A stretch of DNA of 64,000 nt from a virus (taxonomy: Duplodnaviria > Caudoviricetes), in IMG/VR virus record IMGVR_UViG_3300043422_000045, positions 1 through 64,000 of that record. One strand, written 5' to 3'. The stretch's first letter is position 1. Every line of letters starts with the position of its first letter. The notes under the pieces were generated by a model that saw only the letters and a program-made list of their open reading frames with translations, made no database searches and was not told the origin of the DNA. The position numbers were made by a program, and so were the translations under genes. Shown piece after piece: positions 1-64,000 of the stretch.

Positions 1-2
1 AT

Positions 3-1535
3 GGAACATCCGGTATTAATGGAACTTCTGGTTTAGACGGTGCTCAAGGTGCCGCAGGTGAAAATGGAACTTCAGGCATTAATGGACAAGACGGTGCTCA
101 AGGCGCTTCAGGTCAAAATGGAACATCAGGTATAGATGGAACATCAGGTATTAACGGTGCTCAAGGCGCTGCAGGTGAAAATGGAACTTCTGGTATTGAC
201 GGAACTTCTGGTTTAGACGGTGCTCAAGGTGCCGCAGGTGAAAATGGAACTTCAGGCATTAATGGACAAGACGGTGCTCAAGGCGCTTCAGGTCAAAATG
301 GAACATCCGGTATAGATGGTATAAATGGTACGTCAGGTATTGATGGTTCAAACGGAACTTCAGGTATCGATGGAACATCTGGAATTAGTGGAACATCTGG
401 AATTAGCGGAACATCTGGAATTAGTGGAACATCTGGAATTAGCGGAACATCGGGTATTAGCGGAACATCGGGTATTGATGGTGTTCAAGGCGCTGCAGGA
501 GAAAATGGAACATCTGGTGTTAATGGACAAGATGGTGCACAAGGTGCCGCCGGTGAAAATGGAACAAGTGGTATTTCTGGTATTGATGGAACTTCTGGTA
601 TTAACGGAGCTCAAGGAGCTATAGGTGCTCAAGGTGCATCTGGCCAAAACGGAACATCGGGTGTTAATGGTGCTCAAGGTGCTGTAGGTGCTCAAGGTGC
701 TAATGGAACATCTGGTATTAATGGATCACAAGGCTCTGTAGGTGCTCAAGGCGCTCAAGGCGCTAATGGAACATCTGGTATTAATGGCGCACAAGGATCT
801 GTGGGTGCTCAAGGTGCTAACGGAACATCTGGATCAAGTGGTCAAAATGGAACATCTGGTATTAATGGAGCTCAAGGTGCTGCAGGAACTTCTGGTTTAA
901 GTGGAACTTCTGGATCAAGCGGTCAAAATGGAACTTCAGGTATTAATGGAGCTCAAGGTGCCGCAGGCGCTAACGGAACATCTGGTATTAATGGAGCTCA
1001 AGGTGCTGCAGGAACTTCTGGTTTAAGTGGAACTTCTGGATCAAGCGGTCAAAATGGAACTTCAGGTATTAACGGTGCTCAAGGTGCTGCAGGTCAAGAC
1101 GGTACTTCCGGAGTAGATGGAACTTCAGGATCTTCTGGTATATCTGGAGCCGCACCTCTCGGGACTTTAGTATCTTATAAAATGACAATTAATATGAATG
1201 CGGGTAACGTTGTTAATATTGCTTCGGTTTCAGGACCAACTGGAGTTTTATATAATGGATCAGCATGGACTTCAGGCTGGGGATCAAGTATTTCTGGAAA
1301 TAATATCACTATCACACACCCGTTAGGTAAAAGAATTTTAAATGCACAAACGCATGCTACAAATGGAGCAAACACATTTTCAATACCGTTTACTGGTAAA
1401 ACAGCATCTACGTTTTCGTGTGTTCAGCCTGCTAGTTTTGCAACAGTTACTTTTAACGCAGTAACTGGTATTAATACTGGTGGTGTAACAAGTGGAACAG
1501 GAACATTAGATATTACGTTTCAATCAGAGTCATAA
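3..1535 (+). CDS. Collagen-like (Gly-X-Y) fibre protein, 5'-truncated by window edge
   Basis: Frame 3 is open from base 3 ([24 protein letters not shown]...) to TAA at 1535; the track start at 801 is internal. About 128 Gly-X-Y triplets, then a ~125-aa beta-rich C-terminal domain. Confidence 0.85.
21..307 (+). repeat. Exact ~107-bp direct repeat (21-127 = 201-307) inside the collagen gene
   Basis: Direct sequence identity at 180-bp offset; a second ~98-bp exact repeat lies at ~849-946 and ~975-1072. Confidence 0.9.
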
Positions 1536-1550
1536 AAAAATAATTACATA

Positions 1551-2402
1551 ATGAATCATTTAACAAAAGTGCCTACTAGATTTTTAGTAACCAGAATAGT
1601 TTCAGGTACATCAATAGTATTAGATACAATTACTGATGAAACTGACGTGTTTTTTGGTTATCCAACTTCATTTCAAGCAGAAGCTGTTATAGAAATACAG
1701 ACACACTCTGGCGCAAACACGAGAGAACCATTCATATACAGTGCTAACGATATTAAAGTAGGTGATTGGCTTGCTCAACCGACCGGTAAAACTTTTTTAA
1801 TAGAGGAAATAGTTGCAATTATCGATGACAGTAATATTATTTTAAAATTAAAAGATGAAAATTTATATAATTTAAAATCAGATCCTTCTCAAAGCGGTAA
1901 CAACTACCCAGATGAAGAACAACCAGGAGCTATCTTTGAATTAGATGAAGATGGAAATCCTATTTTAGCAGGTATTACCAATCAATCTGCTCAATTTCCA
2001 GGATTAACATATTGGATCGAAGATATTAAATCTAGATTTGAGTATTATTCAGTCGATGAAGAAGGCATCGAAACAGATATTGATTTTGATCAAAATTTAG
2101 ATGCTGAAATATTCGCTGAAGGTACTAATGGAAATGGATCATCTACTGGAATTACTATTGAATATACACCGTTCGCGGATTCAAATGTTGAAGTTAAAAT
2201 TAACGGAATTGGCGTTAATTTAGGTAACGGTGTTTTAACTAAAGATTGTTACTTTTCAAATGACGGCGGAATCACACCAAAATTAATAAAAAATATAGAA
2301 GCTGGAGATATTTTATATTGGAATGGAGCTAATGCAGGATACGAATTGGATCCATTAGACGACATAGATTTCGAATACGAAGCTTCTAATCTGGACTTAT
2401 AA
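1551..2402 (+). CDS. Putative virion structural/adaptor protein; C-terminal domain paralogous to ORF 7998
   Basis: C-terminal YTPFADSNVEVKINGI...YFSNDGG...NIEAGDILYWNG aligns with FTPFKDGSVNVLINGI...YFSNDGG...NIEAGDEIYWNG of 7998..8750. Confidence 0.6.
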   Translation: MNHLTKVPTRFLVTRIVSGTSIVLDTITDETDVFFGYPTSFQAEAVIEIQTHSGANTREPFIYSANDIKVGDWLAQPTGKTFLIEEIVAIIDDSNIILKLKDENLYNLKSDPSQSGNNYPDEEQPGAIFELDEDGNPILAGITNQSAQFPGLTYWIEDIKSRFEYYSVDEEGIETDIDFDQNLDAEIFAEGTNGNGSSTGITIEYTPFADSNVEVKINGIGVNLGNGVLTKDCYFSNDGGITPKLIKNIEAGDILYWNGANAGYELDPLDDIDFEYEASNLDL

Positions 2403-2447
2403 TTTATTACTAATATAATATTGTATTTTTATTCAGAAAATATATAA

Positions 2448-2475
2448 AAGCCTATCAATTTCGATAGGCTTCTTT
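2448..2475 (+). terminator. Probable intrinsic terminator
   Basis: AAGCCTATC-aatttc-GATAGGCTT then CTTT; weak U tract. Confidence 0.6.
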
Positions 2476-2533
2476 AATATATACATAACTGATAGACACT
2501 AAAGTTTATCTGCCATAAAAAAAAACATATCAA

Positions 2534-5137
2534 ATGGCACAAATTCGTTCAAAACAAATTCAGGATTTCTTAACTACAGTTAATTGGAATTCTGTAACAA
2601 ACAAACAAATTGTAAACGCATTAGACGTTGACGCTAGATTTGATTTAGCTGAAGGTTCTATCGATTCATTAGAGTCTTTAGTTGCAGCTGGTACATCTGA
2701 TTTAGTAAATTCAGTTGATTCTTTAGAGATTCAATTGTCTGCTGAAATCTATGATGCTAGATTGTACACTTCTGATGAGATGCTAAGAGCTTCTGAAGCT
2801 GAAGGTGTAATCAATAACTCTATTGATTCATTAGAAGCGGCTTTATCTGCTGAAATCGCGGCTACTAATGGTGATGTAACTTCAATCGAAGGTAAATTCT
2901 CTACTGAGAAATCAAGAGTTCAATCAGTTGACGCTGCATTATCTGCTGAAATCGTTGCTGAATACAACAGAGCATTCGCTGTTGAAGGTACTTTACAATC
3001 AAACATTGACGCTGAATACACTAGAGCATCTGGTGTAGAAGGTGACTTATCTGCTGAAATCGTTGCTGAATACGACAGAGCATTCGCTGCTGAAGGTGTA
3101 ATCAACAATTCAATCGATTCATTAGAAGGTAATGTATCTTCTATCGACACAAGATTAGGCGCTGTATCTGGCGATTTAGTTTCTTCTGTTGATTCATTAG
3201 AAGTTGCTTTAGCTGCAGAAATTTCTGCTACTAATGCTGATTTCGTTTCAGTTGATTTAGCTATCGCTGCTGAGCACTCACACCACACAGCTGCTGAAGT
3301 ATCTTTAGACACTAAAGTTTCTGCTGAAACTTCTAGAGCTACAGCTGCTGAAGGAGTATTAGATGGTAAAATCAACACTGAAAAAGGAAGAATCGATGCT
3401 ATCTTAGCTGGTTCTGCTGCTGATTTAGATCAGTTCGCTGAAGTTATCACTTATTTAAATTCTGTTGACTCTGTTAACGATTTAGATTTAGTTAACTACA
3501 TGGCTACTGCTGATGGTAAATTTACAGGATTAAACAATTCAGTTGATTCATTAGAAGTTGCTTTAAGTGCTGAAATCTCAGCTACTAATGCTGATTTTAC
3601 ATCGTTAGAAAGTAAAGTTTCTGCTGAAGATTCTATCGAAAAAGCTAGAGCTATTGCTGCTGAAGGTTCTTTAAACACTGCTATTTCTAATGAAGTATTT
3701 GATAGAACTTACGGTTTCCAAGTACTTGACGCATCTGTTGATTCATTAGAAGGTAACGTATCATCTATCGACACAAGATTAGGTGCTGTATCTGGAAACT
3801 TAGTTGATTCTGTTGATTCATTAGAAGTTGCATTAGCTGCTGAAATTACAGATAGATCTAACGCAGTTAACGCTGAAGAATCAAGAGCTATTGTTGCTGA
3901 AGGTTCATTAGATTCTAAAATTGGTTCATTAAACACTGTTGTTGGTGATAATTACGATTATTTATCAACTGAAATCACTAGCGCTAGAACTTATGCTAAC
4001 GATTTAGTAACAGATGAGCAAAATAGAGCTATGAACGCCGAAGGTTCATTAGAAACTAACATTTCTAATTTAGACCAAACAGTTAATAACAACTACAACA
4101 CTTTATCTGGTTTAATTTCAGACGAAGAAACTAGAGCAATGGCTGCTGAATTAGTATTAACTAACGATTTAGCTACATTATCTACTGAAGTTGTTAATGA
4201 AGTTGCATCTATCGACACAAGATTAGGCGCTGTATCTGGAAACTTAGTTGATTCAGTTGATTCATTAGAAGTTGCTTTAGCTGCAGAAATTTCTGCTACT
4301 AATGTTGATTTCGCATCGGTTGATACTAGAGCTGGTCAAATCGAAGCGTTAAACACTGCACAAAATGCATCTATCGATTCATTAGAAGTTGCTTTAACTG
4401 CTGAAATCTCAGCTACTAACGCAGACTTCACTTCATTAGAAGGTGTTGTTTCTGCTGCTGATTCAGTTGAAAAAGCTAGAGCTATTGCTGCTGAAGGTTC
4501 ATTAGATACTAAAGTTTCTACTGAAACTGCTAGAGCTGAAGCTGCTGAAAGCGTATTAGACGGTAAAATCTCTACTGAAAAAGGTAGAATTGACGCTATC
4601 TTATTAGCTGCATCTGCAGACACTGATACTTTTGCTGAAGTTGTTTCATTGATCAACGCAGTTGATACAACTAACGACAACGCATTCGCATCTTACGCTT
4701 TAGCTACTGATTCTTCTATCGATTCTATCGAATTAGCATTATCTGCTGAAATCGTTGCAACTAACTCAGATGTAACTGCAATCAACGGATCAATCGATTC
4801 ATTAGAAGTTGCTTTAGCTGCAGAAATTTCTGCTACTAACGCTGACGTTATCGAAATCAATTCTTCTATTGATTCATTAGAAGTTGCTTTAGGTGATGAA
4901 GAAGCTGCAAGAATCGCTGGCGATACTTACAAAGAGCAAACTGTTACAGGTATTGCATCTGGTAAAGCTTTCGTTTTATCTGCAGGAGTTAAATTCGCTT
5001 CAACTAACGACTTAGAAGTATTCGTTAACGGTTTGAAAGTTGAATTTACAACTACAGACGGTATCTCTTTCGAGATCGTTTCTTCTTACGAATTAGAAGC
5101 TACTGATAAAGTTACAGTATTAGGTATTCAAGCTTAA
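2534..5137 (+). CDS. Long repeat coiled-coil fibre protein (867 aa)
   Basis: About 12 S[IV]DSLE(VAL.AEI.ATN) repeats plus AE.SRA.AAEG.L repeats; strongly biased codons; small C-terminal beta domain (LEVFVNGL...DKVTV). Confidence 0.75.
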   Translation: MAQIRSKQIQDFLTTVNWNSVTNKQIVNALDVDARFDLAEGSIDSLESLVAAGTSDLVNSVDSLEIQLSAEIYDARLYTSDEMLRASEAEGVINNSIDSLEAALSAEIAATNGDVTSIEGKFSTEKSRVQSVDAALSAEIVAEYNRAFAVEGTLQSNIDAEYTRASGVEGDLSAEIVAEYDRAFAAEGVINNSIDSLEGNVSSIDTRLGAVSGDLVSSVDSLEVALAAEISATNADFVSVDLAIAAEHSHHTAAEVSLDTKVSAETSRATAAEGVLDGKINTEKGRIDAILAGSAADLDQFAEVITYLNSVDSVNDLDLVNYMATADGKFTGLNNSVDSLEVALSAEISATNADFTSLESKVSAEDSIEKARAIAAEGSLNTAISNEVFDRTYGFQVLDASVDSLEGNVSSIDTRLGAVSGNLVDSVDSLEVALAAEITDRSNAVNAEESRAIVAEGSLDSKIGSLNTVVGDNYDYLSTEITSARTYANDLVTDEQNRAMNAEGSLETNISNLDQTVNNNYNTLSGLISDEETRAMAAELVLTNDLATLSTEVVNEVASIDTRLGAVSGNLVDSVDSLEVALAAEISATNVDFASVDTRAGQIEALNTAQNASIDSLEVALTAEISATNADFTSLEGVVSAADSVEKARAIAAEGSLDTKVSTETARAEAAESVLDGKISTEKGRIDAILLAASADTDTFAEVVSLINAVDTTNDNAFASYALATDSSIDSIELALSAEIVATNSDVTAINGSIDSLEVALAAEISATNADVIEINSSIDSLEVALGDEEAARIAGDTYKEQTVTGIASGKAFVLSAGVKFASTNDLEVFVNGLKVEFTTTDGISFEIVSSYELEATDKVTVLGIQA

Positions 5138-5161
5138 TCTTAACTTATTAGTTATAATACT

Positions 5162-5195
5162 GAAAGGAGACCCGCAAGGTCTCCTTTCTTTTTTT
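5162..5195 (+). terminator. Intrinsic terminator
   Basis: GAAAGGAGACC-cgcaa-GGTCTCCTTTC followed by T7. Confidence 0.9.
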
Positions 5196-5203
5196 GATAA
5201 ATA
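5196..5203 (+). promoter_or_regulatory. Late-type promoter motif RATAWATA (representative of ~20 copies)
   Basis: GATAAATA/GATATATA/AATATATA lies shortly before genes at 2476, 5196, 7923, 10774, 13545, 16471, 17712, 21789, 22488, 26324, 30238, 31539, 32924, 36548, 37382, 39566, 51244 and 63927, and upstream of 35196, 44961 and 58206. It resembles the T4 late box TATAAATA. Confidence 0.75.
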
Positions 5204-5228
5204 CAGAAAGAAAAATAATATTTAAAAT

Positions 5229-6413
5229 ATGACTATAGGAATTACTATCGGATTAACCAAAGAGTATGAATCTTTATGGGTTAATGGTATTAAATTAAAT
5301 GCATTGTTTTTAGCAAATGCGTTAAGTCAAATAGAAGGAAATACAGTTTGGATTTTAGATACTTCTAGAAAGGTAGAAGATTTAACCAAAGTAATGTGGG
5401 ATATTAATAAATTTCCAGTTAAAGATTTTTATAAGGCACATAATGAAGTTGATGTTTTAATAACTTTAGGAACTTCTTTTCCAGAAGAATCTTTAAAAGC
5501 TTTTAAATCAATTTCACCAAATAAAAGAGTAGTGAAATACATGTGTGGAAATAATTACACTGTAGACATGGAAAGATCATTATTCACAGATGGTAAAAAT
5601 TTAGGTAAAGCAGCATGGGATATAGGTGCAGATCAGGTTTGGTACGTACCTCAACAAGAATATCAAAATCATTATTATTATGAAACTATTTTTAAAGCTG
5701 AAACATTTCCTGTACCTTTTGTTTGGGATCCAATGTTTTTAGAATCAGATATAGCACATAAAATCAAGAACGGCAAAAAGACACCAATTTATAAAGAAGG
5801 CGTTGAAAATTCTAAGAAAAGAATTTCAGTATTCGAACCAAATTTAAATGTTCTTAAATTTGCAATGATACCGATATTAATAACTGAAAGAGCCTATAGA
5901 AATAATGTAGAGTTCGATACTTTATTTATTGCTAGTGGAGAAAAGTTATTGAAAAATGATTATTTTAAATCTATGATTGTTAATTTAGATATAGTAAAAA
6001 ATGGAACGCCTAAGGTTAAATTTACACCTAGATACCCAGTGTCTCATTATTTGGCAGAAAGTGCAGAAGTAGTACTATCGCACCAATGGGAAAATCCACT
6101 TAATTATTCATATTTAGATGCATTGTATTTGAATTTTCCATTAGTACATAATGCTGAAATGATAAAAGACATGGGTTATTATTACCCAGATTTTAACGCA
6201 GAGATTGGATCAATTCAATTACAAAAAGCTATTGAAGATCATGATAAATCAGCAGCTAAATATAACGAATATAATCATGAAAAATTAAAAAGATATACAA
6301 TAGAAAATAAAAAGTTAATAGAAACATACAAAATGCTTTTAGAGAATTTATATGAACCTAACAAACACAATCTATCTCACAAATATGATTGGCAAACAAA
6401 CACATATTTTTAA
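5229..6413 (+). CDS. DUF2827-like putative glycosyltransferase (GT-B fold)
   Basis: N-terminal IGITI...SLWVNGIKLNALFL, plus VPFVWDP, ISVFEPNLNVLK and VLSHQWENPLNYSYLDALYLNFPLVHN, as I recall for DUF2827. Confidence 0.7.
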   Translation: MTIGITIGLTKEYESLWVNGIKLNALFLANALSQIEGNTVWILDTSRKVEDLTKVMWDINKFPVKDFYKAHNEVDVLITLGTSFPEESLKAFKSISPNKRVVKYMCGNNYTVDMERSLFTDGKNLGKAAWDIGADQVWYVPQQEYQNHYYYETIFKAETFPVPFVWDPMFLESDIAHKIKNGKKTPIYKEGVENSKKRISVFEPNLNVLKFAMIPILITERAYRNNVEFDTLFIASGEKLLKNDYFKSMIVNLDIVKNGTPKVKFTPRYPVSHYLAESAEVVLSHQWENPLNYSYLDALYLNFPLVHNAEMIKDMGYYYPDFNAEIGSIQLQKAIEDHDKSAAKYNEYNHEKLKRYTIENKKLIETYKMLLENLYEPNKHNLSHKYDWQTNTYF

Positions 6414-6415
6414 TA

Positions 6416-7303
6416 ATGTCAGATATACTTAATATTTTAAATCAATTTAACAATGGATCGGACGGTTCTTCTCCAAAACCTAACACAAAAAAGGATGGTG
6501 AAAATAAAAAGATACCTTTAGTTACATCAATAGAAACATATACACCAAGAGAATTATCTGAAATTTTAAAACCTAAAATTTCAATAATAATGCAGTCGTA
6601 TTTGGGTGAATACAATGGATCTAGAGAAGACTCTATTAAAAAATTCAATCGAGCTATTGAAAGTTTTAAAAATCAAATTTATAAAAATTGTGAATTGATT
6701 ATAGTAGCAGACGGATGCATGTTGACATTTAATACGTACTTGGCAAAATATCAACACGACGCTAATATTAAAATAGCTTACGTTGATAAAAAAGGTGTAG
6801 GTAAAATGTATGACAATGTTACAGAAGATAAAAAATTCTATAGAGGTTTACCTAGACAAATAGGTTTGGAAATGGCCACTGGTGAAGTAGTATCATATAT
6901 GGATTCAGACGATTTTTTATTACCAACATTCACTTTAGGTATTTTATCGTCGTATAACATGAAGCCGGACGCAGACTGGTTCATCAACAGAAGTTGGTAT
7001 GATAACATAGAAGCTGATTGGGAAAAGGAAACTGTATTTGATTCTTTTGACAGATCAGACGCTATAAGAATAGAAGGTATACCTAGTAAATGGGCTGCAA
7101 CTAAATTAAAAGATAATTTAATAGTTTTAAGTCCTTGGTTATTAGCTCACAAGAAAGGTGTTAATATAAAATGGAGAGACACCGTAGGCCACAGTGAAGA
7201 CGTGGATTTTAACACTAGATTACGAATGGACTACAAAAACGGTTTCGTGTATGCAGTACCTGCTTATGTAAGATGCCATTATACAGGACAATGGGATTAT
7301 TAA
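6416..7303 (+). CDS. Glycosyltransferase family 2
   Basis: KISIIMQSY, ELIIVADGC, YMDSDD (DxD) and SEDVDF motifs; ATG 6416 preferred to TTG 6389. Confidence 0.85.
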   Translation: MSDILNILNQFNNGSDGSSPKPNTKKDGENKKIPLVTSIETYTPRELSEILKPKISIIMQSYLGEYNGSREDSIKKFNRAIESFKNQIYKNCELIIVADGCMLTFNTYLAKYQHDANIKIAYVDKKGVGKMYDNVTEDKKFYRGLPRQIGLEMATGEVVSYMDSDDFLLPTFTLGILSSYNMKPDADWFINRSWYDNIEADWEKETVFDSFDRSDAIRIEGIPSKWAATKLKDNLIVLSPWLLAHKKGVNIKWRDTVGHSEDVDFNTRLRMDYKNGFVYAVPAYVRCHYTGQWDY

Positions 7304-7893
7304 GAATTTTTATCTTTTAAACTATTCTTAAAAACACCTAAACATATACTTAAAAATTTCTGTCTAGCTTTTTCATCATCTTTGGTATACCATTGATATG
7401 CCATAGAAGACTCGTACTTTTGAATTTCTTTTTTAAGATCTTCGTTTTTGAGTTTTATATTTTGAATTTGCTCTTCACCAATATCTTGTAAGTCCAAGTC
7501 TAAGTTACTAGCCGTTCTTAATAATAAACCCCAATCATAAGAGTTATTTGCTGTCGTAGCATTTTCATAACATTCTTTTAAAAATTGTGCTTCTTTTTCA
7601 GAAGCACTTTTTATTTTATCAGGATGGCACTTTAAAACTATTTTTCTAAATAATTTTTTAAATACAGCATCATTGTGATTTTCAATTGGCTCTTCTTCTT
7701 TAATTTCTGGGGTTTCAACACTAGGATTATTAGAAGGCATAAGTGCTTTCATAGCTTCGTTGTCACCAGACTCGACCATTGCATTTCTAAATTCACCTTC
7801 CGCAATAGAAGATATGTCCTTGACATCAATCAGAGATTCGTATAGATAATTGTAATCTCGTAATATTTTTTTTAATGTAGCACTATTATTCAT
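7300..7893 (-). CDS. J-domain-containing protein (only minus-strand gene in window)
   Basis: FKKLFRKIVLKCHPDK contains the HPD motif; the ORF fills an otherwise empty 600-bp gap. Confidence 0.75.
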   Translation of the reverse strand: MNNSATLKKILRDYNYLYESLIDVKDISSIAEGEFRNAMVESGDNEAMKALMPSNNPSVETPEIKEEEPIENHNDAVFKKLFRKIVLKCHPDKIKSASEKEAQFLKECYENATTANNSYDWGLLLRTASNLDLDLQDIGEEQIQNIKLKNEDLKKEIQKYESSMAYQWYTKDDEKARQKFLSICLGVFKNSLKDKNS

Positions 7894-7945
7894 GTATTTG
7901 CACTATTAGCGTTTATATTTATGATATATATTTTAACAAAAAAAT

Positions 7946-7961
7946 AGAGGTAATTACCTCT
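7946..7961. promoter_or_regulatory. Perfect 16-bp palindrome in the divergent intergenic region
   Basis: AGAGGTAATTACCTCT. Confidence 0.5.
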
Positions 7962-7997
7962 GTCTTGTAAACAAAAACAAAAAATAAAAAACAATTC

Positions 7998-8750
7998 ATG
8001 GCACAGATTAAAATCAAACAAGTTGATGGTTTACAGTCTATATTAGATGCATTAACTGTCGCTGTTACATCTGGTTCTTTGAAATCGTCTTACACACAAA
8101 ATTCTCACGGCTTTACAGCTGGTATGATTCTTTCGTATGTTGATGGTTCTTGGGTTCCAGCAGATGCTACAACAGAAGAGACCTTAGGTAGAATCGTTGT
8201 AGAGAGTGTAACAACAAACACATTTGTTGGAGTTCAAGTTGGTACTATCACAATTCCATCATGGGATTTAACACCAGGTTCGTACTACGTAGTAGACGAA
8301 TCAGGAACAGGTATTCCAGCTGAATTTACCAGCAACGATGCTTACAATGTAAGCAACCCTGTTTTACAGGCATTAACATCATCGATTGCCCACGTACTTC
8401 CTTGGAGACCTTCTATCGGAAAACAAATTATCGAAGTACCTGTTGCAATTACACAAACAATTCTTGCATTACCAACTTCTGGTAATTACCAACCTACTGG
8501 TTTAACAATGCAATTTACACCATTTAAAGATGGTTCTGTAAACGTATTAATCAATGGTATTTCTGTATTAGAAGGTGACGGAGTTAGAACAAACGAAGCT
8601 TATTTTTCAAACGACGGTGGTTTAACAGCAAAAACTTTAGCAAATATTGAAGCTGGTGATGAAATTTACTGGAACGGTGATATTGCAGGTTTTGATTTAT
8701 CTGGTACAGATCAAATTGACGTTGAATATCAAAGAACAACAAACGCTTAA
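7998..8750 (+). CDS. Putative virion decoration/adaptor protein
   Basis: N-terminal MAQIKIKQV resembles MAQIRSKQI of ORF 2534; internal HGFTAG...WVPADA...LTPGSYYV decoration-type segment; C-terminal domain shared with ORF 1551. Confidence 0.6.
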   Translation: MAQIKIKQVDGLQSILDALTVAVTSGSLKSSYTQNSHGFTAGMILSYVDGSWVPADATTEETLGRIVVESVTTNTFVGVQVGTITIPSWDLTPGSYYVVDESGTGIPAEFTSNDAYNVSNPVLQALTSSIAHVLPWRPSIGKQIIEVPVAITQTILALPTSGNYQPTGLTMQFTPFKDGSVNVLINGISVLEGDGVRTNEAYFSNDGGLTAKTLANIEAGDEIYWNGDIAGFDLSGTDQIDVEYQRTTNA

Positions 8751-8777
8751 TCAAAAAATAAAAACAAACATTAAAAA

Positions 8778-10697
8778 ATGGCAACACCAATTATTAAAGC
8801 AGCCGGATCATCTGGAACTTCAGGTAGTAATGGCTTAAACGGTACTTCTGGTTTTGACGGTTTGGACGGTACTTCAGGAACAGCTGGAACTTCAGGTTCT
8901 AATGGTTCTTCTGGTATCAACGGTACTTCAGGTACTGCTGGAACTTCAGGTTCTAGCGGAACTGATGGAAGTAACGGTTCTAGTGGTTCTTCTGGTACGG
9001 CTGGTACTTCAGGTACTGCTGGTACTTCAGGTACTTCAGGTTCAAACGGTTCATCAGGAACATCAGGTTCATCAGGAACAAACGGTTCAAGTGGTTCATC
9101 AGGAACTGCTGGTACATCAGGAACTGCAGGTACTTCAGGTACTTCAGGTACTGATGGCTCTTCAGGAACTGCAGGTACTTCAGGAACTTCAGGTATAGAC
9201 GGTACTTCAGGTACAAATGGTTCTTCAGGTTCAAGCGGAACAGCTGGAACTTCAGGAACAGCTGGAACTTCAGGAACAGCTGGAACTTCTGGTTCAAGCG
9301 GAACAGACGGTTCTTCTGGTTCAAGCGGAACAGCTGGAACTTCAGGAACAGCTGGAACTTCTGGAACTTCAGGTTCTAATGGTTCTTCAGGTTCAAGCGG
9401 AACAGCAGGAACTTCTGGTACAGCTGGTACTTCAGGAACAGCAGGTACTTCAGGTACTAATGGTTCTTCAGGAACAGACGGTTCTTCAGGTTCAAGCGGA
9501 ACAGCTGGAACTTCAGGAACAGCTGGAACTTCAGGAACTTCAGGTTCAAGCGGAACATCTGGAACTTCTGGTTCAAGTGGAACAGCAGGAACTTCAGGAA
9601 CGGCTGGTACTTCAGGTTCTTCTGGCGTTAACGGCGCTCAAGGTGCTGCAGGAACTTCTGGAACTTCAGGAACATCAGGTTCAAGCGGTACAGCAGGTAC
9701 TTCAGGTTCTTCTGGAGTTAACGGCGCTCAAGGTGCTGCAGGAACTTCTGGTTCAAGCGGAACAGCTGGAACTTCAGGTGTAAATGGTGCTCAAGGTGCT
9801 GCAGGAACTTCTGGTTCAAGCGGTTCTTCAGGAACTTCAGGCGTAAATGGTGCTCAAGGTGCTACAGGTGCTCAAGGTGCTACAGGTGCTCAAGGTGCTA
9901 CAGGTGCTCAAGGTGCTGCAGGAACTTCAGGTGTAAATGGTGCTCAAGGAGCTCAAGGCGCTACAGGTGCTCAAGGCGCTACAGGTGCTCAAGGTGCTAC
10001 AGGTGCTCAAGGTGCTACAGGTGCTCAAGGTGCTACAGGTGCTCAAGGTGCTACAGGTGCTCAAGGTAATACAGGTTCTCAAGGTGCTCAAGGCGCATTA
10101 GGACCACAAGGACCTACAGGTGCTCAAGGTAATACAGGTTCTCAAGGTGCAAGTGGAGCTACAATTTTAGGTAGTAATCAAACTTGGTCAGGCGTTAACC
10201 AATTCAACGCTAACCAAAATACAGCTACTGGATCAAATCCACCATTGCAAGCATACGGAACTAACTCAGGTGCTATGATGGCATTCCATAGAGGCGGTTT
10301 CTACGCAGTAAACTTCGGTTTAGATTCTGATAACGTACTTAGATTAGGTGGTTGGTCAGCTGGAGCAAATAGATTGCAAATCGACATGTCAGGTAACCTT
10401 ACTATGGCCGGCGATATTACAGCATATTCTGATGCAAGAGTTAAAGAAAATGTAGAAACTATTGCAGATGCATTAAATAAAGTTTTAGCTTTAAGAGGTG
10501 TTTCTTATAATAGAACAGATTCTGATGACGATTCTAAAAAAATAGGTGTAATCGCACAAGAAATGCAAGAAGTTATTCCAGAAGTTGTTCACGAACAAGC
10601 TGACGGAATGTTAGGTGTTTCTTACGGAAACTTAGTAGGTTTATTAATTGAAGCTATCAAAGACTTAAACGCTAAAGTAGATTCATTACAGAAATAA
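8778..10697 (+). CDS. Collagen-like fibre protein with C-terminal peptidase S74 intramolecular chaperone
   Basis: About 150 Gly-X-Y triplets (GTS/GTA/GSS, then GAQ/GAT); fibre-tip motif [25 protein letters not shown]; S74 signature SDARVKENV...IGVIAQE...[17 protein letters not shown]. Confidence 0.9.
9849..10065 (+). repeat. 18-bp tandem repeat GGTGCTCAAGGTGCTACA (GAQ-GAT) within fibre gene
   Basis: Near-perfect tandem copies seen directly, with one interruption. Confidence 0.85.
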
Positions 10698-10735
10698 ACA
10701 AACAGAATAGATTAAGTATAAAGCTTAATCCTTTC

Positions 10736-10767
10736 AAAAAAGCTCGATCGAAAGGTCGAGCTTTTTT
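10736..10767 (+). terminator. Intrinsic terminator
   Basis: AAAAAAGCTCGATC-GAAA-GGTCGAGCTTTTTT with a GNRA loop. Confidence 0.9.
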
Positions 10768-10801
10768 ATTTTAGATAAATAAGATATTAAATAATATAAC
10801 T

Positions 10802-11722
10802 ATGATCGATCAACTTACACAAAATACAGATACTAGATGGTATTTTGATTCAATTTATAAAATTGGAGATGAATATAAAATAAACGGCTGGATCTATAAT
10901 AACCAATCAGATATTACAGAATATTATTTAGATGGTGAAAAATTATCAGTGATTAGAACAAATAGACCAGATGTAAATAATCACTTTGGCATATACAATA
11001 ATCCTTCTAAATTAGGTATTTCATTTAGAATATCAACTGACTTAAAAGAAACGATTTTATCTATAGAAGTTAATGGAGAAATTATAGTCCTGGGTTCTAT
11101 TTTAAAATGGATTGTTTATTATTCTAAATTTAATAGAGATCACAAAGATCTTATAGTGGTTGACAATTTTTATGAAAATCCAGATTTAATTAGATCATTT
11201 GCTATGAATTCTTTAGGGTTTCAACCGTCTGACTATCACAAAGGTCAAAGATCCAAAGAAAAATTCTATCTTCACGATACGAAAGAAATGTTCGAAAAGA
11301 TAATAGGTCGTAAAATTATAAATTGGGATAATCCTAATTATGCAAATGGTGTTTTTCAATTCACAACAGCTCAAGATCCCATCGTGTATCATGTAGATAC
11401 TCAAACGTATGCTGCTATGGTTTTTCTAACACCGGATGCTCCATTAGAAACAGGTACGGCATTTTACAAATCAAAATTTACAGGAGCTACCGCATTTGAT
11501 GGTACACATGATCAAGAAGAATTTAATAAAACATTTAAAGGTCTTAATGCTAATTTAAATTTTTATGATAGTACTCAATATGAATTGATGGATGAAGTTG
11601 CCAACGTATATAACAGATTAGTTCTTTTTAATGCAAAAAGAATTCACGCAGCTACTAAATATTTTGGAGATGAAATTTCAAATGCTAGATTTTTTCAATT
11701 ATTTTTCTTTGATGTAGAATAA
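10802..11722 (+). CDS. 2OG-Fe(II) oxygenase (DUF6445-like) with extra N-terminal domain
   Basis: LIVVDNFYENPD, HVD (HxD), YNRLVLFNAKRIHAA (distal His), RFFQLFFF; N-terminal GWI...RPDV domain of a type often fused to glycosyltransferases. Confidence 0.75.
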   Translation: MIDQLTQNTDTRWYFDSIYKIGDEYKINGWIYNNQSDITEYYLDGEKLSVIRTNRPDVNNHFGIYNNPSKLGISFRISTDLKETILSIEVNGEIIVLGSILKWIVYYSKFNRDHKDLIVVDNFYENPDLIRSFAMNSLGFQPSDYHKGQRSKEKFYLHDTKEMFEKIIGRKIINWDNPNYANGVFQFTTAQDPIVYHVDTQTYAAMVFLTPDAPLETGTAFYKSKFTGATAFDGTHDQEEFNKTFKGLNANLNFYDSTQYELMDEVANVYNRLVLFNAKRIHAATKYFGDEISNARFFQLFFFDVE

Positions 11723-11728
11723 CATATT

Positions 11729-13543
11729 ATGATATTACATATAATTACACGTTGTAGTAAACCTACAAATCTTTTAAGAATCAAACAGTCTATTGCAGAA
11801 GTTATAAATAATGATAATGCTAATATCATTTGGCACATTGCGTTTAGCACTGATGTTTTAAAAGATATCGATGCTGGACTTCTAGAACAACTTAATATTG
11901 AATGGATTAAAATGTCATTTAGACCAGACGCTGGTAATTACGAGTGTTTAAATTCAATTATAAAAGACATCGAAGAAGAAGGTTTCGTGTATCTTTTAAA
12001 TGATAATAATCTATTGCAAGAAGATTTGTACAATAGATTAAAAAAATTACCGACAAATAAAGATATTTTTGTATTTTCACAATGTATTGGTTCATTGGAG
12101 AGTAATTCTTTTTTTAATAGAATTGCAATGCCTGAAAATATAGCTCCTACAAAAATAGATGCGCAACAATACGCAGTTAAAATACAGTATTTCAAAGATA
12201 ACAAGTTCGTCGATAATTATTTAGCGGATGGTATGTTTATACAGAATCTTTACCAGAGATACCCAGATTTAACGGAGATCACGCAAGACATCTTAGCTTA
12301 TGGTAATGCTCTAGAAAAAGTAAACAAAGCCAGACATCCCAGAATACTCTATATAGGAGAAGGAACTCCAATTTTAAAAACTAATAATCCAGTTTCTTGG
12401 GAATCTGATGAGCTAAGTGTTAGATATTTAGAAAATGATTCTGAATTTATCAAAGAATACATGGAATTTAAACCAGACGCTATCTTAACAATCGGCGAAG
12501 AACGTTTATTCAATAACGTGTATAATGCTCCTTTAGAAATTAGAAAATCTTGGATTAATCTAGAAAAATTAGAAGACAACGCAGGCGAAAGGGCATATCA
12601 GGCTGCTATGTTTAACATGTTGCAAAATACGAAAAGATATTTAGTTTCTTTTTTTACACCGATTTACAATACCAAACACAAACTTTATAAGACGTATGAA
12701 TCTTTAAGAAATCAAACTTATGATAATTGGGAATGGGTAATAGTTAATGATTCGACAGATGACGGATTAACATTAAAAATAGCTGAGCACATTGCATCAT
12801 TAGATCATAGAGTTAGAGTTTACGATTTTAGAGAAAAATCAGGAGGATTAATAGGTGAAGTTAAATGGAGAGCAGCTTGTATGGCAAAGGGTGAAATCTT
12901 AGCCGAATTTGATCACGATGATTATTTAATTCCTGATTGTGCATATTATTTGATAGCAGCTGCAGAAAAACATACTGACGTTGGATTCTTTTACTCAGAT
13001 TGTGTTGAGTCTAGAGAAGATCATAGCGCTATAATATATGGAGAAGGATTTGGGTGCGGATATGGCGCTTACAAAAAAGAAGAAGCGTTGGGCAGAATAT
13101 ATGACGTGAGTATTGCGCCTAACATTAATCCTAAAACCATTAGACATATTGTTGGAATTCCTAATCATATTAGGGCATGGAGACGCGATGCTTATTTTTT
13201 AGCAGGCGGTCACTGTAGAGGTTTAACTATTGCTGATGATTATGAATTAATTATTAGAACGTTCTTAACAACTAAAATGATGAGAATTCCAAAATTGCTA
13301 TACGTTCAATATTTTTACAACGATGGTAATGAAATGAATACTCAAGATTTAACAAGAGGCGATATACAAAGACGTGTTAAAACCATTGCTAGAATTTATA
13401 ACAATGCAATCAAACAGAGATTTGAACAATTAGGTAAAGAAGATTGGGCATTTGATCCAGATTTTGCAGAAAAAGCTTTAGATATGCCTTCTAGATTTGG
13501 TGATGCTGAACAACACGTTAACGAAACGTTTGTTATAGAATAA
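11729..13543 (+). CDS. Two-domain glycosyltransferase (degenerate GT-A domain plus GT2)
   Basis: N-terminal HIITRC...YLLNDNN...IDAQQY; C-terminal LVSFFTPIYNT, WEWVIVNDSTD, EFDHDD, ADDYEL. Confidence 0.85.
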   Translation: MILHIITRCSKPTNLLRIKQSIAEVINNDNANIIWHIAFSTDVLKDIDAGLLEQLNIEWIKMSFRPDAGNYECLNSIIKDIEEEGFVYLLNDNNLLQEDLYNRLKKLPTNKDIFVFSQCIGSLESNSFFNRIAMPENIAPTKIDAQQYAVKIQYFKDNKFVDNYLADGMFIQNLYQRYPDLTEITQDILAYGNALEKVNKARHPRILYIGEGTPILKTNNPVSWESDELSVRYLENDSEFIKEYMEFKPDAILTIGEERLFNNVYNAPLEIRKSWINLEKLEDNAGERAYQAAMFNMLQNTKRYLVSFFTPIYNTKHKLYKTYESLRNQTYDNWEWVIVNDSTDDGLTLKIAEHIASLDHRVRVYDFREKSGGLIGEVKWRAACMAKGEILAEFDHDDYLIPDCAYYLIAAAEKHTDVGFFYSDCVESREDHSAIIYGEGFGCGYGAYKKEEALGRIYDVSIAPNINPKTIRHIVGIPNHIRAWRRDAYFLAGGHCRGLTIADDYELIIRTFLTTKMMRIPKLLYVQYFYNDGNEMNTQDLTRGDIQRRVKTIARIYNNAIKQRFEQLGKEDWAFDPDFAEKALDMPSRFGDAEQHVNETFVIE

Positions 13544-13556
13544 TGATATATAGCAC

Positions 13557-14507
13557 ATGAGAGGTAAAAATAAAATCATGTTATTCGAGCAATTTTTAAA
13601 CGAGGCTTATAAAAGAGACGAGTTTCAAAAAGTTATAATTACGCGTAGAGCCGAATTAGACGATTCGTTTATTACTGGACCAAAATATACTCCTAAAGAT
13701 TATTGGGTGGTAGTTACCAGAGGCACTGAATTAGAAAGTGTACCTAAGGATTTGCCAGTTTTGTGTTATGATAAAAAGACTTTAGAAAAATTATTAGACG
13801 AAGGTATTATTCAAAATGATCAAGTTTATAATAAATTAGAAGCTCGTAAAAAAGTAAGTTCTAAAGCAGAATTCTATAAGTTACATACAGACAGCGGTTA
13901 TATTATGCCAACTGTTTTGGATAAAAATGGAATCAAAGATCTTAAGTTTCCTATTGTTGCAAAGCCAGATAATGAGCACAGCGGCTTGGGTATTCAAGTT
14001 TTTAAATCTAAAGAAGAATTAGATGACGCAGATCTAAGTAAATTTTCATCATTCTCAGAAAAAATAGATATTAAAGAAGAACATAGATTTTTTGTTTGGC
14101 GTGGAGAAATGATTCAGTGGACTCAAAGAAAACCAATGGATGACGAAACTGCAGATATTGCTAAGAAGAATCCAGATCAAGAAACAAACTTCTCGTATAT
14201 TTTAAGAAATGAGCAACCAAGTGACGACGTTAAAAAAGTAATAGCTTATTTTTCAGAAGCACATAGCGACTTAGATTTTTATGCTATTGATTTAGCAGAA
14301 ACAAAAGACGGTAAAATTTACGTCTTCGAAATGAATTCAGAACCTGGAGCATTATTTGGAGTTATGGCTCTCGTATATCAACGCATCTACCAAGACTGGT
14401 ATGAAAAAACTATAAGCGATGATACTGTTCAATTACTAAAAGATTTTAGACAAAAGGATATTGAAGCTAATAAGAAACAAAATCCTAACTGGAAGGTAAA
14501 AGAATAA
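13557..14507 (+). CDS. ATP-grasp ligase (RimK-like) with N-terminal capsid-targeting-like motif
   Basis: FPIVAKPDNEHSGLGI, EHRFFVW and FYAIDL...YVFEMNSEPG; N-terminal KIMLFEQFLNE. Confidence 0.8.
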   Translation: MRGKNKIMLFEQFLNEAYKRDEFQKVIITRRAELDDSFITGPKYTPKDYWVVVTRGTELESVPKDLPVLCYDKKTLEKLLDEGIIQNDQVYNKLEARKKVSSKAEFYKLHTDSGYIMPTVLDKNGIKDLKFPIVAKPDNEHSGLGIQVFKSKEELDDADLSKFSSFSEKIDIKEEHRFFVWRGEMIQWTQRKPMDDETADIAKKNPDQETNFSYILRNEQPSDDVKKVIAYFSEAHSDLDFYAIDLAETKDGKIYVFEMNSEPGALFGVMALVYQRIYQDWYEKTISDDTVQLLKDFRQKDIEANKKQNPNWKVKE

Positions 14508-14524
14508 GAACAAAAGATTTTTTT

Positions 14525-14758
14525 ATGGGTTATCCTAACAACACGTGTATGCATATCACAATATACGTGCATCACATGCAAATTGACGAACTGTTTGATT
14601 TTTTAAATGATAGAATCGACACACCTCCACCATATTGGTACCATCGCGAGGACGCACCTTATTCAATCTCAGGAGGTTATGCGGCTGTTAATGTAGATTA
14701 TCATAATTATCAAAAGATCAGAACTGAAAGAACATGGGACAGTCCCTTAAATATTTAA
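14525..14758 (+). CDS. Hypothetical protein
   Basis: 77-aa ORF filling the gap before a terminator/promoter element. Confidence 0.55.
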   Translation: MGYPNNTCMHITIYVHHMQIDELFDFLNDRIDTPPPYWYHREDAPYSISGGYAAVNVDYHNYQKIRTERTWDSPLNI

Positions 14759-14779
14759 AAACTTTTTTGAAAATAAGTT

Positions 14780-14828
14780 AGCCCAAATTTTTTTATTTGG
14801 GCTTTTTTGTGTATATTAGCTGTATAAT
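14780..14828 (+). promoter_or_regulatory. Early-type promoter fused with terminator hairpin (copy 1)
   Basis: AGCCCAAAT-tttttt-ATTTGGGCT then a T tract; ATTTTTT at 14787 and TATATTAGC at 14812 (25-bp offset). Confidence 0.7.
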
Positions 14829-14845
14829 AACTAAACAAAGAAATA

Positions 14846-15589
14846 ATGTATAAAGCAGAAGAACTTAAAAACATGCTTTTCGTAGATATCGAAACAGCAT
14901 CTTCTCATGAAAATTATGAATCGTTTGTAGATTCACTAGGACCTAATTCAAGTATGGAAGAATGGTGGGCTGATAAAGCGCAGTATCTTAAAAAAGATCG
15001 AGTAGAATTAAGTCAATTATCTAATGCAGAAATGTATAATACGCAAGCTGCTATATTTCCAGAATGGGGTCGCATTGTTTGTATCACCATCGGTCAGATT
15101 AAAATAGATTCAAACGGAATTCCTAATGATTTTAAAATGAGATCATTTGCAGGTGAAGATGAGAAGGCTATTTTAGAAGAATTCTTGCCAACACTCTCTG
15201 CTATTTTTTCAAAAGCGCCTTCTATTCGAATCGTCGGTTTCAATATTAAAGGCTTTGATATTCCATATATCTGTAAAAAAGCTATGATTCATGGTGTTAA
15301 ATTACCATATCAGTTTCATTTACAAAATGTAAAGCCATGGGACAATTGCCTTTTAGATATTTCAGATATTTGGAAATTTGGTGGTTGGAATGGTGCAAAG
15401 CTTGGCGTTGTATGTGAAGTGATGGGAGTTCCAAGTCCAAAAGAACAATTAGCTGGTGGAGAAGTTAGCGCTACCTTTTGGAGAGGTGATCTAAAGCTTA
15501 TTACAGAATATTGCGAAAGAGACGTTAAGGCTACCGCAAATGTCTTATTAAAAATGAGCGGCTTTGACACATTGACATTAGACTCTTAA
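14846..15589 (+). CDS. 3'-5' exonuclease, PolB-exo-like (DEDDy)
   Basis: LFVDIETA (ExoI), GFNIKGFDIPY (ExoII), YCERDV (ExoIII). Confidence 0.85.
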   Translation: MYKAEELKNMLFVDIETASSHENYESFVDSLGPNSSMEEWWADKAQYLKKDRVELSQLSNAEMYNTQAAIFPEWGRIVCITIGQIKIDSNGIPNDFKMRSFAGEDEKAILEEFLPTLSAIFSKAPSIRIVGFNIKGFDIPYICKKAMIHGVKLPYQFHLQNVKPWDNCLLDISDIWKFGGWNGAKLGVVCEVMGVPSPKEQLAGGEVSATFWRGDLKLITEYCERDVKATANVLLKMSGFDTLTLDS

Positions 15590-15595
15590 AATAAA

Positions 15596-15635
15596 TGACA
15601 ATATGTCAAATTATTTAGCTTGGTATAAAAATTGA
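15596..15635 (+). promoter_or_regulatory. Palindrome plus sigma54-like -24/-12 element upstream of Hsp20
   Basis: TGACA-ata-TGTCA (15596-15608) and TGGTAT-AAAAA-TTGA (15621-15635), against the consensus TGGCAC-N5-TTGC. Confidence 0.5.
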
Positions 15636-15685
15636 AGGATATTAATCAATGGCAATAAAGTCAGAAACTATAAATTATAAAAATT

Positions 15686-16060
15686 ATGTTTGGACACACA
15701 GGAAAAAATTCATTTGAAAAATTAGCTGAAAAAATGTTTGATAGTATTGAACCGACATGGAAACAAGAATTCAGATTTGCAAATCCGTTTAATGATACTA
15801 GTTTAGAGGATAATACATTAAGTATCGCATTACCTGGATTTTCTAAAAAGGACATTAAGATTGATGTTGACGGAGATTTACTAGTTATTTCTAGTAAGGT
15901 TGAAGAAGCTGATGAAACAAAATTTAAAAAATCTTTTACAAGATCATTTAGATTAATTAAAGACATAGATGTTGATACTATTAAAGCATCGATGGAAAAT
16001 GGTATTCTATACATCACATTCGAAAGAAAAAATGTGGCAAAAGAAATAAAAATATCTTAA
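15686..16060 (+). CDS. Small heat-shock protein (Hsp20/alpha-crystallin)
   Basis: ALPGFSKKDIKIDV, FTRSFRL, IKASMENGILYI. Confidence 0.9.
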   Translation: MFGHTGKNSFEKLAEKMFDSIEPTWKQEFRFANPFNDTSLEDNTLSIALPGFSKKDIKIDVDGDLLVISSKVEEADETKFKKSFTRSFRLIKDIDVDTIKASMENGILYITFERKNVAKEIKIS

Positions 16061-16063
16061 ATT

Positions 16064-16104
16064 ATTTTTTTATGTCAAATCTTTTTATTATATTTACAGT
16101 ATAA
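16064..16104 (+). promoter_or_regulatory. Early-type promoter (copy 2, no hairpin)
   Basis: ATTTTTT at 16064 and TATATTTAC at 16089. Confidence 0.7.
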
Positions 16105-16115
16105 AACTATAAGAT

Positions 16116-16412
16116 ATGTTTGCAGACTACGAAAACGACGAATTTGAAATGGATGACGAAATGTCACAAGAAGAAATTATTAACGCAAAGCAATTGTACA
16201 ATAGTTTAGTGGATAGATTAGTCCGCGAAAATTATGAATCTATTGCCAAAAATGGTATTGATATTGTAAATACTAAAATTCATAATCTCGAGCCAAAACA
16301 AATAGAACAATTACGAGGCACTTTAGATTTTATGATTGCATATTTTACAGAATTAGAAGAATATGAAAAATGTGCAGTTTTACACAAATACGTCGAAGAG
16401 CTCAATCAATAA
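16116..16412 (+). CDS. Small protein with C-terminal UVR (UvrB/C)-like motif
   Basis: YFTELEEYEKCAVL. Confidence 0.6.
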   Translation: MFADYENDEFEMDDEMSQEEIINAKQLYNSLVDRLVRENYESIAKNGIDIVNTKIHNLEPKQIEQLRGTLDFMIAYFTELEEYEKCAVLHKYVEELNQ

Positions 16413-16437
16413 TTTTTTAGAGGTAAATATAAAATTC

Positions 16438-16464
16438 AGGGCACATAAGTGCCCTTTGTTTTTT
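16438..16464 (+). terminator. Intrinsic terminator
   Basis: AGGGCAC-ataa-GTGCCCT then TTGTTTTTT. Confidence 0.8.
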
Positions 16465-16500
16465 AATCGAAATATATAATACAATATTAAAATAATAACT

Positions 16501-16692
16501 ATGGAACCAAAAGCATTAACAGACATTGCAACTCAACTTAAAAGAATTGCCGATATGATGGAACGTAATGAAAAGCGTAACCTTATTAAAAATGACGGTA
16601 TAGAAAAAGTTAAAGAGGCAGTTAAAAAACGCAAGAATGAATTATTACGAAACATTGAAAGTTCCCGAGACAGCAAGTCAGGAAGAGATTAA
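16501..16692 (+). CDS. Hypothetical basic coiled-coil protein
   Basis: 63-aa ORF after a late motif with an A-rich leader; overlaps dnaJ by 56 nt. Confidence 0.55.
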   Translation: MEPKALTDIATQLKRIADMMERNEKRNLIKNDGIEKVKEAVKKRKNELLRNIESSRDSKSGRD

Positions 16693-17446
16693 AGCCGCGT
16701 ATCGTAAACTTGCAAAAGAATATCACCCAGATAAAAATACGGGTGAAGATACCAAACAAAAATTTCAACAGATACAAGAAGCTTACTCTGTTTTAGGCGA
16801 TAAAAACAAAAAACAAGAGTATGATTCTAGAAATAGTCAACCTAATTTGGAAGACTTATTAAAAAACTGGGGCTTTGGTAATAATTTCGCAGATGATTTT
16901 AATATGCACTTCGGTGGATATAGAAATAATCCAAATGCCAAAGGACAAGATATTAGAGTTACAATTCCTATAACTGTGAGTGAAATCTATAATGGATTTT
17001 CTAGATCGATCGACGTCGGTACTGGCAGAATTAATGCTAATATACCTAAAGGTGCCAGAGAAGGTTCTAAATATAAAATGGCAGGCAAAGGGCAACCTAA
17101 TCCCTTTAATTCCAATGCGCCTGCTGGAGATCTAATCATTAATATCAATTTGCAATACGATGAAAATTATATTATACAAGGTGATGATGTGATGATAGAA
17201 AGCTTTGTTAAATTCTATGACATGATTTTAGGTACTAATTTAGAGATTAGAATACCAAGCGGTAAAATCTCTATAAAAATTCCAGAAAATACATCACCGG
17301 GTAAAATATTAAGAGTGCCTGGAAAAGGCTTACCAGTTGCGGGCACAGAAATGTCAGGCGCACTATTAATAAAAATTAATACTAATTTTCAAAATTTAAA
17401 TTCAGAGCAATTATCTTTAATAAATAGAGTTAAAGAATTAGATTAA
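16637..17446 (+). CDS. dnaJ: DnaJ-class chaperone (class B/CbpA-like, no zinc finger)
   Basis: NYYETL...IKAAYRKLAKEYHPDKN...AYSVL J domain; G/F region; C-terminal GDLII...LRVPGKGLP. Confidence 0.9.
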   Translation: MNYYETLKVPETASQEEIKAAYRKLAKEYHPDKNTGEDTKQKFQQIQEAYSVLGDKNKKQEYDSRNSQPNLEDLLKNWGFGNNFADDFNMHFGGYRNNPNAKGQDIRVTIPITVSEIYNGFSRSIDVGTGRINANIPKGAREGSKYKMAGKGQPNPFNSNAPAGDLIININLQYDENYIIQGDDVMIESFVKFYDMILGTNLEIRIPSGKISIKIPENTSPGKILRVPGKGLPVAGTEMSGALLIKINTNFQNLNSEQLSLINRVKELD

Positions 17447-17467
17447 TTTAAAAACACAACAACAGTT

Positions 17468-17659
17468 ATGATTATCATAGATGTAAACGGTAATATAGAA
17501 AAAGCTCTAAAAGAATATAAAAGAAAAGTTGCTAAAGTTAAACAAAACCAGCAACTTAGAAATAATCAAGAATTTGAAAAACCATCTGTAACTAGAAGAA
17601 CAGAAATAACCAAGGCCAAGTACGTTCAGGCTATTAAATCTCAAGCGGACCAAGATTAA
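17468..17659 (+). CDS. rpsU: Ribosomal protein bS21
   Basis: NIEKALKEYKRK...LR...FEKPSVTRR..I.KAKY; 63 aa, Bacteroidota-like. Confidence 0.9.
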   Translation: MIIIDVNGNIEKALKEYKRKVAKVKQNQQLRNNQEFEKPSVTRRTEITKAKYVQAIKSQADQD

Positions 17660-17747
17660 TTTTATTAACATAATAAAATTCTGCAATAATCCACTCGGTA
17701 AACGCTATGTAAATATATAGCATAAGATAAAAATACCACACGTACAC

Positions 17748-18005
17748 ATGAGCTACATATCAAATGAGGAGAAAGATCAACTCATGAGATCTAGTTACTA
17801 TATAATAACACGAAACTTTACTAAAACAGTAAATCGTTTCATTGCGTTCCAAGATGGAAGTAATTCTATTGAAATACCGCACGGTATAGGCCAAAGATCC
17901 AAATTTATAGATTTATTAATTAAATACTTCGAAGAAGTCGAAGAGTATGAGAAGTGCGACAAACTCGTGAAGCTGAAAGAGTTAGTTGTGGATGCAGGTG
18001 ATTAA
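17748..18005 (+). CDS. Small protein with C-terminal UVR-like motif
   Basis: YFEEVEEYEKCDKL, the same motif as ORF 16116. Confidence 0.6.
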   Translation: MSYISNEEKDQLMRSSYYIITRNFTKTVNRFIAFQDGSNSIEIPHGIGQRSKFIDLLIKYFEEVEEYEKCDKLVKLKELVVDAGD

Positions 18006-18030
18006 CCACAAATTAAACAAAAACTAAATT

Positions 18031-18768
18031 ATGCAAAAAAGATCAGCAGAAAGTAAAACAAAATCAACTAGCAGCAGACCAACGGCTGCCAAACCAAAAA
18101 AGACAACAGTTAAAGAATTAGATTTAGTAGGAGTACAATTAAAACCAAGTCAACAAGATTATTTTCAGCAGATCCAAAAGAACGAAATTACATTTTGTTC
18201 TGGACCAGCAGGTACGTCAAAAACATTTACAGCGTGTTTTACGTCATTACATTTATTAGCCACAAAACAAGTTTCTAAAATTATTTTATGTAAACCGATT
18301 CAAGAATCTGGAGAAAAGTTAGGGTTCTTACCCGGAGATATTGCAGACAAAATTGATCCATACATGCAATCTTATATTTCAAACTTCAAGAAGATTGTAG
18401 GTGATGAATTAACAGAAGGCTTAATTTCTTCTGGAGCAATAGAATTCAAACCGCTTGCATTTATGAGAGGAGATACCTTTGATGATGCTTTCATGATTCT
18501 AGATGAAGCACAAAATGCAACGTTTAAACAACTTATGTTGTTCGTAACTCGTATGGGTAAAAATTCTAAAGTTTTAGTGACAGGCGACGTTAGTCAGTAT
18601 GATATTCCTAAAGCAAGCGCAGGTCTTCCTGGATTTACAGCCTTAATGAAAGGTGTTAAAGGTGTAGGCGAACATACCTTTACCAACAAAGATATTGTAA
18701 GAGCTAAGATTTTACAAGATGTCGTAGACAGATACGACAAATGGAGAGTAGACAATCCAGAGAAATAA
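18031..18768 (+). CDS. phoH: PhoH-family ATPase
   Basis: GPAGTSKT, GEKLGFLPGD, AFMRGDTF, ILDEAQN, GDVSQYD. Confidence 0.95.
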   Translation: MQKRSAESKTKSTSSRPTAAKPKKTTVKELDLVGVQLKPSQQDYFQQIQKNEITFCSGPAGTSKTFTACFTSLHLLATKQVSKIILCKPIQESGEKLGFLPGDIADKIDPYMQSYISNFKKIVGDELTEGLISSGAIEFKPLAFMRGDTFDDAFMILDEAQNATFKQLMLFVTRMGKNSKVLVTGDVSQYDIPKASAGLPGFTALMKGVKGVGEHTFTNKDIVRAKILQDVVDRYDKWRVDNPEK

Positions 18769-18796
18769 AACAAAGTAAAGGACATGTGTATAACTA
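18768..18796 (+). promoter_or_regulatory. Middle-type promoter RAACAA-N15-TATAA (representative)
   Basis: Same 17-bp RAAC-to-TATAA spacing at 18768, 20525, 23309 and 23784; 18 bp at 21456. Confidence 0.65.
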
Positions 18797-18823
18797 TTAT
18801 AACTTTAATAATATACACATGTC
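18781..18823 (+). promoter_or_regulatory. Hairpin sequestering the RNase HII start codon
   Basis: GACATGTGTATA (18781-92) pairs perfectly with TATACACATGTC (18812-23, contains ATG 18819); inner TATTA/TAATA. Confidence 0.75.
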
Positions 18824-19451
18824 TGATACTAGATACGTAACACTCAAATCACATTATAACGAAGACCAATCAATCATAGAAGTTGGCGTAGACGAAGCTG
18901 GCCGAGGATCTCTTGCTGGTCCAGTCACAGTAGCTGCATGTATAATGCCAGTTAATTTTTCACATCCTTTAGTCAAAGATTCAAAGCTTCTTTCTGAAAA
19001 ACAAAAAGAAGAAGCGTATAAGATCGTAATGGCAAACGCAATAGCTTGGCATTGTGTGCATGTTGATGCCAAATTAATAGAAGAACAAAACATTCTAAAA
19101 GCAACTTTACACGGTATGATGTTGGCGTTAAGCGGTGTTGAAGAAACTACAGATTTTGATTTTATCTTAGTCGATGGAGATCAATTCCATGGATATAATG
19201 GTAAAAATTACGTAACGATCGTCGGCGGAGATAATAAATATACATCGATTGCTGCAGCTTCTATTATTGCAAAAATCAAACACGACAATTGGATGAGAGA
19301 ATGTGAAGAAGGTAAAATATATGGATGGGCTTCTAATAAAGGATATGGTACTAAACAACATTTAGATGCCATCAAAGAGCACGGTCCATCTGAACATCAC
19401 CGAACAAGTTTCATTTCACATATTGTTACAAAAACAGCAGAATTATTTTAA
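18819..19451 (+). CDS. rnhB: Ribonuclease HII
   Basis: VGVDEAGRGSLAGPV, VKDSKLLS, ILVDG, SIAAASIIAK, NKGYGT..H; ATG 18819 preferred to 18741. Confidence 0.95.
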   Translation: MSDTRYVTLKSHYNEDQSIIEVGVDEAGRGSLAGPVTVAACIMPVNFSHPLVKDSKLLSEKQKEEAYKIVMANAIAWHCVHVDAKLIEEQNILKATLHGMMLALSGVEETTDFDFILVDGDQFHGYNGKNYVTIVGGDNKYTSIAAASIIAKIKHDNWMRECEEGKIYGWASNKGYGTKQHLDAIKEHGPSEHHRTSFISHIVTKTAELF

Positions 19452-19795
19452 TGAAAAATTTATTTAATGGAATTATTTTATTGACGATCGGACAAGCTAT
19501 TGTTTGGTTTCAAACTAACGGTCAATTTGTATGGCCATTCTTTAAAAGAAATCCTTTAGTAATAGCATTAATCGGTGGTAGTATAGTTTCATATACATTT
19601 ATTCTCGGTACCAAAGAATTAGCAACTTATTATGAAGGTGCTCTTTGGCCTGGTAGATTTATTGGATTTACAGTCGGTATGTTTACATTTTCAGCCCTAA
19701 CATATTTAATGATGAATGAAGGTATTAATACAAAAACTGGCATTTCATTAATTTTAGCAGCAATTCTATTAGGCGTTCAGTTGTTCTGGAAATAA
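19451..19795 (+). CDS. Small four-helix membrane protein (DMT/SMR-like)
   Basis: 114 aa with four hydrophobic segments. Confidence 0.55.
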   Translation: MKNLFNGIILLTIGQAIVWFQTNGQFVWPFFKRNPLVIALIGGSIVSYTFILGTKELATYYEGALWPGRFIGFTVGMFTFSALTYLMMNEGINTKTGISLILAAILLGVQLFWK

Positions 19796-19796
19796 A

Positions 19797-19870
19797 TGTT
19801 AATAACTTTTAAAAATAAGTAAGCCCAAATTTTTTAGTTTGGGCTTTTTTTCGTATATTTACAGAGTAAT
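19797..19870 (+). promoter_or_regulatory. Early-type promoter fused with terminator hairpin (copy 3)
   Basis: TGTTAATAACTTT at 19797; AAGCCCAAA/TTTGGGCTT stem then a T tract; ATTTTTT at 19829 and TATATTTAC at 19854. Confidence 0.75.
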
Positions 19871-19886
19871 TAAAAACAAATACAAT

Positions 19887-20075
19887 ATGAAATACTTTTT
19901 AGTCTTAAGCACAGATCAAATAGCAGAAGTTAAAAAACAAAATTTAGAAGTTGAAATTTTAAACGAAGATATTACGCCTTCAGGTGGAATCTCTATTCAA
20001 ATTACTATCAAAGACGGTACAGATCTTTTATCTTTATTTTATGCTGGCGTTTATTACGCGCTTGATAAAAAATAA
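19887..20075 (+). CDS. Hypothetical early protein (62 aa)
   Basis: ATG 19887 after an A-rich leader; the track start 19839 lies inside the promoter hairpin. Confidence 0.6.
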   Translation: MKYFLVLSTDQIAEVKKQNLEVEILNEDITPSGGISIQITIKDGTDLLSLFYAGVYYALDKK

Positions 20076-20085
20076 ATGTTTAGAT

Positions 20086-20127
20086 ATTTTTTTATCTCAA
20101 ATCTTTTTAGTATATTTACTGTATAAA
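20086..20127 (+). promoter_or_regulatory. Early-type promoter (copy 4, no hairpin)
   Basis: ATTTTTT at 20086 and TATATTTAC at 20111; nearly identical to 16064-16104. Confidence 0.7.
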
Positions 20128-20140
20128 CAAAAACAAAAAT

Positions 20141-20539
20141 ATGAACATTCAAGAATTCAAATGTAATGGTTTTAGCAATGCGCAACAAGCCAACAATGTT
20201 AAACCAACTATTCAAACCGCAATTTCAGTATTTAGATTACGTAAAACTAACGAAGAGATATTTGCTAGTTTTCCAAAGGGAGATGATTATCATTTAGGTA
20301 CTAGATTTTACGATGATGATTCCGTAGCTAGTCGTATATGTTCAGGCTTAGTAGAATACGCAGAAAAACAATTGTATAAAGACTCTGGTCAATATGCTCC
20401 ATCTTTAATCATAGAACAATACATTGATGCTTTAGTAAATTCTTTAAGTGGCTCAGAAATGGATCTAATTATTTTAGAAGGTATGCGAGATTGTGCTTCA
20501 GCTGATCATTGGTATGCATACGAAAAACAATGGAATTAA
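20141..20539 (+). CDS. Hypothetical early protein
   Basis: 132-aa ORF directly after the early motif. Confidence 0.65.
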   Translation: MNIQEFKCNGFSNAQQANNVKPTIQTAISVFRLRKTNEEIFASFPKGDDYHLGTRFYDDDSVASRICSGLVEYAEKQLYKDSGQYAPSLIIEQYIDALVNSLSGSEMDLIILEGMRDCASADHWYAYEKQWN

Positions 20540-20555
20540 TCAACATATAATAGAT

Positions 20556-21482
20556 ATGAAAATAAATTTAGGGTACTGTTGTATTAATATGACTTTGCAA
20601 AAAGAACGTAAAGTTACTATTGGTCGTGGCATGATTAAAAAAACATTCGCAGAAAAAGGTATTAATTATGCAAGCGAATTGGCTTTGGCAAATGTCAAAG
20701 ACATGGTAGAAATTATCAAATGGAATCATAAAAATGGAATTTCATTATATCGTATGAGTTCTGACATGTTTCCGTGGTGTAGTGAATACGAGCTTAAAGA
20801 TTTACCAGATTATGATAAAATTTGTAATGTTCTTAAAGGCGCAGGTACTTTAGCTAAACAATATGGCCAAAGACTAACCTTTCATCCCGGTCCATTTTCA
20901 GTTCTAGCTTCAGCAAATCCAGATGTAGTTACAAAAACTATTCGAGATTTAAATACGCACGGTGAAATTATGGATCTTATTGGTTTGCCTAGAACGCCTT
21001 ATGCAGCTATCAATATACATGTTAATACAACAGCGCCAGATAAAGCGTCTGCTATGCAAAGATTCTGCGAAAACTTTAAACGCTTAGACGATTCTGTTAA
21101 ATCTAGACTCGTAGTAGAAAATGATGACAAGGAGTCACAATACACAGTTCAGGACTTATATGATTCCGTGTATAGTATCATACGTGTTCCGATAACATTT
21201 GATTACCATCATCATTGGTGTCATCCTGGTGAATTAGATCAAGAGGCTTCTTTAAAATTAGCAGCAAAATCTTGGCCTAAAGATGTCAAACAACTTACAC
21301 ACTTTTCTTCATGTAAAACTATTCATGAAGATGCTTCTCAAACTAATAAGCGAGCACATGCAGATTACTTATATGACAAAATAGATTCTTATGGCTTAGA
21401 TATTGATGTAGAAGTAGAAGCCAAAGCCAAAGAATTAGCTGTATTTCAATATTTGAAACAAAATAAATTACAAATGGTATAA
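20556..21482 (+). CDS. uvsE: UV damage endonuclease UvsE/UvdE
   Basis: LGYCCIN, LYRMSSDMFP, RLTFHPG, RLVVENDD, FDYHHH, RAHADY, VEAKAKELA; ATG 20556. Confidence 0.95.
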   Translation: MKINLGYCCINMTLQKERKVTIGRGMIKKTFAEKGINYASELALANVKDMVEIIKWNHKNGISLYRMSSDMFPWCSEYELKDLPDYDKICNVLKGAGTLAKQYGQRLTFHPGPFSVLASANPDVVTKTIRDLNTHGEIMDLIGLPRTPYAAINIHVNTTAPDKASAMQRFCENFKRLDDSVKSRLVVENDDKESQYTVQDLYDSVYSIIRVPITFDYHHHWCHPGELDQEASLKLAAKSWPKDVKQLTHFSSCKTIHEDASQTNKRAHADYLYDKIDSYGLDIDVEVEAKAKELAVFQYLKQNKLQMV

Positions 21483-21497
21483 AAAGATAAAAACAAT

Positions 21498-21752
21498 ATG
21501 TCAGAACTTAAATTAAAGGCGTTAAAAGCACGCTACACTGCACAAAGATTAGAAGCTTTGGCTACTATCGAAGTTTATATGTCAAATTCTGTTGGAATTG
21601 GAGAACATCCTCAAATCATTGACGAGATTGATAAATTGGTTAGATCGGTTGATGAAGCTGATGGTTTATTAAAAACGTTGAATTCTATTTTTAAAGTAGA
21701 AGAAACTACATACAGTGGTGAGAAAGAAGCTCTTGAACAACCAGAAAACTAA
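21498..21752 (+). CDS. Conserved small phage protein
   Basis: IEVYMSNSVGIGEHPQI motif, which I recall from T4-like aquatic phages. Confidence 0.6.
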   Translation: MSELKLKALKARYTAQRLEALATIEVYMSNSVGIGEHPQIIDEIDKLVRSVDEADGLLKTLNSIFKVEETTYSGEKEALEQPEN

Positions 21753-21757
21753 AAATC

Positions 21758-21783
21758 AAAAGAGGACAAAGTCCTCTTTTTTT
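21758..21783 (+). terminator. Intrinsic terminator
   Basis: AAAAGAGGAC-aaa-GTCCTCTTTT then TTT. Confidence 0.85.
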
Positions 21784-21803
21784 ACGTAGATATATAATCT
21801 AAT

Positions 21804-22496
21804 ATGAGCAAAGAACAAACATATAAAGATTATCCTAAGGCCGCATCTAAAAATGCACAAAAGGCAATTGATTGGAAAGAAAAATACGGTCGCGATATTG
21901 TAACGGCTGGCACTGCAGTTGGTTGGCAAAGAGCACATCAATTGGCTAAAGGCGAAGCTCTATCAGAAGATGTCGTTTCTAGAATGGCACAATTTAACAG
22001 ACACAGAAAAAATTCAAAGATTGCTCCTGAATTTAAAGACGAACCTTGGAAAGATAGAGGCTATGTAGCTTGGCTTATTTGGGGTGGAGACGAAGGCGTT
22101 GATTGGGCTATGGAAAAGATGGATAAAATAAAAACTGAAGAAGAGTTAACAGAATGGTTAAATACATGCGACTCGTATCTTTATTCTCTTGATTTTTTAT
22201 ATGAAGGAAAATTAAGAGATTTGCAAATGCAATCTAGTGATTTATTAAAAAAACTCGGAGAAGCTAGACAAAAAACTGGAGAACTTAGACAGAAAGTAAC
22301 TGAACTAAAGAGTAAAAAAGCTGATATTTGGAAAATTCAAATTGCTGAATTAAATATTAAGAAAAATGATCTTAAAATTCAAATGTTATCTATAGCTGAT
22401 GTGGTAAATAAATTAAAAATGAGATATGTTACCGAGGGACTTACATTCGAAGAATTTCTAATTATTAATGAATCTCTAAAAAATCTAGATATATAA
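21804..22496 (+). CDS. Putative head-associated protein
   Basis: GT.VGWQRA.QLA.GE.LS...V.RM..F.RH and GYVAWLIWGGD domain seen in phage head modules; coiled coil; C-terminal TFEEFLIINES. Confidence 0.55.
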   Translation: MSKEQTYKDYPKAASKNAQKAIDWKEKYGRDIVTAGTAVGWQRAHQLAKGEALSEDVVSRMAQFNRHRKNSKIAPEFKDEPWKDRGYVAWLIWGGDEGVDWAMEKMDKIKTEEELTEWLNTCDSYLYSLDFLYEGKLRDLQMQSSDLLKKLGEARQKTGELRQKVTELKSKKADIWKIQIAELNIKKNDLKIQMLSIADVVNKLKMRYVTEGLTFEEFLIINESLKNLDI

Positions 22497-22529
22497 TCTT
22501 TAAAAACATAATAAAATAATATCATTATC

Positions 22530-23249
22530 ATGGCAAAATTAAAAACATTTGAACAGTATGTTTCAGAAATGGACAGAGCTGAAGAAATTGAAAAAGACAT
22601 CGTAGACTTAGGTACTCCAGAAGAGGAATCAACCGAAGATGCAGACAAAGTACAATCACCAGAACAAGAAGCTAACGAAGCTAATGACGTAACAGGAATT
22701 GAAGCAGATGAGTTAAAAAATGACTTAAATGACAAAACTCCAGAAGTTATTGACGCTGATGGTAAAAAATACGCTAAAGCTGAAGATAGAGCAGAAGACG
22801 ATTCAGCTGAAGTAAACAAAGATTTAAAAGATCAAGCTGAAGGTGAAGATATCGGTAAAGAAGTATCTGAGGCTGAAGAAAAAGAAGAAGCTGAAGAAAC
22901 TCCGGCGGAGGAAGAAGCTGAAGACGCTGAAAAAAAAAGTAAAGACGAACCTAAAAGACCAGTAAGTGAAATTCTTAAAGAGTGCTACGGCATGATGAAA
23001 GAAGAAGCTGCTGCTTGGGCAAATGATGAGCATGACGAACACACTATTGAAACGTACATGACTGAAAATGCTGCATTGGTTGGTGGATTCGCAGCTAATA
23101 CTTTAAAAGAAATGAGAGAAGACTATGCATTAGAAGCATACGAAGCTGCATGTAACCAAATCAAAGAGGCTTTTTGTAAAAAAGTTGATGAGGCTAAAGA
23201 TTCTAATATGACTCCAGGAGAAAGAGAAGAAGAAGCAGCTAACCAATAA
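22530..23249 (+). CDS. Acidic putative prohead core/internal protein
   Basis: MAKLKTFEQYVSE N-terminus; very Glu/Asp-rich; late motif upstream. Confidence 0.55.
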   Translation: MAKLKTFEQYVSEMDRAEEIEKDIVDLGTPEEESTEDADKVQSPEQEANEANDVTGIEADELKNDLNDKTPEVIDADGKKYAKAEDRAEDDSAEVNKDLKDQAEGEDIGKEVSEAEEKEEAEETPAEEEAEDAEKKSKDEPKRPVSEILKECYGMMKEEAAAWANDEHDEHTIETYMTENAALVGGFAANTLKEMREDYALEAYEAACNQIKEAFCKKVDEAKDSNMTPGEREEEAANQ

Positions 23250-23274
23250 TATATAAGCGTATCATCTTATATTT

Positions 23275-23306
23275 GAAAGGAGACCAAATTGGTCTCCTTT
23301 CTTTTT
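23275..23306 (+). terminator. Intrinsic terminator with the same stem as 5162
   Basis: GAAAGGAGACC-aaatt-GGTCTCCTTTC then T5. Confidence 0.9.
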
Positions 23307-23355
23307 GTAAACAAATCCCAGGAAATTAGTATAAATAACTAATAAGATTTAAAAT

Positions 23356-23796
23356 ATGCCTAGAATTCCAATAGACAAGATATACATGCAAATAGCCTAT
23401 CAAGTGGCTAAACTATCTTATGCAGAAAGACGTAAGGTTGGATGTGTAATTGTCAAAGACGAACAGATCGTTTCATTTGGCTATAATGGAACACCTCATG
23501 GATTTGACAATGAATGTGAAACGTATTCACATGATGGTTGCGAATGCACTACCAAAAGAGAAGTCCTACATGCTGAATCAAATGCGCTAACTAAGTTGGC
23601 AAAATCTACCTTGACTTCTAAAGACACTATTCTTTACACTACTACACTACCTTGCTTTGATTGCGCTAAATTGATTATTCAAGCCGGGGTAAAGGAAGTT
23701 TATTATTGTGAAGACTATCGCGACATGTCAGGTATTATGTTATTACAGCGCGCGGGTATTGAGGTCAATCAAGTGATTGTCTGGAACAATGATTAA
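23356..23796 (+). CDS. dCMP deaminase
   Basis: KVGCVIV, GYNGTP, HAESNA and PCFDC zinc motifs. Confidence 0.95.
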   Translation: MPRIPIDKIYMQIAYQVAKLSYAERRKVGCVIVKDEQIVSFGYNGTPHGFDNECETYSHDGCECTTKREVLHAESNALTKLAKSTLTSKDTILYTTTLPCFDCAKLIIQAGVKEVYYCEDYRDMSGIMLLQRAGIEVNQVIVWNND

Positions 23797-23820
23797 TTAA
23801 TTTATATAAATAACTAGAGT

Positions 23821-24045
23821 ATGGGATTTAATGTAAGACATTATCCAGAGGACGTTACAGTACTAAAAGACAAACTAGCCAAAGAAGGCTCTCAGTATTT
23901 TTACAATATGTACCTTAAGAGAGTAGACTGTTGGATGGGTTCAGATAAGACAAAGGAATCAGAACGATTTATAGATAAATTTATGGAGAAGTATAATGAA
24001 ACAAATATTGAATTTCATAGCATCTCTGAGACACAAGAAGCGTAA
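23821..24045 (+). CDS. Hypothetical protein
   Basis: 74-aa ORF after a middle-type motif. Confidence 0.6.
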   Translation: MGFNVRHYPEDVTVLKDKLAKEGSQYFYNMYLKRVDCWMGSDKTKESERFIDKFMEKYNETNIEFHSISETQEA

Positions 24046-24634
24046 TCAGACAATTATGAGTAATAATACAGAACAGTTAGAAAAAACAAGGGTATTCCAG
24101 TGGATCAAAGGGGATTCATTCGGAAAAGTAGTAACCTTAAAGGAAGAGGATAGTGAATTTTTATATTTTACAGACGGCTCTCAGATTTATAAGACCGTTG
24201 CTAAGGAATTCTTATTAGAATCATTAGACGGTGATATGCCTCTACCAGATGCTAAGCCTTTAGGAAATGGGTCTAAGGTTAATTCTAGAACCAGTATTAT
24301 AGCGGAAAATGTGTATGAAGATAAATCTCCCACGCAAATTTCCCAGCAAATCCCCCAGCAAATTTCCCAACAAACTCCTGAAGAAACGCCACTTGAACAA
24401 CTAATTGTCAAACTCTCTAAGAAGAATTCGACAACATTAAATGTTCCAGTTGAATTAAATTTACCTAGAAAGGAAATAGTTGATTTGCTAGTTGACAACT
24501 CTGAAGAATATGATAGAGATGCAGTCTTAGCTATAATTGTCGAAACGACTCTAAATAAAATCAATATAAATACATTAAGAGAAACATTAAAAGAACAAAT
24601 AAACTCACACTTAAAAAATTATTACAATGAGTAA
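23996..24634 (+). CDS. Hypothetical protein (alternative start 24056)
   Basis: Long ORF containing a 12-bp tandem repeat that encodes QISQQIPQQISQQ. Confidence 0.65.
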   Translation: MKQILNFIASLRHKKRNQTIMSNNTEQLEKTRVFQWIKGDSFGKVVTLKEEDSEFLYFTDGSQIYKTVAKEFLLESLDGDMPLPDAKPLGNGSKVNSRTSIIAENVYEDKSPTQISQQIPQQISQQTPEETPLEQLIVKLSKKNSTTLNVPVELNLPRKEIVDLLVDNSEEYDRDAVLAIIVETTLNKININTLRETLKEQINSHLKNYYNE

Positions 24635-25010
24635 AAAAACAACATCTTTCAGTAGACGTCAAAGACGTGAAATGTATCGTAGAGCTGGATTCTTAAGAAT
24701 CAAAAATGGTTATAATCCACTGGGTCCAATCATGGCTAATTGGTATACTAAAACTAGAGAAGAAGGTAAACAAATTCATGAAGAGCATACTAGAATGGTA
24801 GAAACTCAAATTGAAGAGAAATTACAAACAGTACTTAACAAGTCTAAAGAAACTTGGACAGAATTAGGTTATAACGACGCTGAAATCAAAATGTTAGAAG
24901 AAGCATTCTCATTAAGAAATGTTAAAAACAGAGAAACATTCACAGCTGACAGAAAGCAAGCTAAGAGATTAGAAAAAGAAGCTTACAAATTAAAACTATC
25001 TAGAGCATAA
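24627..25010 (+). CDS. Hypothetical basic protein
   Basis: Overlap-coupled ORF; Arg-rich N-terminus SRRQRREMYRR. Confidence 0.7.
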   Translation: MSKKTTSFSRRQRREMYRRAGFLRIKNGYNPLGPIMANWYTKTREEGKQIHEEHTRMVETQIEEKLQTVLNKSKETWTELGYNDAEIKMLEEAFSLRNVKNRETFTADRKQAKRLEKEAYKLKLSRA

Positions 25011-25327
25011 TGCAAAACATAAGATTAGAACTAGCAGATAATGGTATTATCAAGATAGTCGAAGATGATAACATCAATGCAGCAGGAGAAGTGTATACTT
25101 CTGTTACTGTATATGATTTTGAAAGTTCTAATGCTACTGAATCTAAGATTAATTTCATCAATGATTTAATCTTAGATTCAGGTCTAGAGCTTGGTAACTC
25201 TAAAGATAAAAACCAAATAAAAATATCAGTGGACTGGGGCGATGAATATCAGCCTTCAAAAACTGAAATCGAAGAAAAGATTAAGGCACTTAAAAGTGAT
25301 CTTAAACACTTCGAAGAGATGTTATAA
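25010..25327 (+). CDS. Hypothetical protein
   Basis: TAATG-coupled to the upstream ORF. Confidence 0.7.
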   Translation: MQNIRLELADNGIIKIVEDDNINAAGEVYTSVTVYDFESSNATESKINFINDLILDSGLELGNSKDKNQIKISVDWGDEYQPSKTEIEEKIKALKSDLKHFEEML

Positions 25328-25729
25328 ATGAAATTAATCATAGATTGTGTTTGGTGTTCAAACAGAAGAGATTTTGTCAAATTTTTAAAAACAGCGGATG
25401 CTTACGAATCTGTAATAGATTACTATGCGATCAATGTTAAGTTGTCAAAATCTGATCCTGATGGAATTCAACCGCCAGACACGATCATAGGATTACATTT
25501 AGTTAAAGGTATTCAAGATGCCAAAAACAATAACAAATCTAAATTACTTTACGTAATTAAAAATCTAAACGCAGAAACCATCGAAACAGTTTCTGATATG
25601 TTTTGTTCAATATATGAAATAGAAGAAAACGAAATGAGCATTTCTCTATTCATTATTAACAGAGACGATTATCCTGGAAAAACTGTTCTATCTAAATTCG
25701 ATTCTGTTAAATTCATTGAAAAAGTATGA
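25328..25729 (+). CDS. Hypothetical protein
   Basis: Abutting ORF within the operon. Confidence 0.7.
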   Translation: MKLIIDCVWCSNRRDFVKFLKTADAYESVIDYYAINVKLSKSDPDGIQPPDTIIGLHLVKGIQDAKNNNKSKLLYVIKNLNAETIETVSDMFCSIYEIEENEMSISLFIINRDDYPGKTVLSKFDSVKFIEKV

Positions 25730-26313
25730 TACGCCATCGTTTATTTTCAAAAGGCGAAACAGTATACGCCTTACTTTCTAATTTTAGATACCCTAACGTT
25801 TTATTCCCAGTACAAGCTGTCATATATGATGTGAAGTTTGATACTGATATGCCGCAATATCAACTTAAAATAAATAAGTTTTATGATGATGTCGCATTCT
25901 TAAAAAGATATTTCTTTGGTCTTACATTTAAGCGTGATTTTGAATCTAAACAAACTAAGATCAATCTTAAGCGATCACTTTACCCTACTATACAAGATTT
26001 AGAACGAGTGTTTACTGAAAAATGGGAAAGTTATATGATCGCAGTAGATTCAGTATATTGCGTAAAGACACAGGGCGAATTGAAAGAGCTCTTCAACTCT
26101 CTTCAAGATCACTTCGTTGAGAAGAATATTAAAGATTTATGGGATCTGACTAGTCGCTCCTTTTATTCAAAGGGACAATATTACTACCATGCTCGTGGAG
26201 AATTCGAAGCTTCACTTAAAAAATTCTTAGCCGATAGAGTTAAACCAGAAAAAGATTATTTCGATAAATTATTGTATAGAGCTGATAATAAAGAACTAGA
26301 CAACATAGAATAA
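25726..26313 (+). CDS. Hypothetical protein
   Basis: ATGA-coupled ORF. Confidence 0.7.
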   Translation: MIRHRLFSKGETVYALLSNFRYPNVLFPVQAVIYDVKFDTDMPQYQLKINKFYDDVAFLKRYFFGLTFKRDFESKQTKINLKRSLYPTIQDLERVFTEKWESYMIAVDSVYCVKTQGELKELFNSLQDHFVEKNIKDLWDLTSRSFYSKGQYYYHARGEFEASLKKFLADRVKPEKDYFDKLLYRADNKELDNIE

Positions 26314-26320
26314 TATTAAA

Positions 26321-26370
26321 TAAGATATATATGTAATAAGGCCGATTAGGCACTTAACATATATAACTTA
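26321..26370 (+). promoter_or_regulatory. Hairpin over the translation start region with late motif in its 5' arm
   Basis: TAAG-a-TATATATGT pairs with ACATATATA-a-CTTA; inner TAAGGCC/GGC-a-CTTA; ends 2 nt before ATG 26373; GATATATA at 26324. Confidence 0.7.
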
Positions 26371-26372
26371 AT

Positions 26373-28139
26373 ATGGCGAATAATAAAAAATTAACCAAGG
26401 AACAGATTAAAGCTGCAAAGGATGCAGAATTAGCAAAAAAAGCTAAAGTAAATCTTAAGAAGAATAGCCAAGCTAAGGTAGACGCTTCTAAAAAAGATTT
26501 ACTTGGAAAGCCGCCTATTGCCGATGAAGATATTATTTCTCCAGATCAATCATCTCAACCAAAAGTTTATGATTTAACTTCACAAGTTGATCCTGGAGGG
26601 CTTAAATTATATAATAAAAAGATAATGTCTACGTCTTATACAACTAAAGACACTAAGCAGACTATATCTGGAAAGCCTACACAACAATCGATTTTTAATA
26701 ATTTTGCTTTATTTAGATTTAATGGTACGCCATTCACCGAAGACACCGGATCAAACATAGATTCTTATAATACTGTAGATTTCGGAGACAAAGATTTATA
26801 TGAAAATCCAACAGTTTCAAAAATAATTAGTAAGTGTAATGCGAGTGAAAAACACAAAAGTTATAAATACGAATGGTCTGATTTTGCATTGTGTAAATAT
26901 TTAGGTAAAATACCAAACAACCACATGATCACTTTGCGTAGATTTTCATTTCCAATTGGAGATGATATTATGCATATCAAAATGACAGATAAGGGTGGAG
27001 CATTAATAGACGTTGCACAACCAGATATTGCTAGAGCAGTCACGTGGATGTCAGAAGCCACTGGTAATCAATTAGAAGAAATATTAAAATTCGATTATAA
27101 TTACAAGTGGAAACCTGTTGAAGCAGATATTCAAGTACTAGATTCACAAACTCAAGCTAAAAGAGGTAAATTAGGGTCATTTATAGACAACAGTACCATA
27201 TTAAGTGCATTAAACGCAACAGCTAACGGTGTAAATGCTGCTGAAAAAAGAAGAATTGAATCAGCTGGTGCTGGATTTGATGCTTTTAAAGAGACATATC
27301 CAAACCATGTTTATGGACCATATAACTCTATTAGATCGATGATTGTTAGAGATGGTGGTATGGAATTCAACCAATCATTTACTCTTAAATTTCAATATGA
27401 AATGAGAGCTATCGGTGATGCAAATCCAAAAGCTTTATTTTTAGATCAATTTGCAAATATTTTAGCATTGACATATTCAAATGCACCATTTTGGGGTGGA
27501 GAAGTTAGATATACTAATTCAGGTGAAGGTTCTATTGGAAGACCTTTAGGCGATATTAGTAAATTAACAAGCGGAGATTATGGTGGATTTTTTAAATCGG
27601 TATTAGGTGATTTAAAAGGACTAGCTGGTGGAGGCACAATGGCTGGCATTACAAGTTTATTAGGTAAAACGGCTAACAACTTATTAGGAGGTGCTTTGAT
27701 GGATTTATTTAATTCACCACAAGGAGGTCAAGTTGCAAATGCATTTTTAACAGGTGAACCAACTGGAGCATGGCATGTTACTATCGGAAATCCTTTAAAT
27801 CCTATTGCTGTTATAGGTAATTTAATTTGTGAAAAGTCAGAAGTTCAATTTAAAGGCCCTTTGGGTCCATTAGACTTTCCTGAAAATTTAGAAGTTTCAA
27901 TCACTTTAAAACCAGGTCGACCTAGAGATAAATCTGAAATAGAATCAATGTTTAATGCAGGAAGAGGAAGATTCTTTATTACGCCAGCTGATGGTCCAGA
28001 TACCAATAAAGAAAAAATAGCAGGTACCGCAGTCGGTGATGCAACGCACACATCAGCACCTAATTTACGTAATACTAAATCAGGTATAAAAATGACTGAT
28101 AGAGAATTTGATGAATATAAAAAATTAGCTAACGGATAA
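26373..28139 (+). CDS. Putative baseplate/tail-tube initiator protein
   Basis: First gene of the baseplate operon; beta-rich C-terminal NLICEKSEVQF...DFPENLEVSITL; Gly-rich amphipathic segment; precedes the gp53-like gene. Confidence 0.5.
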   Translation: MANNKKLTKEQIKAAKDAELAKKAKVNLKKNSQAKVDASKKDLLGKPPIADEDIISPDQSSQPKVYDLTSQVDPGGLKLYNKKIMSTSYTTKDTKQTISGKPTQQSIFNNFALFRFNGTPFTEDTGSNIDSYNTVDFGDKDLYENPTVSKIISKCNASEKHKSYKYEWSDFALCKYLGKIPNNHMITLRRFSFPIGDDIMHIKMTDKGGALIDVAQPDIARAVTWMSEATGNQLEEILKFDYNYKWKPVEADIQVLDSQTQAKRGKLGSFIDNSTILSALNATANGVNAAEKRRIESAGAGFDAFKETYPNHVYGPYNSIRSMIVRDGGMEFNQSFTLKFQYEMRAIGDANPKALFLDQFANILALTYSNAPFWGGEVRYTNSGEGSIGRPLGDISKLTSGDYGGFFKSVLGDLKGLAGGGTMAGITSLLGKTANNLLGGALMDLFNSPQGGQVANAFLTGEPTGAWHVTIGNPLNPIAVIGNLICEKSEVQFKGPLGPLDFPENLEVSITLKPGRPRDKSEIESMFNAGRGRFFITPADGPDTNKEKIAGTAVGDATHTSAPNLRNTKSGIKMTDREFDEYKKLANG

Positions 28140-28660
28140 TGAATTTAAAAACATTTCAAAATAAAAGAATAATAGATGATACTGTCATGATGACTGAACC
28201 TACTATACTTTTTTCAACTTCTAATACAGAAATAATTGATAAAATCATAGTTGGTAAAGAATACGCATGTAGAATAGATCTATTAGCTAAAAGATATTAT
28301 GGCGATGCTAGTTATGCAGATTACATATTAAAGTATAACAATATTTCAAATCCTTTTACGATAGGTGAAGATGATATTTTATTAATACCATCTATACATT
28401 CTGGTTTAATTAACTTTAAAAAACCTGTTGATAAATTAACTGAAGAAGATGGAGATGTGATTAGAGATAAATTCTTAAAAACTAAACGTTTACCTATAGA
28501 AGATCAAAAACGAATAGAGTATTTAAAAAGAAAAGCTGCGCAATATCCAAATGGTGCAACTGAAATATTACCACCCAACGTGTTAAAAACAGGAGGAGCA
28601 AATGTTACTATTAAAGATGGTGTCATTAAACTTAACGGTACAATAGATTTAACTAAATAA
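28139..28660 (+). CDS. Baseplate wedge protein, T4 gp53/LysM-like
   Basis: RIDLLAKRYYGD...ILKYNNISNPF.I..DDILLIP. Confidence 0.75.
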   Translation: MNLKTFQNKRIIDDTVMMTEPTILFSTSNTEIIDKIIVGKEYACRIDLLAKRYYGDASYADYILKYNNISNPFTIGEDDILLIPSIHSGLINFKKPVDKLTEEDGDVIRDKFLKTKRLPIEDQKRIEYLKRKAAQYPNGATEILPPNVLKTGGANVTIKDGVIKLNGTIDLTK

Positions 28661-28664
28661 TTTT

Positions 28665-30233
28665 ATGGCAGACGCAAATCAAAATACGCCAATTGGATCT
28701 ACAAGTCTTAATAGACATGTTTTAGCTATATTAGAGCCAACTATTAAATTAGATGATATTAAGATAGATTCTCTAAATGAAGAATCTGGAGATAAAGATG
28801 AAAATTCTAAACAAATAGGTTCGTGGGTTCCTTTCGTTAAAATCAACAATATCATTATTAGAGATATTAATATTGATTCATTTAGCTTGGATTTATCTGG
28901 CTTTATTCCGATGGTTAATATTTCTTTTTTAGATGCAGATCATACCTTTTCAGCCGATGCATTACCAAGAGATGGCGATGTGATTAGTGTTAGAATAGCT
29001 TCAAGACAAGATAAAACATTTAAAGATATTAGAGCTGATTTTTTAATCACTAATGTTTTTAATAGCGAAAAAGATCCAATGGCAGATCCATTGATAATAA
29101 GAACATTTCACATGACAGGCATGTTAAAAGTGCCCGGCTTAAATGTACACGAGAGCGTCGGTTATCCAAGCGATAACACTGACAAACACTTGAAAGATAT
29201 AGCAAGCACTTTAAAGCTAGGTTATGCGTCTAACATAGATGCAACTAATGATAAAATGGCTAGACTTTGTCCATTCGACAGTAGATTAAATTTCATACAA
29301 AAACTAATCAAGCATTCATATATTAGCGATAAATCATTTCAAACCGGTTTTATTGATCCTTATTATTATCTTAATTTTATAGATCTAAATAAAGTTTTTA
29401 ATTCTAAAAACGAGTTTGAAGATAGTTTAATTCATGTTTTTAATAGAGGATATACGGATGCTACTAATTCTGTACCTGATATTGATTCATTTAAAAGTCA
29501 ATTACTTTTATCAAATCATTTAAATTTTGGTGGTAGTTCTCAATATATTAGTGGTTATGCTATTACAAATAATGCAGGTGGTATTTCATTTTCTAAAGGA
29601 ACTAAAACAAAATTACAATATTTTGAAAATGATTCAGATGAAAAATTAGTTTCATTTGATATTGAACCGATTGCATCTGAAAAAATGAGAGACAACGAAG
29701 AGCCTCTAAAGGGTAGAAGAGGTGAACAAGATTATAAAGATGAGATTAGACAACAATATGCCGGAAGAATGGACGTAGATCCAAATCATGGTAATACGCA
29801 CATAAATTATTATTCTTCATCACTTATTAACGATATTAATAAAGCTGAAATTTATAAAATGGGATTAAACGTAACTCTATCAACGCCAAATCATGGCCTT
29901 TATAGAGGTATGAAAATACCTGTTCTTATTTTTACAAGAGAAATGCAAGAAGGTTTCGCGGCTAAAAACACCAAAGATAAATTAAAGAATGCCAATTTTA
30001 AAACTCTAGGTGAAGAACTAATCAAAGAAGACATATCCAAAGAAGATCCATTAGAAGATAAACAGGTTTTAGATGAATTTATAAGCGGCTTCTATGTAAT
30101 AGACACTATAAGATATGAATATACTGCTGGCGCCGATGAGCCGTTTTTACAGAAATTAACTCTATTGAGAAGAGAATGGCCTACTAAAGTAAGCGCTTTA
30201 AATAAAGAGACGATGGCTAAAGAAACTAAATAA
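28665..30233 (+). CDS. Baseplate hub protein (gp27/Mu gp44-like)
   Basis: Lies between gp53-like and gp5-like genes; C-terminal ISGFYVIDTIRYEY...QKLTLLRREW. Confidence 0.6.
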   Translation: MADANQNTPIGSTSLNRHVLAILEPTIKLDDIKIDSLNEESGDKDENSKQIGSWVPFVKINNIIIRDINIDSFSLDLSGFIPMVNISFLDADHTFSADALPRDGDVISVRIASRQDKTFKDIRADFLITNVFNSEKDPMADPLIIRTFHMTGMLKVPGLNVHESVGYPSDNTDKHLKDIASTLKLGYASNIDATNDKMARLCPFDSRLNFIQKLIKHSYISDKSFQTGFIDPYYYLNFIDLNKVFNSKNEFEDSLIHVFNRGYTDATNSVPDIDSFKSQLLLSNHLNFGGSSQYISGYAITNNAGGISFSKGTKTKLQYFENDSDEKLVSFDIEPIASEKMRDNEEPLKGRRGEQDYKDEIRQQYAGRMDVDPNHGNTHINYYSSSLINDINKAEIYKMGLNVTLSTPNHGLYRGMKIPVLIFTREMQEGFAAKNTKDKLKNANFKTLGEELIKEDISKEDPLEDKQVLDEFISGFYVIDTIRYEYTAGADEPFLQKLTLLRREWPTKVSALNKETMAKETK

Positions 30234-30264
30234 CAAAGATAAATAACAAAACATTAAATTATAG

Positions 30265-31533
30265 ATGGCATTTTTTATACAAAACGAAGCATTTAGAAAA
30301 GCAGGACTTTTTAGAAAGGGTACTAAGCTTAACGCATTACCGTATCAAGACCCTACGTATTTAGGCTTCTTATTGTTATTTCAATGGGACGACGTGAAGA
30401 CTGTTAGCGATACTACTGCAACATCAACGCCAGATGCTATTATATCTTCACCTCTATTTGATCCTTCTGGAGCTGAGGCCTATTTAAAAAGATTAGCAAT
30501 AGTTAATAAAAAATATGAAAATAAATTAAAAGCTTTAACGGCTTTTAAAACTGGTTTACAAAAAATTAATCTAGACATGCCATGGTATTGGCAATCTATG
30601 TCCGGCCTTGATAAATTACAAGCGTATGACACAAATGAGCCATATATCGGAAAAGACGGTAATGAAATAGCTATAGGATGTTTAGAATCTATTAATTTAG
30701 CAATAACTGGTTTAATGAGAAATTACAGAGAGGCTGTATTTGATGAAGAGTCATGGTCTTATGTTTTACCACCCAATTTAAGAAAATTTTCAGTTAAAAT
30801 ATACGTGGCAGATATTAGACCACTTTTTAATGAAGCAGTAGATACGCAAACTCAACCTTCTACTACACAATTAGGAAACGTAAGTAATTTTAATGTAGAT
30901 CCGAATGCTGAATCTGAAAATTTGCAACCTAAAGAGGTTGATATAGATCTAGTTGGTTCTAATAAAAAACCATATCTTGCATTTCAATTAACTAATTGCG
31001 AATGGAACATTCAAACAGGTGTTACTTCTTTTACTGATCTTAAAAATGATGCGCCTGAAGTAGCTTCTCAAATTATAGCCTTCAATTATGAAAGATTGAC
31101 TAAAGTTGAAATGATTGCTATGAATAGTATTATAGATGACTCTATAATAGCTTCTGTTGGAGCTCAGTCACCGGCACCTATTATCGAATCTCCTAAATTA
31201 AGTAAATTTGAAGAAGCTAAAAAAAGAGCTACTGAAGATATGAAAAAATTAGCTGAAAAGAAAAAGCAAGAAGCAATCACATCAGCATCATCTCTTGTTA
31301 AAGATAGAACTGGAATTCCTTTCACAATGGATGGAATGAAACCTAAATTAGAAACAGAAGGTGTTTATATGAATTTGGTTAATAAATTAGATAATGTCAC
31401 AAATCTGCAACGATTAAATACAAGACAAATTGCGGAATCATTTTTAGGAAATGTTTATTTTGGAGCTGGACAAACAATACAAGATGTTTTAAATAACGGT
31501 CTGCAAAAAGCATTAGGAAACATATACAAATAA
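30265..31533 (+). CDS. Putative tail-tube-fold baseplate protein (gp48/gp54-like)
   Basis: WYWQSMSGL, LRKFSVKIYV and FQLTNCEW...IAFNYE pattern; gene context. Confidence 0.45.
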   Translation: MAFFIQNEAFRKAGLFRKGTKLNALPYQDPTYLGFLLLFQWDDVKTVSDTTATSTPDAIISSPLFDPSGAEAYLKRLAIVNKKYENKLKALTAFKTGLQKINLDMPWYWQSMSGLDKLQAYDTNEPYIGKDGNEIAIGCLESINLAITGLMRNYREAVFDEESWSYVLPPNLRKFSVKIYVADIRPLFNEAVDTQTQPSTTQLGNVSNFNVDPNAESENLQPKEVDIDLVGSNKKPYLAFQLTNCEWNIQTGVTSFTDLKNDAPEVASQIIAFNYERLTKVEMIAMNSIIDDSIIASVGAQSPAPIIESPKLSKFEEAKKRATEDMKKLAEKKKQEAITSASSLVKDRTGIPFTMDGMKPKLETEGVYMNLVNKLDNVTNLQRLNTRQIAESFLGNVYFGAGQTIQDVLNNGLQKALGNIYK

Positions 31534-31569
31534 AGAATGATAAATAGTATATTATAGTACTATATTATT

Positions 31570-32919
31570 ATGCTTGACACTTCAAAAATTATAAATTGGA
31601 TTGGTGAAGTTGTAGACAATGCAGATCCATTAAAAAATGGCAGATGCAAGATAAAAGTCTATGGCAGATTCGATAATATTCCCAAGGATTCTATTCCATG
31701 GGCTTCTCCTATGAATAGACTTTTAGGAGGGCAACATATTGTACCAAACATTGGCGATATCGTTGAAGTTACATTCGATAACGATAACATATACATGCCG
31801 TTGTATACATCTCAAGTCAATCAGAATAAAAATCTTAAAGATAAAGTTATTAACAAAGAAGAAGATTCTAGTAAAGTAACTTCATTCTCATTTGACGTAA
31901 ATAGAAAATTCATCTTAACATATAGTAAAGAACTTGGTTTTGTGATCGGTAATGGTTCAGATGCTGAATCGCAATCAATGATTAGGTTTGACAAAGATGG
32001 TAAGATATTCTTATACTCTGATAATATATTTGTGTCTAAAGATGCAAATGACGAAAGCGAACCTACAGCTAAAGGTGAAACATTAAGAAAAACTTTAAGT
32101 GATTTTATAGATGCTATCAATGCACATAAACATTTAACGCCTTCTGGTATTTCAGACGTGCCTATTAATAAAGCTGATTTTAAATTAATACAAGATGATT
32201 TAGAAACTATAAAGCACGTCGGCGGAGTACAGTCTGTTGAAATGACAGAAGAAGAATTAGCTGCTGCAGATTCAGCGTCGTTAAGCGGAGGATCTATTAG
32301 CTCTTCAACGTTATCTGCATTAGGTGGTAGTTCGAAGTTTGATCCTGACGCATCCAAGAAACTTAAAAAAGAAATAGATTCATATAAGACCGATAACATA
32401 GTTTATAAATCTGGTTCTAAAAAACCTAAAGCTGTACCAAGATCTTTGATCATGGCTATGAAAAAATACGGTATTACTAGCCCCTTGCAAAGAGCTCACT
32501 TTTTAGCTCAATGTGCGCATGAGTCTGGCGAATTTAAATGTCGTGAAGAATTTGCTTCAGGTTCAGCGTATGAAGGTAGAAAGGACCTTGGTAATATTCA
32601 ACCAGGTGATGGCGTACGTTTTAAAGGTCGTGGCTTTGTTCAAATTACAGGACGTGCAAACTATAAACAATTTTCGAAATACTGCGGAGAAGATCTTACA
32701 ACTAATCCAACTGCGTTAGCAACTAAGTATGCTGCAGATACTGCAACATGGTTTTGGCAAACTAGAAAATTAAATGCTTATGCTGTAGATGATTCACTTG
32801 CAAGTATTAAAGCAATAACACGAAGAATTAATGGGGGTTTTAATGGTTTACAAGATCGTGTGAATAGATTTGCAGATTATTGGGCTATTCTAAAAGATAA
32901 TCCAAACGCATTTACATAA
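31570..32919 (+). CDS. Baseplate spike gp5-like OB-fold protein fused to GH19 lysozyme/chitinase domain
   Basis: WIGEVVDNADPLKNGRCKIKVYG...IPWA...VPNIGDIVEVTF; HKH apex motif; C-terminal FLAQCAHES...FKGRGFVQITGRANY...TRRINGG.NGL.DR. Confidence 0.9.
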   Translation: MLDTSKIINWIGEVVDNADPLKNGRCKIKVYGRFDNIPKDSIPWASPMNRLLGGQHIVPNIGDIVEVTFDNDNIYMPLYTSQVNQNKNLKDKVINKEEDSSKVTSFSFDVNRKFILTYSKELGFVIGNGSDAESQSMIRFDKDGKIFLYSDNIFVSKDANDESEPTAKGETLRKTLSDFIDAINAHKHLTPSGISDVPINKADFKLIQDDLETIKHVGGVQSVEMTEEELAAADSASLSGGSISSSTLSALGGSSKFDPDASKKLKKEIDSYKTDNIVYKSGSKKPKAVPRSLIMAMKKYGITSPLQRAHFLAQCAHESGEFKCREEFASGSAYEGRKDLGNIQPGDGVRFKGRGFVQITGRANYKQFSKYCGEDLTTNPTALATKYAADTATWFWQTRKLNAYAVDDSLASIKAITRRINGGFNGLQDRVNRFADYWAILKDNPNAFT

Positions 32920-32936
32920 TATAGATAAATATTCTA

Positions 32937-33593
32937 ATGAATTCATTTAGAGACGGACATTGGCTTGGAGAGGTTATTGATAATAAAGATCCTCTTAAAA
33001 ATGGCAGATGTAAGGTTAAAGTTTATGGAACTTTTGATAATCTTACAGCTGATACCATACCATGGGCTAGTGCAGGAAATAGAATGGCAGTTGGTCAGCA
33101 CTTAATACCAAATGTTGGCGATATAGTTGCTATTACTTTTGATAATGGTAATATCTATGCACCCGTTTATTCATATCAGATTAATCAAAATAAACAATTA
33201 AAGTCTGAGATTTTAGATAGCGCAGCAAAGCCAGAAGATGTAATAGCTTTAATATATGATGCAACTAGAAATTTTAGATTTTATAAGTCTGAAGAAGATG
33301 GATTAATCATCACAACAGGTAAAGATAAAAATTCTCAACCGATGATTAAATTTAAAGATGATAAAATCTATTTAAACTCTAACAATATTTTTATAGCAAC
33401 AAGCCCAACTGATGAATCAGAACCTGCTGTTAGAGGCGAAACATTAAGAGGTATTTTAGATGATTTTATGAATGCGTTTAATTCGCACACACATCCAACA
33501 CCGACTGGACCTTCAGGTCCACCGATTGCACCAGAATTACCTAAGGTAAAAGGTTTACAATCTAAATTAGAAAAGATTAAGCAGAAAAAGTAG
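32937..33593 (+). CDS. Second gp5/gpV-like spike protein, no enzyme domain
   Basis: WLGEVIDNKDPLKNGRCKVKVYG...IPWA...IPNVGDIV; EPAVRGETL; HTH metal-binding tip. Confidence 0.85.
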   Translation: MNSFRDGHWLGEVIDNKDPLKNGRCKVKVYGTFDNLTADTIPWASAGNRMAVGQHLIPNVGDIVAITFDNGNIYAPVYSYQINQNKQLKSEILDSAAKPEDVIALIYDATRNFRFYKSEEDGLIITTGKDKNSQPMIKFKDDKIYLNSNNIFIATSPTDESEPAVRGETLRGILDDFMNAFNSHTHPTPTGPSGPPIAPELPKVKGLQSKLEKIKQKK

Positions 33594-33620
33594 ATAGATA
33601 ATCTGTAAATAAAAATAACT

Positions 33621-35159
33621 ATGCCTGCACAGTGGCCATTATTCATAAATAACGTATCTTCAAAAATGGCGTCTAAAACTCTTAAGACGTCTGATGATAT
33701 GGCTATGCTTATTTCTCAAGAATATTTTAATGCAGTCAAAACTTCACAAACACCTTTCGGTAATATTCATCAATCTGGTCAAAAGGCAATTTTAGATGCT
33801 GGCTTTAAAGAAGCATTTAAACAACTTTATGAATCACAAACACCTTCATTAGAAGATAAAAAACTAGATCCTGCATTCAATGATCTTAAAGATACTTTGC
33901 CAATTCCTAACATAAATGCAAATATAGACAAAGAATTAGAAGCATGTTTGGCAACTAAACCAGAATATGTGTTTTATGATTTTGGGTTTGTAACAAGTCC
34001 TATAGTCACTAAAGAATTAATTACTGAAATTAAATACACAGAAGTTGAAGTTCCACAAATAATATTTAGTGGTATAGATGGTGAAGCACCTTATTCATTT
34101 ACATATTCAATAGATGGCGTAATTCAACCGAGCATACTATCTGATAATTCTGGTCAAATTATAATCGATATAGACAAATCAAAACCGGGTAGTTTTGAAT
34201 ATAGATTGATAGGTATTACAGATGCTAAAGATACTCGCAAAGAGATGGATTCTTCTGTTGTTGTAATAGTGCCTGAAAATAAGTATGAAGAAACTTATAT
34301 TAAAGAAACATCTGTTGATTTACCAAAACTAAAAGAAGAACAAATTATTGAATTGCTTGCCAATAAGGTTTATTATCAATATGATAAAAGCGAAGAATTT
34401 AGATTGTGGCTAGATAGATTAAAACACGGCACAAATGCTGGTTTAGGTAATAAAGTCGCATCTCTTGTTAAAAAATGGATTAGTGAAAATAAAAAAATTA
34501 CTTTAACATACAATAAGCATAAATTTCAATCTTCGCACGAAGATATTAAATCTTTACCAGATTTCGTAAAAGAAAAAGAAATTATCGTAAAATTCACATA
34601 TCATCCTATAAAAGACAGTGTTAAAAAAGCTGAGCATAAATTGTTAATGGTGTTACCAGCTGTTGTAAATCAACACGAATCTCGAATTGTAAATGAAAAG
34701 GTAGACTTGTGGAAAATTGAAAGAGACAGATGGAATAAAGATAGAATTGATTGTGTCAATAAAATAGCAGATTCTTATAAAAAAGAAGCAGATAAAGGAT
34801 CTGATGAAGCTTATGACAAAATAGCAAAAGCTGTTATTGATTATTGGATGTCAACTACAACTAAACCATTTCAACCTGGACCACCAATTCCTCCATGTAT
34901 GATACCGACACCCGGCACATACATGCCTGTTTATTATGGTTCACAAAAAAAATTAGCAGCCAATATAAAAAGAGCATTGAATAGCGGTAAATATTTTGAA
35001 TATCCACCAACAATTCAACCTGCTACAAAAGTAGTTGCATCAGCATTAGCTGTTGCATTTTCTTTACATTTATTAGAATTAAAATTTATTTACATGGGTC
35101 AAATATATGTTGGTGTTTCAACAGCACCAATGATAGGCTTTGTACCCGTAGTATTTTAA
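33621..35159 (+). CDS. Hypothetical structural protein with internal Ig-like domain
   Basis: GEAPYSFTYSIDG...GSFEYRLIGITDA Ig-like segment; located in the baseplate operon. Confidence 0.5.
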   Translation: MPAQWPLFINNVSSKMASKTLKTSDDMAMLISQEYFNAVKTSQTPFGNIHQSGQKAILDAGFKEAFKQLYESQTPSLEDKKLDPAFNDLKDTLPIPNINANIDKELEACLATKPEYVFYDFGFVTSPIVTKELITEIKYTEVEVPQIIFSGIDGEAPYSFTYSIDGVIQPSILSDNSGQIIIDIDKSKPGSFEYRLIGITDAKDTRKEMDSSVVVIVPENKYEETYIKETSVDLPKLKEEQIIELLANKVYYQYDKSEEFRLWLDRLKHGTNAGLGNKVASLVKKWISENKKITLTYNKHKFQSSHEDIKSLPDFVKEKEIIVKFTYHPIKDSVKKAEHKLLMVLPAVVNQHESRIVNEKVDLWKIERDRWNKDRIDCVNKIADSYKKEADKGSDEAYDKIAKAVIDYWMSTTTKPFQPGPPIPPCMIPTPGTYMPVYYGSQKKLAANIKRALNSGKYFEYPPTIQPATKVVASALAVAFSLHLLELKFIYMGQIYVGVSTAPMIGFVPVVF

Positions 35160-35195
35160 GAGCAATATATAACTTAATTATTTAAAAACAAAAAA

Positions 35196-36464
35196 ATGAC
35201 AACACAAAAAAGAACAAGACTTTCAGCTACTGTAGAATTAGAAGCTCCAGCAATTGAAGTTGTAAAAAAAGAAACAAAAGAAACTAATCGTTTCCTAAAC
35301 GCAAATCAATCTCTTGAAGATTTTGATTGGGACACGCATGCTGCAGATTGTCCAAGTAGAATGAGAAAGGGAAATCCTTTTGTAAAAACCAGCGGAGACA
35401 CAAAGGTTTATTACCAAGGTGCTGATGCACAAAAATGGTTTGATTTATACGAAGGTATTATGGCAGATTTCAAAGCTGTTATTGAACCAAGCGAGCATCA
35501 TGATGGTACAATTTACTCTATGAGTAACGATTGGGCTATGTTAGACGTAGGTCACAGAGAAATGGTTTATATCGATTTAGGTAGAGAACCATCTTCTATT
35601 AGAAGTCTTATTGAAGTTGGAGCTAAATTCACTGTTAGAATTTTAAGCACTAAAAATCAAAAAGGATTTATCTTAGGTTCTATTAGCGAAGGAATGCGTC
35701 AAACTATTATCAATGATTTGAAAAAATCAATTGAGACTGGAAATACAGCATACATCGGAACCGTTACCAGCATGATTCCAGGCGGTGGTTACATGGTTAA
35801 CATCCAGGGAATTGACTGTTTTATGCCAGGCTCATTAGCAGGTGCTAATAAATTAGCTAATTTTGAATCTATTATTGGTACTGAAATGTACGTTGTTCCA
35901 GTTTCTTATTCGCACGAAAAAGGTACAGTTGTCGTATCACATAGAAAGTATTTGCAAGCAATGATTCCTAACGAAGTTGAAAAACTTAAAACGGTTGCTA
36001 AAGATAAAACATTTACTGGAGAAGTTACAGGTTCTGCTAAATTTGGTATCTTTATTGAATTTAACGGATGTTTAACTGGTATGATTCACATCAATGACTT
36101 AAACGAAGAATGGGTTGCTAAATTAGAAGCCAAAGAAGTTAATCCAGGTGATGCAATAGGGTTTGGTATTAAAGAAATCATCTCTGAAAAGAAAATTATG
36201 TTAACTCAAAAAGAAGAAGTTGAAGTAATTAATCCATGGGACGGCTTAGCTGCTAAATATACAGTGCCTGTTTTAGTTCAAGGTACAGTTAAAGCTACGA
36301 AAGACTATGGTATCTTTATCACAATTGAAGAAGGTATAGTTGGTTTATTACACATTTCTGAATTAGAAGGCATTGATACTTCTACAATTAAAAAAGGAGA
36401 TCCTATTGCAGTTACTGTAACTAGAATTGATGAAGCTAGCAGAAAAGTTTTCTTAAAACTTTAA
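35196..36464 (+). CDS. rpsA: Ribosomal protein bS1-like (four S1 domains)
   Basis: EDFDWD N-terminal motif; S1 repeats GGYMVNIQGIDCFMPGS, FGIFIEF...GMIHINDL and YGIFITIEEGIVGLLHISEL. Confidence 0.9.
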   Translation: MTTQKRTRLSATVELEAPAIEVVKKETKETNRFLNANQSLEDFDWDTHAADCPSRMRKGNPFVKTSGDTKVYYQGADAQKWFDLYEGIMADFKAVIEPSEHHDGTIYSMSNDWAMLDVGHREMVYIDLGREPSSIRSLIEVGAKFTVRILSTKNQKGFILGSISEGMRQTIINDLKKSIETGNTAYIGTVTSMIPGGGYMVNIQGIDCFMPGSLAGANKLANFESIIGTEMYVVPVSYSHEKGTVVVSHRKYLQAMIPNEVEKLKTVAKDKTFTGEVTGSAKFGIFIEFNGCLTGMIHINDLNEEWVAKLEAKEVNPGDAIGFGIKEIISEKKIMLTQKEEVEVINPWDGLAAKYTVPVLVQGTVKATKDYGIFITIEEGIVGLLHISELEGIDTSTIKKGDPIAVTVTRIDEASRKVFLKL

Positions 36465-36465
36465 T

Positions 36466-36540
36466 TGTTAATAACTTTATAAAATTAATTAGCCCGAGAT
36501 TTTTTAATCTCGGGTTTTTTGTTTATATTTACATTATAAT
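36466..36540 (+). promoter_or_regulatory. Early-type promoter fused with terminator hairpin (copy 5)
   Basis: TGTTAATAACTTT at 36466; AGCCCGAGAT/ATCTCGGGTT stem then a T tract; ATTTTTT at 36499 and TATATTTAC at 36524. Confidence 0.75.
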
Positions 36541-36559
36541 TAAAACCGATAAATAACGT

Positions 36560-37369
36560 ATGAACAAAATTAAATCATATACTCAATTTTTGAATGAATC
36601 CAACTCTACGAATATAGTAAATGTGATATTGGATGCATTAGAACCAACTATTGTTAACATGTTATCTCAATCTGAAACCGCATATATTAAACAATTTGGT
36701 AAAGAGTTTTCTAAATATGAAAGAGAAATCACTAGACTTACTCTGATATATGATATGGTTAAATCTATCGAAACATACACAACGCCTTCTGATAATTTAC
36801 TTTCAATTAATGCTGGCGGAAGTCCTAAAGGAAATATAGAAATAACTGCGCAAATACAAAGAGAAGGCGTTACGTATAACTTTTCAACGGAAGTAATTTA
36901 CGCCGGAGGTTATAACATACAAAGATTACATTATCGTTATATTACCAAAACAAGTATTCCTAAAACTTCTAGTAAAACTATAACTCAAGAATATGGTGAC
37001 AAAATTAAAAAGATGTCAAAGCTTGAAAAAATCAATGATGAAATATCAATGTATGAATTTAGAATCAAAAGAGCCGAAGAATTATATGATAAAAATTCTA
37101 AGTTAAGCGATGATCAAATAATACAAGCCATAAAAAATGATCCTAAAGATTCTTGGTATGAATGGCCAACTTGGAAGGAAATAGTAAAGAGAGACGCTGC
37201 TAAAAATTACAATAACGACGAATCATATTACAACGACCAGCGAGAAGAAGGCATAGCTAAAAGAATTGAATCTTGGAAAAGAATCAATGTTCATGACAAA
37301 CCGCGCAACATAGCTGATTACAATAAAACAATCAAGAAGTTACAAACAAAGTTAGATGCTTTGTTATAG
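36560..37369 (+). CDS. Hypothetical protein with capsid-targeting-like N-terminus
   Basis: MNKIKSYTQFLNES; preceded by both early and late motifs. Confidence 0.65.
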   Translation: MNKIKSYTQFLNESNSTNIVNVILDALEPTIVNMLSQSETAYIKQFGKEFSKYEREITRLTLIYDMVKSIETYTTPSDNLLSINAGGSPKGNIEITAQIQREGVTYNFSTEVIYAGGYNIQRLHYRYITKTSIPKTSSKTITQEYGDKIKKMSKLEKINDEISMYEFRIKRAEELYDKNSKLSDDQIIQAIKNDPKDSWYEWPTWKEIVKRDAAKNYNNDESYYNDQREEGIAKRIESWKRINVHDKPRNIADYNKTIKKLQTKLDALL

Positions 37370-37385
37370 ATAATTTGTAAGGATA

Positions 37386-37416
37386 TATATAGTGAACTAA
37401 TAACATTCATTATATA
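37386..37416 (+). promoter_or_regulatory. Hairpin over the amidoligase start region, overlapping the late motif
   Basis: TATATAGTGAA pairs with TTCATTATATA (one G-U); ends 1 nt before ATG 37418; GATATATA at 37382. Confidence 0.6.
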
Positions 37417-37417
37417 A

Positions 37418-38719
37418 ATGATAAACCTTAAAGACTCAGACATTTTATCAAAAGGCTTGGTTGGGGTAGAATTCGAATTCTATTCTAATACGAGTATTGA
37501 AGATACAGCCAAAGAAGTTGGCAAATTACTTGGTAAGAAAATACGTGTAGAAAAGAAAGCCCATAGTGAATTTCAACCAACGCAGGATGAATTTAAAATG
37601 GAACCAGACATGTCCGGTGGAGCTGGATTAATTGAATTAGTTACAGGAGCTGTTCCTTATTCTGCAGGTAGATTAATGATTATCAAGATGTGCGACTGGA
37701 TTAAAAAGAATGGTTACACTACAGATAGATCTTCTATTCATTTAAATTTAAGTTTTAATCCAGAATTATCTGGTAATAAAAACTTACTTTCTAAAATGAA
37801 TCCTTTAAAATTTATCTTGGATTTTAATGAAGACAAAGTTTGGAAAGCATTTCCAAATAGACAAGATTCAACATACGCAAAATCAATAAAGTTTGTAATT
37901 CCTAGAATTGAAACATATTCTTATAACGGAGAGCAAATTAGCTCAAACAACTTTATATTTCCTAGAACAAAATATTATGGAGTTAACTTTGAAAAACTTC
38001 AAAAGAACTATCTTGAATTTAGATATTTAGGTGGTGAAAATTGGCATGAAAAATCTGCTAAGATTTTAAATCTTATGGATTATTTCTTGGTTCAATTGTG
38101 GACAACTGCAAGTGACAATCAAACATCTTTTAATGATTTAAATAAAATTGAGCTTAAAAAGATTTTAGCAGATAACAAAAAGGTAATTGATTTAAGAGTC
38201 GATTGGAGAAATATCGAAAAGAACTTTCCAAAATGTAAATTCACGGTGGACATGTCAAATGATCCTGGCGTTTTAGATTTATATTGGCCACAGATAAAAG
38301 AAAGAGTAGCTTTGTTATTTACTCAAGGCCAAATGGACAAAGGAAATATCAATTATGATTCTGATGCTGGTAGAATTCAAGTACAAGACGGACATTTACC
38401 GTATTGCTTTCAATTAGAAGCTTATGAATTTATTGGATGTTCATTACAAGGTGAATTTACATATTGTGATTTCTTTACATGTGATATACAGTCATCTGAT
38501 ATTAAAAATTGCAATATCTATTATAACACCCAAGTCAACAATTCAAAAGTAGGTTCATCACAAACAGCATGGAATGCAGTGCTTAAAAACTGTTACGTTT
38601 ATGGCACTGACACTATATTTAAAGGAACTATGCAAGGCGGAATCTTTAGAGAAGGTAAATATGATGCAAAATTTGCAAAATTCGATGACGTTGAGATAAT
38701 AAAATCTTACAAAATATAA
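37418..38719 (+). CDS. Putative amidoligase (COOH-NH2 ligase, Amidoligase_2-like) with C-terminal beta-helix-like repeats
   Basis: VGVEFEF, EPDMS, IELVTG, SSIHLNLS, KYYGVNF and LEFRYLGG motifs. Confidence 0.75.
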   Translation: MINLKDSDILSKGLVGVEFEFYSNTSIEDTAKEVGKLLGKKIRVEKKAHSEFQPTQDEFKMEPDMSGGAGLIELVTGAVPYSAGRLMIIKMCDWIKKNGYTTDRSSIHLNLSFNPELSGNKNLLSKMNPLKFILDFNEDKVWKAFPNRQDSTYAKSIKFVIPRIETYSYNGEQISSNNFIFPRTKYYGVNFEKLQKNYLEFRYLGGENWHEKSAKILNLMDYFLVQLWTTASDNQTSFNDLNKIELKKILADNKKVIDLRVDWRNIEKNFPKCKFTVDMSNDPGVLDLYWPQIKERVALLFTQGQMDKGNINYDSDAGRIQVQDGHLPYCFQLEAYEFIGCSLQGEFTYCDFFTCDIQSSDIKNCNIYYNTQVNNSKVGSSQTAWNAVLKNCYVYGTDTIFKGTMQGGIFREGKYDAKFAKFDDVEIIKSYKI

Positions 38720-38728
38720 TTAATAAGT

Positions 38729-39562
38729 ATGAGCACTATTAACAGCGGACAAACGCCTGGCATTTCTACTCCACCTTCATGGGATAGTTCATGTTCAAAT
38801 GATTTTTTAAATCAATTGGCAGAAGATATTACAGGGTCTTGTATGATTCCTATGAACTTACCCAAAAAAGAGGTTTATAACATTGTTCAAAGAGCTAAAA
38901 AATGGTTTTATAAAAATTACGAATACTCTATGAAAGAGAGTTTCTACATTTTACCATTGCCCCTATTCAAAACAGATTATTTTAAACATACAAGATCATT
39001 TACTCTACCAAAAGAAGATCCAACAACTGGCGGCGGTGAAGTGTATTCCGTATATGGTGTTAATATGATAGGCTCTAGATTTGGAGCAGGAACTTCTGTT
39101 ACCTTTACAACTGGTGACTTTGCCATGGAAAGAATGCTTTACGGTGGACTTTACGGTGGTACTGGTACTGTTGCAGGTGCTGAAAACTTACAATATTATG
39201 TAATTAATGAAAGTTACTTTGATATGACTAGACAGATTCTTCAGAATCCTATGTCTTTTAATTACAATCAATTGACACACGAACTTAGATTTACAGGTGA
39301 ATTACCTGTAAAAGACGTTGTTTTGCAGATATATGAAACTGTTCCAGAATGTGCTCTTTTTGCAGATGAAGCTTTCTTTAGATATTGCGCAGCAAAAATT
39401 AAAATAGCTTTAGGAAATAAAATGCAGATCTTCGGCTATAATTTACCAGGTGGAATCTCAGTTAATGCTGATGCAATTCAAAGTTTAGGCGAAAGTGAAT
39501 TAGAAGCAGTTATCGATGAAATCAAATCTGATGAGGGTACAGATTGGATGATGCATTCTTAA
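38729..39562 (+). CDS. Neck/head-tail adaptor protein (T4 gp13-like)
   Basis: FNYNQLTHELRF and FFRYCAAKIKIALG...LPGGISVNADAI...ELE pattern typical of gp13. Confidence 0.7.
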   Translation: MSTINSGQTPGISTPPSWDSSCSNDFLNQLAEDITGSCMIPMNLPKKEVYNIVQRAKKWFYKNYEYSMKESFYILPLPLFKTDYFKHTRSFTLPKEDPTTGGGEVYSVYGVNMIGSRFGAGTSVTFTTGDFAMERMLYGGLYGGTGTVAGAENLQYYVINESYFDMTRQILQNPMSFNYNQLTHELRFTGELPVKDVVLQIYETVPECALFADEAFFRYCAAKIKIALGNKMQIFGYNLPGGISVNADAIQSLGESELEAVIDEIKSDEGTDWMMHS

Positions 39563-39577
39563 TAAAATATATACTTA

Positions 39578-39931
39578 ATGGAATTCTATATAAAATCTAT
39601 TGAAGATCCACATTTTGACAGGTATAAACTACAATCAGAAAGTGATATCGCACAAGCAATTACACAACTTGAAGTTCTTCTTTTTACTAAAAAAGGAGAA
39701 GTTTTAGGTGAACCTGATTTTGGTTGTGATTTAGAAAGTCTTATATTTGAATTCAGTTATAATGATTTTCAGTTAACTCGTGAAATAAACCAACAGATTG
39801 ACAGATATTGCCCATTGGCTAGAAGATTACGCACCGTCGTATCTACTACTTATGAAAGAGGTGAAGATAGGGATGCTATATTTATAGACGTAACTATCGA
39901 TTCTCAATATCAAATCAAAGTAATAATATAA
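39578..39931 (+). CDS. Baseplate wedge gp25-like protein
   Basis: LLFTKKGEVLGEPDFGCDLESLIFE. Confidence 0.9.
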   Translation: MEFYIKSIEDPHFDRYKLQSESDIAQAITQLEVLLFTKKGEVLGEPDFGCDLESLIFEFSYNDFQLTREINQQIDRYCPLARRLRTVVSTTYERGEDRDAIFIDVTIDSQYQIKVII

Positions 39932-39946
39932 AACATTTAAAACTAA

Positions 39947-41764
39947 ATGGCAAATTTAAAATTTTTATCAACATCTAGAATTAAAGCAGCTGAGATGTTA
40001 GACGACACTAAGACTTATATAGGTCGAGTGTATGGTCGTTTAGGTGAATTGTTTACAACAGCATCACCTTTTTCACAAATTATACAAGTAGTTTCTGAAT
40101 TAGGGGAATTGATATTCTTTTACGTTGAAAATTCAACAGTTGAACAAAATATTATAACGGCCCAGCAACCTGAATCAGTGTATGGTTTGGCTAGATTAGC
40201 TGGCCATGATTCATATAGAGGTGCCAGCGCTATTGGTGAAATTAAGATTAGATTGAATACGTCTTCGGCCGGTGACATCTCTGGCAGCACGTTAAACATT
40301 CCAGCTAATGCAATTATTACATCTCAATCAAATGGTTTAAAATATACATTAAGAACCAATGCAGATCAATTTAGAATTGAAAAATCTAATTCTAATTATA
40401 TTTATATTCCAATTATACAAGGTGTTTTTGAAACACAAACAGTTACATCTAATGGAAATGACTTACAATCCTTTAATATTATAACTAGAAAGAGTGATCA
40501 TGATAACATTACAGTTTCTGTTAATGGTGAAAAATGGGAAAAGTATGATTCTTTATATGATATGAAACCAACAACTAAAGGTTATTTAATTAAAACTGGA
40601 ATTACAGGTGGTTTAGATCTTTATTTTGGTAATGGTAACTTTGGTGCAGTGCCTCAAACTGGTGCTTCTATTCAAGTTGAATATTTGGTTTCTAGAGGTG
40701 CATTAGGAAATTTAAATCACTCTAAAGATTTAACTTTTAAATTTGAAACGCAAGGCTTTGATTCTATGGGAAATTCTCATAATTTAAATGATGTCTTAGA
40801 TGTTCAGTGCACTGTTGCACCAATCATGGGCGCAGATGAAGAAAACTTAAGTTTAACTAAACTTATTGCTCCATTAGCTTCAAAATCATTTGTTCTTGCA
40901 ACACCTGAAAATTATGAATACTTTTTATCTAAATACGGAATGTTTTCTTATTTAGACGCTTATAATACAACCGACGATGGATATTTAGATGATGACAATA
41001 TCATTTACTTATTTATGCTGCCTGATGTTAAAAGAAAATTAACTAATAATCAAGATTACTTTAGTTTGCCAGTTGATGAATTCTTCTTTTCACAAGATGA
41101 GAAAACGGCAATTTTAACGACTTTAGAAAAATCAGGCCAACAAATGGTAACTACCGAAGTTCAAATTGTAAATCCTGAAGTTTTAAGATTTAGAATGGAC
41201 ATTAAAGTAAGATACTTTGAAAACTATACTAAACAAGATATTTTCACAGAGATTAGATCTAAAGTTTCAGATTATTTAATGAATATTACTAGAAGAGATC
41301 GTTTACCTAAGTCAGATATTATTGCTATAATTGAATCTGTTAATGGCGTTGACTCCGTGAATGTTAGATTTGTGTCTGAAACTGAAGAAATTGCTAGAAA
41401 AAATGGTTACTATACTGTAACTTCTACAACAGTTACTCCATCTACACCAACTTTACAGGATGTTGGAAATGGTCAATCTAAATTTGTATTCTTTAAAAAG
41501 ACTGTAACTAAAACAACGGTAAATTTTGCGCCTAATGATCCACTCCCAGAGTCGGTAATTGGTTTAGATTCATTTGGTGATATTATTTTAGGCAAAGAAC
41601 AAGTAGCTTTATTTAGAGGTGATTGGAATGATAGAGATGACGTCGCAGTTTTAGATAATGCTTTATTAGGAGAACAAGCTGCTCTTTCAGTTTATTTTGA
41701 TGAGCCTGCTAGACCTAATACTATTTTCTCTACGATACAAACACAAAATAGAAAGAAAATATAA
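39947..41764 (+). CDS. Baseplate wedge gp6/BpJ-like protein
   Basis: TAQQPESVYGLARLAG, LYFGNGNFGAVP, GADEE, VLATPENYE, IESVNGVDSV. Confidence 0.85.
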   Translation: MANLKFLSTSRIKAAEMLDDTKTYIGRVYGRLGELFTTASPFSQIIQVVSELGELIFFYVENSTVEQNIITAQQPESVYGLARLAGHDSYRGASAIGEIKIRLNTSSAGDISGSTLNIPANAIITSQSNGLKYTLRTNADQFRIEKSNSNYIYIPIIQGVFETQTVTSNGNDLQSFNIITRKSDHDNITVSVNGEKWEKYDSLYDMKPTTKGYLIKTGITGGLDLYFGNGNFGAVPQTGASIQVEYLVSRGALGNLNHSKDLTFKFETQGFDSMGNSHNLNDVLDVQCTVAPIMGADEENLSLTKLIAPLASKSFVLATPENYEYFLSKYGMFSYLDAYNTTDDGYLDDDNIIYLFMLPDVKRKLTNNQDYFSLPVDEFFFSQDEKTAILTTLEKSGQQMVTTEVQIVNPEVLRFRMDIKVRYFENYTKQDIFTEIRSKVSDYLMNITRRDRLPKSDIIAIIESVNGVDSVNVRFVSETEEIARKNGYYTVTSTTVTPSTPTLQDVGNGQSKFVFFKKTVTKTTVNFAPNDPLPESVIGLDSFGDIILGKEQVALFRGDWNDRDDVAVLDNALLGEQAALSVYFDEPARPNTIFSTIQTQNRKKI

Positions 41765-42045
41765 TGGCACAAAACGAAGATATATTAGAAGGTTTATTTA
41801 AAAATACTAAAATAAGTATTTACGATGCAACTGATTCTGCAAAAGATAATAGAAAAAATACAGGTTATGATTTCTCTGAAGATCTAATGCGTAAAAATCT
41901 TTCACCATTATTATTTAAAAATGAATACTTAGCCAACTTTATCAATCTCATACAGTTACCGATAATAAAGTTTATAAATACAGTAACGACTCTTAGAGTA
42001 TACAAATCATATACTGTCAAAAAAGACTATACGAAAGTAAGATAA
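41764..42045 (+). CDS. Small baseplate-operon protein
   Basis: TAATG-coupled between gp6-like and gp7-like genes. Confidence 0.6.
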   Translation: MAQNEDILEGLFKNTKISIYDATDSAKDNRKNTGYDFSEDLMRKNLSPLLFKNEYLANFINLIQLPIIKFINTVTTLRVYKSYTVKKDYTKVR

Positions 42046-42046
42046 C

Positions 42047-44875
42047 ATGACAAAATACCAAAATTTAAGATTTTTTAACGGAGCTTCTGGAGAATTAGAT
42101 TTTTCTTATGATTCAACACTAGAACTTTGGACAGGTTCGATTTATCTGCCTAAAGTTTCGGTTGGTTTATACGAGACTGCTAATTTATTTATCTTTGAAG
42201 AAGTTGTTACGTCTTCTGGTGTTTTAGAATATGTTAGACCTATTTCAGAAAATACAGATGATAATTTATTCTTATTTGATTTAGAATCAGATTTTGATTT
42301 TAGCGAAGATATTAAATTATATGCAATAGATATTATTGATAACGAATATAATGTATTAGAATTTACAACTACATCTGAAGAAATCTTAACAAAGACAACT
42401 TCGACTAATAATATAACATATCAGCAAACCAATCATACATCAAATATAATTGGCGAATCTCAAGAATACAAAGAAGTTTCTGACTCTATTGACAAAACAC
42501 CGATTTCTTGTAACATTACGCTGCACTCTGATGTTGAAGGTATTCATACTAGAACATTAAATATATTCGCAGGTGAATCTGGAGATTTTGTCCATATTGC
42601 GAAGATTTTAATATATGGAGAAACAGAAGCCGAAGATGAGAGATTAAGTGTATTGCTTTCAAATATGGGAGCTTCTATCAAAGAAGAAGACGGTATTATC
42701 TTTAGAGATTCTGACATTAATGAAATCTCAACAGATTGGAAAATCATCAACAATAAAAGAAAAGAATTACTTTTAGAAGCGCATAACATAATGCCATTTA
42801 TAGGTACTTATAAAGCTCTTTTAAATGCTATGAAATTTTATGGTTATGACAATTTAACTATAAAAGAATACTGGTTAAACATCAACGAGCAAACGCCAGG
42901 TTTTGGTAAATTAATGGCTGTTGCAATACCTAACCAAGATACTCATGGATTTTTAGCGTCTAAAGCTGATAAAATAGAATTACCTAATTCTAATCATAAG
43001 AAAACTTCTAGATTTTCATTAGTCTATAGAATAAATGAACCGACTGGATCTTTAGACGAATGGGATTTACCTGTTGTAAAAGAAACATTTGATTTTACAC
43101 CAGACGAAGTCTTAATAAAATTATATGGCTTAAAAAGAAAGTTACAAACAGAATACTTGCCCTTACAAGCTAAGATTATAGACATCACAGCTGAAGGTGA
43201 TTTCTTTAGTCAATTTACGCAAAACGTTTGGAATAATCAAAACACAATTCAAGTACAAAGTGCAGGTATTGAAGTTGATTTTCATGTATTTCCAAAAAGA
43301 AGATTGTTTATAGAAGATTTAAGATTAGTTAGTCAAGACTTGGCAACTGATACCAATTCTTTTCCATTACAACCAAGTTTAAATACTAGCGTTATTGCAG
43401 ATATTAAAGATTTCTATAATCATTATTATGATAAAGAATTAAATACGTTTACTACTCTAAGTAATGTACCGATCGGTTGTCCTGTTGTTTTAGAAGCTAC
43501 CTCGCTGTCTGATTTCTATGAAGATGCAGATTATACGTGGAATGATACAGACTTAGCAGCGAATGACTATACTAATAATGGAGCATCTATTTATACATGG
43601 GACAATATTTGGTCTAGAGATGTTTATGAAATTGAATGGATTGTAAGTGGACCTAGAGATTATTTAGTAACTTATAGAGGCGCTGTCAAGGATCTTTATA
43701 ACATGGCTTTAGTATTGCCTTATTCTGGAATTTATAACGTTACATTAAACATGTATGACTTATATAATTCTAGATCATTTACGATTAAAGATTCTGAAAT
43801 AAAAGTTGAAAATAAATCTGTAGAGATTTATGGTTTATACGAATGGAAAAATCACAACGAATCTTGGGAAGATCAGGCATATACTTGGGATTTAGCAGGT
43901 GGATTCTATGATTTTTCACAAGATAGTCCAGTATTAGTAAATGATATGATGGCTTCTTGGTATTTAACATTGGACAGAAACAACTACATATATGATGATA
44001 CAGCTGGAGTAGAATTTTCTACAGTTAGAAGATACTTAGACGTTAATTCTCCAACTTCGTTTAGCGAAACAACCGGACCTTATATTTGGAATAGATTAAA
44101 ACAACAAACATGGAATGATGCTTTAAATAACACGTGGGATTCTACTAGAATTGGTTCAGATTTAGCTGCCTCATTTAAAATAGATGTTAGACAAAATCAC
44201 TTTCCAAATGGATATTATAATGGAACGCCGTTGACTATCAAATGGAGAATTCCAGGTACTCAAGAATTTATTTACGAGTCTTATACTATTCAAAATCCAT
44301 ATCCAACAGATCAAACAGATCTTGCAGCATGGATTGCAATATGTGATGAATTGAATGCCTTAACGCCTGCAACAAATCCTATTTTTTCTAAATTCACATG
44401 GAATCAAGTAATAATAGACGCGGACGCAGATGGTTTATATGACACTGATGATTTTGCATACGAAATTCTAGCAGTTGGTAAAGATTATTCTTCAACTTAT
44501 GATTTTGAAGATGCTTATTTTGAAAGTCAAACTGGTGGTGAAGTTATTGGTAAAGTACATTATACAGCATATAATCCAACGTGGAATGATGTTGTTGTGT
44601 TCGATGATCACGCAAAGGTAACTCTAATGACACACTTGACATTCGCGTTTGAAAAAACAAATATGCCGGGCGTAGTTTCTTGGAAATGGACTATAAATAA
44701 TACTTCAAATCCACTATTTGAAGAAGTTACTTGTTATAATCAATGGTTGACTTATTTGTTTTCAGAAAGAGGCGATTACGCTATAAAATTAGAATTAATA
44801 GATAGTAATGGAAACAAAAATGAAATCACCAGAAATATGCTTTCTATAGTCAAGGCTGAAGAATTGTATATTTAG
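42047..44875 (+). CDS. Baseplate wedge gp7-like protein with PKD/Ig-like domains
   Basis: IGTYKALLNAMKFYGY; GIYNVTLNMYD and GDYAIKLELIDSNGN PKD-type strands. Confidence 0.6.
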   Translation: MTKYQNLRFFNGASGELDFSYDSTLELWTGSIYLPKVSVGLYETANLFIFEEVVTSSGVLEYVRPISENTDDNLFLFDLESDFDFSEDIKLYAIDIIDNEYNVLEFTTTSEEILTKTTSTNNITYQQTNHTSNIIGESQEYKEVSDSIDKTPISCNITLHSDVEGIHTRTLNIFAGESGDFVHIAKILIYGETEAEDERLSVLLSNMGASIKEEDGIIFRDSDINEISTDWKIINNKRKELLLEAHNIMPFIGTYKALLNAMKFYGYDNLTIKEYWLNINEQTPGFGKLMAVAIPNQDTHGFLASKADKIELPNSNHKKTSRFSLVYRINEPTGSLDEWDLPVVKETFDFTPDEVLIKLYGLKRKLQTEYLPLQAKIIDITAEGDFFSQFTQNVWNNQNTIQVQSAGIEVDFHVFPKRRLFIEDLRLVSQDLATDTNSFPLQPSLNTSVIADIKDFYNHYYDKELNTFTTLSNVPIGCPVVLEATSLSDFYEDADYTWNDTDLAANDYTNNGASIYTWDNIWSRDVYEIEWIVSGPRDYLVTYRGAVKDLYNMALVLPYSGIYNVTLNMYDLYNSRSFTIKDSEIKVENKSVEIYGLYEWKNHNESWEDQAYTWDLAGGFYDFSQDSPVLVNDMMASWYLTLDRNNYIYDDTAGVEFSTVRRYLDVNSPTSFSETTGPYIWNRLKQQTWNDALNNTWDSTRIGSDLAASFKIDVRQNHFPNGYYNGTPLTIKWRIPGTQEFIYESYTIQNPYPTDQTDLAAWIAICDELNALTPATNPIFSKFTWNQVIIDADADGLYDTDDFAYEILAVGKDYSSTYDFEDAYFESQTGGEVIGKVHYTAYNPTWNDVVVFDDHAKVTLMTHLTFAFEKTNMPGVVSWKWTINNTSNPLFEEVTCYNQWLTYLFSERGDYAIKLELIDSNGNKNEITRNMLSIVKAEELYI

Positions 44876-44960
44876 TTTCAGGTTCAATTTTAAAGATGAT
44901 ATATAATACAATAATACGTGATAAAGCGTCACATTAAAATAACAAACAAACTGTTCAAAA

Positions 44961-45521
44961 ATGGCAAACATAACTTTAATTTTAGGTACTGACAGCGTTT
45001 CTTCGTCTAGAGTAACTATCAATGACAATTTCGCTAACGTTAATAACGATTTAGCCTCTATTGCTGGTGTATTAGACACTACAAACGAAACTATTACATT
45101 AGCTGGTGCTAGTGCATTCGGTTCATTAAACGTAGCATCTAATAAATTTATAGCAAATTCAACTGCTGTAACATCCGCTGTTCCTGTAACTATTAATAGT
45201 ACATTTACCGCTAATGCTGATGTTGCATATTCTATTAGAAAAATCGGACCAATTACCGGTACTTCTGATTTACCTGCAGCTAATGCGTTTTTGCATTCTA
45301 CTTATATTGTAGATGCTTCAACAATCAATAGCGTTAATTTACCTGTTGGTAATGCTGGACAAGAAATTACTATCATGGCAAATGGCGGAACATTAAGTAT
45401 TGATACAGCATACGTTTCTGGAGCTACATCAATCTCTTTAGCAGATAAAGCAACATTAACTGTTAGATTCGCTGAAGGTTTTTGGAATATCGTATCTAGT
45501 TATTTAGCTACTATTCTATAA
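44961..45521 (+). CDS. Small trimeric fibre/baseplate attachment protein
   Basis: DSVSSSRVTINDNF N-terminal motif (gp9/gp10-type); LPVGNAGQEITI beta domain. Confidence 0.55.
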   Translation: MANITLILGTDSVSSSRVTINDNFANVNNDLASIAGVLDTTNETITLAGASAFGSLNVASNKFIANSTAVTSAVPVTINSTFTANADVAYSIRKIGPITGTSDLPAANAFLHSTYIVDASTINSVNLPVGNAGQEITIMANGGTLSIDTAYVSGATSISLADKATLTVRFAEGFWNIVSSYLATIL

Positions 45522-45554
45522 TTGAATCACAAAACATAAAAGAAATTTCGCTCA

Positions 45555-47525
45555 ATGGCAACACCATTAATTAGAATACCACAGGAACAAGGAGGAACGC
45601 TATATGCCTTTTCTTCATCAGCAAGAGATTTAACAAGGTCTTATTATAACCCGGATTTAAACTTTGAGTTTTCAAAGTTTGCTTTGGTTAAAGTACCTGT
45701 GATGACTGCGCCTGCTCAGGGTTCTACAAACAACTACATACAATTTAATAAATTATTTGATGCTTCTGGTGCTGCATACGACGATACTACATTAAACGGT
45801 AATGCAAACATTCATTTTGCACAAACATTTCAAAATTATGCATTAAACCTTGAACAGTTGGTTTTAAACGATGATGATTTTGATAGTACAATTTTTAGTT
45901 CAGATGCCGAAAAGATTTTCTTTAAATATTTAAATAGAATTGGAGCATTTCAAGCTAGAACAGCAACTTCTCAAGAAGCTGTCGGTTCTTTAAGTAGAAT
46001 GGTCGAATTAGAAGATTCTGCTTTAACAGGCGCCGAATATGAAAGAGTTATTAAATATTTAGGAAACATAGACGTTTCTAATGACAAGAATTACAAAGGT
46101 GATGTTTATAATGAAATTTTCATTAACGTACCTTCTGCAGTTGGTTATACGCCAAATGTTTTATTAAAATCTGCAACTTATAATACCAATGCTTTACAAT
46201 ATGTTCCTGGAAGTTTTATCGAAGGTAGAGCTGGGCAAACACATCCCGATATTAATCTTAATTTAGAAAGCATTACAGATAATGCAAATTCTGAAATTAT
46301 AATTGATCCTAATGAATCTGGAATTGTTGAAAATGCTTTAGGTATTGATTTTAATGCATCCTCATACGCTAAAATAGTAAATGACGCTCAAATGAGTTCT
46401 CTTTTTGATTATTCTAAAAGAGGTGGAGATTTCACATTTAATGCTATTTTGGTTTACTATGACTTATATTCTAAGTCAACGCCAACAAATAGATCTACTA
46501 ATTTATATGGTGTTTTAATATTAGATAACTTTAAAGAAGATCCTAATGGTTCTGGTTGGTTTATTCCAACACAAACAAAATACAAACCTAACGATATTAC
46601 TGGTTTAAATGGTAATGCGTTCTCTTTGAAATTGAATGTTAAATTTAACAGTTCAATGGATAATGTGGGTGTTGAAAACAACATCAATGATTTTAGTACA
46701 TTTGGAATGGACATCTTTTTAGATACTGTTTCTGCACTTAGTAATGCTACTAAATTATTGAAAGATGCCGATACAAAATATACAGAAATGTTTGCAAGAG
46801 TTGCAGACATCGAAAGCTTAATTTTAACTTCAGCTGATATAGCAGATGTTAAAAATAGAATTTCTGAAGTTGAAAGGGACGTAGCTAACGCTAAATTAAA
46901 TATGTCACAGTCTAATACCTTATTAGCTTTGATCCAATCTACCAATTTTAAGATTAATCAAATGTTAGATGGTACTGTGCCAACTTCAGTTCAATATAAT
47001 ATTGACGTTATTAAGCCAGGCCCAGGTATAAATATTGACAAATCAACTAGCAATATTATTAAAATCACTAATACGGTAGATGGCTATGAAATATGTGAAC
47101 CTTATTTGTTTGACGTTACTCCAGTTTCATTTTTAAATTGGGTAGTTAGTTCTAAAATAGAAACAACTGCACCGTTTGATCCAACATTGGCTAATAATTA
47201 TGCTATTTGGTCTAGATTAAAACCGTATACTAATAGAATTGCTATCGATGTTAATTCGGCAAACACTGCTGTTAATGATGTTAATATATACATAGACGAC
47301 ACAGCAACAACATGGAAGAAAGGTCAAGTTGTTAAAATTAAATTTAACAATACCATTAACATGGCAGGTTTTAACGTTAAAATTTGGAGTTTAAAATCTT
47401 CTACTTTAGGTTGGACTTTGATTTCAACATTAAGCAGTTCAAACTTTATAACAACCAAACCATACGTTGAGTTAATATGCACTGATGCTGTTAATAAACA
47501 ATTTGAACTAGATATATTAAGATAA
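45555..47525 (+). CDS. Hypothetical structural protein (656 aa)
   Basis: Long ORF in a late operon with a central coiled coil. Confidence 0.55.
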   Translation: MATPLIRIPQEQGGTLYAFSSSARDLTRSYYNPDLNFEFSKFALVKVPVMTAPAQGSTNNYIQFNKLFDASGAAYDDTTLNGNANIHFAQTFQNYALNLEQLVLNDDDFDSTIFSSDAEKIFFKYLNRIGAFQARTATSQEAVGSLSRMVELEDSALTGAEYERVIKYLGNIDVSNDKNYKGDVYNEIFINVPSAVGYTPNVLLKSATYNTNALQYVPGSFIEGRAGQTHPDINLNLESITDNANSEIIIDPNESGIVENALGIDFNASSYAKIVNDAQMSSLFDYSKRGGDFTFNAILVYYDLYSKSTPTNRSTNLYGVLILDNFKEDPNGSGWFIPTQTKYKPNDITGLNGNAFSLKLNVKFNSSMDNVGVENNINDFSTFGMDIFLDTVSALSNATKLLKDADTKYTEMFARVADIESLILTSADIADVKNRISEVERDVANAKLNMSQSNTLLALIQSTNFKINQMLDGTVPTSVQYNIDVIKPGPGINIDKSTSNIIKITNTVDGYEICEPYLFDVTPVSFLNWVVSSKIETTAPFDPTLANNYAIWSRLKPYTNRIAIDVNSANTAVNDVNIYIDDTATTWKKGQVVKIKFNNTINMAGFNVKIWSLKSSTLGWTLISTLSSSNFITTKPYVELICTDAVNKQFELDILR

Positions 47526-47526
47526 T

Positions 47527-50500
47527 ATGAGCGCTAATAATTCAATCTCTCAACTGCTTGAACAATTTATTGAACTTTACAATAATTCTTTAAGTACGTT
47601 TGAAAAAACTAACGAAGCTATAACAACAGACAAAGAAACTGTTGCTATAGATCTTTATGATCCTAAAAAAGGTTCAGTTAAAACAGTTCAGATTCCATCA
47701 TTTGGTTTTTTGAAAAGAGAAATTGAAAGATTAAATGGTAATTTAGATGCATTGGCTGGAACTACAAGTACAACGTCTAATGTTAAATTAAAGGATGGTT
47801 CTTTTAGAAGAATTATTACTTCTAAATTACAAGGACCAGCCCCTAGCATTACTAATCTAGCTGCACCTACTGCATTCAAAACTAAAGCTAATGAATTCTT
47901 TGAAGATTTTTTAAATCCTTTATTAACAGTTAGCTTAAACGTAAGTGGTCAAATTCCAACAACTACAGAAAAAGCGTATATTGAAAGATATGTTTTTGAT
48001 AGTAATGACGTAAATAGCATTCAAGCTTTTAATTCTTTATATAAAGGACTTAACAATATTGATTATGACACATTCATAAATGATATTGTACAAAACAAAT
48101 ATGTTTATAGAAAAGATGCTTCAGATATTGATATGCCGTCTAGATCTATGACATACTACGGTAACTTTGATGTTTTAGGTATAGATACGGCTGAGAAGAC
48201 GCTGGTTGTTGATGGGACTACTCAAACGGTAAACGTTAGATTATTTACGTTAAATCAATTGACGTACTCAGATTCATCTAAAACGCTAAAGAACACAGAG
48301 ACACTTAAAGTTGGAGATTTCTTGGTTGTTAATTCAAACCAATATTCAACTAGATATAAAATCACAGCATTAAATACTGATACTTTACAAGCTGAATTAG
48401 ATTTAATTGAAGGTTCAGAACCTATTAGAATTGGTGCTGGAGAATTAAAGATCTATAAAGATGTAGATGTTGCAGTTAATATTGATGTTAACGTAGCATT
48501 TAACGAATATCAAGTTGTGTTTGTTAAAGCAATTGATTCAGTATCTAAGATATTGTCTGAAAGCTTTTCACCAGGCGTTGCATTTTATTCTAATGAATTA
48601 CAAATAGCAACTGAAAACGGTACAGTTATGAATTTAGCTGACTATTACAGATTAGAAGTTGCAGACTTTGGTCAATTTATTAAAAGTTTTAAAATTGATT
48701 CTATTCCACCAGCTTCTGTTGGTTTAGTGCCTAATGCGCCTGTTTTAGAAACCACAAATTTTAAAGTAGTTCAAGTAAATAGACACTTAACAGATAATGA
48801 TTCTACTAATAAAATCAAACAACTTAAAAACGATAAGATTGCTTCTGAGCAAAATCTAAAAAAATTAGATGACGCAATTGCTAAAAAGAAATCATCGATT
48901 AATACTATAAAATATAAGTCTACCGTTGAAAGAGACAGAGACACTAACGAATTAAGTACACTAGCGCAAAAGAGAACGTCAGAGTCTGCTCTGTATTCTT
49001 CTGTTGTTAGTGAAATTAAATCTATTGCCAATTCTAATAATTTATCAAACGTTGCCCCTAAATATAAACTTAGAGGTTTTTGGTCTATTCCAAATCCTAA
49101 GAGTTCACAAGATATTGTAGAACAATCAGTAGTTCAATTTAAAATAAGATACCGTTACGTTTCATCTAATGGTAAAACTTCACAAATTGATCAAATACCG
49201 TTTCAAGACGGAAGCACTACAAAAACAGCTGCTTTTTCAAATTGGATTGAAGTAGATGGTCCTGTGAGAAAAAGAATCAAAGACGCATCTGGTAAATTTT
49301 ATTGGGGAACTGATAGTGAAGAAGATGCAAATGCTGTTAATTTTAATTCATTAGATATTGCTATTCAACCTGGAGAAAAGGTAGAGATTTCAGTTAAATC
49401 TTTATCAGAAGCTGGATTTCCAGCAAATCCAATAGAATCTGACTGGTCTGATATAATGACTTATGAATTCCCAGAAGGTGAATTTACGGGAGATACTTTA
49501 TTAGAAGCTATCAATGAAAATTCATTAGAAACTGTAAGAATTCAAATTACACAAGATTTAACAACAGCTGGTCTATACACACACTTAGATGATTCATTTA
49601 CAGCTAATTCTAAATATTTTTCACATACTGCAACATCGATCGCATCTGGTTTCTTAACAACTGAACAAAATCCAGTTAGTTTATTTGACAAGCTGGTTGA
49701 AATGCAAACTCAAATTGAGAAATTAAAAGCTCAAATAGCTGGAACTCTTGGAGAATTAGTGGTTTATATTGAAGATGAATCTGGAGCACAAACTTCAGTT
49801 TCTAATCATACGACTGTTAAATTATTTGCTGGTTACTATGTTGATGAAATTACAAATCAAATTGACAGAAAAGGAGCTATTGTTACTAAAAACTTTAAAT
49901 TAAAATTAAGTAATTCAAAAGCAACTGATTTAGAATTAATAGCTAGATTAGTAGGAGATAGAACTAAAGCTGCTTATGGATCTGGTGCATCTACTGTATT
50001 AGGTGTTGCACCTGGTGCAATTGATCCAGTTGTTTCTAGTGATACTTATTATGCAAATGAAGGTAGATATGATTTGGTTCCATTGCAATACCAAAACATA
50101 AGTTCTAATATGACAGGTGTAGATTACATGAACAGTACTCCATACCAATCTGGTCAATTAAGAGGTCAATTTCTTTATTCAAGATATAAAAATCTAGCCA
50201 ATGACGCTGAACTTTATTCAATGACAGCGCCAGATACAGATTATAGTGTTAATAACTGGACTATCGGAAATGGTGTAGATGATTTTGAATACGGTATTAA
50301 TTATAAATTCGGCACTAATCCTGCAATTGTAGGTTCTGGTGAATCTAGATATTTTAATTTTGCTAATGCAACATCAGCAGCATACGCAGCTAACAATGGA
50401 ACTGACGATTTTATTTGGTCAGGCGATTATGATAGTAATGGATTACCTAATAGAACTTCATTAAGTACTGCAACTAATACTGTTAGTAAAACTGACTATG

Positions 50501-51222
50501 ATAATGGTTTATTCTTACATAAAGATCACCCTTTATTAAATACCGGTAGTGTATTGACACCTTTAAATATTGCAGAAACTGGATTGGTTTCTATGTCAAA
50601 GAATGCTCCAAGAAGAGCTAACATGACAGACGGATTGTTTCAAAATCCATATAAAAGAGCTCATTGGCAAATGAAATCTAATACTTCAACACCGATTGAT
50701 GTATATAGAAGTTTAAAAATGTCATTTAACGCAGAAGATCAATTCTTATTAGGCGGACATTCATGCGGAGCTTATTTATTTTTAAGTCCTATTGAAACTA
50801 CAAGTTTAACAGTAGATGCTGATAATAAATTTGGTAAAAAGTCAATCTCACAAGGAGCTACTAATGCGATTTCAGTTGATTTAATATTCCAATATAGAAT
50901 GACTGATTATTTTGGAGTTACATCTAGCACAACATCTGCTAATAATGCAGGAAGAGTTGGTGGAATAGCTTCTACAAGTTTAACAAATCTAACATATTCT
51001 AAAAAGATAGGATTAGATATTTTAAAAGGAGAAAATGACGTATTCTCGTTTGATATTGAAGTTTATGCTAAATACAAACCAGAAGGTTCATCAGTGGCTA
51101 ATGTAACTAAAGAAATGATAGATACGTTTAGAGTACCTGGATTACATGGTCGTAGAGAATTTGTAGATTCTGAAAATGATTTCTCAACACCAGGTTCTAT
51201 AACTTCACTGAGATATATGTAA
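47527..51222 (+). CDS. Large hypothetical structural protein (1231 aa)
   Basis: Coupled ORF with coiled coils and an FN3-like segment (VEISVKSLSEAGFP...SDWS). Confidence 0.55.
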   Translation: MSANNSISQLLEQFIELYNNSLSTFEKTNEAITTDKETVAIDLYDPKKGSVKTVQIPSFGFLKREIERLNGNLDALAGTTSTTSNVKLKDGSFRRIITSKLQGPAPSITNLAAPTAFKTKANEFFEDFLNPLLTVSLNVSGQIPTTTEKAYIERYVFDSNDVNSIQAFNSLYKGLNNIDYDTFINDIVQNKYVYRKDASDIDMPSRSMTYYGNFDVLGIDTAEKTLVVDGTTQTVNVRLFTLNQLTYSDSSKTLKNTETLKVGDFLVVNSNQYSTRYKITALNTDTLQAELDLIEGSEPIRIGAGELKIYKDVDVAVNIDVNVAFNEYQVVFVKAIDSVSKILSESFSPGVAFYSNELQIATENGTVMNLADYYRLEVADFGQFIKSFKIDSIPPASVGLVPNAPVLETTNFKVVQVNRHLTDNDSTNKIKQLKNDKIASEQNLKKLDDAIAKKKSSINTIKYKSTVERDRDTNELSTLAQKRTSESALYSSVVSEIKSIANSNNLSNVAPKYKLRGFWSIPNPKSSQDIVEQSVVQFKIRYRYVSSNGKTSQIDQIPFQDGSTTKTAAFSNWIEVDGPVRKRIKDASGKFYWGTDSEEDANAVNFNSLDIAIQPGEKVEISVKSLSEAGFPANPIESDWSDIMTYEFPEGEFTGDTLLEAINENSLETVRIQITQDLTTAGLYTHLDDSFTANSKYFSHTATSIASGFLTTEQNPVSLFDKLVEMQTQIEKLKAQIAGTLGELVVYIEDESGAQTSVSNHTTVKLFAGYYVDEITNQIDRKGAIVTKNFKLKLSNSKATDLELIARLVGDRTKAAYGSGASTVLGVAPGAIDPVVSSDTYYANEGRYDLVPLQYQNISSNMTGVDYMNSTPYQSGQLRGQFLYSRYKNLANDAELYSMTAPDTDYSVNNWTIGNGVDDFEYGINYKFGTNPAIVGSGESRYFNFANATSAAYAANNGTDDFIWSGDYDSNGLPNRTSLSTATNTVSKTDYDNGLFLHKDHPLLNTGSVLTPLNIAETGLVSMSKNAPRRANMTDGLFQNPYKRAHWQMKSNTSTPIDVYRSLKMSFNAEDQFLLGGHSCGAYLFLSPIETTSLTVDADNKFGKKSISQGATNAISVDLIFQYRMTDYFGVTSSTTSANNAGRVGGIASTSLTNLTYSKKIGLDILKGENDVFSFDIEVYAKYKPEGSSVANVTKEMIDTFRVPGLHGRREFVDSENDFSTPGSITSLRYM

Positions 51223-51225
51223 ATC

Positions 51226-51274
51226 ATTAGTCCTTCTATTTAAGATATATAAACTAATAAATAGAAGGACTAAT
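51226..51274 (+). promoter_or_regulatory. Perfect 17-bp hairpin with late motif in the loop, ending 2 nt before ATG 51277
   Basis: ATTAGTCCTTCTATTTA / TAAATAGAAGGACTAAT; loop aGATATATAaactaa; no U tract. Confidence 0.8.
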
Positions 51275-51276
51275 AC

Positions 51277-54200
51277 ATGAGTTTATCAACAAATTTTAAC
51301 ACTGCAAATAATCAAATTGACGATCTGTCATTTGGTATTTTAAGAACTAATCCAAAGTTAAGTACTAATATAAAATTGGTAGTTAACTCATCGGGTTCTT
51401 TATACATGGATTCAATTGATGCCAATGCTACATTAGCTAGTGCATCTTTTAAAAAGTTTCCAATCAATCCATCTGGTTTTTATTCAACTGACGTTTCTAG
51501 ATTTTATAGAGATTTGCCATTAAATTTAAGATATGATATTTTTAAACAAAATTCAGATCTTTCTGTATTTGGTGATTATTCAAAACAATTTGAAGATCAG
51601 TATCAATACGGTGCTTCCTTTAATTCAACTAAATTGTATGATGAGCAATATAAATTCTTAGCTCCTATTTGGTTAGATAAAAAGACACCAAATCATTTTG
51701 TGATATACCGCGTGGAAGCCACAGATTATGACACTTTATTAGATGATAGTTTAGTTTCTCAAAATAATAGAATAATGCAGCTTTTAAATAAAGCCACTAT
51801 TGTTAAAACTTTTGACATAACTAACACTTCTAATTTAGGAAAATATATCAACAATCACGTTAATAGCCCTTCTTTTCCAGTAGCACCTATTATTCAAAAT
51901 TTTGATGCAAACAGTCATACTACGTATTGCGGTATTGATATTGTTAAAGGCGGTTTTGTTGAAAAAAGAGAATATACAAACAAAGATCTATTAGTAGATA
52001 AAATAGAAATTCTCAACAATCAAATTATCACAGAAGGTTTTGAAAGAAATCAATTAGCTGTGGCTAATTTATTAAACATTGAATTTTTATTTGACGATGA
52101 ACTAGCAACTGATTACAAAATTTATAGATATTTTGGGCTATATGTTGATGCTTTATATGAAGGTGAATTTAAAGTAAATGATATTATAAATAATGATGCT
52201 GAACAAAGCATTATTATAGAAAACAACGGTATTTTATCTTACTATGATCTACCGAATGGAATATCGCATCAAGATATGTTTTTAAATACAAAAGATTTGA
52301 GTTATCCAACATTAAACTGGATCAAATCTCCATACAATAATTTCTTTCACGTAAAAAACGGTGTTAACTTCGATAACACTAAAAAATTACCAGTTAGTTT
52401 AGATAATAAGACAATAACTGAATTTACTGATGATGTTTTAGCTGGAACTCTTAAGATTAGTATTTTAACTAAAGATGCAAAAGACTTTATTAAATTTAAA
52501 ATTACTGAAGCGCCACATCATGGTGATAAATTATATTTAACTGCTATTTCTGAATTCAAAGCTGATAATTTCAATCTAACGCCATTTACTTATATGGCTG
52601 ATAATTATTTGCAAGCCGGTAAGTTTGAACAACAACGATATTCAACACAAGGAGATTTAAAGCATATTTTACATGCATTAGCTTCATGTATAACACATTC
52701 AGATAATCCTTTTGTAGCTACTATCGTTGATGATGCTATCGTAATAGAAGATTACGCGCAAGGATATGATAGAAATTCAGTTGCATTTGGAGTTAGAACT
52801 GGTAATATTTCAGATTTCATTAACGTTATATCTGGTAAAATATCTAATATCGATAATTCTATTTTACCGGTTAGTAGCTTAGTTGATTTTAATGATTGGA
52901 CTAACTATGCAATGACAGGCGGTAAAGACGAAAATAGATTTATATACTTAGAAAAACAACAATTAGGTAACCTTAGAAAAGGTCACATAATTAAAGATCC
53001 TGTGTTCAATACAAAATCAGAAGTTTTAGAAATCTTAGAAGATGCTTTCGATTCTAATTTTTACAGAGTGTGTTTATCTAAGAAAATTAATAAATTAAAT
53101 ACGTACACTAACTTAAATTATTATCAATCTCCGGTTACCTATTTTGGTAAATTCAGCGCATATAATTTAAAGGACTTTGATTTTGATTTCTACGATACTT
53201 CTAATTCAAATTATGCTGAATTAGCATTAGATGATTTAATAGTAGCATCTAGCGTTGAAGGTAGTTATTATAAATATTATAATTTAGCATGTTCTCAAGC
53301 ATTTTTAATAAATCACGATGAATATTATCCTGGATTATCTTCTTTATCAGAGGCTGATGTTGTAAACAGATTAGAAAATGTTGGTAATGATTTTGACAAA
53401 GACTCAAGTATTGTTATTAAGGATTTAAAAATATACTCAGAGTATGACAGATTACATGAAAATGAATTAAAAGAAACTGCTCTTTTGAGTAGAGTCGTAC
53501 CGCATATTAATAAATTTGCACTGAAAGATTCTTTTAATGCAAGAATGAATCCATATTTATTTACAGTGAGCGAAGCATTTGGTTCAGATAACATGTCACC
53601 TAACGTAGAATCTGGCCTTGAAAGAAATCCATTAGATTACAACATGGAATATTTTCATATCAATCAAATTCCAACATTATTTAAATATGATTCTAACAAT
53701 TTTAGCAAACTTAAGAGTTATGTTAATTTTCTAAATGACGGAGAATTAACTATAGACAATCTTAAAAGCATCGATAGAGATTATTTTAGCAAATATTTTG
53801 TATGGGAAGGTGCATATCTAGACTTTTCTAAAGTTATTAACATTTCTTCTGCAAACGGTGCTACATATATTACATTTGATAAACCAATAGATGGAAATAT
53901 TGTAACTAATACAGGTATTACTAAGAAGAACGGCGTATTTGTACCTCTTACTTTACCGTTTTTAAATGCTGATAAAACAATATTAACTTGTCTTGGTAAT
54001 ATACCAACACAAAATGGTATTGTTGTTGGTGATTTATTTCAAATCAATAATGCCAATGTGCAATTTATAAAAAACAAAACAAAAAAATTATACACTAAAT
54101 TTAACAAAGGAGATGCTTACAATTTCTCTGACACTATATTTAGGGGTTTAAAATATGTTTATAAATCAAGAAAGGAAAATGTAAAAATCATTCCTTCTGA

Positions 54201-56028
54201 ATATGTAAATGATAATCTAGCAAATGATTATAAGTTTGCTGTTATCGTAAATTTACAAAAAGATTCAAATGAAACTAGTACAAGTATTGATGTTATTAAA
54301 AATGACAAATTTAAATTTATTTGTGTCTATGTTAATATTTCTTTACAAGAAAATAACGTAAAAGAAATATCTCATAAAATTTTATATGAATTAAGACACT
54401 CATATATTGAAAATACATTATCGAATAGTAAGATTCAAGGCGCTTTAAACATATATGAAGCTTATGCCAATATAATTAATTTAACTCCTACTACTGAAGT
54501 TGTAATAGATGGTTTAGAGGATATTGATGGTAAATCTCCAGCTTTTGAAAAACAAATTAGTATCACAGAACAAGGTGCTTATTCATATTTGTTATTTGAC
54601 TATAATGGTAACACATACGCTTTTCAAATTTCTAAAGTATTAAGTGATACGTCTATTAGTGTGATAGGTTATCCTAAATTATGGGATAATATAACCAATA
54701 CCGTAGGTGCTGACGCACCAGCTATAATAGAAATCACACCAGTTGATCAATCTAATTTAACTTATACATATTATGGTGGTGGATGGGACGCATTCAAGCA
54801 AAACCTGGATGATATTAAAGCTAAATCATTTAAAGAAACCTTTAATGATTTTACTAGAAAGGTAAATTATGTTAATGTGACAGAATCTGGAGATGTTGCG
54901 TATAATTCTTTTGTTTTAGAAGTTGAAAACGGAACACCTTTTTATAAAAATGCATATATTAAAACCGCGGTAGACGAAGATAAACCAAAATCTTACAAAA
55001 TATCTTCAGCCGAAGTTGGTAAAAAAATAGTTGAATCAGAGACTCCATATAGAACAATTTTAAGAAGAATGAACGGCTATTATGTACCATTAACCAAAGA
55101 TGTTTTATACTTCACTGACATATATTCAGAAAACAAAGCTTTAAAAAATAATGCAGTTCCAAATAGAGAATTGTTGATTTACAATAAATTCAATAGAACT
55201 GGAATTGCGTTTAGTTCTTATTTTGACACATTGGGTTTAAATGATTATGGAATAATTAAAAATTATTTTTATCATAAAGTAAATACTGAAGCACCAGATA
55301 GTACATTAAAATTGTCTAGCGGTACAGATAAATTACCTTTATATCCAAAAATTGGTGAAATAGCAATTGACAAAAGAGATTTAAATATATTACAGTCTAA
55401 ATACGCTGAAAATTACTATATTAAATCAGGCGCAAACAATGAATATTCATTTGTGTATGGCACTGTTAATCCAATTGAAGAAAAGGCTTTCATGGCCTCA
55501 ACAGTAATGAAGGTTTCTAACGTTTATGAAATATCTTCTTTTAGTGAAATTAAACTATCTAATATAGATGAATTAAATTCATATAGAGAAAATAACAAAG
55601 GCTCATATTCGTTGGCATGGACAGAAGTTGAAGATAAAATCTATGCTGATTTCTATGTTAAAAAAGCAGTCTTAGATGAATTATTAGAAAAAGGCATTAA
55701 GTCTTCCTTTGATAGTTATATCAATCCTTCAAAATCTTATGGTGATTTAACAACAACGTCTGACGATTTACAAGTATATTCAGAACAAAATATAGTACCG
55801 AGATTTATTATACAAAGCATTAACATATATGCTAAAGAAGGTAAAAATATCAGTTCTTCGTTTTTAAATCAAGCTGATCCTTTATTAATAGACACTGATA
55901 TTTATAAAAAACAAACTAATTATTCTACAGAAGGCTTTGTACAAGAACGTCTTAATTTTAGATTAATATATAATAAAAAACCGTCTTATAACTATGAGTT
56001 TAAAGTCGTTGTCAAAATAATAGCGTAA
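51277..56028 (+). CDS. Very large hypothetical structural protein (1583 aa)
   Basis: Uninterrupted ORF with late motif, between baseplate and fibre genes. Confidence 0.55.
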   Translation: MSLSTNFNTANNQIDDLSFGILRTNPKLSTNIKLVVNSSGSLYMDSIDANATLASASFKKFPINPSGFYSTDVSRFYRDLPLNLRYDIFKQNSDLSVFGDYSKQFEDQYQYGASFNSTKLYDEQYKFLAPIWLDKKTPNHFVIYRVEATDYDTLLDDSLVSQNNRIMQLLNKATIVKTFDITNTSNLGKYINNHVNSPSFPVAPIIQNFDANSHTTYCGIDIVKGGFVEKREYTNKDLLVDKIEILNNQIITEGFERNQLAVANLLNIEFLFDDELATDYKIYRYFGLYVDALYEGEFKVNDIINNDAEQSIIIENNGILSYYDLPNGISHQDMFLNTKDLSYPTLNWIKSPYNNFFHVKNGVNFDNTKKLPVSLDNKTITEFTDDVLAGTLKISILTKDAKDFIKFKITEAPHHGDKLYLTAISEFKADNFNLTPFTYMADNYLQAGKFEQQRYSTQGDLKHILHALASCITHSDNPFVATIVDDAIVIEDYAQGYDRNSVAFGVRTGNISDFINVISGKISNIDNSILPVSSLVDFNDWTNYAMTGGKDENRFIYLEKQQLGNLRKGHIIKDPVFNTKSEVLEILEDAFDSNFYRVCLSKKINKLNTYTNLNYYQSPVTYFGKFSAYNLKDFDFDFYDTSNSNYAELALDDLIVASSVEGSYYKYYNLACSQAFLINHDEYYPGLSSLSEADVVNRLENVGNDFDKDSSIVIKDLKIYSEYDRLHENELKETALLSRVVPHINKFALKDSFNARMNPYLFTVSEAFGSDNMSPNVESGLERNPLDYNMEYFHINQIPTLFKYDSNNFSKLKSYVNFLNDGELTIDNLKSIDRDYFSKYFVWEGAYLDFSKVINISSANGATYITFDKPIDGNIVTNTGITKKNGVFVPLTLPFLNADKTILTCLGNIPTQNGIVVGDLFQINNANVQFIKNKTKKLYTKFNKGDAYNFSDTIFRGLKYVYKSRKENVKIIPSEYVNDNLANDYKFAVIVNLQKDSNETSTSIDVIKNDKFKFICVYVNISLQENNVKEISHKILYELRHSYIENTLSNSKIQGALNIYEAYANIINLTPTTEVVIDGLEDIDGKSPAFEKQISITEQGAYSYLLFDYNGNTYAFQISKVLSDTSISVIGYPKLWDNITNTVGADAPAIIEITPVDQSNLTYTYYGGGWDAFKQNLDDIKAKSFKETFNDFTRKVNYVNVTESGDVAYNSFVLEVENGTPFYKNAYIKTAVDEDKPKSYKISSAEVGKKIVESETPYRTILRRMNGYYVPLTKDVLYFTDIYSENKALKNNAVPNRELLIYNKFNRTGIAFSSYFDTLGLNDYGIIKNYFYHKVNTEAPDSTLKLSSGTDKLPLYPKIGEIAIDKRDLNILQSKYAENYYIKSGANNEYSFVYGTVNPIEEKAFMASTVMKVSNVYEISSFSEIKLSNIDELNSYRENNKGSYSLAWTEVEDKIYADFYVKKAVLDELLEKGIKSSFDSYINPSKSYGDLTTTSDDLQVYSEQNIVPRFIIQSINIYAKEGKNISSSFLNQADPLLIDTDIYKKQTNYSTEGFVQERLNFRLIYNKKPSYNYEFKVVVKIIA

Positions 56029-56029
56029 C

Positions 56030-58159
56030 ATGTCTATCATAATAAAAGAATTATTTGAAAGTGATTTAGATCAATATAACAATGATTGGTGGTCATCTAA
56101 AAAAATTGAAAAGTTAAATTTCAATTTTGATCAAATTCTAATATCCGGCGGTGGACCAATTGGACCTCATGGTTTTCCAGGAGATCAAGGTTTAGATGGA
56201 GCAAAAGGTCCAATTGGACCGCAAGGTGCTATCGGTTCTCAAGGCGCTATTGGTTCTCAAGGTGCAGATGGAGAAACTGTTTGGCTTAAAAATGAAAGCG
56301 AAACTATAGAAAATATCACTTTAAAAATAAATCAATTTGGTAAATACAATCCTACTAATTTTTTATTCGGTATTTCTAATAGTTCAGACGCGTTAAACGA
56401 ATATAACGTGCCTAAAATAGGTATTTTAGGTAAAATTCATACAAACGGAGGTTACAATCAAAAGAATGTTGTTTTTTCTGATGAAGAATCAGATCAAATA
56501 GTTTCATTAAATTTATTTAAAGAAAATCAAAATACAATATTAGAATATGGTTTTGATGACACTACTAATACTGAGTTTGAATTGATAAGTGATGAAGCAG
56601 TTTTAACGTATAACATTAATCCTAGTACAGCTTCTACATTTGGTAATTTTAAAGCATCATTATTTAAAATAAAATCTTTAGATTCAAAGTTTGGCGATAC
56701 AGCAGAAACCAACGAAATACAAGGTTCTACTAAATTTAATACTGAAACTCCAACCCCGAATTGGATTGCACAATCAATTGACACAAATGGTAAAATAAAA
56801 TGGGTAGATCCTCTTAAAGTTATACCTGGTTTTCCAGTTGGTAGTATTATTGCTATCAATGCTTCACAGTTTAATAGTAATAATTTTTTAATTAATGAGA
56901 CCAAAACTGTTACTATTGATTATTTACAAAACACAAATGGATCTGGTAAAACAGGTACAATGTATCAGGGCTGGTATATATGCAATGGTAAAACTTGGAA
57001 AAAGGGGGTTATCTCGTATGACTTGCCAAACTTAAATGCGTATAAATATGAAATAGGTGAAGACACTTCCGGAAATTCTAACCAAGAACATGCAATTTCA
57101 AATACAGCTAAATTAGCTATTTTAGGAGGTTCTGATTTAAAATTGAACATTACGCAATCAGGTGGTTCTTATAGTTCAAGCTACACTAATCACGAGACGT
57201 CTAATCAAATTGAAACATTTAATTCAGTTGGTTCAATATCGCAAGCTGATTCTAAATTAATTTATATATGTTATTTAAAAGAAACTGACATGCATTGGGA
57301 AGATGCTGCTGTCATTCCTCCAACACCTGCATTATACGATATAAATTTATCTTATAGCTCATCGTCAAATGCAAATGCTTGTTTAAATCAAACTACAGCT
57401 TTTAAAATAGATTTTGATCCTGTTTTATGGACTAATTTTACAGCTAATTTAACTGGTAAATTAATTTATAATAATTCAGGTACTGCTATAGCAGTTGATG
57501 GAATATACGCAAAAGATGGAGTAGTTAGAATATTTGTTGGAGGCACGTTTGTTCAAGTCCAAAGTTGTCCTATCGTAAACAGTTTTGTGGCTACTTTAGG
57601 TCCTAACATGTTTAACTTAAATGGTTCGACCGCGCCTTATTCTGGTACTAATATGACTTTGTATTCAGATAACGCTTCTTTTGCAAATGCAACTAAATTA
57701 TATACAAATGCAGCTTCTACACCTTTCTATTATGCGCCAAACGGCTGGTATAGAGTAGGTGCTTCTAGAAGATATTGGAGTCAAATTGATGGATCATTTG
57801 TTGGTCTAGATGTTTTTGGAGATTATATCTTTAATGTATTGGCTACACAATTAAGTCCAAGCGCTGAAGGATATTATATGGCTAAAGCAACATCTAGTTT
57901 TAATTATTGCAACGGAGTATATGATTCCACGATGTATCTTTATACTGATGATGATTCATTTATGAGTGCAGCTTCTTTTTTAGGACCTGTTTATAGAAAC
58001 ATGTATAGTTTAACGGGCAATGAGGGTTATGAACCTTTGATGTTGATAGAAAACAATGCAGTGTATGGTCCTGAGAATGACCTTTTCTATAGAAAATGTG
58101 ATAGCGATGGAGTATTACAAAGTAAAACTAAATGTAGTGGAACTAATAAGTTTGTTTGA
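56030..58159 (+). CDS. Tail fibre protein (short collagen segment plus tail-collar domain)
   Basis: KLNFNFDQI, about 14 Gly-X-Y, FPVGSIIA...GWYICNG...YDLPNL collar motif. Confidence 0.75.
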   Translation: MSIIIKELFESDLDQYNNDWWSSKKIEKLNFNFDQILISGGGPIGPHGFPGDQGLDGAKGPIGPQGAIGSQGAIGSQGADGETVWLKNESETIENITLKINQFGKYNPTNFLFGISNSSDALNEYNVPKIGILGKIHTNGGYNQKNVVFSDEESDQIVSLNLFKENQNTILEYGFDDTTNTEFELISDEAVLTYNINPSTASTFGNFKASLFKIKSLDSKFGDTAETNEIQGSTKFNTETPTPNWIAQSIDTNGKIKWVDPLKVIPGFPVGSIIAINASQFNSNNFLINETKTVTIDYLQNTNGSGKTGTMYQGWYICNGKTWKKGVISYDLPNLNAYKYEIGEDTSGNSNQEHAISNTAKLAILGGSDLKLNITQSGGSYSSSYTNHETSNQIETFNSVGSISQADSKLIYICYLKETDMHWEDAAVIPPTPALYDINLSYSSSSNANACLNQTTAFKIDFDPVLWTNFTANLTGKLIYNNSGTAIAVDGIYAKDGVVRIFVGGTFVQVQSCPIVNSFVATLGPNMFNLNGSTAPYSGTNMTLYSDNASFANATKLYTNAASTPFYYAPNGWYRVGASRRYWSQIDGSFVGLDVFGDYIFNVLATQLSPSAEGYYMAKATSSFNYCNGVYDSTMYLYTDDDSFMSAASFLGPVYRNMYSLTGNEGYEPLMLIENNAVYGPENDLFYRKCDSDGVLQSKTKCSGTNKFV

Positions 58160-58205
58160 TAAAATATTAGACAGATAAATAGATAATAAAAAGACCAGTA
58201 TTATA

Positions 58206-60476
58206 ATGAATTTAAAACAAATATTCGTAATTGACACCGATAACGAGAAGTTAGACAAGGTTAATTATAACTTCGATCAGATTATTGCAAACGGAGCAGG
58301 CCCAATGGGTGCTCAAGGTGCAATAGGTGCTCAAGGTTTTACTGGTTTGACAGGTGATCAAGGACCTCAGGGTGCACAAGGACCACAAGGTGCTCAAGGA
58401 CCTTCAGGTAATGATGGCGATACTTCGTGGAAAATAAATGAAGGTACAAATAACGTAACTCTTGTACCTATTCATGATGATTCAGTATATACAAATCCAC
58501 CTTCTATTATAATAGGTATTGATAAAGCAGATCCAAGATATAATGATGTTTTGACAGACGCTACTTTGTGGATTCATAGAAAATCTAGTGTTTTCAACGA
58601 TAACTTTCAATTGACTGACGATAGTAGTGGTTCTACAAAAGTTTCTTTTAGATTATTTAAAAGTGCAGGCGTTGTTAAATATGCAGAAGGATTCTTTTCA
58701 GGCGGTGGAGCTATAAGATATGTTGCTGATAAATTTATTTACAAAAATGCAACTACTGAATTTGCTAATTTAAGTGCAACACAATTTAATGTCAAAGTAC
58801 CTTCTTTATTTGAAGGTAATTCTGAATTTAAAGGAGCTAATTTAAAAATCAATGTTGGTTCTCCAGCTGTTGATAAACTTTTAACGTCAACCGATAACCA
58901 AGGTACAGTTGCTTGGAAATCTATTACAGAGATACAGGCCGGTGTTCCAGTTGGAACTATAGTTCCAATTTTATCTTCTATTTTCAATGATTCAAATAAT
59001 TTTGATAAAGGTTTTAATTTGCCAAACTCTACTTCACCATTAGAAGTTTATTTTGGTAGAGGTAAAAATAATTATAGAGGATGGTACTTATGCCATGGTG
59101 AAAACTGGATTAAACCTAACACATCTAATACATATACTGTTCCAGATTTATCTTCTTTTACATATCATATCGATGCCAATCCCTCTGGAGCTGGTCAAGG
59201 TGTTGCCGGTAAAACAGATAATGTACAAACTATTGTAGGTGGAAGTGACATGTCAATGACGGCTGTTTTTGCAGGTGGACAATATAGTATCACATCATCG
59301 TTTGACACATCGTCAGTTTCTATATACAATCCAAGTTCAGGTGGAACTCAACTTGAAATGCAAAGATTTATATACGTTGTATTTTTAGGAGAAGATAATT
59401 TGTATTGGCAAGATAATGGAACAATATCAGGTAATAATTCTGATTTAGTATTTAATAACGTAACTTTTAAATATGCAGATAACAATGTAATAACGCCAAC
59501 ACAAACACTTATTCCTTCCAATTTAGGATCTTCTAGTTCTGGCGGAACTGCAATGGGTACACTAGTAGTACCAGGAAATAATCCATCATACAATGATTGG
59601 AATTCTGTTTATAATTCAGGTTCATGGACACAATCTACTTTAGATAATGCTTGGAAAAATCCAAGTTTACAATATTGGACAGGAGCCGCAGGAGAAGATG
59701 TTAAATTATATACAGATACAAATTTAAATTCATTCGTTCCTCAAGGAACTTGGATTAAAAATAGCTATTTAAGATTTGTTAAATCTTCAGATGGTAAAGT
59801 ATTTGACAACGGCACAGGATTTCAAGAAGGAGATGATGCTATGACAATATTAGTAGTTAGTAATACACACTCTAATGGTAGTACTGCAGCAACTTCTTTG
59901 ATAAATACCAATTTTACTTTAAATTCAAATGTTACATCGCCAACATGGAAAGGATCAGCAACTTACGCATATCAATGGCAAATTAGTACAGATAATACAA
60001 CGTGGTCTGACATTTCAGGCGCTACATCGGCTAGTTTAACAACTACTCAAGCTGGAACAGGTACTGTTTATTATAGAGTAACTGCAAAAATAAATGAGTC
60101 TGGAACTAATGGCGTTGGTAAATCTTTTTATGCGACTACGCCAATTATAATGACATTTTTAGGTAATACAATTTCTGGAAATACAGTAGTGAATTGTTCT
60201 ACACCAACAGTTGCAACTGGTTACATTACGATTAATGTTGCGCCTGCTACTATAAAATACTCAACAATAGGTGGATATTCATCTAATAATTGTTTTTGCG
60301 ATAGTTCTTTAGATATTCAAAATGTTGGATCTTATTCTACTTATAAATCAAATCAACAACAAGATGAACAGCTAATAACAATATCAAGCGTTGGAACTTA
60401 TTCATTCACATTAAATGCAATAGGGCCAGTATGTGGTACATGTGGAAGCTGGGACACTAGAATTCAATTACAATAA
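58206..60476 (+). CDS. Tail fibre protein paralogue (collagen, collar, Ig-like)
   Basis: KVNYNFDQI, Gly-X-Y, VPVGTIVP...GWYLCHG...VPDLS; TYAYQWQ.S...WSDISGAT...YYRV Ig-like domain. Confidence 0.75.
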   Translation: MNLKQIFVIDTDNEKLDKVNYNFDQIIANGAGPMGAQGAIGAQGFTGLTGDQGPQGAQGPQGAQGPSGNDGDTSWKINEGTNNVTLVPIHDDSVYTNPPSIIIGIDKADPRYNDVLTDATLWIHRKSSVFNDNFQLTDDSSGSTKVSFRLFKSAGVVKYAEGFFSGGGAIRYVADKFIYKNATTEFANLSATQFNVKVPSLFEGNSEFKGANLKINVGSPAVDKLLTSTDNQGTVAWKSITEIQAGVPVGTIVPILSSIFNDSNNFDKGFNLPNSTSPLEVYFGRGKNNYRGWYLCHGENWIKPNTSNTYTVPDLSSFTYHIDANPSGAGQGVAGKTDNVQTIVGGSDMSMTAVFAGGQYSITSSFDTSSVSIYNPSSGGTQLEMQRFIYVVFLGEDNLYWQDNGTISGNNSDLVFNNVTFKYADNNVITPTQTLIPSNLGSSSSGGTAMGTLVVPGNNPSYNDWNSVYNSGSWTQSTLDNAWKNPSLQYWTGAAGEDVKLYTDTNLNSFVPQGTWIKNSYLRFVKSSDGKVFDNGTGFQEGDDAMTILVVSNTHSNGSTAATSLINTNFTLNSNVTSPTWKGSATYAYQWQISTDNTTWSDISGATSASLTTTQAGTGTVYYRVTAKINESGTNGVGKSFYATTPIIMTFLGNTISGNTVVNCSTPTVATGYITINVAPATIKYSTIGGYSSNNCFCDSSLDIQNVGSYSTYKSNQQQDEQLITISSVGTYSFTLNAIGPVCGTCGSWDTRIQLQ

Positions 60477-60488
60477 AATTTAATTAAA

Positions 60489-61319
60489 ATGAACTTTATT
60501 AATTCGATCTATAATTTTTTAAAAGGCTTAAATAAGAATACTATTATTTTTATTTTAGGAGCTTTATTTGTCTTATTGTTTTTAAAACAATGTAATGATA
60601 AAACAAATCTAAAGGCTGAATTAAATCAAGTTAAAATTGAAGCTGAAAGATCTCATAATAATTATGTAGCTGCTCAAGATACTATCAAATATTATAGAGC
60701 TGAAAACGGCGGCTTAATAGCAGAAAAAAGAGCCTTTGTTTTTACTCAAGATGAATTTGAAAAAAACTATAAAGATCTTAAAGCTGAATATACAAGTGCT
60801 TTAAACTTAGGTAAAAACTTGAGTAAGCAAAATGTTTTACTAAAATCACAGATAGAGATTTTATCTACTATTAAACCAGCCGGTACAGTAGCTCAGCTTA
60901 ACGATTCATCTACGTTTATTAATTTTACTAAGTTTGATGATTTTGGAATGGGTAATTCTAGAACATTTACAGGTAAAGCTAAGATTTTATATTTTGATAA
61001 AAAATTCTTATTAGATAGTACGCAAACTCAATTTGATATTAAGCAAAACATAAATTTATATGTATCTATAGATGAATCCAACGGATATAAGCAAGTTAAA
61101 ATGGCATCTTCATACCCAGGTTTAAATGTCTTAGATATTGAAAATATAAATTTGATAAATAATAAACTGAATGAAGCTCCTAAAAAGAGAGATCGTTGGG
61201 TTATGGGAGTTGGAGTTGGTTATGGCGTTTCATTAGTAAACGGATCAACTTTAAGTTTATCACCATGGATTGGCGCATCTTTACTATGGACACCTAAATG
61301 GTTACAATTCGGAAAATAA
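60489..61319 (+). CDS. Membrane-anchored coiled-coil protein, possible spanin-like lysis protein
   Basis: N-terminal TM (IIFILGALFVLLFL-KQC), coiled coil, and C-terminal amphipathic RWVMGVGVGYG...PWIGASLLW. Confidence 0.45.
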   Translation: MNFINSIYNFLKGLNKNTIIFILGALFVLLFLKQCNDKTNLKAELNQVKIEAERSHNNYVAAQDTIKYYRAENGGLIAEKRAFVFTQDEFEKNYKDLKAEYTSALNLGKNLSKQNVLLKSQIEILSTIKPAGTVAQLNDSSTFINFTKFDDFGMGNSRTFTGKAKILYFDKKFLLDSTQTQFDIKQNINLYVSIDESNGYKQVKMASSYPGLNVLDIENINLINNKLNEAPKKRDRWVMGVGVGYGVSLVNGSTLSLSPWIGASLLWTPKWLQFGK

Positions 61320-61331
61320 TAAATAATATAA

Positions 61332-63377
61332 ATGGCTAGATCATCAAAATTTTTAAGATTAGATAAAGACGTATTGCTGGAATTCATTTACCACGATCAG
61401 TCTAATCCTGCTTTGTCTACTATTGAAACTGATAATAATGGAAGCCATATTAAATTTTTAAATACGGTTGACGGAGATAATACAGCGCCAAGATACTTAA
61501 TTCACGAATTAGGTGGAGATGTTGTTAATTTTACTGTAGATATTTCAGGTATTTACATTGCAGTAAACAATTTTTCTAGAAGAGAATTACAATTACAAAA
61601 TGGCAAAACTTACGAGTTTGATTTATCTAATTTGGCAATACCTTCTAATTTTTCTATTAATGCAGGTGGTAGTTTTACTATAATTGGCTCTAAAGCTATT
61701 TATGTTCCTAATACAAATGGAACTTATTCATATTCATATAATGATAATGGTATCACTTATAACGGTGGTTCAATTGTAGTAAGTGATAAAGCTAATCCTT
61801 TATTTGCAACGCCAGATCAAGAAACTGGAAATACAATTAAAACCGGAACTGGTGAAGTTGGTAGATACTACGCAGTAGAATATAACACTGACGGAACTAA
61901 ATTTGCATTATTAGACAATACTTTAGGTTACTTAGCTACTCAAAATTGGAATGGTAGTACATCTATTTCTAATGAAGTTATTGCAAGTAATTTAGTTAAC
62001 TACGATACTATAAGATTGCACTTAAGAACTGGATTTTCATTCTCTAATAGAGGATATGAAGGTTTCTTATTTCAAGTAAAAGCTAAAAGAAATTCAGGTG
62101 TTTACAATTACTTTACTTCTTTAGCATATTTAAATTATTCAAACTACGAACTTCAAAATCCAACACCTTTTGTTTTAGGAGGAGTTGCATTTTCTAAATT
62201 CATTGAAGTTAAAGTACCTTCATTAGTTGACATGTATGATAATACATTAAACTTAGATTTTGAAGAAGCATTCTTTGGAACTCAAGGTACACAAGATGCT
62301 TTAAATCCTACTTCTAATTATGAAATAGTTTTTAAATTAATCGATAGTGTTTATGAAGTTAATAATGTAAAATATGTAGATGCTGCCGAAGTTCTATTAG
62401 TTACATTAGCTCAAGAAGATGAATATCAAGATATTTCAGCTGTTATTGAAGAAGCAGCTGACGGAGATTACTTTAAAATCTATGGATTAAAAGATGGATC
62501 TATTGATAATTTTGCTAGATATGTAAATCTAAGACATCAAACTTCAGGAGATGACATTACAGTATTTCATGATATAGAAGTTTTAGAACAATCTGGAAAT
62601 ACATTTAATCAAACTTCAAATGTAACTTATGCCCAAGTTGATAATTTAGACAAGCCTATTTTATTTAGACCTATTATACAATCTGCTAATATATCAAATT
62701 CTTTTTTAATTAATTATACATTAAGAATTTACAACGAAACAGATAATACTCAAATCGTAAAGCAAGCTTCTTTAATTTATAAGAAACCTAGCAAGTACGC
62801 TAAGAGAATGATTCAATTGAATAATGTTTTAGCAACTACTAAAGTTTACAATAAAATTGCTAGCACAGCTGCAAGTTCTTCTATTAATAATTTTGTTAAT
62901 TCTATTAGACCTTCAGTTGGCGAAACTAAATATGTACCAGTTGCAGTGAATACAACTAACATTAATGTATCAAGCACGAACGTACAATTAGATGGAGCAA
63001 ATGTAACTGCTTTAAATAATATGACATATTATGGAATGGGTCAGGGCTCTATAACGCTTTCTAAAGTTTCAGATAATTTTATCAAGTTTAGAATTGCACA
63101 ATTAGAAGCTGATACTTTAAAAGAAGTTTCATTGGTAAATGCTGAACAAATAGAATTGATATTAAAAAGTGGAAACATCGAACAAATCATATATGCAGAT
63201 CCTACATTTCCAAATGTAGATATGGGTAAAGGTGAAGTTTTATTTAAAATTGATAAATCTGTTGCAACAAGATTTGATCAACCAGATGCTAATATAGCAA
63301 GCGATACATTTTACATAAATATTAAAAACGGTTCAACATCATCTATGTTGTATCATGGAACAGTAAACATCATATAA
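61332..63377 (+). CDS. Hypothetical structural protein (681 aa)
   Basis: Long beta-rich ORF coupled to the tube-fold gene. Confidence 0.55.
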   Translation: MARSSKFLRLDKDVLLEFIYHDQSNPALSTIETDNNGSHIKFLNTVDGDNTAPRYLIHELGGDVVNFTVDISGIYIAVNNFSRRELQLQNGKTYEFDLSNLAIPSNFSINAGGSFTIIGSKAIYVPNTNGTYSYSYNDNGITYNGGSIVVSDKANPLFATPDQETGNTIKTGTGEVGRYYAVEYNTDGTKFALLDNTLGYLATQNWNGSTSISNEVIASNLVNYDTIRLHLRTGFSFSNRGYEGFLFQVKAKRNSGVYNYFTSLAYLNYSNYELQNPTPFVLGGVAFSKFIEVKVPSLVDMYDNTLNLDFEEAFFGTQGTQDALNPTSNYEIVFKLIDSVYEVNNVKYVDAAEVLLVTLAQEDEYQDISAVIEEAADGDYFKIYGLKDGSIDNFARYVNLRHQTSGDDITVFHDIEVLEQSGNTFNQTSNVTYAQVDNLDKPILFRPIIQSANISNSFLINYTLRIYNETDNTQIVKQASLIYKKPSKYAKRMIQLNNVLATTKVYNKIASTAASSSINNFVNSIRPSVGETKYVPVAVNTTNINVSSTNVQLDGANVTALNNMTYYGMGQGSITLSKVSDNFIKFRIAQLEADTLKEVSLVNAEQIELILKSGNIEQIIYADPTFPNVDMGKGEVLFKIDKSVATRFDQPDANIASDTFYINIKNGSTSSMLYHGTVNII

Positions 63378-63928
63378 TGATTTTAAATAGTAGAAACAAT
63401 TTATTTAACTTTAAGTTACCTAGGACTTTTATTCCTAAGGAAGTTGCTGACAAATATAAAAAATATTTGAACAGAATTCCTGGTAATTTAATAACTGAGC
63501 CTATTGACTTTGTTAATTATTCTATTCAAGGTATCAATTTACCTGGTTTAAGTTTTGATCCTATTAGTCAAAATAATAATGATGGTACCACTAGATATTT
63601 TAGAGGAGCAATACCTATTCAAAATGTAATTGACAGAACATTTACAATTAAGATGCAAATGTTAGATGGATATATTAACTATTGGATTATGCAAGACACT
63701 CTTTTGTATTATTATTCAAAAGCTGTTAAAGAACCATATACTTCTGATTTAAAATTACAAATCATGGATGCAGAAGGAATTCATTTAGTTTCTGCAGTGT
63801 TTGAAAAACCAATATTACACCAAATTTCAGAGATTGATCTAAATATGAGTTCTAACATTGCTGAGTTTGATACTTTCGAATTATCATTCACGTATAATAA
63901 ATTTAATATCGAACTAGAAATAGACTAA
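63377..63928 (+). CDS. Tail-tube-fold protein (gp3/gp19-like)
   Basis: IQGINLPGLSF, TFTIKMQM.D...NYW and FDTFELSFTYNKF pattern. Confidence 0.6.
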   Translation: MILNSRNNLFNFKLPRTFIPKEVADKYKKYLNRIPGNLITEPIDFVNYSIQGINLPGLSFDPISQNNNDGTTRYFRGAIPIQNVIDRTFTIKMQMLDGYINYWIMQDTLLYYYSKAVKEPYTSDLKLQIMDAEGIHLVSAVFEKPILHQISEIDLNMSSNIAEFDTFELSFTYNKFNIELEID

Positions 63929-63938
63929 TATATAGGAT

Positions 63939-64000
63939 ATGAAAACATTTGTACAACACTTAGAAGAGCAAAAAGTAACCGGTTCAGAATGGACTTTATT
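63939..64000 (+). CDS. 3'-truncated protein with capsid-targeting-like N-terminus
   Basis: ATG 63939 reads MKTFVQHLEEQKVTGSEWTL... to the window end; late motif 4 nt upstream. Confidence 0.6.
   Translation, partial: MKTFVQHLEEQKVTGSEWTL

What the first reader, a model, noticed from the sequence alone, without database searches (positions are those of the whole stretch)
13545..63941. Candidate phage translation-control system: bS21, bS1, RimK-like ligase, leaderless late mRNAs and start-gating hairpins
Seen: genes for two 30S proteins of the initiation platform (bS21 at 17468, bS1 at 35196), both downstream of the late motif; a RimK-like ATP-grasp (13557); almost no SD sequences; late motifs 4-5 nt from ATG at five genes; four hairpins covering start regions. 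Known: in Bacteroidota the anti-SD is buried in a bS21/bS18/bS6 pocket, bS1 unfolds structured AU-rich leaders and influences leaderless translation, and RimK glutamylates bS6. Phage bS21 and bS1 are each reported already. Inference: the parts act together to build a late-infection ribosome tuned to SD-less or leaderless phage mRNAs. I know of no description of this combination with its cis-elements.
Basis: partly seen in the sequence, partly recalled or inferred. Interest (0 to 1): 0.85.

Follow-up and report, generated by a model that had tools for sequence, protein, structure and literature searches.

The report
Jumbo phage bS21, bS1 and leaderless promoters
A freshwater jumbo phage of Bacteroidota really encodes two ribosomal proteins of the initiation platform and a phage-specific promoter that sometimes sits so close to the start codon that the messages should have no leader, but the supposed RimK enzyme is a different ligase that looks packaged into the capsid.

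Summary
The window is part of a ~256-kb jumbo myophage. bS21 (17468-17659) is genuine and of Bacteroidia type, with the anti-SD-stacking Tyr and no SD. The 422-aa protein at 35196-36464 is a four-domain bS1 homologue (D1-D4) in its own promoter-terminator unit inside the baseplate block; a model places its N-terminal part on F. johnsoniae uS2 (ipSAE 0.65, best control 0.00). SD motifs are nearly absent, as expected for Bacteroidota. The "late motif" is real: R-ATATATA-R-N3-A, strand-specific, intergenic, in front of portal, protease, sheath and fibre genes. A phage ECF sigma made from a host-type promoter probably reads it. Spacing to ATG is bimodal (1-7 nt or 18 nt and more). The exact 4-nt spacing is conserved at the ATP-grasp and gp25-like genes in distant relatives, which predicts leaderless mRNAs. 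The ATP-grasp is not RimK; it has a conserved 77-aa partner and a T4-like capsid-targeting N-terminus, so it is more likely an ejected enzyme. Start-region hairpins are few; the predicted start of transcription lies inside them. Phage S1 with S21 and no SD is already published, so novelty lies in the promoter and leaderless class and the packaged ligase.

The parts
13546..13552 (+). ATATATA promoter motif exactly 4 nt before the ATP-grasp ATG (predicted leaderless transcript starting at 13557)
   Evidence: the same 4-nt geometry in 26 of 57 distinct upstream sequences of relatives
13557..14507 (+). ATP-grasp ligase (R2K_3-like, not RimK) with a T4-CTS-like N-terminus
14525..14758 (+). conserved 77-aa partner gene of the ATP-grasp, often overlapping its stop codon in relatives; no known family
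14780..14803 (+). intrinsic-terminator-like hairpin ending the DUF6445-GT2-ATP-grasp-77aa unit
16438..16455 (+). terminator-like hairpin before the DnaJ-bS21 unit
16472..16478 (+). ATATATA motif heading the small ORF-DnaJ-bS21 unit (A at +11 = 16483)
16637..17446 (+). DnaJ (J domain plus C-terminal domain), directly upstream of bS21
17468..17659 (+). bS21, Bacteroidia type; Tyr52 aligns with F. johnsoniae Tyr54; no SD upstream
35165..35171 (+). ATATATA motif of the S1 unit (predicted TSS 35176, 20-nt unstructured A-rich leader)
35196..36464 (+). four-domain bS1 homologue (OB domains about 101-162, 186-248, 273-337, 359-421) with a lineage-specific N-terminal 97 residues
36491..36516 (+). terminator-like hairpin right after S1
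37386..37416 (+). hairpin whose 5' arm overlaps the ATATATA motif (37383-37389) and whose 3' arm ends 1-2 nt before the amidoligase ATG; the structure is kept in relatives
37418..38719 (+). Amidoligase_2-domain protein, next to S1 in 33 of 37 related loci
39567..39573 (+). ATATATA motif 4 nt before the gp25-like baseplate gene (39578-39931); geometry kept down to 38% protein identity
63928..63934 (+). ATATATA motif 4 nt before the ATG at 63939
32925..32931 (+). ATAAATA variant 5 nt before the baseplate-hub-like gene 32937
51226..51274 (+). 17-bp hairpin with the ATATATA motif (51245-51251) in its loop, ending 3 nt before the ATG at 51277
   Evidence: folded on the near-identical relative
36524..36531 (+). 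host-type -7 element (TATATTTA) of the inserted gene 36560, an example of the early promoter class
   Evidence: compared with the F. johnsoniae promoter description

Best explanation
The window is part of a ~256-kb jumbo myophage of freshwater Bacteroidota, probably with a Flavobacteriia-like host. Transcription (inferred): early genes use host-type promoters (T-tract, TAnnTTT[G/A]). One early gene encodes an ECF-type sigma factor, and no phage RNA polymerase beta-type subunit was found. That sigma most likely directs host RNA polymerase to a phage promoter R-ATATATA-R-N3-A, which starts transcription at the conserved purine 5 nt after the motif. This is the same geometry as the host -7 element. 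The promoter precedes portal, head protease, sheath, fibre and baseplate genes, and also the S1 gene, the DnaJ-bS21 unit and the ATP-grasp gene. They are therefore middle or late products. Where the motif lies exactly 4 nt before ATG, the mRNA should begin with AUG and be leaderless. Otherwise leaders are about 15-50 nt, A-rich, unstructured and without SD. Translation (inferred): phage bS21 keeps the Bacteroidia Tyr that holds the anti-SD and lacks the SD that makes host rpsU self-limiting. The four-domain bS1 homologue keeps a uS2-binding-like D1 and a highly conserved D2. Both probably enter or supplement host 30S subunits late, to sustain or bias initiation on SD-less phage mRNAs, as already proposed for other phages. 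The ATP-grasp is not part of this. It carries a T4-like capsid-targeting peptide and a dedicated 77-aa partner, so it is more likely packaged into the head and ejected into the next host.
For: Phage and host: a near-identical complete genome of 256,444 bp with terminal repeats and 27 tRNAs; baseplate, sheath, portal, protease and major head protein hits; the best solved relative of bS21 is F. johnsoniae 7JIL; the A peaks at -3 and -11..-13 match the F. johnsoniae pattern (Baez 2019, passages). Promoter: 73 vs 10 by strand, and 57 of 73 intergenic where 8.1% of the genome is intergenic. A at +11 in 39 of 48 sites that are not 4 nt from an ATG, purine in 96%, neighbouring positions 31-62% A. Spacers in the complete relative are 2-7 (14 sites), none at 8-18, then 19 or more. 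In 12 distant loci they are 1-7 (20 sites), none at 8-17. The motif is kept before S1 in 14 of 14 and before the amidoligase in 15 of 15 distinct upstream sequences. It precedes portal, protease, sheath and fibre genes. ECF sigma (r2 plus r4_2) behind a TATATTTG host-type promoter; no RNA polymerase beta hit; sigma homologues in 7 of 20 fragments. Host -7 element to TSS distance of 4-5 nt. Leaderless class: ATG at +11 in 8 of 56 sites against 3.3% background, all 8 being gene starts; exact 4-nt spacing at the ATP-grasp in 26 of 57 distinct upstreams and at gp25-like genes down to 38% identity. bS21: Tyr52 aligns with Tyr54; 0 of 20 distinct phage bS21 genes have an SD core, whereas host rpsU has an extended SD (abstracts and passages). 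S1: colinear with D1-D4; D2 has 43 of 86 invariant columns. Complex model with RS2_FLAJ1: ipSAE 0.65, best of 3 controls 0.00. That mark was reached by 58 of 80 solved complexes and 2 of 110 mismatched pairs. The runs share at least 58% of contacts and partner pLDDT is at least 64. E. coli S1-uS2 complexes are solved, so this may reflect likeness only. ATP-grasp. The CTS-like peptide is on 25 of 332 proteins against about 1.9 expected, at residue 7 in 20 of the 25. T4 IPII and IPIII start MKTYQEFIAE, and their targeting and cleavage logic is in a review (passages).
Against: No transcription start was measured. The four metatranscriptome runs are contigs only, and some contigs cross the predicted promoters. 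The sigma-to-motif link is inference; the sigma gene was absent from 13 of 20 fragments, all of them incomplete. The motif also precedes a ribonucleotide reductase small subunit gene, so 'late' may mean middle plus late. S1 scores far below all rpsA cut-offs and lacks D5-D6, and its N-terminal 97 residues match nothing solved. Al-Shayeb 2020 notes that true rpS1 is hard to tell from other S1-domain proteins. S1 sits among baseplate genes, which is unexplained. The first ATG of some ATP-grasp homologues may not be the used start: database proteins P0046-P0052 begin at a downstream Met. The capsid-targeting reading rests on motif likeness alone. The ExGD motif that defines R2K.3 is absent.
Confidence: 0.55

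Rival explanations
1. One reading: bS21, bS1 and a RimK-like ligase that glutamylates bS6 act as one system and build a late ribosome specialised for leaderless or SD-less phage mRNAs, with hairpins gating the starts.
For: The three genes co-occur in 8 of 14 large fragments plus G001, G004 and G018. They share a promoter class. In F. johnsoniae, bS21, bS18 and the bS6 C-terminal helix hold the anti-SD, and bS1 stimulation depends on bS21 (Arpin 2026, passages). Two distant phage groups keep bS21 3-4 kb from the ATP-grasp.
Against: No RimK family match. Fold neighbours are Ddl, ArgX/LysX, PsnB and synapsin rather than RimK in the rows listed. The ligase has its own 77-aa partner and a capsid-targeting-like N-terminus. 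It lies 63 and 132 kb from bS21 in G014 and G020, and next to the sigma gene in 5 relatives. The hairpins enclose the predicted start of transcription and are not enriched. In E. coli leaderless translation needs neither S1 nor S21 (recalled, not checked here).
Confidence: 0.1
2. The S1-domain protein works off the ribosome, for example as an RNA chaperone, an mRNA protector, a cofactor of a nuclease or polymerase, or a virion or baseplate-associated protein. bS21 would then be an independent auxiliary gene.
For: It has four domains only, scores below the rpsA cut-offs, and has a lineage-specific N-terminus. It holds a fixed place between baseplate-hub and wedge genes in 33 or more of 37 loci. 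Host S1 is used off the ribosome by T4 RegB (annotation note) and by Q-beta (PhiMa05 paper, passage). Al-Shayeb 2020 leaves 'on or off the ribosome' open.
Against: Colinearity with D1-D4, strongest conservation in D2, and a predicted uS2 interface with zero-scoring controls. Co-occurrence with bS21 in 10 of the 12 large fragments that hold S1, G008 and G002 being the exceptions.
Confidence: 0.25
3. ATATATA is not a promoter but an RNA-level signal, such as a processing site or a translation enhancer placed like an SD 4-7 nt before some starts.
For: No start of transcription was measured. A spacing of 4-7 nt resembles SD spacing. Metatranscriptome contigs run across several motif sites.
Against: Most sites lie 19-57 nt before the ATG. 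A conserved purine sits at a fixed +11 whatever the distance to the ATG. No site has a spacer of 8-18 nt. The geometry equals that of the host -7 element. A phage sigma factor is present. Motifs often follow terminators directly.
Confidence: 0.1

Closest known systems
Phage-encoded bS21 of Bacteroidetes-infecting lake phages (Chen et al. 2022, PMC9723584)
   Same: Short bS21 most like the Flavobacteriia protein, an aromatic residue at the Tyr54 position, a divergent N-terminal helix, expression with structural genes, Hsp20 nearby, freshwater origin.
   Different: Here bS21 follows DnaJ in an auxiliary block (exonuclease, HSP20, DnaJ, PhoH, RNase HII) and is not beside the terminase, capsid and protease genes. 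The genome also encodes a bS1 homologue. The lack of the host-type SD is noted here.
rpS1 plus rpS21 of huge phages (Al-Shayeb et al. 2020, PMC7162821)
   Same: The closest phage relatives of both proteins are huge-phage records LR7565xx and LR745206: S1 31-36% identical, bS21 45-55%; 5 of the 6 records hit by S1 also hold bS21. That paper already links putative rpS1 with missing SD sequences.
   Different: A distinct lineage of about 256 kb. Here the S1 gene has a fixed place in the baseplate block, and a promoter, a terminator and a predicted uS2 interface are defined for it.
Bacteroidia primary promoter (-7 element TAnnTTTG, 4-5 nt to the TSS; Baez et al. 2019) and the T4 late promoter TATAAATA read by gp55 (recalled)
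   Same: A single AT-rich element close to the start, the same distance to the start, and a phage sigma-like factor redirecting host RNA polymerase.
   Different: The sequence is ATATATA. The sigma is ECF-like with regions 2 and 4. A conserved subset of promoters abuts the start codon.
T4 capsid targeting sequence of internal proteins and Alt
   Same: An N-terminal peptide with two aromatic residues three apart followed by [ILV]-x-E. It sits on many unrelated proteins, including an enzyme and a small protein encoded between the portal and protease genes. A T4-like head protease is present.
   Different: The peptide is 13 residues instead of 10, on 25 proteins, in a Bacteroidota jumbo phage. 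No proteomic evidence.
RimK (bS6 poly-glutamate ligase) and R2K-clade ATP-grasps (Burroughs et al. 2015, PMC4431377)
   Same: ATP-grasp fold with the conserved Lys, Glu and Asp set; predicted peptide-ligase chemistry; R2K ligases were already noted in jumbo phages as possible modifiers of host proteins.
   Different: No RimK family match. It has E-M-N, not the ExGD of R2K.3. It has a dedicated 77-aa partner and a capsid-targeting-like N-terminus.

Membership tests
bS21 (PF01165 / TIGR00030) | score above the curated cut-offs | tested here: met
   43.1 vs 27 bits; 31.7 vs 28.95
bS21 (PF01165 / TIGR00030) | Bacteroidia-specific aromatic residue (Tyr54 of F. johnsoniae) that stacks on A1534 of the anti-SD | tested here: met
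   ungapped alignment to 7JIL chain z puts Tyr52 on Tyr54; role of Tyr54 from Chen 2022 and Arpin 2026
bS21 (PF01165 / TIGR00030) | incorporation into 30S subunits | not testable with these tools
   needs ribosome proteomics
bS1 (rpsA) | tandem S1 (OB) domains colinear with D1-D4 | tested here: met
   residues 98-420 align to 20-344 of E. coli bS1 and 48-369 of F. johnsoniae bS1; four beta-barrels in the model
bS1 (rpsA) | NCBIfam equivalog cut-off | tested here: not met
   best 152.2 bits vs 624; all rpsA models far below their cut-offs
bS1 (rpsA) | six-domain architecture of Gram-negative bS1 | tested here: not met
   422 aa, four domains, ends after D4
bS1 (rpsA) | D1 and N-terminal segment bind uS2 | tested here: inconclusive
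   ipSAE 0.65, best control 0.00; mark reached by 58 of 80 solved and 2 of 110 mismatched pairs; a like complex is solved, so this may be memory. An F-x-W-x-x-aromatic motif (F43, W45 invariant) resembles FLANFNWHNF of F. johnsoniae bS1 but was not aligned by the profile
RimK (PF08443) | family profile match | tested here: not met
   no hit at E<=0.01; none at E<=0.1 in the complete relative, while 13 of 14 control genomes ring; only a weak PHROG 2599 hit, E 2e-6
RimK (PF08443) | bS6 C-terminus as substrate | not testable with these tools
   no assay; context points elsewhere
R2K.3 ATP-grasp (PF14243) | profile above the gathering score | tested here: met
   41.8 vs 26.3 bits
R2K.3 ATP-grasp (PF14243) | ExGD in place of ExN in the last kinase-like strand (Burroughs 2015) | tested here: not met
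   E258-M-N/S-S-E-P-G in all 21 aligned sequences (feature)
Promoter of a phage sigma regulon | strand-specific intergenic enrichment with a fixed distance to an initiating purine | tested here: met
Promoter of a phage sigma regulon | mapped 5' triphosphate ends | not testable with these tools
   only assembled contigs of RNA runs were available
Leaderless mRNA | transcript begins at the A of AUG | tested here: inconclusive
   inferred from the +11 rule and the conserved 4-nt spacing; not measured
T4-type capsid targeting sequence | N-terminal aromatic-x-x-aromatic-[ILV]-x-E shared by unrelated proteins, together with a T4-like prohead protease | tested here: met
   25 of 332 proteins vs about 1.9 expected; T4 IPII and IPIII N-termini; protease PHROG 207, E 8.5e-42
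T4-type capsid targeting sequence | packaging and cleavage after Glu | not testable with these tools
   needs virion mass spectrometry

The most novel reading that the evidence does not exclude
A lineage of Bacteroidota jumbo phages re-equips the host 30S platform with a co-adapted pair. One member is bS21 that escapes the host's SD-based autoregulation; the other is a truncated bS1 that ends at D4, the domain placed next to mRNA positions -12 to -15. The phages also use an ECF-sigma promoter whose fixed geometry makes truly leaderless mRNAs for a conserved subset of genes. In addition they deliver an ATP-grasp peptide ligase through the capsid, and it modifies a host translation or transcription component at the start of the next infection.
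Probability: 0.1. Interest if true: 0.85.

Novelty: new variant of a known kind. Interest (0 to 1): 0.6.

Why it matters
Bacteroidia ribosomes hide their anti-SD sequence in a pocket made by bS21, bS18 and bS6, and recent work suggests that bS1 needs bS21 to stimulate SD-less initiation. A phage lineage that carries both proteins gives a natural test of whether changing platform composition redirects translation. For that test it offers a defined promoter class, a conserved set of predicted leaderless genes, and unstructured A-rich leaders. The promoter rule (ATATATA, then 4 nt, then the start) is simple enough to test with reporters in Flavobacterium. The capsid-targeting-like peptide on 25 proteins, one of them an ATP-grasp ligase, would extend T4-style delivery of internal proteins to Bacteroidota jumbo phages and points to a set of ejected effectors.

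Tried and rejected
Megablast of 22 kb of the window against GenBank phages found nothing; relatives were reached through proteins instead.

RimK membership was rejected.

The idea of generally structured start regions was rejected. So was an enrichment of hairpins at motif sites: 10 of 56 vs 7 of 57 with z<-2, and 8 vs 4 when at least 6 pairs must also span the predicted start.

RNA evidence: four of four freshwater metatranscriptome runs hold contigs over 21001-41000. They are assembled contigs, so they give no starts, ends or usable levels, and DNA carry-over cannot be excluded. Some contigs cross the S1 promoter, and contig ends near 36517 coincide with strain variation. I draw no conclusion on expression from them.

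The N-terminal 110 residues of S1 alone matched nothing meaningful among solved structures. The ESM Atlas gave nothing for the 77-aa protein, and Pfam gave nothing either.

The scan of bacterial genomes with the S1 profile found one locus only, on a contig of a Flavobacteriaceae MAG with a phage-type S1. It is no more than a weak host hint, and it did not give me a host bS1 for comparison.

The paper by Iyer et al. 2009 on amidoligases is not held, so what I say about Amidoligase_2 beyond the Pfam hit is recalled.

ATAAATA as a general late motif is not supported: 63 vs 59 by strand. A subset may work, with A at +11 in 17 of 24 intergenic sites.

I first took the 540-aa gene at 104593 of the record for a GroEL because of its C-terminus; PHROGs shows a portal protein.

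Supplementary Table 8 of Al-Shayeb 2020 (ribosome binding sites vs rpS1) and the supplementary tables of Chen 2022 (lists of bS21 phages and neighbouring genes) may already include this lineage.

Literature searches behind the statements on what is in print. One search found 0 papers with 'capsid targeting', 'Flavobacterium' and 'phage'. One search listed 15 papers with 'leaderless', 'Bacteroidetes', 'phage' and 'promoter'; by their titles and abstract openings none describes leaderless phage promoters in Bacteroidota. I read passages of one of them.

Full report
WHAT THE WINDOW IS. The window is the first 64 kb of a 111,650-bp virus record. A 93-97% identical record of 256,444 bp has terminal repeats and is rated complete. 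It shows that the phage is a jumbo phage with 27 tRNA genes. Nearly all genes lie on one strand: 104 of 109 in my simple gene call. PHROGs and Pfam identify a baseplate hub with lysozyme, a gp25-like wedge protein, a gp6-like wedge protein, fibres, sheath, portal, head protease and major head protein. Megablast found no close relative in GenBank phages.

THE THREE PROTEINS: bS21. bS21 (17468-17659) passes both curated cut-offs. Its best solved relative is F. johnsoniae bS21 (7JIL). In the ungapped alignment Tyr52 sits on Tyr54, the Bacteroidia-specific residue that stacks on the anti-SD (Chen 2022; Arpin 2026). The phage copy has no SD. None of 20 distinct phage bS21 genes in related loci has an SD core at -20..-4. 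Host rpsU of Flavobacteriales carries an extended SD that makes it self-limiting. The inference is that the phage copy is made by ordinary bS21-replete ribosomes and escapes that circuit.

THE THREE PROTEINS: S1. The 422-aa protein (35196-36464) aligns over residues 98-420 with D1-D4 of E. coli bS1 and of F. johnsoniae bS1. The model shows four OB barrels (mean pLDDT 71.8, pTM 0.36). It scores far below all rpsA cut-offs and has no D5-D6. Among 12 phage homologues D2 is the most conserved part, with 43 of 86 invariant columns. The N-terminal 97 residues are specific to the lineage, with invariant F43, W45, C52 and P53. An F-x-W-x-x-aromatic motif there recalls FLANFNWHNF of F. johnsoniae bS1, which contacts uS8, but the profile did not align the two. 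A complex model of residues 1-190 with F. johnsoniae uS2 scored ipSAE 0.65, with 0.00 as the best of three controls. That mark was reached by 58 of 80 solved complexes and 2 of 110 mismatched pairs. The runs share at least 58% of contacts, and partner pLDDT is at least 64. Because E. coli S1-uS2 complexes are solved, this shows likeness and not proof.

THE THREE PROTEINS: THE ATP-GRASP. The ATP-grasp (13557-14507) folds confidently (pLDDT 89.8). Its neighbours in the PDB are Ddl, ArgX/LysX, PsnB and synapsin. Pfam gives R2K_3 and no RimK. It has E-M-N rather than the ExGD of R2K.3.

NO SD. Core SD tetramers occur at -18..-4 in 2 of 109 genes of the record and 4 of 332 genes of the complete relative, against about 6% of random coding windows. 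A peaks at -3 and at -11 to -13. This is the F. johnsoniae pattern (Baez 2019) and is ordinary for a Bacteroidota phage.

THE MOTIF. In the complete relative ATATATA occurs 73 times on the coding strand and 10 times on the other. Fifty-seven of the 73 are intergenic, although only 8.1% of the genome is intergenic. A Markov-1 simulation of the intergenic DNA gives 8.9 +/- 2.8 occurrences against 52 observed. The flanks are R at -1 (53 of 57) and A or G at +7. The fifth base after the motif is A in 39 of 48 sites that are not 4 nt from an ATG (purine in 96%), while neighbouring positions have 31-62% A. In F. johnsoniae the -7 element lies 4-5 nt from the start of transcription, so I read +11 as the start.

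The motif stands before the portal, head protease, sheath and fibre genes and one ribonucleotide reductase gene, and 116 nt before the major head protein gene. A second promoter class looks like the host's (T-tract, then TATATTT[G/A]) and precedes, among others, a 199-aa ECF-type sigma factor. No RNA polymerase beta gene was found. The simplest model is an early phage sigma that turns on the ATATATA regulon. This is inference. Sigma homologues were seen in 7 of 20 related fragments, all incomplete.

LEADERLESS CLASS. Spacers between the motif and the ATG are bimodal. In the complete relative they are 2 (1 site), 4 (8), 5 (2) and 7 (3), none from 8 to 18, and then 19-57. Twelve distant loci give 1-7 (20 sites), none from 8 to 17, and then 18 or more. 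ATG stands at +11 in 8 of 56 sites against a 3.3% background, and all 8 are gene starts.

The 4-nt geometry is kept at the ATP-grasp gene in 26 of 57 distinct upstream sequences, with protein identity down to about 32% and otherwise unrelated flanks. It is also kept at the gp25-like gene down to 38% identity, sometimes as ATACATA with 5 nt. In the window the motif lies 4 nt before 13557, 39578 and 63939, and 7 nt before 21804 and 26373. ATAAATA lies 5, 4 and 6 nt before 32937, 36560 and 61332. Together these features predict transcripts that begin at, or 1-3 nt before, AUG.

Two caveats apply. No start of transcription was measured. For some ATP-grasp homologues a downstream Met could be the real start.

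TRANSCRIPTION UNITS. Terminator-like hairpins at 10736-10767 and 14780-14803 bracket DUF6445, GT2, the ATP-grasp and the 77-aa gene. A terminator at 16438-16455 is followed by ATATATA at 16472, a small conserved ORF, DnaJ and bS21. S1 has ATATATA at 35165 and a terminator at 36491-36516.

HAIRPINS. Start regions are unstructured as a rule. S1 leaders fold to about 0 kcal/mol in most relatives: the MFE was 0.0 in 6 of 11 distinct sequences, and the lowest was -5.8. One hairpin is conserved in structure but not in sequence. It lies upstream of the amidoligase gene and appears in 14 of 14 distinct sequences, with a mean z of about -3.0. Its 5' arm contains the motif and the predicted start lies in the loop. 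It can therefore form only on read-through RNA, or act as a 3' hairpin for the upstream gene. The same architecture occurs at 51277, and in the relative it occurs as a true terminator with a T-run. Overall, hairpins are not clearly enriched at motif sites.

RELATIVES AND CO-OCCURRENCE. Thirty-seven IMG/VR loci hold S1 homologues at 45-100% identity. Synteny is fixed: hub, X, S1, amidoligase, g38729, gp25-like, wedge. Of 14 large fragments picked by an ATP-grasp hit, 9 hold S1, 11 hold bS21 and 8 hold all three. G001, G004 and G018 also hold all three. G016 and G017 hold bS21 only. All fragments but G001 are 21-76% complete, so absences are weak evidence. The distances between the three genes grow in distant relatives, up to 63 and 132 kb between the ATP-grasp and bS21. 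In five of them the ATP-grasp lies within 1-2 kb of the sigma gene. Co-occurrence therefore looks like shared descent within a lineage rather than an operon-like module.

THE ATP-GRASP REINTERPRETED. Its most constant neighbour is a 77-81-aa protein directly downstream: 34 of 80 loci by tblastn, often with overlapping stop and start. That protein has no known family.

The ligase begins MRGKNKIMLFEQFLNE, and F13 and E16 are invariant in the family. The same peptide, MKH[IV]KLFE[QE]F[VIL]NE, opens 25 of 332 proteins of the complete relative, where about 1.9 are expected. In 20 of the 25 the motif starts at residue 7. The carriers include 13 consecutive genes and the small gene between the portal and the head protease. 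T4 IPII and IPIII begin MKTYQEFIAE. In T4 residues 4 and 7 target the protein to the prohead core, and residues 8 and 10 direct cleavage after Glu (review passages). The aromatic-x-x-aromatic-[ILV]-x-E logic is the same. I therefore read the ligase as a probable capsid-packaged, ejected enzyme, comparable to T4 Alt. This would explain why an enzyme gene sits behind a late promoter. It is inference from a motif. S1 and bS21 do not carry the peptide.

WHAT IS KNOWN ALREADY. Al-Shayeb 2020 reported S1 and S21 in huge phages, a model of ribosome hijacking, and the link between putative rpS1 and missing SD sequences. Chen 2022 reported late bS21 expression in Bacteroidetes phages, the Tyr54 point, and Hsp20 neighbours. 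R2K ligases in jumbo phages were noted by Iyer 2021. I found none of the following in the held library: the ATATATA promoter with its +11 start, the conserved leaderless subset, the SD-less phage rpsU seen against host autoregulation, the S1 unit inside the baseplate block with a predicted uS2 interface, and the capsid-targeting-like peptide in a Bacteroidota phage. Supplements could not be read.

VERDICT. Interest 0.6; a new variant of a known kind.

Noticed in passing
window 13557-13604, 22530-22568, 36560-36598; record G000 71999, 76414, 78451, 92643, 106225; G001 (reverse complement) 56-63 kb: A near-identical N-terminal peptide, MKH[IV]KLFE[QE]F[VIL]NE, opens 25 of 332 proteins of the complete relative (8 of 104 plus-strand genes in this record), where about 1.9 are expected. 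It resembles the T4 capsid targeting sequence MKTYQEFIAE. The carriers include 13 consecutive genes and the gene between the portal and the head protease.
   Followed up: partly
window 37418-38719: An Amidoligase_2-domain protein (27.2 bits vs cut-off 22) stands directly after S1 in 33 of 37 related loci. It has its own ATATATA motif and a structurally conserved hairpin. It could be a second peptide-ligase-type enzyme near a ribosomal-protein gene.
   Followed up: partly
window 36560-37369: A 269-aa gene with a host-type promoter and the capsid-targeting-like N-terminus is inserted between S1 and the amidoligase in 10 of 37 loci only: 8 close relatives plus L013 and L033. It looks like a moron.
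   Followed up: partly
G001 14494-15093 (outside the window): A phage ECF-type sigma factor (199 aa, regions 2 and 4_2) lies behind a perfect host-type TATATTTG promoter. In five distant relatives it lies within 1-2 kb of the ATP-grasp gene.
   Followed up: partly
window 14846-21482: An auxiliary block holds a PolB-like 3'-5' exonuclease, HSP20, DnaJ, bS21, PhoH, RNase HII and the UV endonuclease UvdE. The order ATP-grasp, 77-aa gene, exonuclease, HSP20, g16116, DnaJ is kept in many relatives.
   Followed up: partly
window 16501-16692: A small ORF overlaps the DnaJ start. Its peptide (...LKRIADMMER...) matches the C-terminus of a longer upstream ORF in relatives, so it is probably real.
   Followed up: partly
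window 3-1535 and 8778-10697; 5229-6413; 10802-13543: Collagen-repeat fibre proteins, one with an endosialidase-chaperone domain; a strong DUF2827 protein (319 bits); and a DUF6445 gene plus a 604-aa GT2 glycosyltransferase upstream of the ATP-grasp.
   Followed up: no
window 22530-23249: A 239-aa acidic, repeat-rich protein with the capsid-targeting-like N-terminus, an ATATATA promoter and a strong terminator (23275-23301). Its bins had the highest contig word depth in three of four RNA runs, which cannot be taken as expression level.
   Followed up: no
G012 75391-76676; G006 95162-96382: The S1 homologue of G012 is split into three adjacent frames, and that of G006 has one in-frame TAA. These may be frameshifts, decay or assembly errors.
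   Followed up: no
L177 (contig of a Flavobacteriaceae MAG): The only hit of the phage S1 profile in 185,579 species genomes is a phage-type S1 (49% identical) on a 57.8-kb contig binned with a Flavobacteriaceae MAG. This is a weak hint to the host.
   Followed up: no
window 14525-14758: The 77-aa partner of the ATP-grasp contains an internal ELFDFLND stretch. It resembles the N-terminal peptide but ends in Asp, and in T4 an Asp at that place blocks cleavage while allowing targeting. This may be chance.
   Followed up: no
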